Below are positions 1-64,000 of a DNA stretch of 64,000 nucleotides, one piece after another. How positions within the stretch are numbered: position 1 is the first letter of the stretch; each line of letters begins with the position of its first letter. This DNA comes from Octopus sinensis. Lineage: Eukaryota. A program made the position numbers and the translations under genes. The stretch is from assembly GCF_006345805.1 (NCBI RefSeq), contig NC_043009.1:25792001-25856000 (forward strand). Direction: 5' to 3'. Under the pieces are notes generated by a model. The model saw only the letters and a list, made by a program, of their open reading frames with translations. It had not been told where the DNA came from and ran no database searches.

Positions 1-291
1 ACATTTGCAATATGTTTGCTCAACCACAACGAGACGAGTAATCTATCTAGTTGTCTCGATGTACTAGAACTAGCAGCGAAATAAAATCTACCTTAAATCA
101 GATTGTACCGGGGGACTTTTTGATTCAGTTGTTGGCCAAACATCAACACCTTTCAAATAGTATGGTTCAATTTGGCAGTGTTAGCAGTATAACCTGCTGG
201 GGGTAGAAATGTGAATAGAAATGGGGAGGGGGGATGAGAAGTGCAATAACAAGGAAAAAGATATGAAATATATACAACGAAACAAAAGCAA

Positions 292-745
292 TCATCATCA
301 TCGTTTAACGTCCGTTTTCCATGCTGGCATGGGTTGGATGGTTCGACTGGGGTCTAGGAAGCCAGGAGGCTGCACCAGGCCCCAATCTGATCTGGTAGTG
401 TTTTCTACAGCTGGATGCCCTTCCTAAGGCCAACCACTTCGAGAGTATAGTGGGTGCTTTATACGTGCCACCGGCACAGGGGCCAGAGGAGCTAGCATCA
501 ACCACGATCGATGGTGCTTTTTACATGCCACTGGCACGGAAGCCAGTCAAAGCAGCTCTGGCATCGGCCACGGAAAGATGGTGCTTTTTACGTGCTACCG
601 GCATGGGGCTGACGACTACAATTTCCATTTGAGACATGATATTGATGTTGATGTTAGTGTGCTTGACTCAGTAGGGTATCAAGGTACTTTTGAGTGGGCT
701 GGTTATGCAACACTGGTGTAAGATACAGCTTTTTTTGTACCCATG
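292..745 (-). mobile_element. SINE-like non-autonomous element with RTE-type (ATG)n tail
   Basis: Minus strand contains GGAAGGGCATCCAGCTGTAGAAA and ends ...GGAAAACGGACGTTAAACGATGATGAT. The 5' boundary is uncertain. Confidence 0.45.
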
Positions 746-2321
746 TTGATGGGTACGAGTGTTTAAATCCGATAAAAAATACGCAACCTTGCTTAGACAT
801 TTTGGCTGGTCGTTGGGCGCGTTTTTGTGCTCCAAACAACGAGAGGTAATCTGCAGCGAAATAAAATCTACCTTAATCAGATTGTACCGGGCTTTTTTGA
901 TTCAGGAAAAAATTCGGTGGACACGAAATCGGCAAGGATTTGATGTCGCTAATGTATGAAAAGGTGTAGATATGTGTGCATGTGAGAGAGATTATGTTAA
1001 TAAAAACCATTTAAGCCCCATGTACACGCGCTCACATGTAAATAACGTCGCACAACAGCGTACACCCCACCGCCGCTCTCTCCCTGTCTGCGTGTCTATC
1101 TTCAAACTGCTAGAAATTGCAGCCAAATCTCCACACCGTACGAATGAAAGACACAGTCAATGAAAAAAAAAGGAAAGAAAAAGACATTGCCATCTGTAAA
1201 GAAGCCACTACAGGGCGAAACTGCAACACAGTAATCAAAGCCAGAGCTTGTTTATGTGTTTGAAACGTTAGAAATAGCAGTGAACTGCTTCCCAATTTGG
1301 ACCCAAGTGTATAAGAAAAGAAGGACACTTTGTCCGAAGTAGTTCCTGATACACAAAAGACTATTTGAGCGGATTTTATAAGTGGTGTGATGAGCCGGGG
1401 CTAACCAAGTGCTAAGGTACGACAACTAAAGGAACCTCTACACAGTTAGTTGATCTAAAATATTAAAAAAAAGACAACCCAAAACGCCGAAAGGAAGGGT
1501 ATATTAGACAATGTCAGCCTTGATGTACGTAAAGATGAGATGACCATGAGTTCATCGAAAGTCAAATCAAGCTAGAAAGAAATTTTCTTCAAATAATATA
1601 CTAAAATGCCATTGCCAAATACGCTATCTTTAAGATCGCATGTTCGTGCTTGTGTGTGTATATATTCATGTGTGTGCCTCGATTAACGTACGAAAATAGA
1701 CGTGTGTTGCTAGATTTTTATGTGCGTGTATCTATTAGCGAATGAAAATAGCCGCCTGTGTGCTTGCTAGATGCGCTATAAGTAACAACCAAATCTCCTT
1801 TAAATCCTACCGCTTTGTCTATGCGTATATAAGCACTCGCGCACTCATACACACACACTATATAACATACCTGTAATGCAGTTTTATAAATTTAATCGCT
1901 TAACAGCTATGTTACAGTTTTGGTCAAAAAAATTCTCCACAGAATAAGAGAAAAAAATTAAATGATCTTTAGACATCGCTGATCGGATAAGTATAACTTA
2001 GACTCTTTTGTACTGGGGTGTCTGAAAACTGGTCGACAAATCACGGAGCGGCTTGCAGTCCCACCGCACAAAAGCACACCCGCAACATAAAACGGATGAA
2101 AGTCAAAACAAACAAACTTTTGTCTCTTCGGATTTATGCCCCTTAGATTGACTTCTTTAATCTTCGTCCAGGTTAAAGTGAAAACTATTTTAATGTCTGT
2201 GAATAAGATTAACCCTGGAGCACTGACGAGCTAGTAATAGCAGCTAAATGTTATACAATAGCTACACTCAGTAGAAATAACAGCCAAATCTCCCTTACTG
2301 TCACACACAAAATATATATAT

Positions 2322-2500
2322 AGTTGAAATTTACAGAAAAACAAAAGACTAAGACAAGTGTATGAACAACAAGCAGGTGTAATTAGTTTGACGCTCGGGA
2401 AAGCGAAGAAGTCTTTTACATTTCGAGCCTACGCTCTTCAACAGAAAGGAATAGTAGAAAAAAAACTTGTGGATTTAGAGATCAAGCATGGCAACTGGTT
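2322..2500 (-). mobile_element. Short (TA)n-anchored repeat, HHR family F3 (copy 1)
   Basis: Homologous to 11078-11260 and 52613-52810; 3' end abuts (TA)n; carries the HHR-like motif at 2413-2448. Confidence 0.7.
2413..2448 (-). ncRNA. Minimal type I hammerhead-like motif, variant core CUGUUGA
   Basis: Minus: cttt CTGTTGA a gagc-gtag-gctc GAAA tg TA aaag. Helix I cttt/aaag, helix II gagc/gctc. Confidence 0.55.
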
Positions 2501-2921
2501 AGAAAAAATGATTTGAAAGCAGAGGTAGAAAGAAGAAGAGATAATAAAGCATTGGTGATCCCAAAACAAAGGTGCCTGTGTGTATGTGAGAATGTGTTTG
2601 TGTGTGTGTGTGGATAGGGGCTAGTGATTTTGACGTGTGTACATGTGTGAGTATGGTGCTCCAGCATGACCACAGTCAAATGACTGAAACAAGTAAAAGA
2701 ATAAAGGAAAGAATATATATAGCCAAATACTTTTCTGCGACAGCCGTGCGTGGCTGCTTCACCAGGTGGAGTGCAATGAAATCCTTTTGGATTCTTGTCA
2801 TCTAATCCCATCATTCCTTCACTGAGACACTAATGTTTTGGGCATAAATTCATTGTACTATTTACTAGTCATCAGGACGAGGAGAGCCTAAAAGTGTAAT
2901 ACTGTTTGGCAGTTATAAGTT

Positions 2922-3130
2922 ACTTTACTACCCACAAGGGGCTACACACAGAGAGGACAGACAAACGGATTAAGGTAATTATATCGACCCCAGTGCGTAA
3001 CTGGTACTTATTTAATCGACCCCGAAAGGATGAAAGGCAAAGTCGACCTCGGCGGAATTTGAACTCAGAACGTAACGGCAGACGAAATACGGCTACACAT
3101 TTCGCCCGGCGTGCTAACGTTTCTGCCAGC
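2922..3130 (-). mobile_element. SINE family B monomer ending in Tx1-like tail, 9-bp TSD
   Basis: TTATAAGTT at 2913-2921 and 3131-3139; B-box-like GAGTTCAAATTCC; tail ...GTAGCCCCTTGTGGGTAGTAAAG. Confidence 0.8.
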
Positions 3131-3333
3131 TTATAAGTTTCATCGACCAAATTATCAGATTCCGAGGAAAACAAGCATAAATCCAATATTCATATTACAA
3201 TAACAACCAACAACAATAGCTGAGTCAAGGCGACTTTCATGGCCCTCATAGTAGTAAGGAAAAAAAAAAAGCAAAAATAATCTAATTTGAATGATTGTGG
3301 TAATCAAATGAAAAAAAATAAAATAAAAATGTA

Positions 3334-3713
3334 GGCGTAGGAGTGGCTGTGTGGTAAGTAACTTGCTTATGAACCACATGATTCCGGGTTCAGTCCCACT
3401 GGTACCTTGGGCAAGTGTCTTCTACTATAGCCTCGGGTCGACCAAAGCCTTGTGAGTGGATTTGGTAGACGGAAACTGAAAGAACCCCGTCGTATATATG
3501 TATGTGTGTGTGTGTGCTTGTGTGTCTGTGTCTCCCCAACATCGCTTGACAACCGATGCTGGTGTTTACATCCCCGTAACATAGCGGTTCGGCAAAAGAA
3601 ACCGATATGATAAGTACTAGGCTTACAAAGAATAAGTCCTGAGGTCGATTTGCTCGACTAAAGGCGGTGCTCCAGCATGGCCGCAGTCACACGACAAACA
3701 AGTAAAAGAGAGT
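3334..3713 (+). mobile_element. tRNA-derived SINE family A with internal microsatellite
   Basis: A box TGGCTGTGTGG, B-box-like GGTTCAGTCCC, internal (TA/TG)n, tail ACAAGTAAAAGAG; TSD AAATGTA at 3327-3333 and 3714-3720; more than 12 copies in the window. Confidence 0.85.
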
Positions 3714-3759
3714 AAATGTACCTCGGTTTTCGAACAACTCTGATCGCGAATAAATCGCG

Positions 3760-3797
<38 letters not shown>

Positions 3798-4060
3798 TTA
3801 GCAATTAAGGACAACTACTTAATAAGGAAAACTTAACAAGAAATTGTCAGGTAGATAGCGTAAAAACCTCATAAGAGAAAAAATTTCGAAAAAAATTTTT
3901 TCTTATTGAACATATTAATTTATATATAGAGGGCATTATACATACATGCCAGGAAGCATTGTATATACATGCAAACGCTAAGAGGGACAATCAGTTCATT
4001 CTACCAAAAAAATTACTAATCCCACCGAATGCAATTTTTCAAGTAAGACATTAAAAATAT

Positions 4061-4107
4061 AGGCCTGTATCACAGTGATTTCATACTACGTAATCATCAG
4101 CAGGCCT
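4061..4107 (-). ncRNA. Type I hammerhead ribozyme (F1)
   Basis: aggcctg CTGATGA ttacgtagtat GAAA tcactgtga TA caggcct: 7-bp helix I, intact core, quasi-palindromic helix III, AUA cleavage triplet. Confidence 0.85.
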
Positions 4108-4352
4108 GAATGTATTATAAATAAACAACGACCCTGCCTCGCTTAAGCCGATCAGCTAACTGATCAACAATTTCTTTATTACAATTATAAAAATTAATAC
4201 ATAGAAAGGACGAATACAGGACATACATACATACAAGAAAATTTAAGAGAATCGATTAAAAAAAGTTTCGTTGTATTCGTTATAAGTAATAGTTTTTTCG
4301 TAACTAGTGTTACAAACACTTGTAGCTGACCTTTGTGATTATACTCGAGCTT

Positions 4353-7300
4353 TCACACCCCGGCAATTGTTGAGGCCCTGCAGCTTCCACTTCCTCTCTC
4401 TCCTCCATGGTCAAGCTGGCCTCTCGTACCCACCTTTCTTTCCACTTCCTTCCATCTATTCGCATACACTCCCCGCGGCAGGGTCCTCCTCTCCAGTCCC
4501 ATCTTGCTTCTCAGATGATATCTGAAGTAGGTGAGCAAGCCGGGCCCGGAGACAAATGACCCTGTCGCGGTTCCTTCCATTCTCGTTCTCCACATGCATT
4601 CCTTTACCACTGCAACCGTGCAGTGAAAACATGCCTCACCTTCCTTCGAGAGTCCAGTTGGCGGTATCATCTTAATCATAGACTCAGCCGACAGCTGTAC
4701 TCGTCCCAGATGCGATAACACGTGTTCTGCGTAACTTATCAAGTCGTTCAACTTCCGACAATGAAAAAAAGCGTGCTGAACGGTTTCATCGTCCAGCCCG
4801 CATCTTTGACACGTCGGTGGCACTGGAACTCCGTGCCGTGATAACTTTTCGCGAACAGGTAAAGCATTCCTGTAGCACTGCCAAGCCAGGGATCTTTGGA
4901 AATTATCCAAATACCCCGACCTGAACGTTTTCTTAAACAGATTGGCAAGCTGGTTTTCATCAAACCCCAGAGCCCCTCCTAGGACGTCATCGTTTTTACC
5001 TTCACCAGCCCTCTATAAAATACCGAGGTGGTATTTCCGCAGCCGGCCTTGCCCGCCTTGTGGATCAGCGTGAGTGCCTGTCGGCACTCCTTTTGCCATG
5101 GAGTCAGATTGCATCTTCTGATGTAACCGGGTTTAAAATTAACTAAGGAGGCCGGTCTCGGAAAAAATCCCTCTGCCAACGGACTCCACACCTTATCACC
5201 TTCCAGGTGGTGCCAGAGATGTCTTAGTCTCAACGCATGTCTGCGCATCATTAACCAAGGCATCCCTAACCCACCTTTAACGGTTCTTGACAGCACACGG
5301 AGCGTCTCACAAGTGGCTTTCCTCCTTTCCACAAAAAGCGGAAGAGAGGCTCGTTCCAACTTGTTAAGCCATGAGTCGGGGCAAGGGACGACGGTCAGGC
5401 GGTAGGTGATTACGGATGCAATAAACATCTGCGCCACCTCCGCCCTTCCTTTCAAGGACAGAGACCTTCCGGACCAGGTCCGTATTATGGCCTCCACCTT
5501 GCCGTCACCTCGCTCCAGTTCTTCTCCGTTTGGGAGTCCGGTCCAAACCAGACTCCAGCAACTTAACAGGGCCATCCGTCCAGTGTCCCACAACACTGGA
5601 CAATATCGGCTTGTTCCTCCAGGTGCCGAGGCGCAAGCCGACCGATTTGTCCCTGTTAACCTTTGCTCCTGCCACCGCCTCGTATCCTCTGATAGCCTCC
5701 TCTACACCAGGTAGTTGGGCCTCCTTGGACACGATGAGGGTGATGTCATCCGCATAGGCAGTGACCGACCTCCCACCTCCGATTCCATCTGAGTTACTCC
5801 CCAGCCTCTCCAACCTTCGCAGTAGTGGCTCGAGAGCCAATACGTACAAAAGTGGTGACAAGGGGCACCCCTGACGTACTGAACATTCGATCGAAAACGG
5901 TTCTGTTAGGTAACCGTTTATCTGGACGGTGGACTTGATGCCGCTGTACATAGCGGAGATCCACCCGCGGAATTCGGGACCCAGTCCGGTCGCTTCGAGG
6001 ACCGCCGCCAGGTACCCATGGTCTACCCTATCGAAGGCTTTACTTTGGTCCAAGTGGACCATTACCCCACCTTTGCCGGTTACTTTACCCACCCTATCTA
6101 AGGTGTAGCGTATAAGGTGAAGGTTGTCCTGGATCGACCTGCCTGGAATTGCACATGTCTGTGCTCTCCCTACAAGTTTCTCCACGACAACCGTCAACCT
6201 TTTTGCTAACACCTTGGCCAAAATCTTTAACTCTACATTAAGTAGAGTTATGGGCCTGTAGTTACTAATCATATCCCCTTTGCTCGGGTCTTTCTGGATT
6301 AGCGTCACCACTCCCCGGCTTACAGAACTGGGAATTCTCCCGTTCTGCTGCCAGTTCGTGTAGACGCCTGCCAGTATTCCCCCGAACAAATCCGGCATAT
6401 TTTGGTAAAACTCGTAGGGCAGACCATCCAGCCCCGGCGATTTCTCCCCGGCGCACTCGGCCAGCACTTCCCTTATTTCCGCGGGAGTGATCGCTCCCTC
6501 ACAGCACTCCGCTTCACGCCCCGCGAGCCGCGGCCCGCCGGCCAGGAAGTCCCTTAAGGCACTCCCCCGGTCCAGCGGGCCACCACCCCCGAACACGCGC
6601 GCGAAATGCTGGTGAAGAAACTTTTGCATCTCCTCCTGTCCATAGATCTTTTGTCCCTGTTCGCCAGTCAAAGATTTTATTGAGGCTCTGTTGCCTCTCT
6701 TACTCTCCACACGACGGGCCCATCCGGCTACGTTAACACTTCTCGTTTCCCGGCGCGCAGCTTAGCTCTGACTCTGCAACCTTCGTGTTTGGAGTCAAGG
6801 TGTCGGTACAATACCGTCCTTGCCGCCAGTACTCCGGATGCAGAGCCAGCTTCCATTGCCTCGTCTAGATTCTTAACTAAATCGCCCTCTAGACTAGCTC
6901 TATCTGTCCTTATTCTGATTGCTAAATCTAACGGACTCTAATCGAATGGCTCTTTTGAGGGCGTGCCACCATCTATTGTTAATGACGGTGCCGCACAATG
7001 CCCTCTGAACTAAATCCTTAATCCGGGTACGGAAGTCTTCACAATTCAAAATAGCCTTGTTCAGCTTCCAGTACCCGGGTCCCTGTCTATGACACTTGTC
7101 TAATTGCACCTCACACGTCACAAACTTGTGATCCGAGTAAGGTACAATATGAAATTGTGGACAACTAAACGTCCTATCTCTTTTTTTTATAATTATCCTA
7201 TCTAGGTACGATCTGTGTGAGCCGTCGTAGTTACTCCACGTCCACTGTGGAACGCTCGGCTCATCCAGTCGGTAACGGTCCACTAGATCAAAGCTCTCAG

Positions 7301-7789
7301 TAGACCCTTGAGGCTAGGATTCCCCTTCCTATTAGTTGAGCCAACACTGTCGATGTGCGCTTCAAGGACAGTGTTAAGTCCCCTACTAGTATTACTGTTT
7401 TCGACGTCGCCAGAAAGGGCTCCAGGCTTCGAAAGAAACCCGTCTGTCTACCCTCGTTCGGGGCGTAGACAGCTACCAACCTGAAGGACTGTTTACTTGC
7501 GTGAGTCACATCCAGGACAACCAGCCTGCCTTCTGGGTCCAGAAAGACAGTACTTACCTGCAGGTCCAAGCTCTTCCTGATGAAGACTGCCACGCCTCTT
7601 CCTCCTCCTCGGCTAGGAGAAATAATTTCTCGAAACCATTTAGAAGAGGTGAGAACGCTTGGGTCTCGCTCATCTTGGACTCGGTTACGATAGCAACATC
7701 TATACCTTGTGTCGTGAGGTCGTTCAGGAAACAAATTTGTTTCCGTTTCGACCCATTCCACGTATGTTTAGGCAGCCCAGCTTGGCCAT
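4353..7789 (-). CDS. LINE ORF2 (AP endonuclease, reverse transcriptase, C-terminal zinc-binding), frameshifted
   Basis: MAKLGCLNIRG, VAVYAPN, ILVGD, YLDRI, SDHK, GYWKLN, YRPITLLN, LDQSKAFDRV, VRQGCPLSP, YADD, CQRC..ETVQHAFFHC, spread over several ORF pieces. Confidence 0.92.
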
Positions 7790-9235
7790 GTGAGAGCGAG
7801 AGGGAGAGAAATAACTATACTCACGTTTGTGAAAGGGAGCACGGCGGTCTAATTTTGCCTGCTTCCCTTCTTCCGCTACTGCAGGGCTTTTGACCGGCGT
7901 TGCCACTGGGCTCTGGGTTGGTGTGGTTGCGGGGTTATTGTTAGTTTTCCTTCTAACACCTCTTTGGTGACATCTCTTATTAGGCGGTTCTTCAGGTGTT
8001 CCTGAAGAACCTCCTCCTTCCATTCGTTCTCGCCTACCTTGGCGAAGCGCGCAATTGCTTTTCCATCTGAGGTTTGCTATACAGCATAACCTCGACAGTT
8101 TGCAGCATTTGTAAACTTTTTCGTTTTTTTCATCAAACGCAATTATTTTTTCGTTTTCAATAAGCATTTTTTTGGATCTGTTTTACGGGGAGGGGTTTGG
8201 CAAACTGTTTTCCAATGAAAACAGTGCCATGGGGGTAGGGTTGGGGGATTTGCTTAATGTGTGTGTCTGTAGTGCTAGTTGTTTTTTTCCTTGTTTGGGG
8301 AGGGGAGTCCAGGGTATTTCTTTTTTTCTTTTGTGCGTAACTTGGGTATTCCATCGGTTCTATTGGTCTATTTTTGCTTCCGTATTTGTCTTGGTCGTTT
8401 TGTTGTTCTTCTTAGCTTCCTCTCCCTCCGCATTAGGTACACTTGGAGGGGCCGCATCTTCTGTTCTTTTTTTTCTGATGCAATTGGAACGGACGTGACC
8501 CTTTTCTCCACACTTGAAGCATCTGGGTCTTCGTCCTTCCACCGACACTCTCATGGACGTGCCATCCTCGTTAAAAATCCTGTCAGGCAGGCTCTCCAAG
8601 ATCTTGTTCTCTGCCTGTACGAGGAGCTCCAGAGTCTGACCCCTCCAACGTACCGCTTCCTTCCTTCTCATTTGCAGTATGTTCATTTCGCGTTCCACAT
8701 CATGTAAGACCGCCGCTGCTACCCACATGGTGTCGTATCCTCTGGGTATGTCTTCAACCGTTACCTTTGCGGTTCTCTTCCCCATATACGAGGGTAGCAG
8801 CATGATGTCGTCGTTTTTAAGGGTCAACGACGACACCTCCTTCGCCACCTCTGCCGTGTCAAAGTGTGCTTCGATCGTGGCACTTCGTGCACCTCTCACT
8901 ATATGGCGAATTTTATCCCACACCGGGGCCAAGCATTTCTCAACGGTTTCGTTTTTTACTTCCATGATCTTTTTTTCTTTAAAGTTGTACACTTTATAGA
9001 TTACGATCTTTTCCCTAATTTCTTGCACCTTCGCTTGCGGCGGCACAAGCCTTATTTCTCCTCCTTCTAGTTTTACCAAATTCCTATATTCGTACAGTTG
9101 TTCAATCTTGAATTCTATCTCCAACATGGCGCCGCCCACCGCGGCCGAGAATGATTGCCTGGGTACTGGGTTTTCCTCTTTTCCACCTTTTCCCATCACG
9201 GGAAAGTCTTCCTTCGACGTTAGGTCGAACTCCAT
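7790..9235 (-). CDS. LINE ORF1 (Gag-like, CCHC zinc knuckle), frameshifted
   Basis: 8360-9235 contains VEGRRPRCFKCGEKGHVRSNC and is homologous to the ORF1s at 56475, 58396 and 60398; the C-terminal part lies in other frames. Confidence 0.85.
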
Positions 9236-9779
9236 CTCTGAAGGTTACCTTTAAGGTAACAAGAATATGGTTAGAACAAAATTTTCTGCCCCGTAGGGCG
9301 AAAATTATCGTTTTACGACGGGTACTGTTCAGAACAGTTTACACAAACAATGATATTATAACTTCGAATTCTCTTAAATAGCAGCAGCAAATTTCTCACA
9401 ACGCAAAACGCAACAAACTGCTCCGCAAATGACAGCTAACTGATCAACATCAACGAAGCACATGGGTGAGTTTATATATATTACATCCGGGTAAATGGTA
9501 AACTTTTACGAATTGCATTTCGGGAGAGGAAAAGTTTTTTCGGAATAAAAATTTAGCAATTAAGGACAACTACTTAATAAGGAAAACTTAACAAGAAATT
9601 GTTAAGAAATTGCTAAATTTTTATTCCGAAAAAACTTTTCCTCTCCCGAAATGCAATTCGTAAAAGTTTACCATTTACCGGATGTAATATATATAAACTC
9701 ACCCATGTGCTTCGTGATGTTGATCAGTTAGCTGATCGGCTTAAGCGAGGCAGGGTCGTTGTTTATTTATAATACATTC

Positions 9780-9826
9780 AGGCCTGCTGATGATTAGTAA
9801 GTATGAAATCACTGTGATACAGGCCT
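9780..9826 (+). ncRNA. Type I hammerhead ribozyme (F1, inverted arm)
   Basis: aggcctg CTGATGA ttagtaagtat GAAA tcactgtga TA caggcct. Confidence 0.8.
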
Positions 9827-10114
9827 ATATTTTAAATGTCTTACTTTGAAAAATTGCATTCGGTGGGATTAGTATATTTTTGGTAGTAGAAATGACTGAT
9901 TGTCCCTCTTAGCGTTTGGCATGTATATACAATGCTTCCTGGCATGTATGTATAATTCCCTCTATAATAAATATATATATATATATATTATATATATATA
10001 TATATATATACCGGAGTAAACACGTAAATGCGAAACAAGGTGGAAAAAAGAGTACTCAAATACCAGTGGTAGAGTAATATGCTTTATTTAAAGCAGCAGA
10101 AAATTCAACAAAAT

Positions 10115-10152
10115 CTGTTACTCTGAGTTTCCCGTTGCCGTTCATCGGACAG
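10115..10152 (-). ncRNA. Type I hammerhead-like motif (F2, core CCGAUGA) in a ~155-bp insert (10011-10164) between (TA)n runs
   Basis: ctgt CCGATGA acg-gcaa-cgg GAAA ctcagag TA acag: helix I ctgt/acag, GNRA loop on helix II, helix III ctc/gag. Confidence 0.65.
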
Positions 10153-11077
10153 TTTTTGCTAAAGTATATATATATAATATATATATATATGTATATTGAC
10201 GTATATAAAGCGCGATTTATTCGTGATCAGAGGCGTTCGAAAACCGAGGTTCTACTGTAAACGACTTCCACAAAGTAGTGAATGAAGTATGTTTTTAGGT
10301 TGAAAGAAAAAAAAAAGGAAAATAAAAAGATACAAAGGATAGTTAAGACACTGTGTTATCTTTTTACGAGTCTGGTTAGCTTCTTTGAATTATCTCTTAT
10401 CTCCATCATTCGTTATGCTTTCCGGCCACTTGGTTTTTAGTGACCTCTATGAACTTTACTGGTCATCACTTTCTAAGTTACAGGCCAGCTTCCTTGCACA
10501 TATCTTATACGTTATCTTTCAATTTACTATTTTTTCCTTTACTTTTTTTTAATACAATTATCTCTTCTTGTACCCTTACAAACTCCTAATTCAATACAGA
10601 TATTAATATATTCATTAACTGTCTCTCTCTCCTTCGCCTGCGTGTCTCTCCTTCACCCGTCTCTCCTTCGTCTGCGTCTCTCTCTCCTTCGCCTGCGTGT
10701 CTCTCCTTCACCCGTCTCTCCTTCGTCTGCGTCTCTCTCTCCTTCGGCTGCATCTCTCTATCAGTGTTTCTCCATCATCTGTCTCTCCTTCATCTGTCTG
10801 TGTGTCTGTATCTCTCCATCTGTCTGTCTCTCTCTAGTGGTTAGGCTGTTGTACTCACGATTGCAAGATCGGGGGTTCGACTCCCAGACCAGGTGGCGTT
10901 GTGTTCTTGAGCAAAACAATACATTTCACGTTGCTCCAGTACCCATTTCAATCAGCCACGCGTAGGCATCATTCGAAAGCTAAAACAATGCAAAGCGCAT
11001 TGTGACCAGCGATGTTTAACATCTGGGAGTCTGGTCGATCACGTGATTTTATATATATATATACATATATATATATA

Positions 11078-11560
11078 AGTTGAAATTTACAGAAAAACAA
11101 AAAACGAAGACAGGTGTATAGACAACAAGTAGGTGTATTAGTTTAACGCACGGGAAGTTGAGAAAGTCTTTTACGTTTCGAGCCTACGCTCTTCAGCAGA
11201 AAGGAGCACGAGAAAATAACTAGAGAAAAAATGACAAAAAAAAACTTGTGGATTTAGCGATAACGTACGGAGTAAGAAAAAACAAAGTTAAAAAAAGTTC
11301 AAAAAGATTCAAACGTCGTGGTGCATTGGAGCAATTTTTCATCATCGGAAGAGTCCATTGAGTATATCCAGTGGCAATCCGGGTGGAGTGCTGGTATGTA
11401 GATGAGGAAAGGCACAGAAAATTCAGGTAGAAGTAAGTTCGAAATGTAGGAGGTTAAAGCAGGATAAATCTGGTGCGACCACGTGTGCGTACAATATATA
11501 GCTGAAATTTACAGGTAAACAAAAGACGAAGACAGGTGTATAAACAACAAGCAGCTGTAT
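11078..11560 (-). mobile_element. HHR family F3 element with partial tandem repeat (~420-bp period)
   Basis: Terminus AGTTGAAATTTACAG... at 11078 recurs near 11499; HHR-like motif at 11168-11203 (cttt CTGCTGA a gagc-gtag-gctc GAAA cg TA aaag). Confidence 0.7.
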
Positions 11561-11596
11561 TACACATATATATGCCATTTCAAGCAGACGAGGTCT

Positions 11597-11646
11597 CCAG
11601 TACTGGAGAGAGGCAGAAATATCCCGAAACCTGGCTGGTCTACTGG
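11597..11646 (+). ncRNA. Type I hammerhead-like motif (F4, core CUGGAGA) in element ~11570-11840 ending at (TA)n
   Basis: ccagta CTGGAGA gaggcagaaatatccc GAAA cctggctgg TC tactgg: perfect 6-bp helix I and GUC triplet, but weak helix II. Confidence 0.6.
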
Positions 11647-11869
11647 TCCCGTCGCTAGAAGGTAGTAGGGATTCCCTACCCTGCTCGCAATATATCGGAT
11701 GCAGGTGTGCATCGTTAACCAGCTACAGATGTCTCCCGGGGTTAAAAAATCGCAGTAAAGTCCATTCGAACGGATCAGCCATGTTGAAGTGGCTACAAAC
11801 ATTACTTGCTAGAAATTTCAGAGCTAGCTTTTTTGCTCGTTATATATATATATAACTTCCTATAAATAC

Positions 11870-12846
11870 ATTATTTTCTACTCTAGGCGCATGGCCCGAA
11901 ATTTTTGGGGAGGGGACCAATCAATTAAATCAACCCCAGTACACAACTGGTACTTAATTTATCGACCCCGAAAGGATGAAAGGAATTTGACGGAATTTGA
12001 ACTCAGAACATAAAGACAGACGAAATACCTATTTCTTTACTACCCACAAGGGGCTAAACACAGAGAGGACAAACAAGGACAGACAAACGGATTAAGTCGA
12101 TTATATCGACCCCAGTGCGTAACTGGTACTTATTTAATCGACCCCGAAAGGATGAAAGGCAAAGTGGACCTTGGCGGAATTTGAACTCAGAACGTAGCGG
12201 CAGACGAAATACCTATTTTTTTACTACCCACAAGGGGCTAAACACAGAGAGGACAAACAAGGACAGAAAAACGGATTGAGTCGATTATATCGATCCCAGT
12301 GCGTAACTGGTACTTAATTTATCGACCCCGAAAGGATGAATAGCAAAGTCGACCTCGGCGGAATTTGAACTCAGAACGTAGCGGCAGACGAAATACCGCT
12401 AAGCATTTCGCCCGGCGTGCTAACGTTTCTTATTTCTTTATTGCCCACAAGGGGCTAAACACAGAGGAGACAAACAAGGACAGACAAACGGATTAAGTCG
12501 ATTAGATCGACCCCAGTGCGTAACCGGTACTTAATTTATCGACCTCGAAAGGATGAAAGGCAAAGTCGACCTCGGCGGAATTTGAACTCAGAACGTAGCG
12601 GCAGACGAAATACCTATTTCTTTACTGCCCACAAGGGGCTACACACAGAGGGGACAAACAAGGACAGACAAACGGATTAAATGAATTATATCGACCCTAG
12701 TGCGTAACTGGTACTTAATTTATCGAACCCGAAAGGATGAAAGGCAAAGTCGACCTCAGCGGAATTTGAACTCAGAACGTAACGGTAGACGAAATACGGC
12801 TACTCATTTCGCCCGGCCTGCTAACGTTTCTGCCAGCTCACCGCCT
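11870..12846 (-). repeat. Tandem array of SINE family B units (~175-180 bp period)
   Basis: Five repeats of the core ...ATCGACCCCGAAAGGATGAAAGG..., four of them joined to the CCCACAAGGGGCT tail. Confidence 0.85.
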
Positions 12847-13049
12847 TCCTATAAATACATTACTGTTCTGATGTTTAGAGTGTCCATTGATGATTATATA
12901 TATGACCCAAACGAAGGAGCTACTTGTTAGTAACTGATAATCCTCTAATAGCAGTAAAATCTCCCCCATCACATTTTATAGTGTCTTATGTATAATATGC
13001 ATACGTGAGTTTTTTTTTGTTATATCGTAGCTCGATATAACAGAAACAT

Positions 13050-13705
13050 TTGTTAAAAATCTTTCTGTCTCTCTCAAACAACAGCACAAGATCTAGAATG
13101 ATCAAAATAGATGAAAAATGGGTTCTCTATAGTTATATTCAACAAAAACGATAATGGTTAGCACCCAATGATGAAAAAGAAAAATCCATCCTGAAACCAG
13201 AACCATACTCGATGAGAAAGTTAGGTTCTGTGTTTGGTGGGATGTGAAGGAATTCGTCATCATGACGTGTTAAACCAAAACAAAACAAGTAATGCAAAAA
13301 AGTATTGTCAATTCAAAGCATTTCCCAAACAGTTGCAGAAAAGCACCCATCATAGGTCAATCGTTAAGGATTGTTGCTCTTGGACGATAATGCAAGACCA
13401 TATATTTCACAGGTCACTCAGGAAAAGATTATGGAATGAAGTGCTCTTCCGTCGTCTTTACAGAGCATTGAAACGTTATTTAGAAAGAAAAGATTAATTG
13501 TAAAGAGGTTAAGAAAGATGCTATGCATTTCTTTGCTTTGAAACTTGAAAGAATTTTATGCTCGAGGGATCGACAATTCGCCAAATAGAAGGGATTGTGT
13601 GATCAATAATTAAAGGAAATATAATCTTGATTTAAATATATCAATTAAAACCAGAGCAGCATTTGTTTCTTTCCCATTTTGAAATGCGACAGGACTTTGT
13701 AACTT
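13050..13705 (+). pseudogene. Degenerate mariner transposase fragment
   Basis: Remnants DEKWVLY, FCVWW, NAKKYCQ, DDNARP across frames, with stops and frameshifts. Confidence 0.75.
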
Positions 13706-13950
13706 AGTACAAAGAACGAAATAAAGCCAAACACAGTTCATTTACTCCGTTTCTTTCTCTCACACGTTCTGTCTGTCTGTTTGTCAGTCTCTCTCTCTCT
13801 CAGCCAAAACTACATCTTCCACACATGCATTACCTTTCATTTACGTTCACACATTTCTTTATGAATACAAAGTGCGTCACACACACACACACATACACAC
13901 ACACACACACATTCTCTCTCTTCATATATACACCGCATACTTTCACGTCA

Positions 13951-13988
<38 letters not shown>

Positions 13989-14721
13989 ACACACACACAC
14001 ACACACACACAGATATAGTGTCTAATGAAACCATCCAATTATTCTTCATCCCAGATATCTGTCATCACCACCACTACCATCACCAAAACCACTTTTACTA
14101 CTACCATCAACATCACCACCATTACTACCCATCCATTAAATAATACCCCTAATCTGTGTTAATCCGCCTACATTCTCTCATTCACTGGATTTCATCGATC
14201 ACAGACGATCAGAAGCATTGAAACATTTCATAAAGTTTTCTTTTTAATTTCCTCCACTTTAAACAACACCTCAATTTCTTTACTTTTTCTCTCTCCATTA
14301 CATATGTGTGTGTATGTGTGCGTGTGTGTCCATCTGTGCGTGTCTTAGCTATATAGGTGGATAGTCACTTCACATGCTTCAATCGAAAACTCTCAAGGGT
14401 GAAAAGCTAAGTATATTTCCATCATGAACTCCCCGTCTGAGAATGGCTCGTCTAGGTTTTGCTAGAAAAAAAAAAAGATTAGTTGCTATTCATATATCTC
14501 TACAACAAACAATAGTTACGCCACGTTTCTAAATAATACACACATATAGAATTATCTTTTATTATTTTCAAGCGCCATTTGTTTCCTGGACAACGTCGGG
14601 TGTTTGTATGTGTGTGTGTGTGTGTGTACGTAGAAGATTTTCGGGCTAAATTTTACAGTTTATATAAAAGGAAAAGAAAACATTAAAAAAAATATGAAAA
14701 AAAAAATATCAGCCAGAATAA

Positions 14722-15042
14722 TTGGCACTCCGTCGGTTACGACGACGTGAGTTCTAGTTTATCCGTTCAACGGAACAGACTGCTCGTGAAATTCACGTGC
14801 ATGTGGCTGAGCACACCACAGACACGTGTACCCTAAACGTGGTTCTCAGGAAGATTCAATGTGACACAGTGTGACAAGGTTGGCCCTTTGAAATACAGGT
14901 ACTACTCATTTTTACAAGCAGAGTGAACTGGAGCAATATGAAATAAAGTGTCTTGCCCAAGGACAAAACGCGTCGCCAGAAATTGAACGCAGGACCTTAT
15001 AATTGTGAACCGAATACCCTAACCATTTTGCCATGTGCCTTC
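14722..15042 (-). mobile_element. tRNA-derived SINE family C
   Basis: Homologous to 16965-17282 and 51501-51803 (...GCAAGACACTTTATTTCA...GTCGTAACCGACGGAG). Confidence 0.7.
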
Positions 15043-15074
15043 ACTAACCAAAACATGACTGGGGAAATAACGGT

Positions 15075-15650
15075 TTACTCAAAATATCCGCCCTCAGCTC
15101 CCACCATCCAGAATCTGATGCATGCGTTTCTCATTGTGTTCCTGGGAAGATCTTCAAACACCTCCTTGATCTTGGCCACCAACTCGGCCTCGGTGTTGCA
15201 GGCAGAGCCGTTGGCGTCTTTCTCAACTGCACCCCCAAAATTAGAAATCCTTGGGACTACCATCAAGTGGATTAGGAGGCTAGAAATTGGGGCTGTTGAA
15301 GCCGTAGAAATTCTCCAGCAACCACTTCGGACACTTTCCGAAGGTATGGTAAGGGGTCGAATCCTGCTACCACACATATGGCCTCCCAGTAACAATCCAC
15401 TCCAGCCAGGGATTGACCACAGTCTTCAGCTGCTTTACATAGCCATCTGTATTGAGCCTAAGGCCGTGTTCCAAAATGTGGGAATGAATACCGGCATGCG
15501 AACGTAGTTAGAATGCTTGCTGTGTCCCCTCCTGCAGGCCACGGTTTCGTTATCTTCGTTGTAGCGGTTCATACCACGTCATACAGCCTTTGTGTTCACA
15601 CGACAGCAGCCATGCAGTCGGCATTTTGACACCCAGCGCGAATCATTGTG
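15075..15650 (-). pseudogene. Tc1/mariner-superfamily transposase remnant
   Basis: C-terminus ...CNTEAELVAKIKEVFEDLPRNTMRNACIRF..AEGGYFE* is typical of Tc1/DD37D-type transposases. Confidence 0.65.
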
Positions 15651-15685
15651 GTACAGTTAATTCTTATCCAATATTTACATAGCTA

Positions 15686-16470
15686 AGGCGGCGAACTGGC
15701 AGAAACGTTAGCACGCCGGGCGAAATGCTACGTTCTGAATTTGAATTCCCCCGCGGTCGACTTTGCCTTTCATCCTTTTGGGGTCGATTAAATAAGTACC
15801 AGTTACGCACTGAGGTCGATATAATCGACTTAATCCGTTTGTCTGTCCTTGTTTGTTCCCTCTGTGTTTAGCCCCTTGTGGGTAGTAAAGAAATAAATAT
15901 TTCGTCTCTCTTTACGTTCTGAGTTCAAATTCCGCCGAGGCCGACTTTGCATTTCGTCCTTTGGGGATCGACAAATTAAGTACCAGTTACATACTGGAGT
16001 CGATATAATCGACTGGTTTCCTCTCCCAAAATGTCGGGCCTTGTGCCTAGAGTAGAAAAGAATATTAAAGGCGGCGAACTGGCAGAAACGTTAGCGCGCC
16101 GGGCGAAATGCTTAACGGTATTTCGTCTGCCGTTACGTTCTGAGTTCAAATTCCGCCGAGGTCGACTTTGCATTTCATCCTTTCGGGGTCGATAAATTAA
16201 GTACCAGTTACGCACTGGGGTCGATGTAATCGACTTAATCCGTTTTTCTGTCCTTGTTTGTCCTCTCTGTGTTTAGCCCCTTGTGGGTAGTAAAGAAATA
16301 GGTATTTCGTCTGTCTTTACGTTCTGAGTTCAAATTCTGCCAAGGTCGACTTTGCATTTCATCCTTTCGGGGTCGATAAATTAAGTACCAGTTACGTACT
16401 AGGGACGATCTAATCGACTGCCCCACCACCCCAAAAATTTCGGGCCTTGTGCTTAGAGTAGAAAAGAATA
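15686..16470 (+). mobile_element. Two adjacent composite SINE B copies (head-core-tail1-core-tail2)
   Basis: Heads GGCGGCGAACTGGCAGAAACGTTAG at ~15686 and ~16069; tail1 ...GTAAAGAAAT, tail2 ...GGGCCTTGTGC(C/T)TAGAGTAGAAAAGAAT. Confidence 0.8.
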
Positions 16471-17282
16471 TTCAAACGGCTTCCAATCCACCATATCAGC
16501 TAACTTTTTCTCAACAACTTTAATCTTTAAGCTCTCCAACGCCGTTAATTGTTTACTAATACATATAACTGTTCCCGAAGAAAGGTGACACAAAAGGAAT
16601 CGTCAAATTTGTTCCCAACACGCTCTACCCCAACCCACATACACACAAATGTCTATACACACGCTCACACTTTATACTTCTTTCAATCCTTGTACTACGG
16701 CCATGCTGGGGCATCGCCTTGAGGGGTTCAATCAATCAATCAAATCAACCCTAGTGTTTGCTTCTTTCAAGTTTGGTACGTATTCTTTCAGTCTCTTATC
16801 CCGAAACGCTAAAGTACGGGGACATAAACAAACCAGCAGCGATTGTGTGGTGATAAGTATGCGCTTCTCCTTCTGTGTGTGTGCGCGTATTACACACACA
16901 TACGACAGGCTTCTGTATAGTTTCCATCTACCAAATTCCGTCACATGGCATTGATCGATTCGAATGGCTTGATGGCTAGAGATATTCGGCGCACGATCGT
17001 CAGGTCGAGAGTTCGATATCCGGCGGCGCACCAAGTGCTTGAGCAGGACCCTTTATTTCCCGTTGCTTCCATGTACTCATCTGGCAAACATGAGTTGTAC
17101 TTGTAATTCAAGGGGGACTAGTCTTGTCACATCTTGTGTCACCCTGGATCTTCCTGAGAACTACATTAAGAATACACGCGTCTGTGGAGTGCTCAACCAC
17201 TTGCACGTTAATTTCACGAGCAGGCTGTTCCGTTGACCGGACCAACCGGAACACTCGTTGTTGTAATCGATAGAGTGCCAAT

Positions 17283-17318
<36 letters not shown>

Positions 17319-18386
17319 CAAAATTTTGGCTAGTTAAAATGTCTGACATATTTTAACTGCTAAAAGACAAATTCACCGCAGTTGCCGGAAATAATTTTTT
17401 TTCTTACGGTAAACAGATTTAAAAACACCATATCACTTCAGTGTCTTCATCTGTCAGGATACCCAGACATTTATGTTTCTAGCTCCCTAGCTCTTATCAA
17501 TGGGAAATGCCTAAGAGAGGCAACTATGACACTGATTATGCCATGTATATGTTATAGTTTTGCAAGGAAAAGTTTGACAGCGACTTCTCAGATTCGGTTA
17601 TACTCGCCTTCACCAGACTGTCTGATGAAGACAAACAAACAGAAACTCCGAAGTTACTTTCAATCTCTCTTTTTCATCTTTCGGTTGAAGTAGTTAAATA
17701 TGTACCCTAATAAAAGTATGAAATAATCCTTGAATTTGATATTCATTTTGGTTTTAGATGCAACTTGACATACAACAAATATTAATGTGTGTGTATGTGT
17801 ATTTGTTTATACCCAAGAGGTCTTAAAGTTACGGCGACCAGACATCATCTCGCATGTAAGACAAACAATTTTTAAACAACCTATCACAATCAATATGAAA
17901 ACCAGACGTGGCAACCGTGCGTGATATAAATTATAAAACGAGACGAAGTTCAGCGCGAAAATTACCATTTTCTTTACAATGAACTGAATTATGGGAATTT
18001 TTTTTTCAATCTCGAGACAAACACGCCAAGTTCTTAGGTCTAGCACAAAGCAAAGAATGGCGAAAGTGAGTGAACAAGTCAAATTAATTAATGGAAAGAT
18101 CTATAGTTTTTCTGGCTAATCATCATTATCATCAGCGTCGTCATCATCATCATCTGTATTTTTTGCAGCAGCTGCAGTAGTAGTGTGACATCAAGTCAAC
18201 ACTGATTAAGCAAGCTTGTGACTAGAGACATTCCAAATATGACCATTCCTTAATTTGTTTTCAGCGAAATTCTTTTATTTTACGCCGAGCACCACCTTGA
18301 ATGGTTTTAATCGGTCAAATCGATCCCAGGACTTATTTTTATGGGGATGCAAACACACCAACACCGGTTGTCAGACACAAAGACAC

Positions 18387-18426
<40 letters not shown>

Positions 18427-20914
18427 ACGAGTCTCTTTCAATTTCCGTCTACCAAATCCATTGACAAGGCTTTGGTCGGCCTGAGGCTGCAGTAGAAAAC
18501 ACTTGCCCGAGTTGCCATGCTGTGGGATTGAACCCAGAACCATGTGGTTGGGAAGCAAACTTCTTACTACACAACCATACCTGGGCCTATGTAAATAATA
18601 ATTTTGTTTTTCTTTTAGTCCAATATTTAGAGGATCCATTGCAATACTCTTATTACTCTAGGTACTCCCATGACTACATTATCCAACGTGGCATGAAACG
18701 TTGGGGACATATCGGCCGATGATTTTCAAACCATTTAGCATATAGACATATTCGGTGATATAGCTTGCAGCAGGCCTTGTTCGATACGCGACATTGAAAA
18801 GTCACAACAATGACGAAACCTCGATGTCTGTCGCTCCGAGAAGGAACCTGATGTGAGTTGTCTCGCTTGCCTATGACTTACTTTCATGTGTTTTAAAACC
18901 AGGCACATTGAGAATATATTCTCTTACGCCTAAAACGCAGCCGACCCTCGAACTAGCGACACAAACATCCTGCGTATGTGTGTTCGATTTTGTTTATTAT
19001 CCAACGTGTTTTTGTCTTTACCTTTTTGAAAAGACAATAAGGTGTGGTTTGAAGGATATTTGGTTAGTATTTCTAGCTTGGTGACTGGTGGCATAGAGGT
19101 TTCCGTGTCGATCATGGTGTTGCTGGTGGTGCTATTTAACCCCAGGTCAGCCATAATCAAGCAGACTTATGATAAACGGCATTTCTGTCATAACTATTCC
19201 GACTTATAGTTTCTGATATAGTATACCTAAGACTACATTATCTAATGTCTCCTACCTTTTTTTTTTTAAGAAGGCAGTATATAACTAGGGACACAGCTGT
19301 CCTCTATTTCTAGCACTTGGAGCGACCACGAAGTGGGCTCCTTGTTAGATCTTTGTTGCCACGTCAGCTCGCTCGTCCCCTCTGAACGAACAAATATATG
19401 ATACAATCAAAAGCGTTTCAGTTATGACCATCACGCTTTTTTTCCAGGCTATATTATCCAATGTGTCCTTTTTTTCTTCTTAAAACTGTTGAGTGTGATT
19501 AGGGAAAGATTTGAATTGTCTAAAATGATCCCAAACGCAGGCCCGTCTCCAGACTTGGGTGCCTGGGGGTGCTTCAGAATGTTCTGGGTTGGCACTAATT
19601 TGTATTGCAGGAAAATCTTTGTGAACTGTATTTTCTAAATCTGAGGGCCCACCATTGAACAGTGAGGGGTCATTGCCGTCTAGTGCCTCCCACACCACAC
19701 ACACACACACCTTAGCGACGGGCATACATAAATGGACGAATTTACAAGGTAGAGGATCGGGGAACCAGTCTTGGTAGTGGGGGGTGAGGTTCCCATTTTG
19801 GCATTCTGAATCAAGGAACATAGTGTCCGAATATAGCCTCCTCCTCTTCATTTTGCATCCACTTTTCCATACTTGCACGGATCAGACAGAATTTGTTGAC
19901 ACATATTTTCTACGACCGGAGACCCTTCTTTTAGTCAGCCTGATCTGTTTCCAATTAAGGAAATATTTTCCCTCGGTCAGGCATATTTTCACGGAAGACT
20001 GGAAGCGAAGAATACCGCTTGTATAACGGTAACACTCGCTTACAACTATCACACGATGTCGAGACAAGGACACAGACACGGTGGTATTATTTCAGCACAT
20101 CCTCAACCAAATCTACTCACAAGAATTTGATCGGGCCAGGGTTATAGAAGAAAACATTTGCCCAAAGTTCCAAAAACGGCTGAATCCGAAACCACGTAGT
20201 TAGAAGTAAACTTCTTAACCATATATCCATTCCCCCCTGCATACACACACACACACAGAACAATCTTCCGCAAGAAGTAGTGGCAGCGATGAAAAATTAA
20301 CGAGAAACACTTACAAGAAGATACAATCATTAAGCAGTGTGTGTGTGTGTGTTTGTGTGTGTGGAGATGTTGGTGCAAGTGTAGAATATACAGAGACTAA
20401 TTTAGTGCTGGGCAGATCGAATTCTTAAATACCAATTTCTTATTCAGGGTAAAGTATTCCTGAAATAAATGAGTTAGCTGGAAGCAAGACAAAGATTGAG
20501 CGTATGTCCAAGAAGAAAGATGGACAAGCAATTATCGGTGTAAGGAAATAATTTATATGAGATGTTACATATAATCTAGGCACATCAATACGTCTGGCGC
20601 CAGAAATGGCTAGGTACGATTACAGAATTCACACTGAGGTAAACAACAATTAAGTTATCCCGTGTTTGTATGTAGGATACTGAAGATACGTAAGTTCCAA
20701 ACCGAATACAAACTGTGGGTCCGACTCTGGGGTCGGTTCCAGCTGCGACATAAGTATATAAAAAAAGAGAACAACGGTCGCAAAATTTAAACGTTATTTG
20801 TGTTTTTGCTCTCTCTCTCTCTCTCTCTCTCTCAATAACACATACACACACATATATACATCTATAGATATATATAATTTCAATACGGAGCAAATAATTC
20901 ACGAGAAAAACATA

Positions 20915-21310
20915 GTGGCTGTGTGGTAAGTAGCTTGCTTACCAACTAAATGGTTCCAGGTTCAGTCCCACTGCGTGGCACCTTGGGCAAGTGTCTTCTA
21001 CTATAGCCTCGGGTCGACCAAAGCCTTGTGAGTGGATTTGGTAGACGGAAACTGAAAGAACCCCGTCGTATGTATATATATATATATATATGTATGTGTG
21101 TATATGTTTGTGTGTCTGTGTTTGTCCCCCCACCATTGCTTGACAACCGATGCTGGTGTGTTTACGTCTCCGTAACTTAGTGGTTCGGCAAAAGTGACCG
21201 ATAGAATAAGTACTAGGCTTACAAAGAATAAGTCTTGGAGTCGATTTGCTCGACTAAAGGCGGTGCTCCAGCATGGCCACAGTCAAATGACTGAAACAAG
21301 TAAAAGAGTA
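20915..21310 (+). mobile_element. SINE family A
   Basis: Near-full-length match to 3334-3713. Confidence 0.85.
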
Positions 21311-21413
21311 ATTCACGAAAAATAATCTATTATCTAGTGTAACAATTAAAAAATGATGATAACAGAATAATATAGGCGATTGCAGGCCCCCAAAAGCATT
21401 AAATAGCCGAAGG

Positions 21414-21605
21414 ATTAAAATTAATCAAAGGATATACTAAGAATGTCTATCTGCTGGAAATAACAGTCAAAACTCTTATGTAAATCGCCAAAATACATTG
21501 ATAATAACTACACGGACGGTTGATTTCTGTAATTATTATCAGTGTATTTTGGTTGTTATTTCCAGCAGGTAGACATACTTAGTATATCCTTTGATTAATT
21601 TTAAT
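21414..21605. repeat. ~190-bp palindromic (MITE-like) element
   Basis: ATTAAAATTAATCAAAGGATATACTAAG... pairs with ...CTTAGTATATCCTTTGATTAATTTTAAT; an inner stem CCAAAATACATTGATAATAA/TTATTATCAGTGTATTTTGG is also present. Confidence 0.7.
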
Positions 21606-21611
21606 ATATAT

Positions 21612-21882
21612 ATTACATTATTTACATTCGACGGATATTTGTCCTCATCTTGTTTGTTGTTAACAAAACGTTTCGGTTGATATACCCTCCAGCCTTCATC
21701 AGGTGTCCTGGGGGAATTTTCGAACCTGGGTTCTCATTCCTAAGGTATTTTTCGATATTAATATTATTATTATTATTAGTGTTCAGGTCACTGCTTGGAA
21801 TCGAACTCGGAATCTTGGGGTTAGTAGCCCGCGCTCTTAACCACTACGCCATATGCCCACGGGCATATGGCGTAGTAGTTAA
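21612..21882 (-). mobile_element. HHR family F5: tRNA-headed SINE-like element with hammerhead (copy 1)
   Basis: tRNA-like head 21786-21858 (TGGCGTAGTGG; GAGTTCGATTCC), (AAT)n, HHR 21663-21706, 3' end at (TA)n; head refolded as an inverted repeat at 21861-21882. Confidence 0.8.
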
Positions 21883-23122
21883 ATATAGAACTGTATATAT
21901 ATATATATATATGTTAGTTTCGCCTGTGGGTGAACAGAGCCTCCAGGCAAATTAATACTTGTCTTCCATAACTTACCTGAAGACCGTGTGTTTCCACTGG
22001 CGAGTCTCAGAATAGCAAAGACTGGCTCGACCAAAATGATATTATTAATCTCTTCTATGGTATTGAATTTTTTTTTTTTTTTGCGTCAGTTGACATTAAA
22101 TTTGTGTGTATGTGTGTTATGCTGTTTCATGGAAAGCAGGATCTTTATTTCATTAACGGTCCCTGAAGCTACTATGACCTTCATTGTTAGAGGAGCAAAA
22201 AAAAAAAAAAGAAACAAAAACAATTTCCTGTTTGGACAGAACCAAATGTTTATATTTCGTCTAATGGGAACCACCAAACCCAAAATAGAGCAAGTCCTTG
22301 CGCTAATAATTATACTATTTAACAAAGGAAAAAAAAACACACGAGAACATTACAATAAATCTTAATGAAGAATATATTTGCACGCAAAACTTAAAATGAT
22401 TGAGACGAAGAAAAAAATATAGAAATAACGATAGTTACGAAACAATGCTATAGAAAATAGTAATTTAATTATTTATTACGAGACACTGATTTCTATAGCT
22501 ATATACTTTTTTTAATCAAGAAGTTTATCATTGTCCCATTTTCAGAGTTGAACGGATATATACCCACTCACCCACCCACCATGTACCCACTCACACACGC
22601 AATATTCATACACACCACTATCCTACGTGTCTCTCTCAGTATTATTGGCGATGTGAATGACGGAACGATGGGTAGCAATCTGGAACTGAAACCAAGCAGA
22701 AGGAAAACGCGGCTCATCAGGAAATAAATTGTGGCTTAGTGGTTAGGGTGTTGGACTCGTGATCGTAATGCTGTGGGTTCAATTCCTAGCCCGGGCGATG
22801 CTTTGTCTTCTTGAGCAAGACACTTCATTTCACGTTGCTCCAGGCGTTCCATCCAGATGGGGAAATATATACGCCAGAGAATCCGAGAAACCAGCTTTAT
22901 GAGTCTGGCGAAGGAGCTAGGGGACAACTCAATGATCAACAATAAGTAAATTTTTTGGTTTCAAAATCGATTCGAACCATCGACTGAACCCCCACACAGT
23001 CGATCGAGCTACAAGCAATAGCAGCGCAGTCTCTCTCAAATTCTACCCCATCACCCGAGAAAGAAAGTACATATTAGGATAGCCTTGTATTAGTAATATT
23101 TCTAACCTCTAACTCGTATTAC

Positions 23123-24191
<1,069 letters not shown>

Positions 24192-26191
24192 AGAGAGAAA
24201 CTCTTATCCGTTTGCTTTGGCCTATATTATAAATAAGGTTGTATTTCAGAATAATCGTCCCTATTCGACCTGCGAGATCTCGTCTTTTAGTTCAGTGTGT
24301 ACTGCAAAGTCAAGTGGATCCGAAACATCTCTGTTTTGATGTCTCAAATCAAAGAAAGAACGCTTCTAAGTAATCACTTAAACAGCCAGAAACAGCAACT
24401 TCAACAACAAATGCAACAACAACAAGAAAGACAATACCATGGCCTTCTGCTGCACGGCGTTCCCCAACCCTTCTTCTCTATGCAGTCTATTAGTAATTGA
24501 GTTGTGTAACTCGTATTAATTGCAATAGTTAATAGTTTAATTAATCTAATTAAAAACTTTCAACGAAAGTTCGTTCATGTTTCTTGTGCTTGTCATTGTT
24601 TTTCTCTCATCTCTTCGGAATCATAGACATTAGTCGCCAAACAACTATTTCTACTGGTCCAGCATCACAGGATTGAATAAGAACGTCTCTGAAGAATATT
24701 CTGTCTAAATACAGACTTTATTAAATCTTTGATGGATTAAAATATGCCGTGTTACGTGTTGAAGCAGACAGAGTGAAATGAAGACAACTTTCTAGAGACA
24801 ATACTGGAATATTGCAAAGAAGATGGACGCAGGTGTGAGCGAATGGTTAAGAGGTCGCAGGTCTGATTTCAATGCATAGCATCTTGAGCAAGTGTCTCTT
24901 TATCACAGCTATGGGCCATCTCAAGCCTTATCAATGGAACTGGGGAGATTAAAACTGTAATGAAGTATCTCAGATGTTGTATTTGAAAGAGCTAAGCCTT
25001 GTAACGATTTGGCCTTGAGGATTAAGCTAAGTGCACAAATACAAAATACTCAGCCACTTACATGAGCTCGCAGCTCAGTTAATTGAGCAGGAAAACTCAT
25101 TGCCGACACATCACACTGGATTTATGCTTGTCCACTGAATCGATAGCATCTTTTCCGGCATTTGTTCGAACTTTGATGACCGCCCATCCCAAACTCTTGG
25201 TGTACAGCTTTCTACATAGAGAGGACAGATATTACTCTGCATGTGTATCTCTCCCCCCTCCTTTATAGAACTAAGTGTGTTTCACCTCTATAACATCAAT
25301 CTTCCTCCAAATGAGCGACCACCACACCGAACAATAGATGGTGATGTCTGCAACTTTTGAAGGTTTCATGTTGTTCCCCTTCAGAAAGGCCTAAGCTAGC
25401 ATTTGAACAGCTTCTTTGATCCTCCAGCCAGGTATTTTCCATCGTATAACTGGTCGTTCATTAGTATACTCACCATTGTGGATCAGACGTGCATACAACA
25501 TGTCTGCACTGTTACAGTTGATGCTTGTATCTTTATCGATTTATCCTCTGGCTGATCTTGCTTGAACATTTTTAATCTGCATATGCCATCCATCTCGGTT
25601 CTGCATTAGTTGAAGGGATGTTTTCGGGGAGGCATCCAGTGTCTCCGGTGAGACACTTTTATGAACTATGGTCTGGAAAACCCGTCTGTTTGACTGACAC
25701 TGCAATCGTGATTAGAACCTGCGACCATGGACGAGAAATTAACAATCGAAAGACATTCCATTATCGATTCAAGGCTGCTGATATTGGTTCGATAGTAGAT
25801 TTCTGTGAATGTTATCCTATCCCAACGTTTAACCAAAATGGATATTCTAGAAACTGGTGGCTGTATGTGGACGACGTCTAGCTTCCAGGTGGAAACACAG
25901 ACTGTATCTGTGGCCAATTAGCTAAGTCATTAAAGTGTAGAGCATGTTTCGCGGTAGTCTTTCTCATTATCAAGCTAAAGTCAAATTTGCCTTTTATTCT
26001 TTCGGGGTTGGTAAATAACGTACAAGCCATGTACTGGGATCGCTTACTCTCATTTTCTAACACTTTCGTACTTTTTTATGTTTGTCTTTCTGAAAGAAAT
26101 CGATGATGGGTAGATCTGGAGTGAATGGGCTCTGCCAAGCCTAAAAAGATACTCAAGACGGCACTACTGCAACTCTATCAAACAGTTGAAG

Positions 26192-26238
<47 letters not shown>

Positions 26239-26374
26239 GTAGGTAGGTATGTATGTATGTGTCTGCACGTGTGTAAAATATGTATGTATGTATGTATGCA
26301 CGTATGTCTGCATGCACGTATGTCTGTATGTATGCATGCACGTACGTACGGACGTATGTACGTATGTATGTATG

Positions 26375-26787
26375 CAGTGGCAGACTGCGTCTAAAAATAT
26401 TGGTTGCCAGGAGACTAAAGGGGCCTGCCCGCAACTACAATGGGGTCCACCCGCAACTACAAGGGGGCCCACCCACAACAACAATGCTATCTAATTTTTT
26501 TTTGTTAAAAGTATTCTTTTCAACTATCTACAAACATAGCCAAGCCGAAATAATTAATGTATTCTTCCAGGAGTGAGTAAAAAATTATCAAACCTGAGGG
26601 GATACACCAATACATATATGTATAAATACAGACATACACACATATAACACCATTCTATAGGATAACTTGTCTGACTAACTTATCTTTTATCCTCTACTCG
26701 TTTCAGATATTGGGTCGCGGGTTATTCTAGTGGCGCAGGGGCCCACATGCCATCGGGCAAGCTGGCAACCTGGCCAGTCCGCCACTG
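26375..26787. mobile_element. hAT-like MITE with CAGTGGC(A/G)GACTG TIRs
   Basis: CAGTGGCAGACTG at 26375 and CAGTCCGCCACTG ending 26787; lies in a microsatellite, so no TSD can be resolved. Confidence 0.6.
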
Positions 26788-27450
26788 TGTGTGTGTATCT
26801 ATAATTCAATAGGTATCTCGTACAAAACAAATGGATTTTGGTTCACCATAGTCACATATGTTATTTTAACCAATCAGTAATTAAGAACTTTGGTCCAGCG
26901 TATATTTTACCAAATCAGAATCCTATAGTCAGTGAAAACTTGCTTTGACACTCAAAGAAAAATAAACACATACACACACAAAAGAAAATATACTGCACAA
27001 ACACCTTTCGCTCTCTTTTGGGTCAATCATTTGACACCAGACAAGTCGCCGTCTTCTGCTGTTGATAGTTAAAGCTAAGTTGTCTTAATCATCCTCTTCT
27101 CTTTCTCATTCGGTTAGTGGTCAGCATCGGTTATCTTAATCACGAAGTACTTTAATCTGAACGAGAAATCACTTAGAAACACTTCTGCCAATTTAGTAAC
27201 ACGCAAGTTATTTTCATTGAGTCACCGCTGCTGTCAATTATCTTATAGTACACCTTTTGACTCTTCAACACACAAGATTTCTCTTGACACGAACATTTGC
27301 AACATACATTATTCAAATGATTTTCTAAATTACAAACACACACACAAAATATACTCAAATATACACATAAAATATACACACATAAAATATACATGCAAAC
27401 ATATATATAAACATATACACGCACACACATATATATATATATATAAACAT

Positions 27451-27483
<33 letters not shown>

Positions 27484-27663
27484 AACATACATGCATATCC
27501 ACACATGCATACAAATATACATACTTATCCACACACGCATACAAGTAAACACATATACACAGACGCATGAAGACACACACACATATACACACACATACAC
27601 ACCTGCAAATATACACACACGCAGTAAGCCTGCATGTATGCACCAATACATATATACAGACGC

Positions 27664-27704
<41 letters not shown>

Positions 27705-29629
27705 TATATACATACATCTATGCAGACGCATGCAAATACACACACACATGCATATTTGCACACACGCAACATGCCTGCATGTATACACCAATACATATAT
27801 GCATAAATACAGACATACACACATATAACACCATTCTATAGCATAACTTGTCTGACTAACTTATCTTTTATCCTCTACTCGTTTCAGATATTGGGTCGCG
27901 AGTTATTCTGGAGCACCGCCTTAAAGAGATCGGTTTCTTATTGCCGAACAGCTAAGTTACGGGGACGTAAACAAACCAGCACCGGTTATCAAGCGGCAGT
28001 AGAGAAGAAACACAAAGAAATACACACACACGAGTTTTTTTTTTCAGTTTTCGTCAGCCAAATCCCGCCACCCCCGCCCCAAAAGCAAATCTCAATTCCC
28101 ATCTAGTTTTTTTCTGGCAAAAATCCACAATTTGGAGAAGTTGGACGAAACACTTTAAATTACTTCAAGACAAAGCAACAACAGTTTCTAATTTAGATAT
28201 AAGGATGGCAATTTGAGATGGGTGTTTAGTCGATAGCATTTATCGCTATACTGCATTGGTACTTTATTTTATCGACTCCGGTAGACGAAACGCAAAGTTA
28301 GCTCCGGGGTGGATATTTCATCTGGAAAAAAACCAGAAAAAACTCAACAACTGTTGATCGATGAATGCTCATCAGGCACTGTTCAGATAAATGTTTATCT
28401 GCTATTATTGACCTCAGCCATATATTTTTCCCCTTCTTATAGCATAGAAGGTCCTCAACCTTATACAGGTAATATCAATAAAACACAGACTGGCGGTTAA
28501 ACAGGAAGTCTAAACAGTATGTTTGAACAAGTCCTTTCGTCCGTCTTCGCATCCATCAAATTTTTATTCCTTTCCTGACCAGAAAGTAAACCAGACGATT
28601 GATTCAGCGCCTAAGTTTTCTATTTCGTGTAGTTGAACGATTTTTACAATCTGTTTCATTAATTCTTCCTTTGTGAGCTTCGCCATTTGCAGTGGATGAA
28701 GTGAAAAAAATATTAAAAGTGTGTATATATTTAGTATTAAATTGGTTTTTCAATAATGTTGTATTGGAGTGGAAATCTTGCATACAGATTGATCTTCGAA
28801 ACTATTTTCTTCTTGATGGACCACTAACTTCAGAAAGAATTTCGGTTGGCTGCACTGTCTGGGAAGGATTAGCTCAAACATCATTTTGCTTACAGTTTTT
28901 GGACTTCTGAAAAAAGTTTCATTAATTTGTTTGGTTTGTTCATCGATATATATTGTCTGTGACCATTGAACATAACTAAGGCTTGTGTATAACACTTATG
29001 TAAGATGGCACCATTGACGATGATGGCTTGTGTTACAAATTCCACTGGTGCTGAATGGACTTAAAAAACAAATAACACGAGAAAAGTTGTACATGAAACG
29101 TGTAAGAGACATTTCGGCACAGCCGTTTTGGTTGAGCCGATTTGGCGTCGCTTATTCAACGCTGACTTGAGATCAACCGTTTTTATGCTTCTTTCGTTCC
29201 CTACCATTTCCTCCCTCTCTCCCCTCCCCCTCTCTCCTCCTCCCCTCCCTCTCTATTTATGTATTTCTCTAAGTGTATGAGGAGAGGAAAAATATTTAAG
29301 ACAATCTTATTCAAATAATAAAGTGCATTGGTTCTCTCTGCTTATCTCTCACTCTCATTCTATTTGTATACGTTTATTTCTATACGCGGGTGCATGTGCG
29401 TGTGTTTACCTCCAGTGCCAAAAAGCACTCTCTTTAAAACGACTGAATGCCCAGTCTGTCGTACCAAATCGATAGTATCCAAACACTTGCGCCCAATCAT
29501 CACCTTCCAACATAAAACATCATCTAACTAATTATGCTCTTGAAGGGCTTCGCCTGAAGCTGTAATTTTCAGAATGTACAAATGATCAAAACTAAATTTT
29601 CAAAGTTAACCACGACTTTAATTTTTATA

Positions 29630-30184
29630 TTGGGTTGTCCGGAAATTTTTATATTGGGTTGTGTCGATTTTTAAAGGAAAGAAAATGGTCAATAAATACT
29701 TGTCATTACATTTTTAATCAACCAAATATAAACCATTTTATTGCACGATGCGTCTCCATCTTTCCTTTAACTTGAAAATACCCTCTTCCCAGAATTGAGG
29801 TGGTTTCATGGCAAAGAATTCATCAAGGAATTGAAACTTTTACCATTAAGACTATTCTGCAGAGACCTGAGTAAGTGGAAATCCGAAGGAGCAATATCTG
29901 GTGAATAATGAGGATGGGGTAACACATCCCAGCCGAGCTGCAGCAATTTTTGTCTGGTTCCCAAAGCATCAAGTGCCGAAAATGAACTTTCTTATCTTCC
30001 ATTTTAAAGGGTTACAGAATTAACACAGGTTATAGGAACATAAACCTTCTTCCACGAAAAGATAGCTTAAACTGTGCTCTAAATGGAGGTGTAGACAAAT
30101 CCTATTTTATGAACTCAACCATGTTCTAAAATAAGTCGAAAGGTAAGCTACTATAAATCGGCACGAACTTTCCGGACAACCCAA
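29630..30184 (-). mobile_element. Internally deleted mariner element
   Basis: TIRs TTGGGTTGTCCGGAAA/TTTCCGGACAACCCAA with TA flanks; minus-strand LGWDVLPHPHYSPDIAPSDFHL motif. Confidence 0.88.
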
Positions 30185-31383
30185 TATATTTTGAGCAGCA
30201 ACATGTTCTTTAAAGCAATGGCATGTTTGGAACAAGACTATTTTTTTGTAAACTCGCACAGATAAAAGAATTCATGAGAGATTTGACAGAGCCTATAGAA
30301 TTGTATATATTAGAAAGAAAAAAAAAAGGTTATTCAGAACAAAATTTTGTTTATGGAGAACACAATGAAGAAACGCAGTTTTTGGATGTTTGGCCTGTTT
30401 TTGAACTCGAATGCTTTCTTCCTTTCTTGCCAGTGAAGGGCAGCTGTCTTTAGTCATGTAGTTTGTCCAGGTTTAAGCCAAATCGCGTGAAGTGCTCAAT
30501 GATTGCTTTAGTAAAAGGAAACATCGGCTTCTGACATGGAGACAGCGTGCAATTCACTTCGCTGTTGAAAAGCCGATGAATTTCATTGCATTTGTATGTG
30601 TGTGCGCGCACACACATATTTAAACATACACGCATATATACATAGACACTTATTTAAACACACACACAAACACAAAAATATACATACATACACACACACA
30701 AATATACATACATACATACATACATATACACACACACACAAATACATATAAAATACACATCTACACAAACAAGTGTGTGTGCGTGTGCACGCACATATAG
30801 TGTATACACGCACGCGCATATATACACGTGTACATACATAAATACATACACGCGCACACATTCACGTACATATACACGCATACACTTACACGCACAAAGA
30901 TACACAAATATACAAAACGCATTTCCAGAGACACAAAGACGTGCTTGCTATCACTTCCATTTTCGTGTCTCAAAAACTTGGAAGGAAATACTAGCATCGA
31001 AAAAAAATAAAACAGAAAATTTCTACACGAAAATAGAAATTAATAAAATTGCATCTTACAAATATATATACAACGTATCTATGCAACAGAATAAAGGAAT
31101 ACGACTGGAATAATGGTTTCTACTACAAAGGTTACGTGAAGAGAGAGAGAAAGAAACATTAGACTTAAGAATATCTTTGATGAAAACTGAAATACTGTGT
31201 AAGGTGATAGGAAATGTTGCATGAGGAAAATTAAAACGACATCTAATGAAATACAAAAGCAAATTGTATTTTATGTGAATAAATGAATAAAATAGTCACA
31301 CACATTCATACACGAACATACATACGCATATACATATATATATATGTATACGTACGTATGTATGTATACATTTTCTCTGTCTG

Positions 31384-31425
<42 letters not shown>

Positions 31426-31568
31426 CAGACAGAGAAAATGTATACATACGTACGTATGTATACACACAATCTAATATGAAATGATATAATTTAACAAAAT
31501 TGTATGTATGTATATGAGCGTGCGTGTGTGTATATATGTTGAAATACCATTCTGTATATGCGTGTGTA

Positions 31569-31605
<37 letters not shown>

Positions 31606-31954
31606 TTTTCATTCGCGTATACATATATAACGTTGACGGCTTCAATTTTATTGCGTATCTTTAGAATTTAGTGTAAACATCTTAGAGAACCTAGAACTTT
31701 CATACGATACAACTACTGAAAGCAAAAATATATAAAAAGACATTGTTGCAACGACTTTAACCTACCAATTGATATTTATCAATAATTGAATATTTTATTT
31801 ATTGAACTCCGGTTGTATTGAAATAATTGTTTGGGGCTTTCCAGTCAAGTAGTTGTTTTATTTTATGTTTAAGCCCTATTCTCATCAGCAGTGAGTGTCT
31901 CTATGATTTTGTATTATATATTTATATATTTGTACGCATGTAAATATGTGTGTA

Positions 31955-32005
<51 letters not shown>

Positions 32006-32531
32006 TAGACACACGCACAAATATAAGTTTAATTCTTGATCATGCTGCCAATAAAACCACACGCACTGGTGAGGTTTCACTTCGTTTTTTTTTACCAGAC
32101 ACTGAATTAATCAAGTGTCTAATGGATTTTTCGGTGACCGGCAATATTGTCACAGCAAAAAAAGTTACAATTTATGGGATCCGGACAACCCCCCTCCGGG
32201 ACGAAACCCTCTCGGACAAAACTTTTTTACCTGGGAATTTTTTTTTTTTTTACCTGGATTCGAATATTCTGTCACATTTCCTCACAGTCTATGTAATTCC
32301 TTATCTTTGACCACGTGGAAAAAACTGGTAACTGCTCACTTGCTCTCTTGTCTTTATATGCTTTTATGAATTCACATCCTTGTTTATGAAGTTACCAGTT
32401 TTTTCCACACGCTAATCTGTACCACTCATACATGTGTGTGTGTATTCACCCAATGCATTTGAATAAATAGACATACTTGAATGTTTACCGGCTGATGTCT
32501 GTCGATTTTATATCCACTCCGTTTTCTTATT

Positions 32532-32563
<32 letters not shown>

Positions 32564-32568
<5 letters not shown>

Positions 32569-32757
32569 ACGGATATTTGTCCTCATCTTGTTTGTTGTTA
32601 ACAACGTTTCGGCTGATATACCCTCCAGCCTTCATCAGGTGTCTTGGGGAAATTTCGAACCTACGTTCTCATTCCTAAGGTATTATTATTATTATTATTA
32701 TTATTATTCACTGCCAGGGTTAGTAGCCCGTGCTCTTAACCATTACGCCATATGCCC
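32564..32757 (-). mobile_element. HHR family F5 (copy 2)
   Basis: CTGATGA aggctg...cagcc GAAA cg TT at ~32600-32642; tRNA-like head with the B-box region deleted; 3' end at (TA)n. Confidence 0.75.
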
Positions 32758-33564
32758 GTGGGCAATTATGGAGTTAATTTTTATGGCTTATAAATCTAAT
32801 ATTTTTCTATCCTTCCTTAATACCGGTTCCCATATGCTATTCATATCTGCACTCGGTCTGCTTAGGAGGTTGTTGTGTCCTAGTTTGTTATCCTTCCTTT
32901 TCTTTTATATGTTTTAATCATTGGTCTGCAGCCATGTCGGGGCACCTCTTTGAAGTGTCTAGTCGAACAAATCAACCCTAGTACATATTTTTCAAGCCTG
33001 CTACTTATTCTATCGGTTTCTTTTGTTGAACAGCTAAGTTACGTGGATGTAAACATACCAGCACCGGTTGTAAAGCGGCAGCGGTGGTGGACAAACATAT
33101 ACACAAAGGAAAACACATAAATACATACATATTCACACAGATGCACACATGTATATGTATACATATATATGCACACACAAGACGGGCTTCTTTCAGCTAC
33201 CGTTTACCAAATCCAGTCACATGGTTTTGGTCAACCCGGAGCAATAGCAAGACACTTGCTCAAGCTGCCACGCAGTGAGACTGAACCGAAGATCATACTG
33301 TTTAAAAGGAAATTTTCTAATCACAGTCAAGCAGGGATTGAAGACATCCAGGCGAATACCTCAGCCAGCACTCCTCACGGGAAAGAAAAAGAACGTGGGT
33401 ATTAGAATATCAAGCGAGTAATATAAGATACTATACAGGTTAAATACATCGGGCAATCTATACAAATTGTAAAACCGAGGTTATTTAATGATCGATTTGT
33501 TGGTATATTAATCGTTGTGTATGATAGCAATGCGATTGCTACATACATACGTACATACATACAT

Positions 33565-33607
<43 letters not shown>

Positions 33608-34828
33608 CTCACAAATATGAGAGAGACAGGGTGGAGAGAAATACGTTTGTAAGTATCCTATGTCAAATAATTTGTGAAACTGTTGGTGCATTGAAAAGGA
33701 GCTTTGAAGATCAATGGCTGCACTTTAAAGAATGATGAAAGGACCTGTCAGTTTTGGTACACCCCGACAACGGAACCCCTTTGATCAGGTGACTTTACAC
33801 CAGTTGCGTCCGTCACTTTGATAAATTGGAGAACACAAGAGTAAAGAGCTGCTACGAAACTAGCTCGGTAACGCAAACACAGCATGCTATTTGCGCACGC
33901 ACGCACAAGCAAATATGCACATGCAAACGCACTAGCATCCAAATATACATGCACGCACATGCATGTGCACACGCACGCTCATAATCATATATACGCACGC
34001 ACACACACACGCGCAAACACACACACACGAACACACACACAAACACACACGCACAAACACACACGCGCAAACACACACGCGCAAACACACACGCGCAAAC
34101 AACACACACACACGAATACTCGAAGATAAGTTCTTGATGTTGTTGTTATTAATGTTGTTGTTACTGACGTTGTTGATTGTGATCTTTTGAGGTGGAATTG
34201 CAGAAACGTTAGAGCGTCGGAAAAGACACTTCGAAATACCACTTCCGGTTCTACAACCCGAGTTCGAATCCCGCCGAGGTAGATTTGCTTTTTTCCTTTC
34301 AAGGTCGATAAAATAAAGTTCCAGCAAGGAATTGGTATCGTTGGTATCGATTAACCCCACCCTCCTAAAATAGCTGGCCCTGGGCCTAAATTATAAATCA
34401 ATTATGATTTTCTGGTCAATTTCGTTGTCATTGTTGTGTTGCTTCAAATATTGTTATTTATGATCTAAAGTTAGCTTTGTAAGCAAGTTTTTTTCGTGCC
34501 CAGCTCCACGGTTGGGCATCTGGGGCATGTTCTATATTTAAGAGATGAGGAATTATGTACATTTGACGGATATTTGTCTTCAGCTTGTTTTATGTTATCA
34601 TAACGTTTCGGATGATATACCCTCCAGCTTTCATCAGGTGTCTTGGGGAAATTTCGAACGTGGGTTCTCATTCCTAAGGAATATTTCTATGTTGTTGTTG
34701 TTATTATTATTATTATTATATTATTATTATTATTCAGGTCACTACCTAGAATCGAACTCGGAATCTTGGGTTTAGTTTACCGCGCTATTAATCACTACGC
34801 CATATGCCCGAGTTCGATTCCAGGCAGA

Positions 34829-34872
<44 letters not shown>

Positions 34873-34922
34873 TCGAAAAATACCTTAGGTATGAGAACGC
34901 ATGTTCGAATTTCTCCAAGACA

Positions 34923-35317
34923 GGCGCAGGAGTGGCTGTGTAGTAAGTAGCTTGCTTACCAACCACATGGTTCCGGGCTCAGTCCCACTGCGTGGCATCT
35001 TGGGCAAGTGTCTTCTACTATAGCCTCGGGCCGATTAAAGCCTTGTGAGTGGATTTGGTAGACAGAAACGGAAAGAAGCCCGTCGTGTACGTGTGTGTGT
35101 CTGTGTGTATGTTTGTGTGTCTGGTCTCCCCAACATCGCTTGACAACCAATGCTTGTGTGTTTACGTCCCCGTAACTTAGCGGTTCGGCAAAAGTGACCG
35201 ATAGAATAAGTACTAGGCTTACAAAGAATAAGTCCTGGGATCGATTTGCTCAACTAAAGGCGGTGCTCCAGCATGGCCGTAGTCAAATGACTGAAACAAG
35301 TAAATGAGTAAAAGAGT
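34923..35317 (+). mobile_element. SINE family A, 6-bp TSD
   Basis: AAGACA at 34917-34922 and 35318-35323. Confidence 0.88.
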
Positions 35318-35320
35318 AAG

Positions 35321-35364
35321 ACACCTGAAGAAGGCCGGAGGGTTTACCAGCCGAAACGTTGTGT
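35321..35364 (+). ncRNA. Minimal type I hammerhead ribozyme (F5)
   Basis: acac CTGAAGA a ggc...gcc GAAA cg TT gtgt: helix I acac/gtgt, palindromic AACGTT in place of helix III. Confidence 0.75.
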
Positions 35365-37308
35365 TAACAACAAACATGATGAGAAATATCCGTCAAATAT
35401 AAATAATGTAAATAATGTATCTGGAACATGTGTTCTCTATTATAGCCCCGGGTCCAATAAGCCTACAGTGAAAGCTTGGTTAGGCAGAAACTGTGTGGAA
35501 GCCCGTCGCGCGTGCGTGTGACATACAAACGTGAAGGCTCATAGCCTAATGGTTAGATGTGTTGTACTCACGGTCGTAGTTTCGATTCAAGACCGGCTGC
35601 GCATTGTGTTCTTGAGCAAAGCTCTTCGTTTCATGTTGCTCCAGTCCACTCAGCTGTAAATGGGTACATCCTGCAACAGATTAGCCTCCTGATCAGGAGT
35701 AAAATTGGCTTACTCACCTAGCCAGTAGGTTGGCATCATTCGAAAGGTAAAATGAAGCAAAGGGCATTGTGACTAGCGATGTATAACATCTGATAGTCTG
35801 GACGATACCGTGAAACATACACAAACATACACACACACTTTATTTTATCGATCTCTATAGCATTTGAACTCAATGTAAAGTGCCGAAACAAATGACGCAG
35901 GAATCTTTTTCCATGCTCTGACGATTCCGCCAATTTCTCACTAATAATAATAATAATCCTTTCTAATATAGGGACAAGGCCTGGAAGTTGTTTTTTTATG
36001 AGGGCTCTAGTAGATTACATCGATCACCCTGCTCAACTGGTATTTATTTCATCGACGCCGAAAGGATAGACAGCAAAGTGGACGTCGGTGGAATTTGAAT
36101 TCGAAACGGAAAAGTGGAAAAAATGCAGCGAAGCATTTTGTCCGGCGTGTTAACGATTCTGCCAGCACACCATCTTAATGGCTTCAAATTTTGCCACAAG
36201 ACCAGTAATTTTAGGGGGTGGGGAGAAATTAATCATTTACACCGCCCTCATTATTCAATTGGTATTTTATTTTATTAACCCCAGAAGGATGGAAGGCTAA
36301 ATCACCCTGAGTGGCGTTTGAACTCGTATAAGGAGCCAGAAAAAAATACTGCTAAACATTTTGTCCGACGTGCAAACGATTGCTGTTGTTAACCGGCTTA
36401 ATGATTTTGTTTTTCTGATCATACACCTCGCCAACAAGGAGACTACAATAATATTCTCGCATTAAATTTGGAGGAAAAAGAAAACAACCCTTATCTAAAC
36501 ATCACGTTTGATCCTAAAAAGCAAGCTACATTACAAAAAAAAAAAAAAAAAATCAATTCTTAAAACGATATATATATATATATATATATATAAATCGATA
36601 TAGAAATTTTAGAAAGAAATAAAATGCAAAACGAAAACAAAAATAGAACGAACTCAGCACAAATGTAAAGAAAAAATAGAACATCGAAAGCTTAAGTCAT
36701 GAAGATAAAGAAAATATAATAAATAACACGAGTCAAAAAAATGAATAAAATAAATGATAGAGCAAAATTCAAATTGTAGAACATGTACAAAACACTGACC
36801 AAAATGTATAGCAAACTAAAAATTGGAAAAATAAAAGAAAAACGGAATCAGAATAACACAAACAAAAACAAAGAAAAAGAATTTGAAGATTTACGAAATG
36901 GAAAATTCTAATGATAGGAATAAGGAATCTGACAGTCGAAAGGTGGGAATAATTGAAGAATTAGAATCAATATACGATGTTGGTATATAGAGAAACGAAA
37001 TACTATCTGAGGATTAATGTCGAGAATGAAAGAGCAAGAAAAACAGAAAATAAACGCAATCCTGGTTGTGACCGGTTTAATGAGAACAGACACGAACATC
37101 AATATCACCAGATTAAATGAAATGATATATGCAACAGCCATGCTAGTTGCAAAGAAAACTGGTTAATCCCTCTGATCTATTCTTGTAGGAATATCAAAAA
37201 GAAAAGCTAAGGAAAGAGAAACGAAGTAAGAAAAAGAAAATGTATAGAGGAAAAAGATAAGAAAAAGGATATCTCAATCCTTATTGAATTTAATAAGGAA
37301 AAGTTACA

Positions 37309-37363
<55 letters not shown>

Positions 37364-37700
37364 GAATTATAACACACACACGTACACAGACTAAACGTCT
37401 TACCCGAAACCAAACAACACATCAAACGGATCCTTCCTAATTTGCAAAGAATCAACGACATGAAACAGATAACTTATCTTTCATGTTTTACTCGTTTCAG
37501 GGAATTGGATTGCGGCCATGCTGGAGTAGCTCTTCTAAGGGTTTTAGTCGAATAAATCAATACCAATGTATATTTTTTTTCAAGTATGCTACTTATTTTA
37601 TCGCTGATTTTTGCCGAACTGCAAAGTTACGGAGACGTAAGCAAGCGAACACGGTTGTCAAGCAGTGAATGGGAGACAAACAAAGATGCATGCGCGCACG

Positions 37701-37735
<35 letters not shown>

Positions 37736-38409
37736 GACAGGAGTTTCTGTTTGTCTAATCCACTCATAAGTTTCTGGTTAATCCGAGGCGAAAGCAGAAA
37801 ATACTTGGCTAAGGCGCCACGCAGTTGGACTGAACCCGGAACCATGCGGTTGAGAAGCAAACTTCTTACCAAACAGCCATGCCTGCGCTTAAAAACAATA
37901 CACAGTTCGATTTTAACTCCAAAACGCTCAAAAACTAAAAAAAAAATAATAAATAAACAAAGAAAAAAAACGAAACAACAGAAGTAACGGCAGAACTAAA
38001 AGGAAGAAGATATTGAAGAATTCGGGGTATGAGGGGGTGGTTAAGGGTAGCAAAAACCGTAGAACACACGAAATCAATGCAGCACCAACAGCAAGAGATA
38101 TTGAAAGATTCTAGGAAGGATTAAGGATAGCAAAGGAATTACCGTTGACGAGATTGACCAAAACAATGAACACGGCATCGGAAGAGTTGTGGAAAGATAT
38201 ATCGATGGAAAGAGTAGCCCGGATGTTATAAAGACAATATAGAATTGGTGTAAGCATGGATACGTGGTTAAGAAGTTTGTTTTGCAATTACGTGGGTTTG
38301 GGTTCAATCCACAGTGTGGCATCTTGGCATCTTGGGCAAGCTGTTTTCTACTATATCCCTGTGTTGCCCAATGCCTTTCGAGTGGATTTCATACACGAAC
38401 CCCACCACC

Positions 38410-38554
38410 ACGTATGTGTATGTGTGTATACGAGTGTGTTTGTATGTGTATGCGTGTGTGTGTATGTTTGTGTGTGCGTGTGTCTGTATATGTGTGCGCT
38501 TGTGTGTATATATGTGTGCGCGTGCGTATGAATATGATTGTGCGTGCGTGTGTA

Positions 38555-38590
<36 letters not shown>

Positions 38591-39650
38591 CGTGTATGTG
38601 CCTGCGTGTGTGTGTATGTGCTTGCGTGTGTGTGTGTATGTGCCTGCGTGTGTGCGCGTTTGTGCCTGTATGTGTATGTGCTTGCGTGTGTGTGTGTATG
38701 TGCTTGCGTGTGTGTGTGTGTGTATGTGCCTGCGGTGCGTGTATGTGCCTGCGTGTGTGCGTGTATGTGCCTGCGTGTGCGTGTATGTGCTTGCGTGTGC
38801 GTGTATGTGCTTGCGTGTGCGTGTATGTGCTTGCGTGTGTGGTATGTGCCTGCGTGTGTGTGTATGTGCTGCGTGTGCGTGTATGTGCCTGCGTGTGCGT
38901 GTATGTGCCTGCGTGTGTATGTATGTGCGTGTGTGTATGTATGTGCGTGTGTGTGTATGTGCTTGCGTGTGTGTGTATGTGCTTGCGTGTGTGTGTGTAT
39001 GTGCCTGCGTGTGCATGTATGTGCCTGCGTGTGTGTATGTATGTGCGTGTGTGTATGTATGTGCGTGTGTGTATGTATGTGCGTGTGTGTGTGTGTTGTG
39101 TGTGTGTGTGTGCGCGCGTGTGTGCGTGTATGTGCCTGCGTGTGTGTGGTATGTGCCTGCGTGTGTGTGTATGTGCCTGCGTGTGTGTGTGTATGTGCCT
39201 GCGTGTGTGCGCGTTTGTGCCTGTATGTGTATGTGCTTGCGTGTGTGTGTATGTGCTTGCGTGTGTGTGTATGTGCCTGCGTGTGCGTGTATGTGCCTGC
39301 GTGTGCGTGTATGTGCCTGCGTGTGCGTGTATGTGCTTGCGTGTGCGTGTATGTGCTTGCGTGTGCGTGTATGTGCTTGCGTGTGCGTGTATGTGCCTGC
39401 GTGTGCGTGTATGTGCCTGCGTGTGCGTGTATGTGCCTGCGTGTGCGTGTATGTGCCTGCGTGTGTGTGTATGTGCTTGCGTGTGTGTGTATGTGCTTGC
39501 GTGTGTGTGTATGTGCCTGCGTGTGCATGTATGTGCCTGCGTGTGTATGTATGTGCGTGTGTGTATGTATGTGCGTGTGTGTATGTATGTGCGTGTGTGG
39601 TGTGTGTGTGTGTATGTGGGTGTGTGTATGTGGGTGTGTGTATGTGTGTT
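38410..39650. repeat. GT-rich minisatellite (~20-bp unit GTGTGCGTGTATGTGCCTGC) expanded inside a SINE A
   Basis: SINE head at ~38254-38400 and tail at ~39650-39810; higher-order ~550-bp duplication inside the array. Confidence 0.85.
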
Positions 39651-39909
39651 AGTTCGGTGACAGTATGTGTTAGTTCAGTGAAAACAGAACGATAAGTACC
39701 AAGCTTAAAAACATTAGTACTGTTGTCAGTCTGGTCGACGAACCCTACAAAACTGTGCTCCAACATGGCCGTAGTCTAATAACTGAAACAAGTAAAAAAA
39801 AAAGAGTAGATACGAAACACCAGGAAAAGACGACCAACTACAAACTTCTGGCTGGTTAAAAAATTTAAAAGGGATACTTAAAATGCAAGCAGATATGTTC
39901 AGTTAGATT

Positions 39910-40101
39910 CTTTTACTTGTTTCAGTCATTTGACTGCAGCCATGCTGGAGCACCGCCTTTAGTCGAACAAATCGACCCCAGGACTTATTCTTTGGAAGCC
40001 TAGTACTTATTGTATCGGTCTCTTTTGCTGAACCGCTAAGCTACGGGTACGTGAATACACCAACAACGGTTGTCAAGCGATGTTGGAGGGACAGACAAGC
40101 A

Positions 40102-40141
<40 letters not shown>

Positions 40142-40288
40142 CGACGGGCTTCTTTCAGTCTCCGCCTACCAAATCCACTCACAAGTCTTTGGTCGGCCCG
40201 AAGCTACAGTAGAAGACACTTGCTCAAGGTGCCACGCAGTGGGACTGAACCCGGAAGCATGTGGTTGGTAAATAAGCTACTTACCACA
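39910..40288 (-). mobile_element. SINE family A
   Basis: Reverse-complement match to 3334-3713. Confidence 0.85.
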
Positions 40289-41539
40289 ATTGCTCCGACA
40301 ATTGTGAAAAGAACAGGAAATAATAGCTGCCTGGATACAAAGAATAAAAAAAACCATTTTAATTCCCAAGACAAAAGCGGCAAAACCCTGAAACTACAGG
40401 TCAATAAGCTACTGTCGAAAGTTTACAAAACTAAATATGATATTGCTTTTAAATTTTGATACAAGGGCAATAATTTCTGAGGTTGAGGCTAATCGATTAC
40501 ATCGAACATAGTGTTCAATTGGTATTCATTTTATCGACACCGAAGGGCTGAAAGACAAAGTCGACCTCGGTGGAATTAGAACTCAGAGCGTAAATATGTA
40601 CGAAATTCTACTGAGTAATTTGCGAGGGGTGCTAAAGATTCTGCTGGCTTTTACCGCCTTGCTAAGTGATATAATATTGCAGTGAGTAAGGCGACGAGCT
40701 GTCAGAAACGTTAGCACGCCGAGCGAAATGCTTAGCGGTATTTCGTATGTCTTTACGTTCTGAGTTCAAATTCCGCCGAGGTCAACTTTGCCTTTCATCC
40801 TTTCGAGGTCGACAAATTAGTTACAAGTTGCGTACTGGGATCGATCTAATCGACTGGCCCCCTCCCCTAAAATTCGGGCCTTGTGCCTAAAGTAGAAAAT
40901 AATATTGCAGAGAGTAAATAAACACATGGGAATTCACAACGTTGCTCCAGAAGGGGGCTGAAGAACTTTTATGGTTGTAAAGACAGATTACTGTTTGCAG
41001 ACCCATAAGCAAAGACCGTAGAAGCAGAAAGCAGTTTTAACAAGACATGCATTGATTATGAAAAGTCTTTTGACTGTGTTGTTTACATGTGGATTCAGGA
41101 AACATCATGATTAAAGGAGTTTCAAAAATGTGCGGATACATTTAACATATTTATGGAGAAAAGAAAAAAAAAACCCGACAGTTATAGACAAAAGAAGGAT
41201 TAAGAAAACTAAACCCTTTACAGTTAGAAGTGAAGCATTTCAAGAGAATTCTTTCGTTCCATTCCTTTCCTGCCTGGTGCTTACACATTTAACCTTTAAA
41301 CAAAATGTTAAGCAACATTGGACACTGACGCAATTGTTATCGTTGGACAATGAACCATCTTTTGTTTATGGACGGCCCCATATCGTACGCTAAAATGATA
41401 AACAACTAGAAACACTTCTACGGAAAATACAAGGATTTATTAAACGGAGATTGAATTAGGGAAATGAGCCGAAGTAATGAAATGTGGAATATTAACCAAG
41501 AAGTCCATTATCAAGATCCGGTTAACCTAGCTTCTACCA

Positions 41540-41955
41540 ACCCTCTATACTAGTGAGACATAAATCAGCACTGAAAAATGGACAGGAAGATAGATGTGTT
41601 TTACAAAAGATGCTTGAGCACGATTCTGAGGCCGTACTGGTAAGAACCAATGAAGACATTTTAAAGAGAGCCGACACAAGACCACTTAATAAAATCTTCA
41701 CAGAACAATGATCAAAACAAACAGGTTACATACTCCGGCTCTCAGAAAACCCCCATTTTAAACAGCTTTCAAATGGACACTGCAGGAGAGAGAAAGAAAG
41801 AGAGGACACCCAAAAACTACATGGCAGAGAGCGTTCATGACTGATTTGAGAGAGACCGATGTTACATGACCAGATGCAGAGAAAACTGCAGCTTACAGAA
41901 ACCAGTGGAGTCAGTTTGCTTCCTAATGTGTTTTTGAGTGCAGGACGAAATGAAC
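41540..41955 (+). pseudogene. 3' fragment of an RTE-type LINE
   Basis: KIDVFYKRCLSTIL, NEDILKRA, GYILR, RKRGHPKTTW, AAYRNQW remnants. Confidence 0.65.
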
Positions 41956-44179
41956 ATCAAGATAGGAAAAACAAACTTAAGAAAATTAGACCAAAGACTG
42001 TCTTAAAAGAACTTTAGTATCAATAAAGTTGCCGGAGCACAACACATACGAAAGAAATGATTGTGAAAGAACATTAAAAGATGCATTGTATCTATCTGTA
42101 TTGTAAAGCTAAATGTCAAGATATAAGGTAATAAGTATCACTTCTCTAATTGTCTTAGTAATAAGTTATAGTTATAATATTTTTAATTGAACTTTAAATT
42201 AATGAATAAGCTTAGTCAGAAACACAAGAAAATTCTTTCTACGGTAGGCACAAGGCCTGACAGGTTTTGTGAGACGGTAGGGCTAGTCAACTATATCGAC
42301 CCCGGTGTTGGTACTTATTTTATCGATCCCGAATAGACGAAAGGCAAAGTGAACTTCGGAGGAATTTTAACTGAGAACGTGAAGCCCGAAGAAATGTCGC
42401 CAAGCATTTTTGTCCGGTCCATTAGCGACTCTGCTAAGAAAAGTTACAGTATTTAGAATACACTACTCACAATATACTGTAGATAGCTTATATTTAACCG
42501 GAATACAGGGAGACCGGGTCCTTATGCGACTAGTAAAACTAAAAAAAATATTAATTGGACTAGAAAATATCTGAAATACAACAGAAAACTAATACACATA
42601 CACACACACACTTCTTTCGCTTATTTCTGTTGTTGCCATAAATGGTTATATGCAGATTAGCTCTGGTGGAGTAGAGCTATGTGTATGTTCAAAGGTGTTC
42701 CAATCAAGACCATCATATCAGTTTTGTTTCATTTTGTTTTGTTCATTTTAGGTGTACTAAATTTAAAACATTAACCATTGATTGAGTGGATCTGTTTTCA
42801 AGACAGTTGGGTGTGATTTGACTGCCGGTTCTTAAATCAATTGAACATTTAGAATCTCTTTTATTTCTTAACTTGTGTGTGTACTTGTGTATGTATGTAC
42901 GTACGACATGTGCAGAGCTGTGCATGTTTATGCGTATAAAAATGCAATTGCTAGAAAATGCAAATTTCTTTCACACGTTGTATTGATAGTTTAATCTGCC
43001 TGTGATTGATTAATCCATTAATTAAGATGCAATCCACTCTTTATTTGATTAGTATGTTGTTTTGGCGCTGCCTGCTTTTTTTCCCCATTGAAGATAATGT
43101 CTGAGTTTAAAGTAACGTCACCGCTAGTTATTATGAAACTTCAATTAAAGGAGGTACCATTCTCTACCATTCTAAGCTGTTTGGAGCGAGTTACCAATCA
43201 ACTGGAAAATGTCTATTCTTTATTTTTTGTCACGTTAATCCTTTCAAATTCTTGGTAACCATGCACTTACTTCCGGTTAGATAATTAAATAAAAGAAACT
43301 ATTTTCGTTCCTGGTCCTAAAATGTCTGTGAGAATTAAGAAAATATCGATTTCTCACGTTGTGATACAATACAAGAGCCAAGAGCCGAAAAAGAAAGAAT
43401 ATTAAGTTTCCTACCCTGCGAGCGATAGCAGCCAAATCCGCCTCAAATGACACGGCGCTGTCTTAAGAAAAATTGAGGACGAGTTGAATAATGCTCTTGA
43501 TTATATATATATATCTGAAAACTAAGCGGAATTGTCACGGCTGGAGCGTCTTTGATGGCTGGTCTAAATGATCAATGATTACTCGCAGACAAAGCGGTCG
43601 TTAGATTTACTAGAAAAACCAGCCAGTTCTCCTTCAAATCAGTCTTCTGTCATAAATAAGAGGTAGGGCATATTTCTATAACTAATAAAGAAAAAAGAAA
43701 ACCCTTAGGCGGGTTGGTCACAGCCAGAATGGATTTGATCCCCGTCGTCTCTAAACAACAAAGTAGCATAAATTTAAAAGTAAAAAGTATACTCGATGCG
43801 AAGTGACAGCAGTATATGACAGGTACTTTTATTTTATCGATCTCGCCGCCCCACGGTAGGATTCTAAGACTACTTCAGCGGGATTTGAACTGAAATAAAA
43901 TAGAGACGTAACTACATTTAGTTACGCTTTCTACAACTTCTGCTGCTCAAACAAAGCCTACAATTATAGAAGTATTATATTTCACTCTTTTTCTTGGTCC
44001 AGTCACTAGTCTGTGGTCATGGTGGGGCTCTGTCTTGAAGGTTCTTAGTCGAACAAATCAACATTGGCACCTTTTTTAAAGTCTGGTACTTATTCTAAGT
44101 TACAGAGATGTAAAGAAACCAACACTGGTCGTCAAGCAGTGTAAAGGGACACACACACATAAGCACACACACACTCACA

Positions 44180-44218
<39 letters not shown>

Positions 44219-44333
44219 AATCAAGGAACGGCCATAATAGGCCATTCACCCACTAGAAATAACAGCCAAAGCTTCAACCGCAAAATAACTTAATTCCGCA
44301 AACCAGGAGAAAATTAAAAAACATTACCCTGTA

Positions 44334-44438
44334 ATTTCTTATACGATGCACCGTTTCATCTATTGTTTAATGGTAAACTAACCTGATTAATTAAATCAAG
44401 CCAATCTTCCATAGGCCTTAGATTCGTCAGTAAGAAAT
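44334..44438 (-). ncRNA. Type I hammerhead ribozyme with extended helix II (F6 copy 1)
   Basis: atttctta CTGACGA atcta[~56 nt]tagat GAAA cggtgcatcg TA taagaaat. Confidence 0.85.
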
Positions 44439-44821
44439 AGCCAGATCGGAACAGATATTTTCACGAGGCACTTCTGTCCCTGCCTCGGCAAATCTGACCT
44501 AAAATTTTCAAATCATCGCACTCGCGCCTAATTTATCGGCGCAAACAATAAATATAAGCCGCCGATTCCATTACGGAATCAACCAGAAAATTCATAATTA
44601 ATCAATATAGGGTGGCAAAAAAATTTTGTAGAATTTTTTTGCCACCAGCGGCCTAGTGGGAAAAAAATTAAATAGTCATAGACCATTTATAAGTTCAACA
44701 TCACAATCAAGGAACGGCCATAATAGGCCATTCACCACTAGAAATAACAGCCAAAGCTTCAACCGCAAAATAACATTAATTCCGCAAACCAGGAGAAAAT
44801 TAAAAAAACATTTACCCTGTA

Positions 44822-44928
44822 ATTTCTTATACGATGCACCGTTTCATCTATTGTTTAATGGTAAACTAACCTGATTAAATTAAATCAAGCCAATCTTCCA
44901 TAGGCCCTTAGATTCGTCAGTAAGAAAT
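44822..44928 (-). ncRNA. Type I hammerhead ribozyme (F6 copy 2)
   Basis: Same motif: 8-bp helix I, GUA triplet. Confidence 0.85.
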
Positions 44929-45260
44929 AGCCAGATCGGAACAGATATTTTCACGAGGCACTTCTGTCCCTGCCTCGGCAATATCTGACCTAAAATTTTC
45001 AAATCATCGCACTCGCGCCTAATTTATCGGCAGCAAATAAATATAAGCCGCCGATTCCATTACGGAATCAACCAGAAAATTCATAATTAATCAATATAGG
45101 GTGGCAAAAAAATTTTGTAGAATTTTTTTGCCACCAGCGGCCTAGTGGGAAAAAAATTAAATAGTCATAGACCATTTATAAGTTCAACATCACAATCAAG
45201 GAACGGCCATAATAGGCAGGAACAGAAGTGCCTCGTGAAAATATCTGTTCCGATCTGGCT

Positions 45261-45367
45261 ATTTCTTACTGACGAATCTAAGGGCCTATGGAAGATTGGC
45301 TTGATTTAATTTAATCAGGTTAGTTTACCATTAAACAATAGATGAAACGGTGCATCGTATAAGAAAT
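45261..45367 (+). ncRNA. Type I hammerhead ribozyme (F6 inverted copy)
   Basis: atttctta 45261-45268, CTGACGA 45269-45275, GAAA 45344-45347, TA 45358-45359, taagaaat 45360-45367. Confidence 0.85.
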
Positions 45368-46591
45368 TACAGGGTAAATGTTTTTTTAATTTTCTCCTGG
45401 TTTGCGGAATTAATGTTATTTTGCGGTTGAAGCTTTGGCTGTTATTTCTAGTGGGTGAATGGCCTATTATGGCCGTTCCTTGATTGTGATGTTGAACTTA
45501 TAAATGGTCTATGACTATTTAATTTTTTTCCCACTAGGCCGCTGGTGGCAAAAAAATTCTACAAAATTTTTTTTGGACCCTATATTGATTAATATATATA
45601 TATATATATATATAATAGACTTTCTCATACATGACGGGTTTTCAGTTGCCGTCTACCAAATTCACTCACAAAAACTTTGGTCGGCCTGGGGCTAAGGTCG
45701 AAAATATTTGTTCAAGGTGCTGCGCAGTGGGACTGAACACGAGACCCACGTTTGCACAGCGAGCTTCTTAACCATACAGCCATGTCTGCGTCGATGACGC
45801 GGAGTTAAAAACAAATTGGAAAGCAAACGAATAAAAATCTAATAACACGACTGAGACGCACAGAGTGTTAGAAAAACGAAAAACAAAAGAATTTTACTGA
45901 ATCTTTAATAAATTAATCAACTTTCAAGACATTAAATGTTACTGCTGTCACCTGCTCATTGTTTCTCCTCTTCCCACCACCTTTGTCTTCAATATCCAGT
46001 TTGAATCTCTCGACGATCAAATAAAATATTCATATATTTCTAGAAGAAAATATAAATCTCGACAAAATGTTTTTAATAAGACGAGTCGGAAACACGACAG
46101 GTCGGCGAGGCCTAGTCTTAAATTTTCTTTTTGCTTGGAAACTATGGCAGGGCCTCCGAAATAGTGGAAGTGAAAGAGAAGGGTGTTTCCAAACAAAAGA
46201 CATGCCCCGAATGTTTGCAATAGAAAAGATTCCGCTAAAAGGTACTCCTGTAACCCTAGAACCCAACGTTCATGTAAAACCGATCAGGTATATTACCTAT
46301 ATAGGCCACGGCGAGATTTGAACTTAGAATGTAAAGAGCCAGAACAAATACTGCGAATCACTGGTTCGAAGTTGTTACAGTACCACCAACCCACCGCTTC
46401 GAAATGGTAGTTCTTTTTTTCATCGATCCCGAAAAACCAAAAAGGTAAAGTTAACCTCAACGGTATTTGAACTCAAAATGCTGGATGCTAGCATTGATAC
46501 AGCAAGGAACTCCATGCGACACTCTAGCGACTGCAAACACACTGCCTGGAATTAGTATGCAGCAAGGGAAAAGGGAACACAAGTGAACAAT

Positions 46592-46637
<46 letters not shown>

Positions 46638-46799
46638 TGCAAACTGTGTGATAAGAAGCTTGCTTTCCAACTGCATGGTTCTGAGGTGTGTCTTCTACTA
46701 TAGTCTTGGGTCTACAAAAGCCTTGTGAGTGTATTTGATAGACGGAAACTGAAAGAAACCCATCGCGTGCGATAAAAGTTGGAGCTTCATACGTGAAGC

Positions 46800-47720
46800 A
46801 TTTAACGTTTAAAATAAGCCAGAGAATGTTTATTGAAAGATGACAGGTAATGGTATATCTGCGGAGTACTAATGAACGTGAGTCTTATAAGACGTCATTT
46901 GGTTGAAAATGCTGCCGGCCATAAATGGCTGGACAATTGTAATGCCAAAGAGATTACTTAGTCCAACCCTATGGGCATAGAATGAGAGGTATACATTTTT
47001 GTCGGCAGATCTTGGTTTTCATGCACGTGGAGATTATTCAGGAGAAAACTCCTCTGATGAAGACAGGTAGAGAATGAATCTAACCTACAGTTGAGAGATA
47101 TCGACAATTTAACACCTGGAGCTTCTCAATTAGATTATGTATATCTATCCGTGATACTTTGAAACACAGATAGACATTATGGTGTTTCATGCTACTGGAG
47201 ATTGTTCAGATCATTATTGGTATTTTCCTTGCTCCTTGATCTAAACGAGTGAGGATACTGATGATAAACGACTTTTCAGTGTTTGAAGCGAATCCGCTTT
47301 TTGATTCCTTTTGATTCAACTGCACGATGTTGTGGATGCTCGGTAAACAACTTATTTGGAAAGAGAGACTACTCTGAATAAAAAGAGAGATGGATTTCAG
47401 CAGTTACAAGTTGGCAGATGGGTGAGAGATCTGTGGGTATAGGTTTTCGATTCAATGATTTGGAAGCGATGTTATCCAGGCAAGAAAAGCTGGCCTTAAC
47501 ATTGCGTCCATTGAAAAATTTAATTCGTTTATGCGCTGTTGGGAACTGCTGTGTTAGTGGGACTTAAAAATTGTTTGAAAGGGAGTCACAGCTCTAGTGC
47601 TGCAGACATGTGATTAGAATTTTCCGGGAAAGAATCTCAAGACAAATTCTTCCAGCCGAACCGATGGGTAGATCATGAACGTGATGGTTAAATAATATCC
47701 ATAGTTTTAGTTGGTCACGT
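46800..47720 (-). pseudogene. Degenerate Penelope-like element, GIY-YIG region
   Basis: Remnants WILFNH...IGSAGRICLEIL (cf. WFNPP...IG..FL), TCNC*NPS...LSK*VVYRAS, KSR...HSFR..KENT. Confidence 0.6.
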
Positions 47721-48349
47721 TTGGAAATAGAGCCGAAAATTGTAATGACGGTTGGTTCTGATAGGTCCCTATGGAGGTGGTGCGTGAAGACACTATCCCT
47801 ATAATCCTTCGAAGAATAGTGGACGGAAAAGATGGCTGGATATGTGTATAAATGTATATACATCTTTCAGCCTAATAGTCTATCTACCTATCTATCAACC
47901 TACCGGCTTACATACCAGCCTAACTACCTGTTTATCTATGTATGTCTATAAATATCTTAAAATTAATTCTATGTTCCACACACACACACACACACACACA
48001 CACGAGTTAATGTTTTCTTTAGCATTTTATCTAAGTTAAACTGTTATTATTCCTCATTAAAATTATTCCGCTATATATCAAAATATATTTTTGCATGTGC
48101 GATAACTTCTGCATATATGTTATTTACTATAAACAACTTTCACACGTCGTTGGAAAACAAGCTATTGATTCTAAAATTATGAGATGGTGTTGGCTGAAAA
48201 ACATGTTATTGGTTTGAAAGATTAATTATGTGATGAATTATCTCAGTATAACATTACTATCTGTCATCCAAAACAATAATAAACAACTAAACATATAATA
48301 AAGATAATTTATTTCATATAAAACACGACAGCAACAACAAAAGCAAAAC

Positions 48350-48744
48350 TAGTAATTCTTTCTAATTTTGGAATAATGCCAACAATTTTCGGGGTAAATT
48401 ATGTCAGTTACATCAACCTCACTACTTTCCTACTTGCTTTATCGACCTCGAAAGGATGGAAAGCAAAGTTTAGCTCAGCGCAGAATGTGAACTCAGAATG
48501 TAAAGAGAATAAGAATAATGGTTTCAAATTTTGCCACAAGGGCAGCCATTTTGGGGAAGGGGATGAGTCGATCACAACAACCCTCAGTACTCAACTGGTA
48601 CTTAATCTATCGACCCCGAAAGGATGAAAGGTAAAGTCGACCTCGGTGGAATTGGAACTCAGAATGTAGCGACGGGCAAAATACCGCTAAGCATGTTGCC
48701 CAGAGTGCTAACGATTCTGCCAACTCATCGCCGTAATAATAATA

Positions 48745-48775
<31 letters not shown>

Positions 48776-49545
48776 TTCAAATTTTGCCACGAGGGCAGCA
48801 ACTTTGGGGGGGGAGTTAGTCGATTATATCGACCGCAGTGCGTAACTGGTACTTATTTGATCGACCCTAAAAGGATGAATGGCAAAGTCGACCTCGGCGG
48901 AATTTGAACTCAGAACGTAGCGGCAGACGAAATTCCTATTTCTTTACTATCCACAAGGGGTTAAACACAGAGAGGACAAACAAGGACAGACAAGCGGATT
49001 AAGTCGATTATATCGACCCCAGTGCGTAACTGGTACTTATTTAATCGACCCCGAAAAGGATGAAAGGCACAGTTGACTTCGGCGGAATTTGAACACAGAA
49101 CGTAGCGGCGTGCCAACGTTTCTGCCAGCTCGCCGCCTTAAAGGGAATAATAATAATAAAGGTACATGACCAGAAATTTTGGCGAGAGGGGGCAACTCGA
49201 TTACATCGACTCCAGTGCTCGGCTGCTACTTAATTTACAGACCCTGAAATGATGAAAGGCCAAAGTAACCATAGTGGAATCTGAACTCAGAACGTAAAAC
49301 CGAAAAAAAATAATAATAATAATAATAATGCCGCCAAGTATATCGACCGGTGCGTTAAGCACTCTGCCAGCAGAACAATAATTGCTTCAAAATTTGGCCC
49401 AAAGCCATCAGTCTGTCGAGGGAGGTGAAGAGTCAATCACATTGACCTCAGTACTTAACTGGTACTTTATTTAGAACGTAAAAACGGACGAAATGTCGTT
49501 AAGCATTCTGCTCGGCGTGCTAACGATTCTGCCAGCTCGCCGCCT

Positions 49546-49583
<38 letters not shown>

Positions 49584-49995
49584 TATTATTATTATACACC
49601 TTTCTACTATAGGCACAAGGCCTGAAATTTGGGGATGGGGACCAGTCGATTACATCGAATCCAGTACGCAAATGGTACTTAATTTATCGACCCCGAAAGG
49701 ATGAAAGGCAAAGATAACCTCGGCGAAATTTGAACTCAGAACGTAACGACGGTTGAAATACCTATTTCTTTACTACCCACAAGGGGCTAAACACACAGAA
49801 TACAAACAAAGACACACAAACGGATTTAGTCGATTATATCGACCCCAGTGCGTAACTGGTACTTATTTAATCGACCCCGAAAGGATGAAAAGCAAAGACG
49901 ACCTCGGCGGAATTTGAACTCAGAACGTAACGGCAGACGAAATACCGCTAAGCATTTTACCCGGAATGCTAACGATTCTGCCAGCTCGCCGACTT
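48350..49995 (-). repeat. Cluster of SINE B copies separated by (AAT)n
   Basis: About seven cores, all in the same orientation, with (AAT)n spacers. Confidence 0.8.
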
Positions 49996-51049
49996 TTAAT
50001 AATAATAATAATAATGATAATAATAATCCCTTACGTAGGCAATAAGCTAAAATGTTGCTTTTAAGGGGGAACAAGAAAACCGATTAAAACTATTCCCGCA
50101 ATAATTCTATCGATTGTGAATGAAAAATATTGCAGCAGATTAATTCAAAGTAATTAACTAACTACTTGTTAAGAAACCACTCAATCATATGTCATTACTT
50201 AATCTACATTGACTTCGCTTTTAATCGGGTTTCATAATTCCGAAGAGAATACGATACTTAACTACTACTTCATTCAATCTGAATTTAAATTTTATATTAG
50301 CTGTAACAATTAATAATATTATAACTGAATTTACGAAGTAAGAGAAAATGTTGTTTGAATGCTCATCACTACCCACCCCCCCACACACATATATATATAC
50401 ATATATATATATATACATATATATATATGTATATTCACACCCACACACACATATATGTACAAACACATATATGCACACACACATATACAAATACACATAT
50501 ATACATACATGCGTATATGTATGTACATACATACATATACGCATAATCGCATACATATATACATAATCGCATACATATATACATATACGCATACATATAC
50601 GCATACATATACGCATGCACACATATACATACACATATACATACATATACACACACATACATACATATACGGTTTAAAAAGCCGATACATAGGTCTTCAC
50701 ATGTATACACATGTATATAATTCCTCTCTTCTTAACACAAATATATTTAAATATGAGAGTGTATGTGTGTGCCTGTGTGTATATTTACACATGTGTGTGG
50801 GAACAAAAATACACACACTGGTTGTGGTTCGAATTTTAGTTAATTATTAATTAACTCCCTGGACAACTGAGGCCATTCCAATGATTTTGCCTCAAATGAG
50901 TTTTCTTCCATTTTATGTTTGGTCTTTATACGTATTTCATTTTGTGTATGTGCGTATATGTGTGTGTGTGCGCTTGAGGGTTGTGTATATGCGTGCATGA
51001 GTGCTTGACTGCTGTGTATATACGTGTTTCTGTGTTATACACTTTTACC

Positions 51050-51250
51050 CTTTTAACTTTTTTCAGTCATTTGACTGCGGTCATGCTGGAGCACCGCCTT
51101 TAGTCGAGCAAATCGACCCCAGGACTTATTCTTTGTAAGCCTCGTACTTATTCTATTGGTTTCTTTTGTCGAACCGCTAAGTTACGGGGACGTAAACACA
51201 CCAGCATCGGTTGTCAAGCGATGTTGGGGGGACAAACACAGACACATGCA

Positions 51251-51301
<51 letters not shown>

Positions 51302-51466
51302 TACGACGGGCTTCTTTCAGTTTCCGTCTACCAAATCCACTCGCAAGGCTTTGGTCGGCCCGAGGCTATAGTAGAAGACACTTGCCCAAGGTGCCACGCA
51401 GTGGGACTGAACCCGGAACCATATGGTTGGTAAGTAAGCTACTTACCACACAGCCACTCCTGTGCC
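51050..51466 (-). mobile_element. SINE family A
   Basis: Full-length reverse-complement copy with internal (TA)n. Confidence 0.85.
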
Positions 51467-51500
51467 TAGCTTCATGCAAATATAAACGTCTGAGTGTGAT

Positions 51501-51803
51501 GGCGTGTGGCTTAGTGGTAAGGGTGTTCGGCTCATGATTGTTATCACGCGAGATCGATTCCCAGTGGCACGCTGTGTCCTTCAGCAAGACACTTTATTTC
51601 ACGTTGCTCCAGTCCACTCATCTGGCAAAAATGAATAGTACCTATATTTCAAGGGGCCATTCTTGTCACTGTCTGTGTTACGCTGAATGTTAGGGGTACA
51701 CGTTTCTGTAGAGTGTTCAGCCACTTGCACGTTAATTCAACGAGCAGGTTGTTCCGTTGATCGGATCAACTCGGACACTCGTCGTCGTAACCGACGGAGA
51801 ACC
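51501..51803 (+). mobile_element. tRNA-derived SINE family C
   Basis: A box TGGCTTAGTGG, B-box-like GATCGATTCCC; shared body with 14722-15042. Confidence 0.75.
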
Positions 51804-52191
51804 AATTTTGTGTGAGTGTTGTATATAAGTGCGCATGCACGTTTGGGTATATGAATGTACTTACGTTTACGCGTTTTATTTATCATCTCTGAAATGTATA
51901 AATGCATGCATGTAGGTGTGTATGTGCGCGTGCATGTGTGTGCGCGTATGAATGGGAACGTTGTGAACGTGTACATGTTGGCGATTAAATTTATTTTTGT
52001 TGTTTTGAGTTCATATTCGCGATATTTATTCATAAATGTAACCGTAGAGGTCAAAGTGTTTGACTGTTCTCCCCATCTCTGCTTATTTTATGTTTTGCCC
52101 GACACTTATTCCACCAGTCCAATCGCTAGCTGTCATGGATGTAAACAAACCAATATCGGTTGTCAAGTAGCAGCGTCGAGAGGAACAACGC

Positions 52192-52226
<35 letters not shown>

Positions 52227-52421
52227 ATATATACGGCAATAAGAAAATGGAGGGAATCAAGAGGTGGTATTCATCAACTTTTAGACATTATATTATGTTT
52301 ATTTTTAAATAAAAAAAACCATTATAACAATATACATACATGTATAAAATTATGCTTTACATATATAAAATAGCAGTAATTATTAAAATATATAACGTAC
52401 AACATAGAAAGTATAATAGTT

Positions 52422-52496
52422 TCTTACAGCTGTTTACTGAAGTATTTGGTAGATAAGATTAAGGTACTTGGATGTGTCTCTGGGCTTCGTCAGAGA
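52422..52496 (-). ncRNA. Degenerate type I hammerhead (F7) in insert ~52234-52545
   Basis: tct CTGACGA [long helix II region] TAAA cagctg TA aga: palindromic helix III; GAAA is changed to TAAA. Confidence 0.5.
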
Positions 52497-52572
52497 GTTT
52501 AGAAAGTTCATAAGGTTAAGTTATAAATATAAATACACACGTTTTCATACACACACACATTATATATATATA

Positions 52573-52612
<40 letters not shown>

Positions 52613-52616
<4 letters not shown>

Positions 52617-52809
52617 AGAGTTTACGAAAAACAAAAAACAAAAGACGAAGACAGGTGGTGTACAAAACAAACAGATGTATTAGTATAACGCTCAGGAATA
52701 GAAAAAGTATTTTACGTTTCGAGTCTACGCTCTTCTACAGAAAGGGACAAAGAAAACAAGGAGAGAAAAAATGTGTTTAGTGGCTAACGATCTATCATGG
52801 CGTCTGATA

Positions 52810-52812
<3 letters not shown>
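52613..52812 (-). mobile_element. HHR family F3 (copy 3) between (TA)n runs
   Basis: Motif at 52709-52744: ttt CTGTAGA a gagcgtagactc GAAA cg TA aaa. Confidence 0.65.
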
Positions 52813-52849
<37 letters not shown>

Positions 52850-53793
52850 TTTTAGTTTGCGTCAATCAAATTCACCCATAGAGCTTTGGTCAACCCAAGG
52901 CAATAGTAGAAGATACTTGACCAAGGTGCCATGCAGTGGGACTGAACTCAGAACTATGTGGTTGGGAAGTTAACTTCTTAGCACACAGCCATACCTGCGC
53001 CTAAAAAAATGTAAAACGGTAAGTCAACAGAATTAGATGTCTTAGAGACATAGAAGTAAATTGGGGATCCGCTGTACTGTTTTAAGGGTCATTGGAAAAA
53101 TGTTGCTTTAGATGTGTTCATTCCAAGGAGCAGCAAGATTTCTTTTTCTAGCATTTCACATAGTTCAACCTGCACAAGCAAATGTGTGGAAAACAAATAG
53201 GAATTTTGAAAGAAGAATCAATAAAGCTAGTTTTTAAACATCGAATGGTTATGGGGCTCCACCAGAATAGAAAAGTAACCAAAGGGGTCCAAGATGGAAG
53301 TTAAAGGTCAAGGAAGTATATTTTTCGGTCATATACCAATTGGTCAATCTGTCATGAAAGGACTGAAAAAGTAAGTCTATTGTTTAGATAATATTTGTAA
53401 ACGTCAATATAAAAAGAAGTGATGATAAACTATGCGTAGCTATTTAGCAGTGTTCTGTATATTCAGATCAATAGAATGATTGATAGTGGTATAGATGGAG
53501 AAACTGAGCGGAGAAAATGATGATGAATTATGGGTAAGAGAGAGAGAGAGGAGGGGAACTTCTTAAGATCTCGATTCGTTTATAGAAAAATCTATTTGAT
53601 TAAATAGAAAAAGAAACGTGTACATACATTCAGAGAGCAAACATTATTTTCAACCCATTTGATATTCATTAAACTGACTTTCTACTTAGAGTGTTCAGTG
53701 GAAATGGGAGATAAAATTTATTTTTCGAATTATTATTATTTATTTTTGAATAATATTTACTTGTTTTTCTTCGGACGGAATTATAACCGGCCA

Positions 53794-54190
53794 AAGGCGG
53801 CGAGCTGGAAGAAACGTTAGTGGGCCGGGCGAAATGCGTAGCCGTATTTCGTCTGCCATTACGTTCTGAGTTCAAATTCCGCCGAGGTAGATTTTGCCTT
53901 TCATCTTTTCGGGGTCGATTAAATAAGTACCAGCTACGCACTGGGGTCGATATAATCAACTTAATCCGTTTGTCTGTCCTTGTTTGTTCTCTCTGTGTTT
54001 AGCCCCTTGTGGGCAGTAAAGAAATAGGTATTTCATCTATCTTTACGTTCTGGGTCCAAATTCGCCGAGGTCGAGTTTGCATTTCATCCTTTCGGGCTCG
54101 ATAAATTAAGTACCAGTTGCGTACTGCGGTAGGTCTAATCGACTGGCCCCTCCTCCAAAATTTCGAGCCTTATGCCTAGAGTAGAAAAGG
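53794..54190 (+). mobile_element. Composite SINE B
   Basis: head-core-tail1-core-tail2, as at 16069-16470. Confidence 0.8.
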
Positions 54191-54472
54191 AATTATAAAC
54201 TAGTAAATACAAACACCTTGGTACTTTAAATTACTATTTAAACTCGTGTAGAATAGATAGAAAGGGAGATAGCTTTTCTTAGATTTATCTTTTACTGTTT
54301 ACTTGTTTCAGTCATTTGATTGCGGCCATGCTGGGGCACCGCATTGAAGGGATTTGTCAAACAAGTACTTTAATTTTAAATCTGGTACGCTTATTCAATC
54401 ACTGTCTTTTGCTGAACTTCTAAGTAAAGGAACCAACACCGGTTGCCAAATGGTGAGGTACAGACACACACA

Positions 54473-54528
<56 letters not shown>

Positions 54529-54544
54529 TGAGTGAGTGAGTGAG

Positions 54545-54575
<31 letters not shown>

Positions 54576-54618
54576 AAGAGACTTTTAGTTTCCGTCTACC
54601 AAATTCACTCACAAGGGT

Positions 54619-55472
54619 CTAAAACAAACATCCCTTTCAACCTTGCAAGAAGGATATGCACAATAGTGTCAGAACAAAATACCAGGAACGTTAGATTACA
54701 AGAACTCAAAAACACCCTAATTGACAGACACTACCCAGCTCAACTCATAGAGGATGGGATCAGACGTGCAACAGAAATCAACATAGAAACTTTGAGAAAA
54801 GTTCAACACAACAACACACCTTCCCCGAAAATACTGCCTTACATATCCACATACAACCCCAGAAACAAAGAAGCCTTCACCATCATCACCCAGAATTTAC
54901 CAATACTTCACAAGGACCCCAAATTAAAGGAAATTCTAAACATACATAAAATCATTAAAAGCTACAAACAACCTAAATCACTTAAAAAGATTCTCACAAA
55001 GGCAAAATTGCTTTCTGAAATTACGGATGCAAAAGTAAAAAAATGTGGTAGACCAAACTGCGTAACATGTCCAAACCTTCTAGAAGGATCAGAATTCTTC
55101 TTCAAAGAGGGACAAAAATTCAAGATCAAATCTAATTTTACTTGTGCTTCTGAAAATATAATTTATGTCATAAGATGCTCGGGCTGCCACCAAAACTACG
55201 TGTGGTCCACGGGACTATCACTCAGATGGAGATGCACACTGCATCGACAACAGATTGCATTCCCAGAATACAGAATGATACTCTTTAGTGAGCATATTGA
55301 GAAATGCGCAAAGCAACTACTACCACAATTTATAATCTTTCCATTTTATCAATGTGCTATTGGAACACCAACACAAATTAGACTAAACAGGAAACATTCT
55401 TCATTGAAAAATATAAGCCCAAACTTAACCACTCTAACATTCTTATACAGAGAAACTCATCCCATTAAATAA
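54619..55472 (+). CDS. 5'-truncated Penelope-like element: RT thumb, Cys-rich linker and GIY-YIG endonuclease
   Basis: NIPFNLARRICTIVS..RHYP; KCGRPNCVTC; TCASENIIYVIRCSGCHQNYV..T..LR.R..LH. The first ~26 aa of the listed ORF come from microsatellite/SINE sequence. Confidence 0.85.
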
Positions 55473-55797
55473 AAGAGGCAAGAAATATAAAGCGATTATC
55501 TCCCTTACACTGGAAGAAATCACTTATTACCTCCCCTTACCTGGAACTCTTCTTTACACGTCATAACGAAGTCATAACACGATGTTTTGAGAAATTTGAA
55601 AAGTTAACACGAAATCGGTAATTTCTTCAAAAACTGTCACTGTATGAAAAAAATTTATAACATTCTTCTGACATAATGACTCAAATATATTTTTTAACCT
55701 TTTAAAACAAGCCTTCTGTAGTTTTTTCACTTTTTACTATTTTCTATATATTCAACCAGGTGCTTTCACACACCAACTTTCTCACCTATATATATAT

Positions 55798-56323
55798 ATC
55801 TTTATATATATAAAATTGAGAATGTGTGTCTGTCTGTCTGTGTGTTTCCCTAAAACTTGAGAACTACACAACCAATTCCATTCAAATTTTACACATGCCT
55901 TACTTAGAGTCCATGTAGTTTCATGGACAAAAAATGTTCAACTTCTTGCCTAGAGCGAGCCCATAGCAATATCATATCTTCTCCACTATTTCAGTATTAC
56001 GTGTTAAAAGTGAAACAAAAACGTTTCTCTACTTTGTCAGATACTTTCATTTTAACAATAAAAAATAATGATAACAATTGAATTATATATAGTAAGTAAT
56101 AATTAAAATCAAACTAAAGTAACATGACAAAAGTAAAAATAGCAATTGGTATAAAATTGCATCAATGATTTGAACATGAATAAGTGGTTTCACATGAATG
56201 GGAATAAATTAAAAATAAAATTAGCCTGCAGAAATGGAAGAGTCAAGATGGATAATAAAAAATTAAATTAAAGAAAAAACTATTGTCTATAAAGTATAAA
56301 ATGTAGAGAAAAAAGATTTTCAC
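55798..56323 (+). mobile_element. Probable non-autonomous Helitron-like 5' portion
   Basis: A|TCTTTATATATATAAAA start followed by (GTCT)n, as in many animal non-autonomous Helitrons; no 3' end seen. Confidence 0.45.
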
Positions 56324-58243
56324 ACGCGGCTCCAAGCTATATACGTGTGTTGTGAGTTATTTATATGTGAAAATTGAAAAAAGACGGTTAAAAGTTGTCA
56401 AAAATTGAATCGCGCGAGGCGTTTTGCCGCTGCGTGTTTGAACCTTTTATAGAAGGTGTGTCGACCCTCAAGTCATGGAGACTTACGCAGGGGTCGCCAC
56501 AACAAAAAGTGACGAGTCTCTTAGAATAAGAGAAGTGTTCTTTAGAAAAGAACAATTGAAGGAATACGAGAAGTTCGTCAAAAGGGAGGGTGACAGCGTG
56601 AAGCTGGTCCCGCCTGTGGAAACAATAGAAGAGAAAAATAACATGACGATAACGTATAGAACGCAAGATAGAAACACGAGAAAACTGGTGAGAGTGACGA
56701 TTGAAGAAATAGAGAAATGTCTGGGGGACATCATGAAAAAAGCGACTTTTGTAGACAGAGGAAAGAAATATGGTACGGTGGAGGTGAGATGCGCAACAAA
56801 GGAAGTGGCGGCCTCATTGGCTTCCACTGTCCTGAAAGCGGAAAATTTCACCATGTGGCCGACGTATAAAGGAAGACGAGGGGTACGGGTAAGAGTCCCA
56901 AAGGTACCCCCAAATATAAAACAGAAATGCTGGTAACAGCCATTATTGGAGCAGCAAAAGAGGAAGTAGAAATAGGGTCAATTAAGGAGACGAACGTTGT
57001 AAATTGGAAGGGATTCGGAGTCGAGTTGTGGCTAATGGCCACAATGGAAGACATCGAAAGATTTCCCTTCCAAATAGAAATAGAAAACGAGAAGACAATT
57101 AGTGTAATAGTGGAAGGCAGAAAACCGAACTGCTACCTGTGCGGATCAAGAGGGCACATAAAAAAGGAATGTCCGCTGAATGAATTCACAGCGGAGCAAA
57201 AAGAGACACAAAGTGGAGAGAAGGAAAACGAACACGAAGGAAAGAACAGCGAAAACAAGGAAAAGGAAATAACGGAGAAACAACAAGAGAAGGGAAGTAA
57301 CAGCGCACTGAAGGAAAATGAAAACAAAGGGAAGAAGATAGTAGAAGAGGAGCAAAATTCACAGGGTGCAGAAGTAGTGGAGAAGGAGCCAAGGCAGAAG
57401 CAAGAGAAAGAAAAGGAAAGTACATTAAAGGAAAGAGAAAAAGCAGGAAAAGAACAAGAGAAGGAACAGAAACAAGAGAAAGGAAAAGATGGTATGCAAA
57501 AAGGAAAAGAAACAACAGGAAAGGAACTTAAGGCACAGGGTAGAGAGACGGCAGACAAAGAGCCAAAAAGACAAGAGAAGGAAAAAGAAAGAAGAGAAAG
57601 CAGAAAGAGAGAAACCGAGGGACGAGAAAAAAGAGGAAGTAAGTCCCAAGAGAAAAACTAGAGAAAACGTAGGTACGAATAGAAAATACAAATACTATGG
57701 AACGTTGATCCATCACAAGCACTGTGAGGAGATGGAAGATTTAATAAGCGCAACAAACGGATATACGTGGGTCAGGATGGGCACCGAATGGGAAGAAACA
57801 GGTGCACTCATCCACGAGAACGACGCCGAGGCGTTCATCGAGGCAGCTGGCGAGAACGTGTTAAAACATATGAAATGCCGACTTAAAAGGTGGCCTCGAA
57901 CGATGGAACCTTACTCAGATTTGGTAGACATAATGGAGTGTATAGAATAGAAAAGGTATTGTGAAAACTTAATTTGGAAATGATAAAAAGAACTTTAAAT
58001 TCTGAAAAAAAAAAAAAAAGGAAATGTTGAACTTTGTAAAACTTTTTGAAATGTATGTTGAAAATGTAAAAAATGTTTTATTTGATAATATTGTTGACGA
58101 ACAAAATTAATTGACGAAATGTAACCGCTCGATTTCGGGGATCGAGCGGGCATTACACCACATTGTACAAACTTCATAATTCATTATTCATTCCCGATTG
58201 TATTGTCCCATCTATGTAGCCCCTAGTGGGTAATAATAAAACA
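56324..58243 (+). mobile_element. ORF1-only Tx1-related non-autonomous element, copy 1 (1920 bp)
   Basis: 5'UTR, Gag-like ORF, ~290-bp 3'UTR ending GTAGCCCCTAGTGGGTAATAATAAAACA; no endonuclease or RT. Confidence 0.85.
56475..57950 (+). CDS. Gag-like ORF1 (CCHC knuckle, K/E-rich linker, C-terminal domain), frameshifted
   Basis: VDRGKKYGTVEVRC, EGRKPNCYLCGSRGHIKKECP; the first frameshift is absent in copy 2. Confidence 0.8.
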
Positions 58244-60170
58244 ACGCGGCTCCAAGCTATATACGTGTGTTGTGAGTTATTTTATATGTGAAAATTGAAA
58301 AAAGACGGTTAAAAGTTGTCAAAAATTGAATCGCGCGAGGCGTTTTGCCGCTGCGTGTTTGAACCTTTTATAGAAGGTGTGTCGACCCTCAAGTCATGGA
58401 GACTTACGCGGGGGTCGCCACAACAAAAAGTGACGAGTCTCTTAGAATAAGAGAAGTGTTCTTTAGAAAAGAACAATTGAAGGAATACGAGAAGTTCGTC
58501 AAAAGGGAGGGTGACAGCGTGAAGCTGGTCCCGCCTGTGGAAACAATAGAAGAGAAAAATAACATCACGATAACGTATAGAACGCAAGATAGAAACACGA
58601 GAAAACTGGTGAGAGTGACGATTGAAGAAATAGAGAAATGTCTGGGGGCATCATGAAAAAAGCGACTTTTGTAGACAGAGGAAAGAAATATGGTACGGTG
58701 GAGGTGAGATGCGCAACAAAGGAAGTGGCGGCCTCATTGGCTTCCACTGTCCTGAAAGCGGAAAATTTCACCATGTGGCCGACGTATAAAGGAAGACGAG
58801 GGGTACGGGTAAGAGTCCCAAAGGTACCCCCAAATATTAAAACAGAAATGCTGGTAACAGCCATTATTGGAGCAGCAAAAGAGGAAGTAGAAATAGGGTC
58901 AATTAAGGAGACGAACGTTGTAAATTGGAAGGGATTCGGAGTCGAGTTGTGGCTGATGGCCACAATTGAAGACATCGAAAGATTTCCCTTCCAAATAGAA
59001 ATAGAAAACGAGAAAAACAATTAGTGTAATAGTGGAAGGCAGAAAACCGAATTGCTACCTGTGCGGTTCAAGAGGGCCATAAAAAAGGAATGTCCGCTGT
59101 ATGAATTCACAGCGGAGCAAAAAGAGACACAAAGTGGAGAGAAGGAAAACGAACACGAAGGAAAGAACAGCGAAAACAAGGAAAAGGAAATAACGGAGAA
59201 ACAACAAGAGAAGGGAAGTAACAGCGCACTGAAGGAAAATGAAAACAAAGGGAAGAAGATAGTAGAAAAGGAGCAAAATTCACAGGGTGCAGAAGTAGAG
59301 GAGAAGGAGCCAAGGCAGAAGCAAAGAAAGAAAAGAAAGTACATTAAAGGAAAGAGAAAAAGCAGGAAAAGAACAAGAGAAGGAACAGAACCAAGAGAAA
59401 GGAAAAGATGGTATGCAAAAAGGAAAAGAAACAACAGGAAAGGAACTTAAGGCACAGGGTAGAGAGACGGCAGACAAAGAGTCAAAAGACAAGAGAAGGA
59501 AAAGAAAGAAGAGAAAGCAAAAAGAGAGAAAGAGAGAAACCGAGGAGGAGAAAAAAGAGGAAGTAAGTCCTAAGAGAAAAACTAGAGAAAACGCAGGTAC
59601 GAATAGAAAATTCAAATACTATGGAACGTTGATCCATCACAAGCACTGTGAGGAGATGGAAGATTTAATAAGCGAAACAAACGGATATACGTGGGTCAGG
59701 ATGGGCACCGAATGGAAAGAAACAGGTGCACTCGTCCACGAGAACGACGCCGAGGCGTTCATCGAGGCAGCTGGCGAGAACGTGTTAAAACATATGAAAT
59801 GCCGACTTCCAAGGTGGCCTCGAACGATGGAAGTTTACTCAGATTTGGTAGACATAATGGAGTATATATAAAAGAAAAGGTATTGTGAAAACTTTAATTT
59901 GGAAATGATAAAAGAACTTTAAATTCGGAAAAAAAAAAAAAAAAAGAAATGTTGAACTTTGTAAAACTTTTTGAAATGTATGTTGAAAATGTATAAAATG
60001 TTTTATTTGAAAATATTGTTGACGAATAAAAATAAATGACGAAATGTAACCGCTCGATTTCGGGGATCGAGTGGGCATTGCACCACATTGTACAAACTTC
60101 ATAATTCATTATTCATTTTCCCGATTGTATTGTCCCATCTATGTAGCCCCTAGTGGGTAATAATAAAACA
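58244..60170 (+). mobile_element. ORF1-only element, copy 2 (head-to-tail with copy 1)
   Basis: Highly similar to 56324-58243, with substitutions and indels. Confidence 0.85.
58396..59871 (+). CDS. Gag-like ORF1, copy 2, frameshifted
   Basis: Same protein in pieces 58396-58656, 58638-59024, 59052-59450 and 59413-59871. Confidence 0.75.
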
Positions 60171-60397
60171 ACGCGTCGGAAATCAATTTTTTGCGTTATT
60201 AGTAAGTTGATATATTTTTGCTCTCGTACTGTTGTCTCTGTTATTATATACTGTTGGTCTACCTGTTTTGTCTATTGTTGTCTAACTTACGAAGTCAGCC
60301 TTCGCGCGAGGACTTCGCGTTGGTGTTCCCCCCTCAGTGGGGGAAAACTACAATTAATTTGGATTTACCAAAGGCTTGTTAAAGCCATTTCTTCAAG

Positions 60398-61786
60398 ATG
60401 GAGTCCCCCATATCTTATTCGCCCGTGACGAGCGAGGATGAATACCCGGCGTTGTCACCAAGAAAAAAAGAGGCGTTGTCGCCAAGAAAAAAAGAGACGT
60501 TGTCGCCGAAGAAAAAAAGAGACGTTGTCGCCGAAGAAAAAAGAGGCGGCGTCGCCCAAGAAAATGGAAAAACCAGTACCAGCATCAACTCCAGCAAAAA
60601 AATTCGCTGAAGTGGCTGGGAAAAAGATCAAAAAAATAAATATAGAAAATTTAAAAAAATTTGCAGACTGTGTAAAAAAAGAGGGCACAGAAGTGACTGT
60701 GGCCACAAACATACAAATACATGACGATATAGAAAAAAAAAGAATAATATATAAAACTTACGACACAACGAAAAAAATGATCCAAAAAATCGAAGAGAAA
60801 AAAATAGAGTTATGTTTGAAACCAATAATGGACAAAATAACATATATAAACAGAGGTAAAAAATACGGCACAGTGGAGGTGCGTTTTACCTCTGAAGAGA
60901 TAGCAAAAAAACTATCAATGGAGACTTTCAAAGCAGAAAACATCGTTCTATTACCATTATACAGAGGAAAGCGGACATCAAAAATTACAATAAACAACAT
61001 TCCCCCAGAGGCAGATGCAGAATGTCTGGTGGCAGCAGTGATGGTAGGCCTGGAGGAAAAAATAAACATCCTCCAGGCCACAGTGGAAGAAGAGGAGTTC
61101 TGGAAAGGACAAAAGATAGTGATAGCCATTCACTGGAAGAAATTCCAGAAACAGTAAAAATTAGCGAAGAGGAAAAAATAACTGTTTTCGTGGAGGGCAG
61201 GAAGCCGAGGTGCTTCGGCTGCGGCAAGAAGGGTCATGTAAGGGCGGAATGCCAACCCCAACCCAAACCGCAGGAAGCACCGAAGCCAAGAGAAAAAGAA
61301 GAAAATGTGTCACCAGAAGCAGCGTCGGACGGACCAGAAGGGAAGACCGAAGCTGTGGAGGTGACGGTGACAGCAGAACCAGCGGCGGAGGAGAATAAGA
61401 GCGAGGAAAAGATAAATGAAGAGGGGTGGAAAAAAATTACCGGAAAAAAAAAAAGAAAAACGGATACCAACCCTCCAAGAATAATTTTAAAAAAGAAAAG
61501 AGAGACAATGGACTCATATATAGCCGTAAAGGCAGCAAATAGCAGACTAGGAAACGTGTTGGCTGCTATGGCCAAAGTGGAGAAAGTGGAAAAGAAAAAT
61601 GACTTTGTAATCTACAGAATAGGCCGGAAGGATTACGGGCGGATAAAATCCGAGTTCTTCCACGACGTCGGCCCACTTAGATTGGATGTGACATCTCCAC
61701 ATATATTCGAGGGCCTACGTCAGACTCCCCCACGAGGCCCAGAAAAAGAGTTAGAAGAACAAGAGAAAACCGAACCACTGATATAA
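60398..61786 (+). CDS. LINE ORF1 (SPKK-type repeats, CCHC knuckle), frameshifted
   Basis: MESPISYSP..LSPRKK repeats; INRGKKYGTVEVRF; EGRKPRCFGCGKKGHVRAEC. Confidence 0.85.
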
Positions 61787-61794
61787 AGGTAAGT

Positions 61795-64000
61795 ATGGAT
61801 TACATTTATGTTGGTTGTTTGAATGTGCGCGGCCTGGGAACAGGCTGGAAGCAAGGTCGCTTCCTGCATGATATCAGGTCGCGTAATTTAGATGTTATTG
61901 TTGCTACAGAAACCCGGTTAGAGGGGCCAAGAGGTCTGCTCCCGCTGTTTGACGGCTACGAGAGTTTTTTCTCTCCTGGCAGTCCTACAGGCGAGAGTGG
62001 GGTGTTGGTCCTATTAAAAAGAAACCGGGTTTCTGAGAAAAAGTTAATTTTTGCAGATCCAGAAGGTAGGCTGGTCGTCATGGATTTGACGTTCAGTAAT
62101 GGTAAAGTTATCAGACTGGTTGCAATTTACGCACCCAACCATACAGGGCAAAGTGATTATTTTCGTGAACTAGAAAACTTTCTTGGTACTTCGCATTCAT
62201 TAGTGGTGCTAGGAGACTTTAACACAATTTGCAAAGCGGATGTAGATTGTGTTGGCTCGCGTCCAGATAGAAAAGGCAACAGTGGCTTCATGGAACTGCT
62301 AAGCCGCTTTGAGCTAGCAGATCCTTATAGGCTGGAATTTCCGAACGCTCCATTGTGGACATGGTCAAACAGCGACGGATCTTCCAGGTCATATTTAGAT
62401 AGAATACTAATTAGAAAAGTAGACAGTAAAATAGCTAAGTGTCCACAGTTTTACCCGATCAGCTACAGTGATCATAAAATGGTCACTTGTAAGCTTGACA
62501 TAGATAAGGTTAAAAATAGAGGATCCGGTTACTGGAAACTTAATACGTCCCTTTTGGCGATTAAGGAGTACAAAGACCGGATTAGGGATATAATTCAGAG
62601 GGCACTATCTGGTACCATCATTAATAACAAATGGTGGTACGCCCTCAAACGAGCCATCAAGTTCGAGTCAATTAGATATAGCATAGGAGTAGTGGCTAGA
62701 GAGGCTAGAAGGGAAACTACTCTAGTTAAGGAATTAGAGGAAGCCTTGAAAACTGGCTCAGGTGACGGCCAAGAGACTGGTGTTAAACCAGCACCTCGAG
62801 GCCAAACACATGGGCTGCATTGTCAGGGCTAGAATCCGCCATATGGGTTGTGAAGGAATCAACGCCGTAAGATGGGCCCGAGTGGTGGAAGCACAGCAAG
62901 GTAACGATGCCACGATTCGATCTTTGACGAACCAACAAGGTGAGTTGATAAACGAGCCCGAGGAGATGTGTGAGGCCTTTCAGGAGTACTTCGCTCAGCT
63001 TTTCGGTGAGTGCGGCGGACTGGATAGGAGGAGGGCCTTTACGGACTTACTCGACGGGCTGCCGCGCTTGTCGGGGCGAGATGCGGAGGGCTGTGAAGGG
63101 CCAATCACGCCTGAGGAGGTGGTTGAGGCAATGGCGGACTGCGGCGCGGGCAAGGCGCCGGGTTTGGATGGTCTACCCTATGAGTTATATAAGAGTATGC
63201 CAGACTTGTTCGGGCACCTACTGGCGGAGGTCTATGCGAACTGGTGGCAGAACGGGCTTATACCCAGATCTGTGCGCCGGGGAGTAGTGACACTCGTCAG
63301 AAAGGACCCGAGCAAGGGGGAGTGCATTGATAATTTCAGGCCCATCACTCTGCTAAACAGAGTTGAAGATTTTGGCCAAAGTGTTATCGAAAAGATTGGC
63401 GCGTGTCGCGGATGGTCTGATCGGGGAGGCACAAACATGTGCCGTTCCGGGCAGAACCATTCAGGATAATCTCCATCTAATGCGGTACACTATAGAGGGG
63501 TTTAATAGTGATTCTGGCAAGGGTGGGGCACTGGTCCATTTAGACCAATCTAAAGCATTTGATAGGGTCGACCATAGTTACCTGGTATCTGCCCTGGCAC
63601 AGTTCGGGCTGAGCCTTGGCTTCCTCAGGTGGATTATCCAAATTTATGATAACATCGACTCGGTAGTTCGGGTGAACGGATTCTTGTCGAAGCCGTTCAA
63701 AATCAAACGCTCGGTTCGTCAAGGGTGTCCGCTCTCCCCGCTTTTGTACGTGATGGCTTTAGAGCCATTACTGCGAAAACTGAGCGGCATCCCCAGACAG
63801 CCAGGTAATGGAAAATCAGTGTCAGCGTACGCGGATGACATCACCATCATCGTAACCGAAATGGACCACCTATGTAAAGTAGGCAAGGCCATAGAGGTTT
63901 ACGAGACGGTGACAGGAGCAAAAGTTAATCGCGAAAAGTCAGTCGGCTTGCAACTCGGCACCTGGAGAGGCAAGTCGATGCCTCCTGAGCATCGTGGGAC
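61795..64000 (+). CDS. LINE ORF2 (AP endonuclease and reverse transcriptase), partial, frameshifted
   Basis: GCLNVRGL, TET, VLGDFN, YLDRI, SDHK, GYWKLN, FRPITLLN, LDQSKAFDRV, VRQGCPLSP, YADD. Confidence 0.92.

What the first reader, a model, noticed from the sequence alone, without database searches (positions are those of the whole stretch)
4170..60170. SINE B, the ORF1-only elements and the Tx1 LINE share a 3' tail with a fully compensated stem-loop
Seen (sense strand): LINE ...tgtcctgtattcgtcctttctatgtatt AATT-tttat-AATT gtaataaagaaat; SINE B tail1 ...tgtccttgtttgtcctctctgtgttta GCCC-cttgt-GGG(T/C) a(g/a)taaagaaat; ORF1-only ...ttgtattgtcccatctatgta GCCC-ctagt-GGGT aataataaaaca. All have a similar upstream tract, a 4-bp stem with a 5-nt loop, a similar terminus and no poly(A). 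Known: stringent LINEs recognise 3' stem-loops shared with partner SINEs, whereas mammalian L1 relies on poly(A). Inference: a three-tier Tx1 system (autonomous, ORF1-only, SINE) using structure-based 3' recognition.
Basis: partly seen in the sequence, partly recalled or inferred. Interest (0 to 1): 0.72.

Follow-up and report, generated by a model that had tools for sequence, protein, structure and literature searches.

The report
Octopus SINE borrows Tx1 hairpin tail
In this octopus DNA a common short jumping element and a half-length, ORF1-only element end in the same small hairpin motif (CUNGU loop) found at the ends of related Tx1-type retrotransposons, which likely serves as the handle their copying enzyme grips instead of a poly(A) tail, while the full element at 4170 carries a weaker, altered version and is probably not the direct partner.

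Summary
All three quoted 3' ends exist. SINE tail 1 (T1) is clearly related to the ORF1-only tail and, in a 3'-anchored test, to the LINE at 4170. The four pairs are kept (three double changes, one single), but the LINE's A-U stem alone is weak: about 4% by chance in register, +2.4 kcal/mol, and its loop differs. T1 is also internal in 9 of 10 copies. The stronger evidence lies elsewhere. The SINE has three tails (T1, T2, TA) sharing a CUNGU loop with different G-C stems. The sister LINE lineage, from one other public record, ends in the same hairpin (59 of 59 near-copy loci, 0 of 28 distant ones), and a profile built only from those tails ranks 13 of the 16 T2/TA tails first in the window. 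Best reading: an L1/Tx1-type lineage recognises a 3' hairpin without poly(A), and the SINE captured such tails repeatedly. The direct partner was not found, Tx1 membership lacks named references, and function is untested. New variant of a known kind.

The parts
4170..9432 (-). LINE1: full-length L1/Tx1-type element; ORF1 with CCHC knuckle, ORF2 endonuclease-RT-zinc finger, broken by frameshifts (some likely assembly errors)
   Evidence: near-universal one-base insertions at 4270 and 4421 in public contigs
4182..4196 (-). LINE1 terminal hairpin AATT-TTTAT-AATT (plus outer U-G pair), 13 nt before the 3' end; A-U variant with altered loop
   Evidence: 4173-4264 matched without other letters by high-depth contigs
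4153..4169 (.). 17-bp target-site duplication of LINE1 (partner copy 9433-9449)
   Evidence: empty-site continuation in all four runs
3720..10255 (.). palindromic non-autonomous DNA-transposon-like element into whose left arm LINE1 inserted; the right arm holds an empty target site
   Evidence: inverted matches; very high depth; pogo/Tigger label is recalled
2921..3131 (-). SINE B monomer ending in T1 with its own 9-bp duplication: the only terminal T1 of 10
11878..12847 (-). SINE B five-unit multimer: four internal T1, terminal T2, 18-bp duplication
15685..16466 (+). two SINE B dimers in tandem (head-core-T1 plus truncated head-core-T2)
40688..40897 (+). SINE B monomer ending in T2 (GGGC-CTTGT-GCCT), duplication of 19 bp with one mismatch
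48350..49995 (-). nested SINE B cluster in ATT runs: T1+T2 dimer, T1+TA dimer, TA and T2 monomers (TGCC-CTYGT-GGCA, TGGC-TTTGG-GCCA, AGGC-CTTGT-GCCT)
53794..54186 (+). SINE B dimer T1+T2, 10-bp duplication
56324..58243 (+). ORF1-only element a; hairpin GCCC-CTAGT-GGGT at 58219-58231; no ORF2 remnant
58244..60170 (+). ORF1-only element b, head-to-tail with a (35 substitutions, 15 indels in 1920 nt); hairpin at 60146-60158
60171..64000 (+). LINE2: second L1/Tx1-type element, about 60% RT identity to LINE1; 3' end outside the window; candidate partner, untested

Best explanation
SINE B (three tail types) and the ORF1-only elements end in a short G-C hairpin with a CUNGU loop, which also ends the sister lineage of the window's L1/Tx1-type LINEs, and the ORF2 protein of this lineage likely grips that hairpin and would start target-primed reverse transcription about 8-15 nt downstream without a poly(A) tail. 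Shown: the motif, its position, the covarying stems, its presence in sister LINEs, and target duplications of 9-19 bp. Inferred: the SINE captured tails from different Tx1-type families several times (TA, T2, T1); the T1+T2 dimer arose when a T1 monomer was joined upstream of a truncated T2 unit, so T2 or TA is the end the enzyme usually sees; the ORF1-only element is an old HAL1-like derivative mobilised in trans; LINE1's tail descends from the same tail as T1, but its family now has an A-U stem and UUUAU loop and is probably not the direct partner, which would be another family ending in a CUNGU hairpin.
For: Strict motif (three G-C pairs around CTNGT, defined after seeing the data): 17 hits in the window, all at SINE (15) or ORF1-only (2) tails; 0 in 995 kb of 95 distant loci; 0 in the reversed window; present in 59 of 59 close-relative loci with enough downstream DNA, 0 of 28 distant ones. 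A profile of 9 relative tails, with no window rows, ranks 13 of the 16 T2/TA tails first (E 1e-4 to 0.49; reversed control best 1.7). T2/TA tails score at rank 1 in 6-8 of 9 relative loci, with 0-5 of 2845 background tiles as high. Octopus RTs are sister to the hairpin-bearing clade (SH-aLRT 100, quick tree). On 12 chosen rows 47 of 48 cells pair, 3 of 4 pairs change on both sides, 0 of 500 shuffles reach the score, and slid registers give 31-54%. LINE1's duplication is 17 bp; two T2-ended insertions have 18-19 bp. ORF1-only ORF1 is 28-35% identical to both LINE ORF1s with no ORF2 remnant.
Against: No autonomous octopus LINE with a CUNGU hairpin was seen; the only octopus LINE end available has UUUAU. 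The 59 relative loci are overlapping near-copies from tandem arrays in one record, about two lineages, host not determined. T1, ORF1-only and LINE1 tails are not found by the relatives' profile. Covariation rows were picked and anchored by me and are related. None of six tails folds better than shuffles (z -0.83 to +0.77); the proposed hairpin has pairing probability 0.01 in the ORF1-only tail and under 0.1 in 5 of 17 tails at 37 C. Several TA/T2 copies end in or beside ATT runs, which also fits other LINE clades. An unclassified repeat in the other record carries the same hairpin. Octopus RTE, CR1, L2 and Dong-R4 tails were not available for comparison.
Confidence: 0.63

Rival explanations
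1. The tails are inherited from Tx1-type LINEs, but the hairpin is not the ORF2 recognition signal: it is part of a Pol II 3'-end or stability signal (U-rich tract, hairpin, AAUAAA), and mobilisation relies on linear sequence or on terminal base-pairing with the target.
For: LINE1, ORF1-only and the relatives all end just after AATAAA. Folds are no better than shuffles and an alternative long stem dominates in the ORF1-only tail. SINE ends overlap the first letters of their duplications.
Against: A tRNA-type SINE needs no Pol II signal yet keeps pairing through three stem types; TA lacks AATAAA but keeps the hairpin; other AATAAA-anchored ends do not resemble T1.
Confidence: 0.15
2. One reading: recognition is by shape alone, and the LINE1 family (4170) itself mobilises SINE B and the ORF1-only elements.
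For: LINE1 and T1 are related in a 3'-anchored test; the hairpins fall in register without gaps behind the shared tract; all four pairs are kept; the A-U stem extends into a longer interrupted stem with pairing probability about 0.8; the A-U form is a family feature, not one decayed copy.
Against: The loop is conserved in the other families and LINE1 departs at two fixed loop letters; the isolated hairpin is +2.4 kcal/mol against -2.7 to -5.1; chance in register is 3.9%; LINE1 vs ORF1-only is marginal; T1 is terminal in 1 of 10 copies.
Confidence: 0.1
3. SINE B's terminal tails T2 and TA are served by another clade (RTE, CR1/L2 or Dong-R4) that has a similar hairpin, and the match to Tx1-type tails reflects tail swapping between clades.
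For: Those clades are abundant and recently active in Octopus vulgaris (PMC13282606); known mollusc CORE-SINEs pair with CR1 or L2 (PMC4824008; PMC4758252); ATT-run ends; the same hairpin in an ORF-less repeat of unknown class.
Against: The match to Tx1-lineage tails extends over the C-rich tract and spacer, not only the hairpin; T1 is shared with an element encoding a Tx1-type ORF1; duplications of 18-19 bp are longer than I recall for CR1/L2. No other RT fragment was found in the window to test against.
Confidence: 0.12

Closest known systems
Stringent SINE/LINE pairs (UnaSINE/UnaL2, zebrafish ZfL2, BivaCORE-SINE1/CR1-14_CGi, BivaCORE-SINE2/L2)
   Same: Shared 3' tail with a stem-loop showing compensatory changes (PMC4824008 section 11; PMC3747384 Table 1); ORF2 binds its cognate stem-loop (PMC4176376 passages).
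   Different: Partners there are L2, CR1, RTE, I, Tad1, R4, RandI or plant/algal L1; no Tx1 element is in the table of 58 SINEs. The loop here is CUNGU.
Stringent L1-clade pairs: ZmSINE2/3 with LINE1-1_ZM (monocots), SINEX-3_CR with L1-1_CR (Chlamydomonas)
   Same: L1-clade LINE with a conserved hairpin, fixed loop letters and variable stem, shared with SINEs (PMC3472496 passages).
   Different: Plants and algae only; the three known L1-tailed SINEs end in T or A runs; this case is animal, Tx1-type, with no poly(A) on the ends seen.
SINEU mobilised by Tx1-Mar (crocodilians)
   Same: SINE assigned to Tx1 machinery; Tx1 elements inserted into a non-autonomous DNA transposon; tandem insertions; about 16-bp duplications (PMC4494074 parts 2-3).
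   Different: SINEU has snRNA heads and poly(A) tails, was assigned by shared target, and no LINE matched the SINEU-1 3' half; here the link is a shared structured tail.
ORF1-only non-autonomous LINEs: HAL1 (L1), HeT-A (Jockey), Ag-Sponge (CR1)
   Same: Encode ORF1 only and keep 5' and 3' ends (PMC5786205 passages; PMC5753468 passages).
   Different: Here from a Tx1-type lineage, only 28-35% identical to neighbouring LINE ORF1s, and sharing its tail with a SINE.
Octopus CORE-SINEs OR1/OR2 (tRNA-Core)
   Same: Abundant tRNA-type octopus SINE with a conserved middle; tRNA-Core is a main part of the octopus SINE complement (PMC8967140 passages; OR1/OR2 named as CORE-SINEs).
   Different: Identity with OR1 or OR2 was not tested (no reference sequence); the passages I read name no partner LINE for them.

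Membership tests
Tx1 clade (L1 group) | ORF1 with CCHC knuckle; ORF2 with APE endonuclease, RT and C-terminal zinc finger | tested here: met
   Pfam zf-CCHC, Exo_endo_phos, RVT_1, zf-RVT
Tx1 clade (L1 group) | ORF2 closest to L1 among solved retrotransposon proteins | tested here: met
   human L1 ORF2p E 3.6e-152, R2 1.8e-49; shows the L1 group, not Tx1 against L1
Tx1 clade (L1 group) | RT groups with named Tx1 references rather than with L1 proper | tested here: inconclusive
   quick tree of 51 rows holds no named Tx1 or L1 reference; distant rows include snRNA-flanked elements
Tx1 clade (L1 group) | target preference for a repeat, with long duplications | tested here: inconclusive
   one insertion in a high-copy palindromic element, 17-bp duplication; one contig in another run has the same junction; no genome-wide count
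Stringent SINE/LINE pair | SINE 3' tail homologous to a LINE 3' end | tested here: met
   T2/TA vs sister-lineage tails; T1 vs LINE1 3'-anchored; met at lineage level only
Stringent SINE/LINE pair | a partner LINE in the same genome with a near-identical tail | not testable with these tools
   no genome held; LINE2's end is outside the window; pattern scans of viral and metagenome contigs gave 0
Stringent SINE/LINE pair | stem-loop with compensatory changes | tested here: met
   3 of 4 pairs, 47 of 48 cells on 12 chosen, related rows; for LINE1 alone only suggestive (3.9%)
Stringent SINE/LINE pair | tail structure required for retrotransposition | not testable with these tools
   needs an assay
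HAL1-like ORF1-only element | LINE-derived ORF1 and no ORF2 | tested here: met
   no ORF2 hit better than E 0.11
HAL1-like ORF1-only element | independent insertions with target duplications | tested here: inconclusive
   two head-to-tail copies and LINE2 all begin with the same 5 letters; a tandem duplication or array is not excluded
CORE-SINE OR1/OR2 | tRNA-derived head with A and B boxes | tested here: inconclusive
   box-like motifs by eye; ARAGORN and Rfam call no tRNA
CORE-SINE OR1/OR2 | CORE domain and identity to the published OR1/OR2 consensus | not testable with these tools
   label recalled; no reference found

The most novel reading that the evidence does not exclude
An animal L1/Tx1 lineage uses a poly(A)-independent CUNGU hairpin conserved across RTs only 44-50% identical; the dominant octopus SINE hijacked it three times by tail capture, an ORF1-only element shares it, and the LINE1 family escaped these parasites by swapping to an A-U stem with a changed loop.
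Probability: 0.25. Interest if true: 0.8.

Novelty: new variant of a known kind. Interest (0 to 1): 0.6.

Why it matters
Ohshima proposed that L1-clade elements were once stringent and relaxed to poly(A) recognition in parallel, but the known stringent cases are plant and algal. A hairpin-recognising animal Tx1-type lineage would make that directly testable in a relative of human L1 ORF2p, whose structure is solved. It would also name the likely engine of the tRNA-Core SINEs that are a main part of octopus SINEs, and give a natural series of stem and loop variants for mapping ORF2-RNA specificity.

Tried and rejected
No genome for the window, so the proposed genome-wide test could not be run. 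A pattern common to T1 and the ORF1-only tail found 0 matches in viral and metagenome contigs; no RT relative in viral contigs. Rfam and ARAGORN found nothing in the window. Rejected: LINE1's A-U hairpin as a sequencing error or single decayed copy. Rejected: generic AATAAA context as the cause of the T1-LINE1 likeness. Single-strand folding gave no support. RNAalifold on 9 relative tails recovered the first hairpin with almost no covariation and missed the second. A sister subfamily and a second organism's contigs differ over LINE1's last 20-60 nt, but the letters were not printed, so compensation there is unknown. Shorter spacings in the other record's arrays were 5'-truncated LINEs, not ORF1-only elements. 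A T1-type pattern in that record hit only the bacterial contig at control level, and no SINE B was found there. The careful tree did not finish; the quick tree is used, with 6 intended rows dropped for lacking the motif window. A fuzzy search timed out. The atlas gave only unnamed CCHC and RT clusters. Earlier scan notes: none. The name 'Twin' for a dimeric octopus SINE is recalled and could not be checked.
Full report
Setting. The window is octopus DNA by inference: the only homologues of LINE1's ORF1 among 1107 candidates are two Octopus bimaculoides proteins (51-58%). No genome is held. The assembly has small indel errors: public contigs nearly all carry an extra base at 4270 and 4421, so some frameshifts are probably artefacts.

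Anatomy. LINE1 (9432 to 4170, minus) has ORF1 with a CCHC knuckle and ORF2 with endonuclease, RT and zinc finger, an exact 17-bp duplication, and sits in one arm of a palindromic high-copy element. Two ORF1-only elements (56324-58243, 58244-60170) run head-to-tail into LINE2 (60171 to beyond the window). Their ORF1 is 28% and 35% identical to those of LINE1 and LINE2 over the aligned parts, and no ORF2 remnant is found (best E 0.11). A search with the SINE's middle gave 28 hits; I dropped 2 without a recognisable tail, leaving 26 tails of three types: T1 (10), T2 (9), TA (7). T1 is followed by another SINE unit in 9 of 10 cases; the composite insertions end in T2 or TA. Only the monomer at 2921-3131 ends in T1, with a 9-bp duplication.

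The observation. The quoted ends are all there. T1 and the ORF1-only tail are related (0 of 2000 shuffles under two scorings; profile E about 1e-4). T1 and LINE1 are related when anchored at the 3' end (99-117 against a maximum of 69 in 781 plus 105 AATAAA-anchored ends), though a local profile misses LINE1 and stricter scoring leaves 5-39 of 2000 shuffles. LINE1 against ORF1-only is marginal. The alignment puts the hairpins in register without gaps behind the shared tract, and the A-U form is a family feature: contigs of depth 4932 and 1290 match 4173-4264 with no other letters. Still, 10 of 13 hairpin letters differ, including two loop letters. A four-pair stem arises in that register in 3.9% of shuffles, and the isolated hairpin costs +2.4 kcal/mol, although a longer interrupted stem gives it pairing probability about 0.8. 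For LINE1 alone compensation is suggestive, not shown.

T2 and TA have the same loop as T1 with different stems: GCCC/GGGY, RGGC/GCCT, TGCC/GGCA. A scan of genome contigs returned 79 loci of 122 relatives, 64 of them tandem-array elements at 44-52% RT identity in small non-bacterial-looking contigs of one bacterial assembly, G001; I did not determine the host, and SINE B is absent from that record. These elements end in a C-rich tract, an A spacer, AGGC-CTNGT-GCCW, a second hairpin and AATAAA, without poly(A). In a quick tree of 51 RT rows they are sister to LINE1, LINE2 and P0001 (SH-aLRT 100). A strict motif, defined after seeing the data, is present in 59 of 59 such loci with at least 750 nt downstream, 0 of 28 distant ones, nowhere in 995 kb of distant loci, and 17 times in the window, always at a SINE or ORF1-only tail. 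The 59 are overlapping near-copies, about two lineages. A profile from 9 of those tails alone ranks 13 of the 16 T2/TA tails first in the window (E 1e-4 to 0.49; reversed control best 1.7) and finds no T1, ORF1-only or LINE1 tail; pairwise scoring agrees (whose background of 100 loci included 5 bacterial pieces). On 12 rows that I chose and anchored, 47 of 48 cells pair and 3 of 4 pairs change on both sides, above 500 shuffles and all slid registers; adding LINE1 gives 51 of 52. The rows are related, so this is not a probability. Counting decayed copies too, 95 of 104 stem cells pair in the 26 SINE tails, with the slot chosen by best score.

Mechanism. Shown: shared tails, a conserved loop with covarying stems about 8-15 nt before the octopus ends, no poly(A), and duplications of 9-19 bp where they can be read. 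Inferred, by analogy with L2 elements whose ORF2 binds a cognate stem-loop (PMC4176376): ORF2 grips the hairpin and primes reverse transcription at the nicked target a fixed distance downstream. The SINE acquired tails from different families; TA copies match the reference core less well than T1 units (72-92% against 89-100%, a reference biased to T1), which fits TA being older. The dimer looks like a T1 monomer joined to a truncated T2 unit. LINE1 shares ancestry with T1's donor but has an altered hairpin, so I expect another family to be the partner; LINE2 is a candidate, untested.

Against. No octopus LINE with the CUNGU hairpin was seen. None of six tails folds better than shuffles, and the hairpin is a minor fold in 5 of 17 tails, including ORF1-only. 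Several TA/T2 copies lie in ATT runs, and an ORF-less repeat in G001 has the same hairpin, so another clade is not excluded; no other RT is in the window to compare. Tx1 rather than L1 proper rests on architecture and recall, without named references.

Literature. Nine searches found no report of a Tx1 tail shared with a SINE or of an octopus SINE's partner; the library lacks most subscription papers and Repbase, where such a note may exist. Seen: PMC3747384 passages, outline and Table 1 (no Tx1 among 58 SINEs); PMC3472496 passages; PMC4494074 passages and parts 2-3 of 5; PMC4176376 abstract start and passages; PMC4758252 passages; PMC4824008 passages and section 11; PMC5786205, PMC5753468, PMC8967140 passages; PMC13282606 passages, its supplement listed but not read and it may bear on family names; PMC5804259 supplement searched without hits. 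Not seen: Ohshima and Okada 1994, Albertin 2015, Bao and Jurka 2010. The labels CORE/OR2, pogo/Tigger, Helitron and Penelope for window elements are recalled.

Verdict. Each tier is a known kind: stringent tail sharing, ORF1-only LINEs, and Tx1-mobilised SINEs. Their combination through a conserved CUNGU hairpin in a poly(A)-less animal L1/Tx1-type lineage appears unreported in what I could search. New variant of a known kind; interest 0.6.

Noticed in passing
G001 small contigs (L081-L143, L146, L165, L167): A bacterial assembly holds hundreds of kb of animal-type DNA: head-to-tail arrays of intact L1/Tx1-type elements with 6.4-6.8 kb period; 69 of 77 hairpin-pattern hits are in these contigs. 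Their tails have a second hairpin with varying outer pairs just before AATAAA.
   Followed up: partly
L166:3500-4090: ORF-less 286-bp tandem repeat ending in a C/A tract and GGC-CTTGT-GCC; could be a SINE-like user of the same machinery or another class.
   Followed up: partly
L012, L017, L148, L153, L156, L159 3' ends: Distant Tx1-like elements share a long conserved, apparently structured tail; L148 and L156 end directly before U1 snRNA genes in U1/U2/5S clusters; L158 ends in poly(A) before U2 sequence.
   Followed up: no
window 4170-4190: A LINE1 sister subfamily (15 substitutions and 9 gaps over 4190-4384) shows no listed difference in 4190-4231 but departs in the last 20 nt; letters not shown.
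   Followed up: partly
window 55790-56323: AT-rich element starting after a TA run, resembling a non-autonomous Helitron 5' end (recalled), directly precedes the ORF1-only/LINE2 cluster and may be its target.
   Followed up: no
window 54540-55472: 310-aa frame with a GIY-YIG-like C-terminal part, probably a Penelope-like fragment (recalled; Pfam gave only a weak SIR2 hit).
   Followed up: no
window 44214-45593 and 23128-24168: TA-bounded elements built of 489-bp and 312-349-bp units in direct and inverted copies.
   Followed up: no
window 3332-3719, 20914-21311, 34922-35324, 39908-40288, 51032-51468: A second abundant dispersed repeat of about 390 bp with an internal CA/GT run; no CUNGU hairpin tail by the strict motif.
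   Followed up: no

Follow-up and report, generated by a model that had tools for sequence, protein, structure and literature searches.

What kind of element places two direct units and an inverted copy of the same non-coding sequence side by side, each with a hammerhead ribozyme, and from what template were these copies made? The initial annotation of the window (the whole 64,000-nt stretch analysed here) called the array retrozyme-like, predicted a 488-nt self-excising RNA that could circularise, and saw in the tandem copies the trace of rolling reverse transcription. We followed these proposals from the locus to the genome.

Layout of the array

The array has the layout first described: two direct units of 486 nt (44214-44699) and 489 nt (44700-45188), a 29-nt partial third unit, and an inverted arm at 45214-45593, the two arms overlapping by AGGC. 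Monomer positions are numbered q1 to q488, starting at the base after a predicted ribozyme cut (44829) and running along the minus strand. The features are as follows.

44183 to 44213, no strand: (TA)n tract at the left outer end, the putative insertion target
44214 to 45217, minus strand: Arm A, 2.06 units, from q102 to fixed end A (q130, at 44214), crossing two predicted cut sites
44334 to 44438, minus strand: type I hammerhead copy 1, predicted cut 44342/44341
44342 to 44829, minus strand: monomer from cut to cut, 488 nt in this assembly and about 490 nt across the family, numbered q1-q488
44822 to 44928, minus strand: type I hammerhead copy 2, predicted cut 44830/44829
45214 to 45217, no strand: AGGC microhomology joining the 5' ends of Arm A (q102) and Arm B (q345)
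45214 to 45593, plus strand: Arm B, from q345 to fixed end B (q233, at 45593), crossing one predicted cut site
45261 to 45367, plus strand: type I hammerhead copy 3, predicted cut 45359/45360
45281 to 45338, plus strand: helix II extension of 58 nt; internal loop, 4 bp, then a 14-bp stem in the predicted fold
45491 to 45593, plus strand: 'tail' from end A to end B, present only on the outer end of Arm B
45594 to 45614, no strand: (TA)n tract at the right outer end

No reading frame of at least 120 aa was found in 44214-45593. The folding z-score was −6.05 for the monomer and −3.83 for the ribozyme region. The predicted monomer of 488 nt agrees with the cut-to-cut distance as assembled, but the commonest distance in the family is 490 nt (28 of 189 intervals, most of which fall between 485 and 492 nt); the window monomer was probably shortened by assembly indels. 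The array as a whole is not an artefact of assembly, a possibility that the annotation had raised against itself, because loci on many contigs are built in the same way.

The hammerhead ribozyme

A hammerhead descriptor was run on both strands of the whole 64-kb window and matched only at the three places within the array, with CUGANGA at 44430 (minus), 44920 (minus) and 45269 (plus). All three annotated hammerheads are complete and have intact cores, and their helices are as first drawn: an 8-bp helix I, a 5-bp helix II and helix III CGGTGCATCG. The spacing from CUGANGA to GAAA is 66, 68 and 68 nt, corresponding to an insert of 56-58 nt. The conserved CUGANGA and GAAA segments and a UH cut site are all present, N7 and the cut-site base vary as a hammerhead allows, and the core is intact in 300 of 319 hammerhead passages across the family. 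Two canonical features are replaced. The base pair at the foot of helix II, canonically G-C, is A-U in 13 of 25 variants and unpaired in 12, and the 56-58 nt extension stands in place of a short loop 2.

The proposed comparison with the Rfam hammerhead model (RF00163) gave no match. Rfam reported no hammerhead in the whole window at the gathering score and none in 43800-46000 at E up to 10; weak miRNA and snoRNA matches were dismissed as microsatellite and as hairpins arising by chance. The hammerheads of this kind, whose helix II is long and paired, number in the thousands and went undetected by Rfam.

Covariation was examined in 25 distinct variants chosen from 68; these sequences are related, so the alignment cells are not independent events. 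Two-sided changes occurred at five base pairs, three in helix I and two in helix II, while helix III varied on one side only; in an older subfamily helix III is a perfect palindrome. The covariation score in these 25 related rows was 0.102, compared to 0.064 for shuffled and at most 0.045 for slid alignments, and for the two-sided pair count only 45 of 500 shuffles fell short. The compensatory changes in helices I and II indicate, as far as sequence comparison goes, a type I hammerhead under selection. The helix II extension is 98% paired and shows no two-sided change; it is thus conserved, yet not independently proven. In the structural model this insert is a paired rod that continues helix II. 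Internal loops beyond helices I and II are candidates for a loop 1-loop 2 contact.

The minimum-energy fold predicted for the ribozyme region lacks helix III (−29.7 kcal/mol, compared to −25.9 kcal/mol for the hammerhead fold). The predicted pairing probability of helix III is 0.02-0.05 within one circle molecule, whereas between two molecules the predicted energy is −17.5 kcal/mol. A weak intramolecular and strong intermolecular helix III, as modelled, agrees with the dimeric mode that PMC4209133 describes for hammerheads of metazoans. As the monomer ribozyme is predicted to be weak, clean monomer excision is not assured.

A dispersed repeat family

The locus is one copy of a dispersed, non-coding, hammerhead-bearing repeat family. 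About 4,100 hammerhead motifs were counted in the 2.7-Gb genome (2.72 Gb): two exact 16-letter helix III motifs occurred 3,398 and 703 times, and their reversed controls once and twice. Exact end motifs running into (TA)n were found at 417 and 513 sites (controls, 0), from which more than 1,000 loci are likely. The insertions sit in (TA)n, which masks target-site duplications; of 240 arm 3' ends at family loci, 231 have such a tract no more than 16 nt away. Contigs from four public runs (X1, X10, X16 and X17; four organism codes) span the whole unit in all 29 bins. They also contain the unit-to-unit join, which is uninformative on circles because tandem DNA has the same join.

Some whole family loci have been duplicated together with their flanks (L122-L124, L229 and L376). 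A 3-kb gap in L376 was considered as an ORF-bearing unit and rejected; it is a duplication with a LINE-like insertion. Other repeats within the window are three near-identical units of 312-349 nt with (TA)n between them (23128-24168; 97% alike), SINE-like units of 184 and 217 nt in tandem (11924-12831), and broken LINE-like elements with ORF1, endonuclease and RT frames (4353-9244, minus strand; 56442-63469, plus strand).

Two fixed 3' ends

We parsed 138 loci, 40 picked by score (the window locus among them) and, in coordinate order, 57 by the motif of end A and 41 by that of end B. Before parsing we removed two segmental duplicates and nine loci that both motifs had picked up; a small extra match in L039 was ignored, and the duplicated L229 was counted once. 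The loci comprised 108 head-to-head, 29 single-armed and 1 complex arrangement; several single-armed loci bear a 10-25 nt stub of the B arm. In the head-to-head loci the outer 3' ends lie at A (q125-135) or B (q229-243), sites located 130 nt and about 236 nt past the predicted cut, respectively. Ninety-nine of these 108 loci, of which the one in the window is a typical example, have one A and one B end, one has two B ends, none has two A ends, and 8 have one odd end; the closest to an AA locus is L119 (q117 with q130). Among 80 loci chosen by one end motif alone, the second end lay at the opposite site in 75 and at the same site in none. The 'tail' between the two sites measures 103 nt at the window locus and about 106 nt in the family, with an 18-bp-type hairpin just before B. 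Junctions between two arms (n = 97) showed overlap in 51 cases, filler in 38 and a blunt join in 8.

The A and B ends are the 'tail' signature of Penelope-like elements (PLEs), here 106 nt long. Like endonuclease-bearing (EN+) PLEs, the family has two 3' ends with the tail at one of them only, 5' truncation, an inverted upstream copy and a (TA)n target. The inverted arm is the normal product of Penelope-like two-ended insertion and not particular to the window locus (108 of 138). Random circular permutation of the copies, which had been expected, was rejected: the 3' ends are fixed at two sites and only the 5' ends vary.

PLEs in the same genome

The window itself contains, at 54590-55790 (plus strand), a 5'-truncated Neptune-like PLE with a C-terminal endonuclease (linker zinc finger and GIY-YIG-like end), a fragment that Pfam did not recognise. 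A first look yielded 21,519 candidates for this family, with open frames of 800-920 aa and A/B ends (the tail) 44 nt apart. Among 20 loci, A/B pairing was seen in 9 of the 9 copies with both ends found. Neither a hammerhead nor similarity to the 490-nt unit was detected in the Neptune-like family.

A second hammerhead family, next to one Neptune-like copy, turned out to be the terminal part of a PLE that bears the Hydra motifs RWK, DKT and CxCx5C, the Hydra clade being taken as defined in section 11 of PMC8557442. A/B pairing was present in 23 of 24 head-to-head Hydra-type copies (30 loci). Several Hydra-type families have hammerheads with a 54-76 nt CUGANGA-GAAA spacer that is predicted to fold as a rod; helix III is mostly palindromic and the tails are about 124-150 nt. 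Hydra-type PLEs with a long helix II were observed at L106:6225-6630, L230-L265, L377 and L379, with asparagine-rich inserts between RT and endonuclease. The 3' ends of L333 and L334 belong to a Hydra-type family in which the hammerhead core of at least two copies is CCGAAGA instead of CUGANGA. Further hammerhead-like motifs of other repeats lie at L331:512, L334:6383, L263:6190 and L256, one having a short helix II and long helix III and one a 55-nt spacer.

Partner searches, in each of which the best 135-150 of thousands of candidates were scored, returned no autonomous PLE sharing the unit sequence among 50 Neptune-like and 86 Hydra-search loci. A single 26-nt unit match in Hydra-type loci was rejected as shared sequence, being an independent B end with a (TA)n tract of its own. 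PLE fragments beside six family loci (four viewed) are separate insertions, with the exception of L175. This locus (4966-5720) is a chimera, one arm being retrozyme, while in the other pieces of retrozyme are joined to a Neptune-like PLE that is 5'-truncated and comes from a different family. Since the unit shares no sequence with the PLEs found, the case for a Hydra-type partner comes from anatomy; judged in this way, a Hydra-clade enzyme probably moves the family. L175 points to a Neptune-like enzyme as an alternative mover.

Both arms reiterate one haplotype

Away from indels, substitutions amounted to 0.53% within an arm, 0.54% between the arms of a locus and 3.7% between loci. Sharing of variants was counted at positions covered by at least three units. 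Common (subfamily) variants were present in all units 414 times, in one unit 25 times and in some units 12 times (37 partial cases); the corresponding counts were 25, 90 and 14 for rare variants and 10, 111 and 13 for private ones. Thus 35 rare or private variants are fixed in every unit of their locus, many across both arms. Another 27 are common to some units only, several of them in adjacent units (L170 and L228), showing local duplication after insertion or in assembly. The two arms of a locus differed at 14 of 2,259 diagnostic cells (0.6%), compared to 1.2% for the nearest other locus and 23% for a random one; with a margin of only 0.6% versus 1.2%, this concordance could reflect one source locus rather than one molecule.

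A cut site is crossed by 177 of 240 arms, and 85 cross at least two. Arm length falls off smoothly, the longest arm seen being 11.6 units (L378). In the 89 simple AB loci the lengths of the two arms correlate (rho 0.50), and in 19 pairs the two arms end at template points no more than 15 nt apart, compared to a mean of 2.6 and a maximum of 10 in 10,000 shuffles; leaving out these 19 pairs gave a rho of 0.33. The 68 motif-picked loci on their own showed the same pattern of arm lengths and stops. Palindromic microhomology alone may favour symmetric junctions.

Proposed mechanism and alternatives

The retrozyme reading of the initial annotation is supported, as are a conserved hammerhead and the reiteration of one monomer; its expectation of randomly permuted copies is not. 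Tandems alone are no proof of rolling-circle copying because the Neptune-like PLE, in which no hammerhead was found, has a tandem copy as well (L090). We propose, with a probability of roughly 0.6, that the family is a non-autonomous PLE (a non-LTR retrozyme) for which a PLE enzyme, probably of the Hydra clade, copies one likely circular 490-nt RNA from two internal sites. As to the parts of this proposal, we are confident that the family is a PLE-mobilised retrozyme, consider coupled priming at two sites to be probable, and lean towards a circular template.

Arrays would be transcribed and cut slowly by the hammerhead, likely as a dimer formed through the self-complementary helix III. Some monomers would then be ligated into circles, as in described retrozymes; circularised monomers have been shown for other animal retrozymes (PMC7229834). 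A PLE protein, probably a dimer, would cut both strands of a (TA)n tract, and a single RNA would serve both, one strand being primed at its site A and the second at its site B. In vitro work on a PLE reported that synthesis began at two internal sites and that both strands were extended, and it also predicted a dimer (PMC11167929). Copying would follow, and its footprint is visible in the genome: both arms reiterate one haplotype over as many as 11.6 units and cross the cut site without indels. Synthesis would stop at random or at a break in the template, often the ribozyme cut, and the two cDNA ends would be joined via microhomology or short fillers to give a head-to-head insertion.

A less likely alternative is that the same element, with the same two-site priming, uses a multimeric transcript that is linear and partly uncleaved and comes from a homogeneous source array; array length would be regained by local duplication, and circles, if any, would be a side product. 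The positions of arm 5' ends, which also count in favour of the ribozyme in the scheme above, argue for it. Thirty-two lie in the 30 nt after the cut and 10 in the 30 nt before it (p 0.0009), and the ten largest such steps among the 488 positions all fall at q479-q1; in the unbiased motif-picked subset the step is weaker (26 versus 10, p 0.011). The pile-up is seen again in the second and third rounds. For synthesis to stop at the cut site, in later rounds too, the template must have a linear end at that point; pausing at hairpins could contribute as well, and further 5'-end hotspots lie at q20-24 and q86-90. A linear template would also agree with the tandem copy and A/B ends of the PLE family without a detected hammerhead, with private variants that are sometimes common to adjacent units, and with the anole PLE in vitro, for which unprocessed RNA was the dominant substrate and its own hammerhead was not needed (PMC11167929). 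Unit-specific variants present in two loci occupied the same rank in 18 of 50 pairs, compared to 12 expected, a weak lean to linear copying. However, the 45 multi-unit loci carry 31 haplotypes, each of them fixed throughout its array and across the inversion, so that a linear template requires repeated bottlenecks of a single unit and subsequent reiteration. By itself, linear copying makes arrays shorter, yet the arms are long and their lengths fall off smoothly, and selection on the ribozyme requires a role for cleavage.

We consider it improbable that the template is a cleaved linear monomer on which the enzyme jumps from the 5' end to the 3' end, the two being held close by the ribozyme fold. 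Such jumping would account for both the homogeneity and the stops at the cut site. Template jumps by retroelement reverse transcriptases usually gain or lose bases, but the junction is copied as cleanly as other positions: we counted 4 indel openings over 5 junction positions in 360 passages, or 0.2% per position compared to a median of 0.3%.

Equally improbable is an inverted arm made by self-priming or fold-back of one product, with end A arising by endonuclease resolution, as proposed for PLE inversions (PMC3846280, PMC8557442). The 19 of 89 near-symmetric junctions do resemble palindromes that have been described in PLEs of rotifers. If a B-primed strand folded back, B should be the arm that extends further, but A reaches further in 50 of the 89 AB loci and B in 20, compared to 34 expected, and 16 loci have arms of which neither contains the other; both results also count in favour of coupled copying from A and B.

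A last reading, to which the single-base indels between window units (resembling assembly noise) and the lack of an Rfam match might point, is a satellite or an artefact of assembly that contains a hammerhead-like motif by chance. It can practically be dismissed given that the motif has about 4,100 copies, together with the fixed ends (417 and 513 exact sites), compensatory changes, and contigs of four public runs covering the whole unit.

Returning to two-site copying of a likely circular RNA, we tentatively extend the scheme to PLEs in general, although we rate this extension at somewhat less than an even chance: PLEs may integrate by double target-primed reverse transcription, a dimeric enzyme priming two strands at two fixed sites of one RNA, which would explain the tail, the inversion and, where a ribozyme makes a circle, homogeneous arrays. 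If true, the family loci would record in the genome how two polymerases travelled around a single circular RNA, and Rfam would be missing a class of long-helix-II hammerheads carried by the Hydra-type elements of this lineage. The family yields predictions that can be counted (for each event one A and one B end, a shared template for both arms, and A ahead of B) that the existing in vitro PLE assay can directly test, and its 490-nt RNA is a candidate minimal cargo for a PLE enzyme.

Comparison with known systems

How PLEs make the tail and the tandem or inverted insertions is named as an open question in PMC8557442 and PMC11167929, and the step from circle to genome is presented as proposed, not shown, in the accounts of animal retrozymes in PMC7229834 and a 2026 preprint (Li et al., bioRxiv 10.64898/2026.07.22.740005). 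That animal retrozymes are non-autonomous PLEs has already been published in this preprint. The literature searched, mostly outside subscription papers, Repbase and supplements (which may list the family), contained no description of the family, no counted A/B pairing and no within-locus haplotype evidence for a reiterated template.

The family resembles the metazoan non-LTR retrozymes described by Cervera and de la Pena (2020, PMC7229834) and Li et al. in its non-coding tandem units with one type I hammerhead each, its dispersed multicopy nature, and the proposed PLE mobilisation and circular template. Its unit of about 490 nt compares with RNAs of 170-400 nt and repeats of 150-450 bp in PMC7229834 and with 51-972 bp in the 2026 preprint. 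Unlike the metazoan retrozymes as presented in these two sources, it has a helix II extended by 56-58 nt, and the fixed paired ends, head-to-head arms and within-locus haplotypes do not appear in the descriptions given there. Circles were shown for the metazoan retrozymes in PMC7229834, whereas the circle of the present family is a predicted one.

With EN+ PLEs, as described in PMC8557442 and PMC3846280, the family shares the pLTR 'tail' and the inverted 5'-truncated copy. It differs from them in having no ORF and a tail of about 106 nt rather than 30-40 (PMC8557442, PMC3846280, PMC11167929); the Hydra-type families of this genome are also long-tailed. Pairing of one A with one B end was counted here (99 of 108), whereas the in vitro work of PMC11167929 saw start sites that did not differ from strand to strand.

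Hydra-clade PLEs, according to PMC8557442, insert into (TA)n and have a hammerhead near the 3' end, as does the present family, but we found no sequence in common between them and the unit. The Hydra hammerheads in the supplement of that paper, including one octopus family, have a loop 2 of 3-10 nt, unlike those described here. A precedent for a long helix II is provided by the spike-moss PLE-X1 hammerheads (PMC8557442, supplement S2), in which helix II closes 29-35 nt and which are marked there as non-canonical; this plant element, in contrast to the present family, is autonomous, endonuclease-less and rDNA-targeted, and its insert is shorter. The Hydra-type PLEs of the same genome (RWK, DKT, YRDD and CxCx5C; L377) combine long-helix-II hammerheads, tails of about 124-150 nt and A/B pairing like that of the family.

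Follow-up and report, generated by a model that had tools for sequence, protein, structure and literature searches.

Two stacked ORF1-only units in front of an L1-group LINE in Octopus sinensis, probably decayed copies of an abundant non-autonomous retrotransposon with a SINE-shared tail

Near the right end of a 64,000-nt stretch of the Octopus sinensis genome (GCF_006345805.1 NC_043009.1:25792001-25856000, hereafter the window, meaning the whole stretch that was analysed), two similar units of about 1.92 kb stand one behind the other and directly in front of a LINE. This arrangement raises the question of what the units are, where their missing second reading frame went, and how they came to be stacked. 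An earlier note, made from the sequence alone, had described two head-to-tail units directly followed by a LINE, and we confirmed this layout (Table 1). In their alignment, the two units match in 1877 columns and differ by 35 substitutions, with gaps in a further 24 columns. The DNA to the left of the stack is ordinary and repeat-rich. As set out below, the units are probably decayed copies of an abundant ORF1-only octopus repeat that shares its tail with a SINE and is likely to be a non-autonomous retrotransposon.

Table 1. Features of the stack and its surroundings, in window coordinates
Feature	Position	Strand	Remarks
Unit 1	56324..58243	+	Probable ORF1-only non-autonomous LINE copy
Unit 1 5' UTR	56324..56474	+	151 nt; no DNA match to the 5' UTR of the neighbouring LINE
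Unit 1 ORF1	56475..57950	+	494 codons once the breaks near 56917 and 57602 are bridged by X
Unit 1 ORF1 parts, 5' to 3'			Predicted tandem RRMs, one CCHC knuckle, K/E-rich linker, C-terminal domain of ~90 aa
Unit 1 CCHC zinc knuckle	57128..57175	+	Pfam PF00098, E 1.2e-5
Unit 1 3' UTR hairpin	58119..58157	+	z -3.2; 0 of 200 shuffles as stable
Unit 1 3' tail	58198..58243	+	Homologous to the tail of a SINE elsewhere in the window
Unit 2	58244..60170	+	Second copy, head to tail with unit 1
Unit 2 ORF1	58396..59871	+	493 codons once its breaks, eight 1-nt indels, are bridged by X
Unit 2 hairpin	near 60043..60082	+	
Unit 2 tail	60125..60170	+	
ACGCG, left junction	56324..56328	+	5-bp target-site duplication or the element's first bases
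ACGCG between unit 2 tail and LINE head	60171..60175	+	
Neighbouring LINE	60171..64000	+	L1-group (Tx1-like); runs off the window end
Neighbouring LINE, ORF1	about 60398..61786	+	Frameshifted
Neighbouring LINE, endonuclease	from 61795	+	Followed by RT to the window end
SINE array	12030..12676	-	4 of the 10 SINE tails matching the unit tail; context, outside the element

Neither unit contained a detectable remnant of ORF2. A tblastn search with six ORF2 pieces from the window gave a best E value of 0.079 in the units, in agreement with the earlier description of them as lacking ORF2, and no similarity to an endonuclease or a reverse transcriptase (RT) was found in them. The neighbouring LINE, on the other side of the junction, encodes an ORF1 followed by an APE endonuclease and an RT, and the full-length relatives of its ORF2 are about 1150 aa long with PF03372, PF00078, and PF13966. 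It is an L1-group LINE, with an APE endonuclease, an RT, and a C-terminal zf-RVT domain and without an RNase H. Among solved structures, human L1 ORF2p was the closest, by a narrow margin over R2, to the ORF2s of the LINEs in the window, which are linked to ORF1s related to that of the units. The neighbouring LINE is likely a Tx1 element, a label that we take from its architecture; the 120 matches listed included no named Tx1 reference.

One conceivable origin for such units would be a deletion of the LINE next to them, and the comparison of the ORF1s argues against it. The unit ORF1 is homologous to the ORF1s of two ORF2-bearing LINEs in the window, and its core is 36.6% identical to that of the neighbour (74 of 202 columns). 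At the DNA level, the match between the units and the neighbouring LINE is limited to about 83 nt at 70 to 71%. We built a tree of ORF1 cores from 31 sequences: four came from the window, and the other 27 were those of 150 retrieved database proteins in which 150 or more residues could be aligned. The units were placed as sister to P0001 of Octopus bimaculoides (99/91), and the ORF1 of the neighbour paired with P0006 of O. vulgaris (100/99), apart from the units. These separate placements, together with the 36.6% identity, indicate the unit is not a deletion product of the neighbouring LINE, and the earlier proposal that its ORF1 is homologous to but diverged from that of the neighbour, and no fresh deletion of it, was upheld. 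A word-indexed protein search with the N-terminal piece of the unit ORF1 against longer proteins returned 0 of 667 candidates, and a full HMMER scan returned 177 matches. Nine of the 10 ORF1 relatives looked up came from O. bimaculoides, O. vulgaris, O. sinensis, or Argonauta.

In the assembly, both units carry an interrupted ORF1. Unit 1 is missing 1 nt at the first of its breaks and 8 nt at the second; in unit 2, single nucleotides are lost at seven places and gained at one. No break in one unit overlaps a break in the other, and when they are bridged with X, each unit yields one frame with 0 internal stops; the ORF1 that the earlier note had reported is present, but it is intact in neither copy. 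Public contigs carried the unit 1 state at six of the eight unit 2 indels (among the 12 indel rows listed of 45), and the remaining two indels were compatible with loose contig ends in run X10. In addition, the O. vulgaris protein P0151 (CAI9725568.1), a member of this family in that species with 86% identity to unit 1 over 212 columns, runs in one frame from the knuckle region through the linker into the C-terminal domain. The public contigs and this protein together support a single ORF1 frame for the family. The indels seen here may represent decay or assembly error.

The protein encoded by this frame had been called Gag-like, which proved to be apt for one of its parts. The sole Pfam match of the unit ORF1 was a single CCHC knuckle, with no match to Transposase_22, but the remainder resembles tandem RRMs in a proxy model. 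As the proxy, we used P0001, the closest full-length relative of the unit ORF1 (47.7% identity over 239 columns), whose model is confident over its first 240 residues. The whole P0001 model gave 30 matches to tandem-RRM proteins at an E value of 0.001 or less, which were weak but consistent and had low TM-scores. Judging from this model, the unit ORF1 is predicted to be of type I, with tandem RRMs before the CCHC, and not a true Gag; in the classification of ORF1 types given in PMC4120745, type I is the one with an RRM before the CCHC. When the C-terminal domain of the unit was compared with those of five related ORF1s, no homology was detected, the score ranking 589th of 1002 against shuffles. 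The domain also had no match in the Atlas, and its single-sequence model, with a pLDDT of 44, was too poor to be used.

Public sequencing runs indicate that the units belong to a larger family. Part of the stretch was present in 20 of the 22 runs listed, which came from three organisms and eight studies, and one of these runs may itself be the source of this assembly. We mapped contigs from four runs to positions 58180 to 61900, a target that comprises unit 2 and the ORF1 of the LINE, with the left junction lying outside it. The numbers of contigs mapped were 1670, 1736, 787, and 122 per run, and 30 of 30 bins were covered in all four runs. In each of the three large runs, the unit had a median summed depth 2.3 to 3.3 times as high as the ORF1 of the LINE, a ratio that is not a copy number. 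Values of about 7,000 to 9,000 in the majority-allele rows of run X2, against 20 to 120 for isolated contigs, suggest there are a hundred or more copies of the unit. At a rate of 0.0036 substitutions per site and million years, as quoted in PMC13282606, the 35 changes over 1912 columns would date the split of the two units to about 2.5 million years ago, a hand calculation that gives an upper bound if some of the changes are errors. Exact motif scans for the tail and the hairpin in metagenome and prokaryote contigs gave 0 matches, as expected for octopus DNA, and an Rfam search of positions 55700 to 60450 gave one chance-level match.

The same runs revealed a second subfamily. Two contigs, X1 record 3 and X10 record 12, are about 89% identical to unit 2 and pass from the 3' part of ORF1 into the hairpin seen here, the distance between the two being 182 nt or less (198 in the window). 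The joint between the 3' part of ORF1 and the hairpin was also found in run X2; the contigs of the ~89% subfamily stop short of the tail. A second subfamily that has the same layout from the ORF1 end to the hairpin indicates the unit is not a one-off deletion. With its many contigs, its occurrence in the runs of three organisms, and this second subfamily, the multicopy, non-autonomous ORF1-only family that the earlier note had envisaged was corroborated.

It could still be argued that the units go back to an autonomous family and have lost an internal segment, which would make them ordinary bipartite deletion derivatives in which ORF1 is a passenger that is not under selection. The closest relatives of the unit ORF1, P0001 and P0051, were examined as proteins, which would accommodate such an origin. 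So would the 17 non-synonymous and six synonymous changes between the ORF1s of these two dead copies (pN, 0.014; pS, 0.021), since the resulting pN/pS of about 0.7 is indistinguishable from 1 and describes two decayed copies only. However, two subfamilies about 11% apart have a common layout, and the read-supported frame is open over about 494 codons. Moreover, none of the 24 loose contig ends listed, with 635 further ones beyond these, enters an ORF2 behind the ORF1 stop, whereas ORF2 loose ends do occur at the ORF1/ORF2 border of the neighbour (61795). We consider it very unlikely that the units are mere deletion derivatives, and we favor an established ORF1-only family.

The 3' end of the units bears on the enzyme that may have copied them. 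The 3' UTR of unit 1 extends over 293 nt from the ORF1 stop to the unit end and contains a hairpin whose stability was unreached in 200 shuffles; that of the unit 2 hairpin was reached in four of 200, and the two stem substitutions of unit 2 both preserve G-U pairs. The last 64 nt were also considered as a folded structure, which was unsupported (z, -0.24). The tail had been described as LINE-like, and a tail is indeed present, but it is not poly(A). Instead, the last ~45 nt of the unit are homologous to the tail of a repeat common in the window, which we take to be a SINE from its anatomy. None of 2000 shuffles reached the score of the unit tail against the SINE tail for each of three SINE copies, and a profile of 10 SINE tails found both unit tails at an E value of about 1e-5, with the next match at 0.4. 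The tail alignment sets the unit ends at 58243 and 60170, with ACGCG following immediately. The SINE-homologous tail of the units is a new observation. A solo SINE copy near 2930 to 3130 is flanked by a 9-nt direct repeat, so its tail is likely a working 3' end. We rejected the SINE arrays as proof that tails are stacked by repeated insertion: nine of the 10 tails precede more SINE sequence, eight of these nine at one junction, so a master dimer explains the arrays equally well.

According to PMC4494074, SINEs and their partner LINEs usually have common tails. No autonomous LINE with the unit tail was found within the window; the 3' end of the neighbour lies beyond position 64000. The other full LINE in the window (4170 to 9432, minus strand, with a 17-nt duplication) has a tail weakly similar to that of the unit and was rejected as the helper; 4, 5, and 48 of 2000 shuffles reached its score, and the profile missed it. 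The unit tail is far closer to the SINE than to the tail of this only full L1-group LINE of the window, which would be consistent with a chimera, in which an L1-group ORF1 has acquired its tail from elsewhere, either a SINE or a LINE belonging to a different clade, and is copied by a non-cognate RT. Tail swapping by template switching has been proposed for SINEs (PMC4824008). However, it would be simpler if the unit and the SINE had both drawn their tail from one L1-group LINE outside our view, and in run X1 this hairpin and tail are also found attached to other sequences (loose ends 60089 and 58198), which fits a wider tail family. The 9-nt duplication of the solo SINE fits an APE-type insertion and is uninformative on the clade. 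We regard the chimera as distinctly unlikely, and we hold an equally low opinion of a bolder version, in which a chimeric half-LINE with a captured SINE-type tail depends on a non-ancestral RT and is routinely co-inserted 5' of its helper LINEs. If that were true, mixed head-to-tail stacks would be found across octopus genomes, and the parasite and the dominant octopus SINE would be competitors for one ORF2.

How the stack itself was formed depends largely on how the junctions are read. ACGCG does occur at all three junctions (56324, 58244, and 60171), as had been pointed out, but the first two both mark the head of the unit, so the three occurrences are not three independent events. The true coincidences are those between the flank and the head and at the LINE head, for a motif found 45 times in the 128,000 strand positions. 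The agreement between the left flank and the junctions behind the tails is limited to ACGCG, with no indel. One contig, with about 10 times the lowest depth of its run, terminates at the tail plus ACG, a weak hint that the ACG behind the tail is not confined to a single copy. No solo unit insertion with a target-site duplication was seen in the window or in the contigs listed, which are short.

The explanation to which we give the best odds, although slightly less than even, is that insertions followed one another at the same site and that ACGCG is a short duplication. The other insertions in the window have duplications of 17, 18, and 9 nt, compared with 5 bp at most here. A precedent is provided by SINEU-3/Tx1 of crocodilians, whose tandem insertions within a DNA transposon enclose a target-site duplication (PMC4494074). 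However, SINEU-3 lacks an ORF, and its duplication measures 16 nt, whereas the octopus unit has an ORF1 and a duplication of 5 nt at most. Another possible but more tentative explanation is that the RT, within a single event, jumped to unit RNAs on reaching the 5' end of the LINE RNA, ACGCG being a shared 5' end. Template jumping is known for R2 and for U6-L1 chimeras.

A third explanation accepts the ORF1-only family as real and attributes the tandem to a local duplication of one unit, e.g., via the 5-bp repeats, or to an assembly artefact, with the adjacency to the LINE being due to chance or to a single event. The two units have the same minority base (58451/56530), at about 10% of the depth in runs X2, X4, and X10 by subtraction, which favors a common source, and the frequency of 1-nt indels within purine runs suggests that the assembly was made from noisy long reads. 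Furthermore, none of the 32 contig pieces listed (with 4345 more beyond these) bridges 58244 or 60171. On the other hand, both units carry changes of their own, contrary to what a plain assembly repeat would predict: compared with P0151 and the X1 contigs, unit 2 deviates in the middle of ORF1 and unit 1 in the last 220 nt, and X1 record 4 is the same as unit 2 over 218 nt in which unit 1 has seven substitutions and a 2-nt gap. The repeat also ends exactly at the element head and tail with a 5-bp overlap, which would be atypical of false duplications. We therefore consider local duplication, or an artefact, to be rather unlikely.

The closest parallel to the unit is HAL1, described in PMC5753468 and PMC5786205 as a non-autonomous LINE derivative with ORF1p only that has had several origins. 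Both HAL1 and the octopus unit are ORF1p-only non-autonomous LINE derivatives. However, HAL1 stems from mammalian L1 and has a type II ORF1 (coiled coil, one RRM, and CTD; Transposase_22) and poly(A), whereas the octopus unit has a predicted type I ORF1 with a CCHC and no Transposase_22, a SINE-shared tail, and octopod relatives. HeT-A of Drosophila and Ag-Sponge of Anopheles are listed as ORF1-present bipartite non-autonomous LINEs (PMC5786205), and HeT-A is reported to occur in head-to-tail arrays (PMC5537684, PMC13534243). The comparison with HeT-A that had been drawn before extends to being ORF1-only and in tandem, but no further. HeT-A belongs to the Jockey clade and Ag-Sponge to the CR1 clade, whereas the relatives of the octopus unit are linked to L1-like ORF2s; unlike HeT-A arrays, the octopus stack has only two units seen, with no sign of a telomere in its left flank. 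For O. vulgaris, 80 L1-Tx1 families, 13 of them recently active, have been reported (PMC13282606). ORF1-only elements go unmentioned in the text and supplement of that report as available to us, although its Zenodo library may include the unit family. Among titles and abstracts in the literature, we found no report of an octopus or Tx1-derived ORF1-only element; Repbase and Dfam may already include one.

On the reading that we favor, the unit is a HAL1-like ORF1-only non-autonomous LINE with an independent octopod origin. It would have arisen long ago, when a LINE of the L1 group (Tx1-like) lost its ORF2. Transcription would start from the unit's own 5' UTR, and the RNA would be packaged into an RNP by the unit's own RRM/CCHC ORF1 protein. 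The borrowed ORF2 of a LINE that recognizes the tail would then copy the unit RNA by target-primed reverse transcription. Borrowing the enzyme of another LINE is a strategy already known from other animals and is likely the one used by the units, and the understanding of retrotransposition itself is unchanged by this finding.

ORF1-only LINEs have been listed from three clades, L1, Jockey, and CR1 (PMC5786205). If this octopus family, which is abundant and fairly young, goes back to a Tx1-like lineage and encodes a type I ORF1, it would add a further independent origin. It would also provide a natural test case for why a parasite retains ORF1 and drops ORF2, and the tail that it shares with the SINE points toward the LINE that drives an abundant octopus SINE.

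The tail of the half-LINE, the ORF1-only element stacked in front of the LINE, also ends the inner units of the SINE-like arrays in the window (see table), while the final unit of these arrays has, where read, a tail unlike that of the inner units. The minus-strand array nearest the window start is bracketed by a single 18-nt direct repeat. The arrays probably consist either of a dimeric or multimeric SINE or of SINEs in which the head of one is the insertion site of another. Contigs of public run X1 had loose ends at 60089 and 58198, and those of runs X2, X4, and X10 showed a joint, 59406-60037. In contigs of these four runs, the half-LINE hairpin or tail was found joined to other sequences with differing neighbors. 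The loose ends and the joint therefore indicate that 3′ parts of the half-LINE are common to further repeats, and the helper LINE, whose ORF2 the half-LINE is proposed to borrow, may be among the repeats having this hairpin or tail.

Features of the window outside the half-LINE units
Feature	Position	Strand	Details
L1-group LINE, second in window	4170-9432	-	full-length yet frameshifted
SINE-like head-to-tail array	11900-12850	-	spacing 184 nt
SINE-like head-to-tail array	15690-16450	+	spacing 184 nt
Inverted repeat	44735-45454		arms 241 nt, 100% complementary, 238 nt between
SINE-like head-to-tail array	48500-50000	-	spacing 184 nt
SINE-like head-to-tail array	53800-54150	+	spacing 184 nt
Open frame	54540-55472	+	310 codons
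AT-rich left flank	55790-56323	+	directly 5′ of unit 1

The start of the AT-rich flank resembles the 5′ end of non-autonomous Helitrons, and sequence comparison found no second copy of the flank within the 64-kb window. The open frame resembles the C-terminal part (GIY-YIG region) of a Penelope-like element; a Pfam search with a 166-aa part did not confirm this. The second LINE lies in a repeat and has a perfect 17-nt target-site duplication, and its left flank contains, in the 9433-9760 region, an inverted copy about 250 nt long that takes in the insertion target. The inverted repeat is either a foldback element of recent origin or an artefact of the assembly.

Four database proteins related to the ORF1 of the unit (P0024, P0040, P0046, and P0062) formed their own octopus clade in the tree of 31 ORF1 cores (97/97), and three of them have a very short N-terminus, starting as the ORF1 of the unit does. 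This clade may represent additional ORF1-only families.
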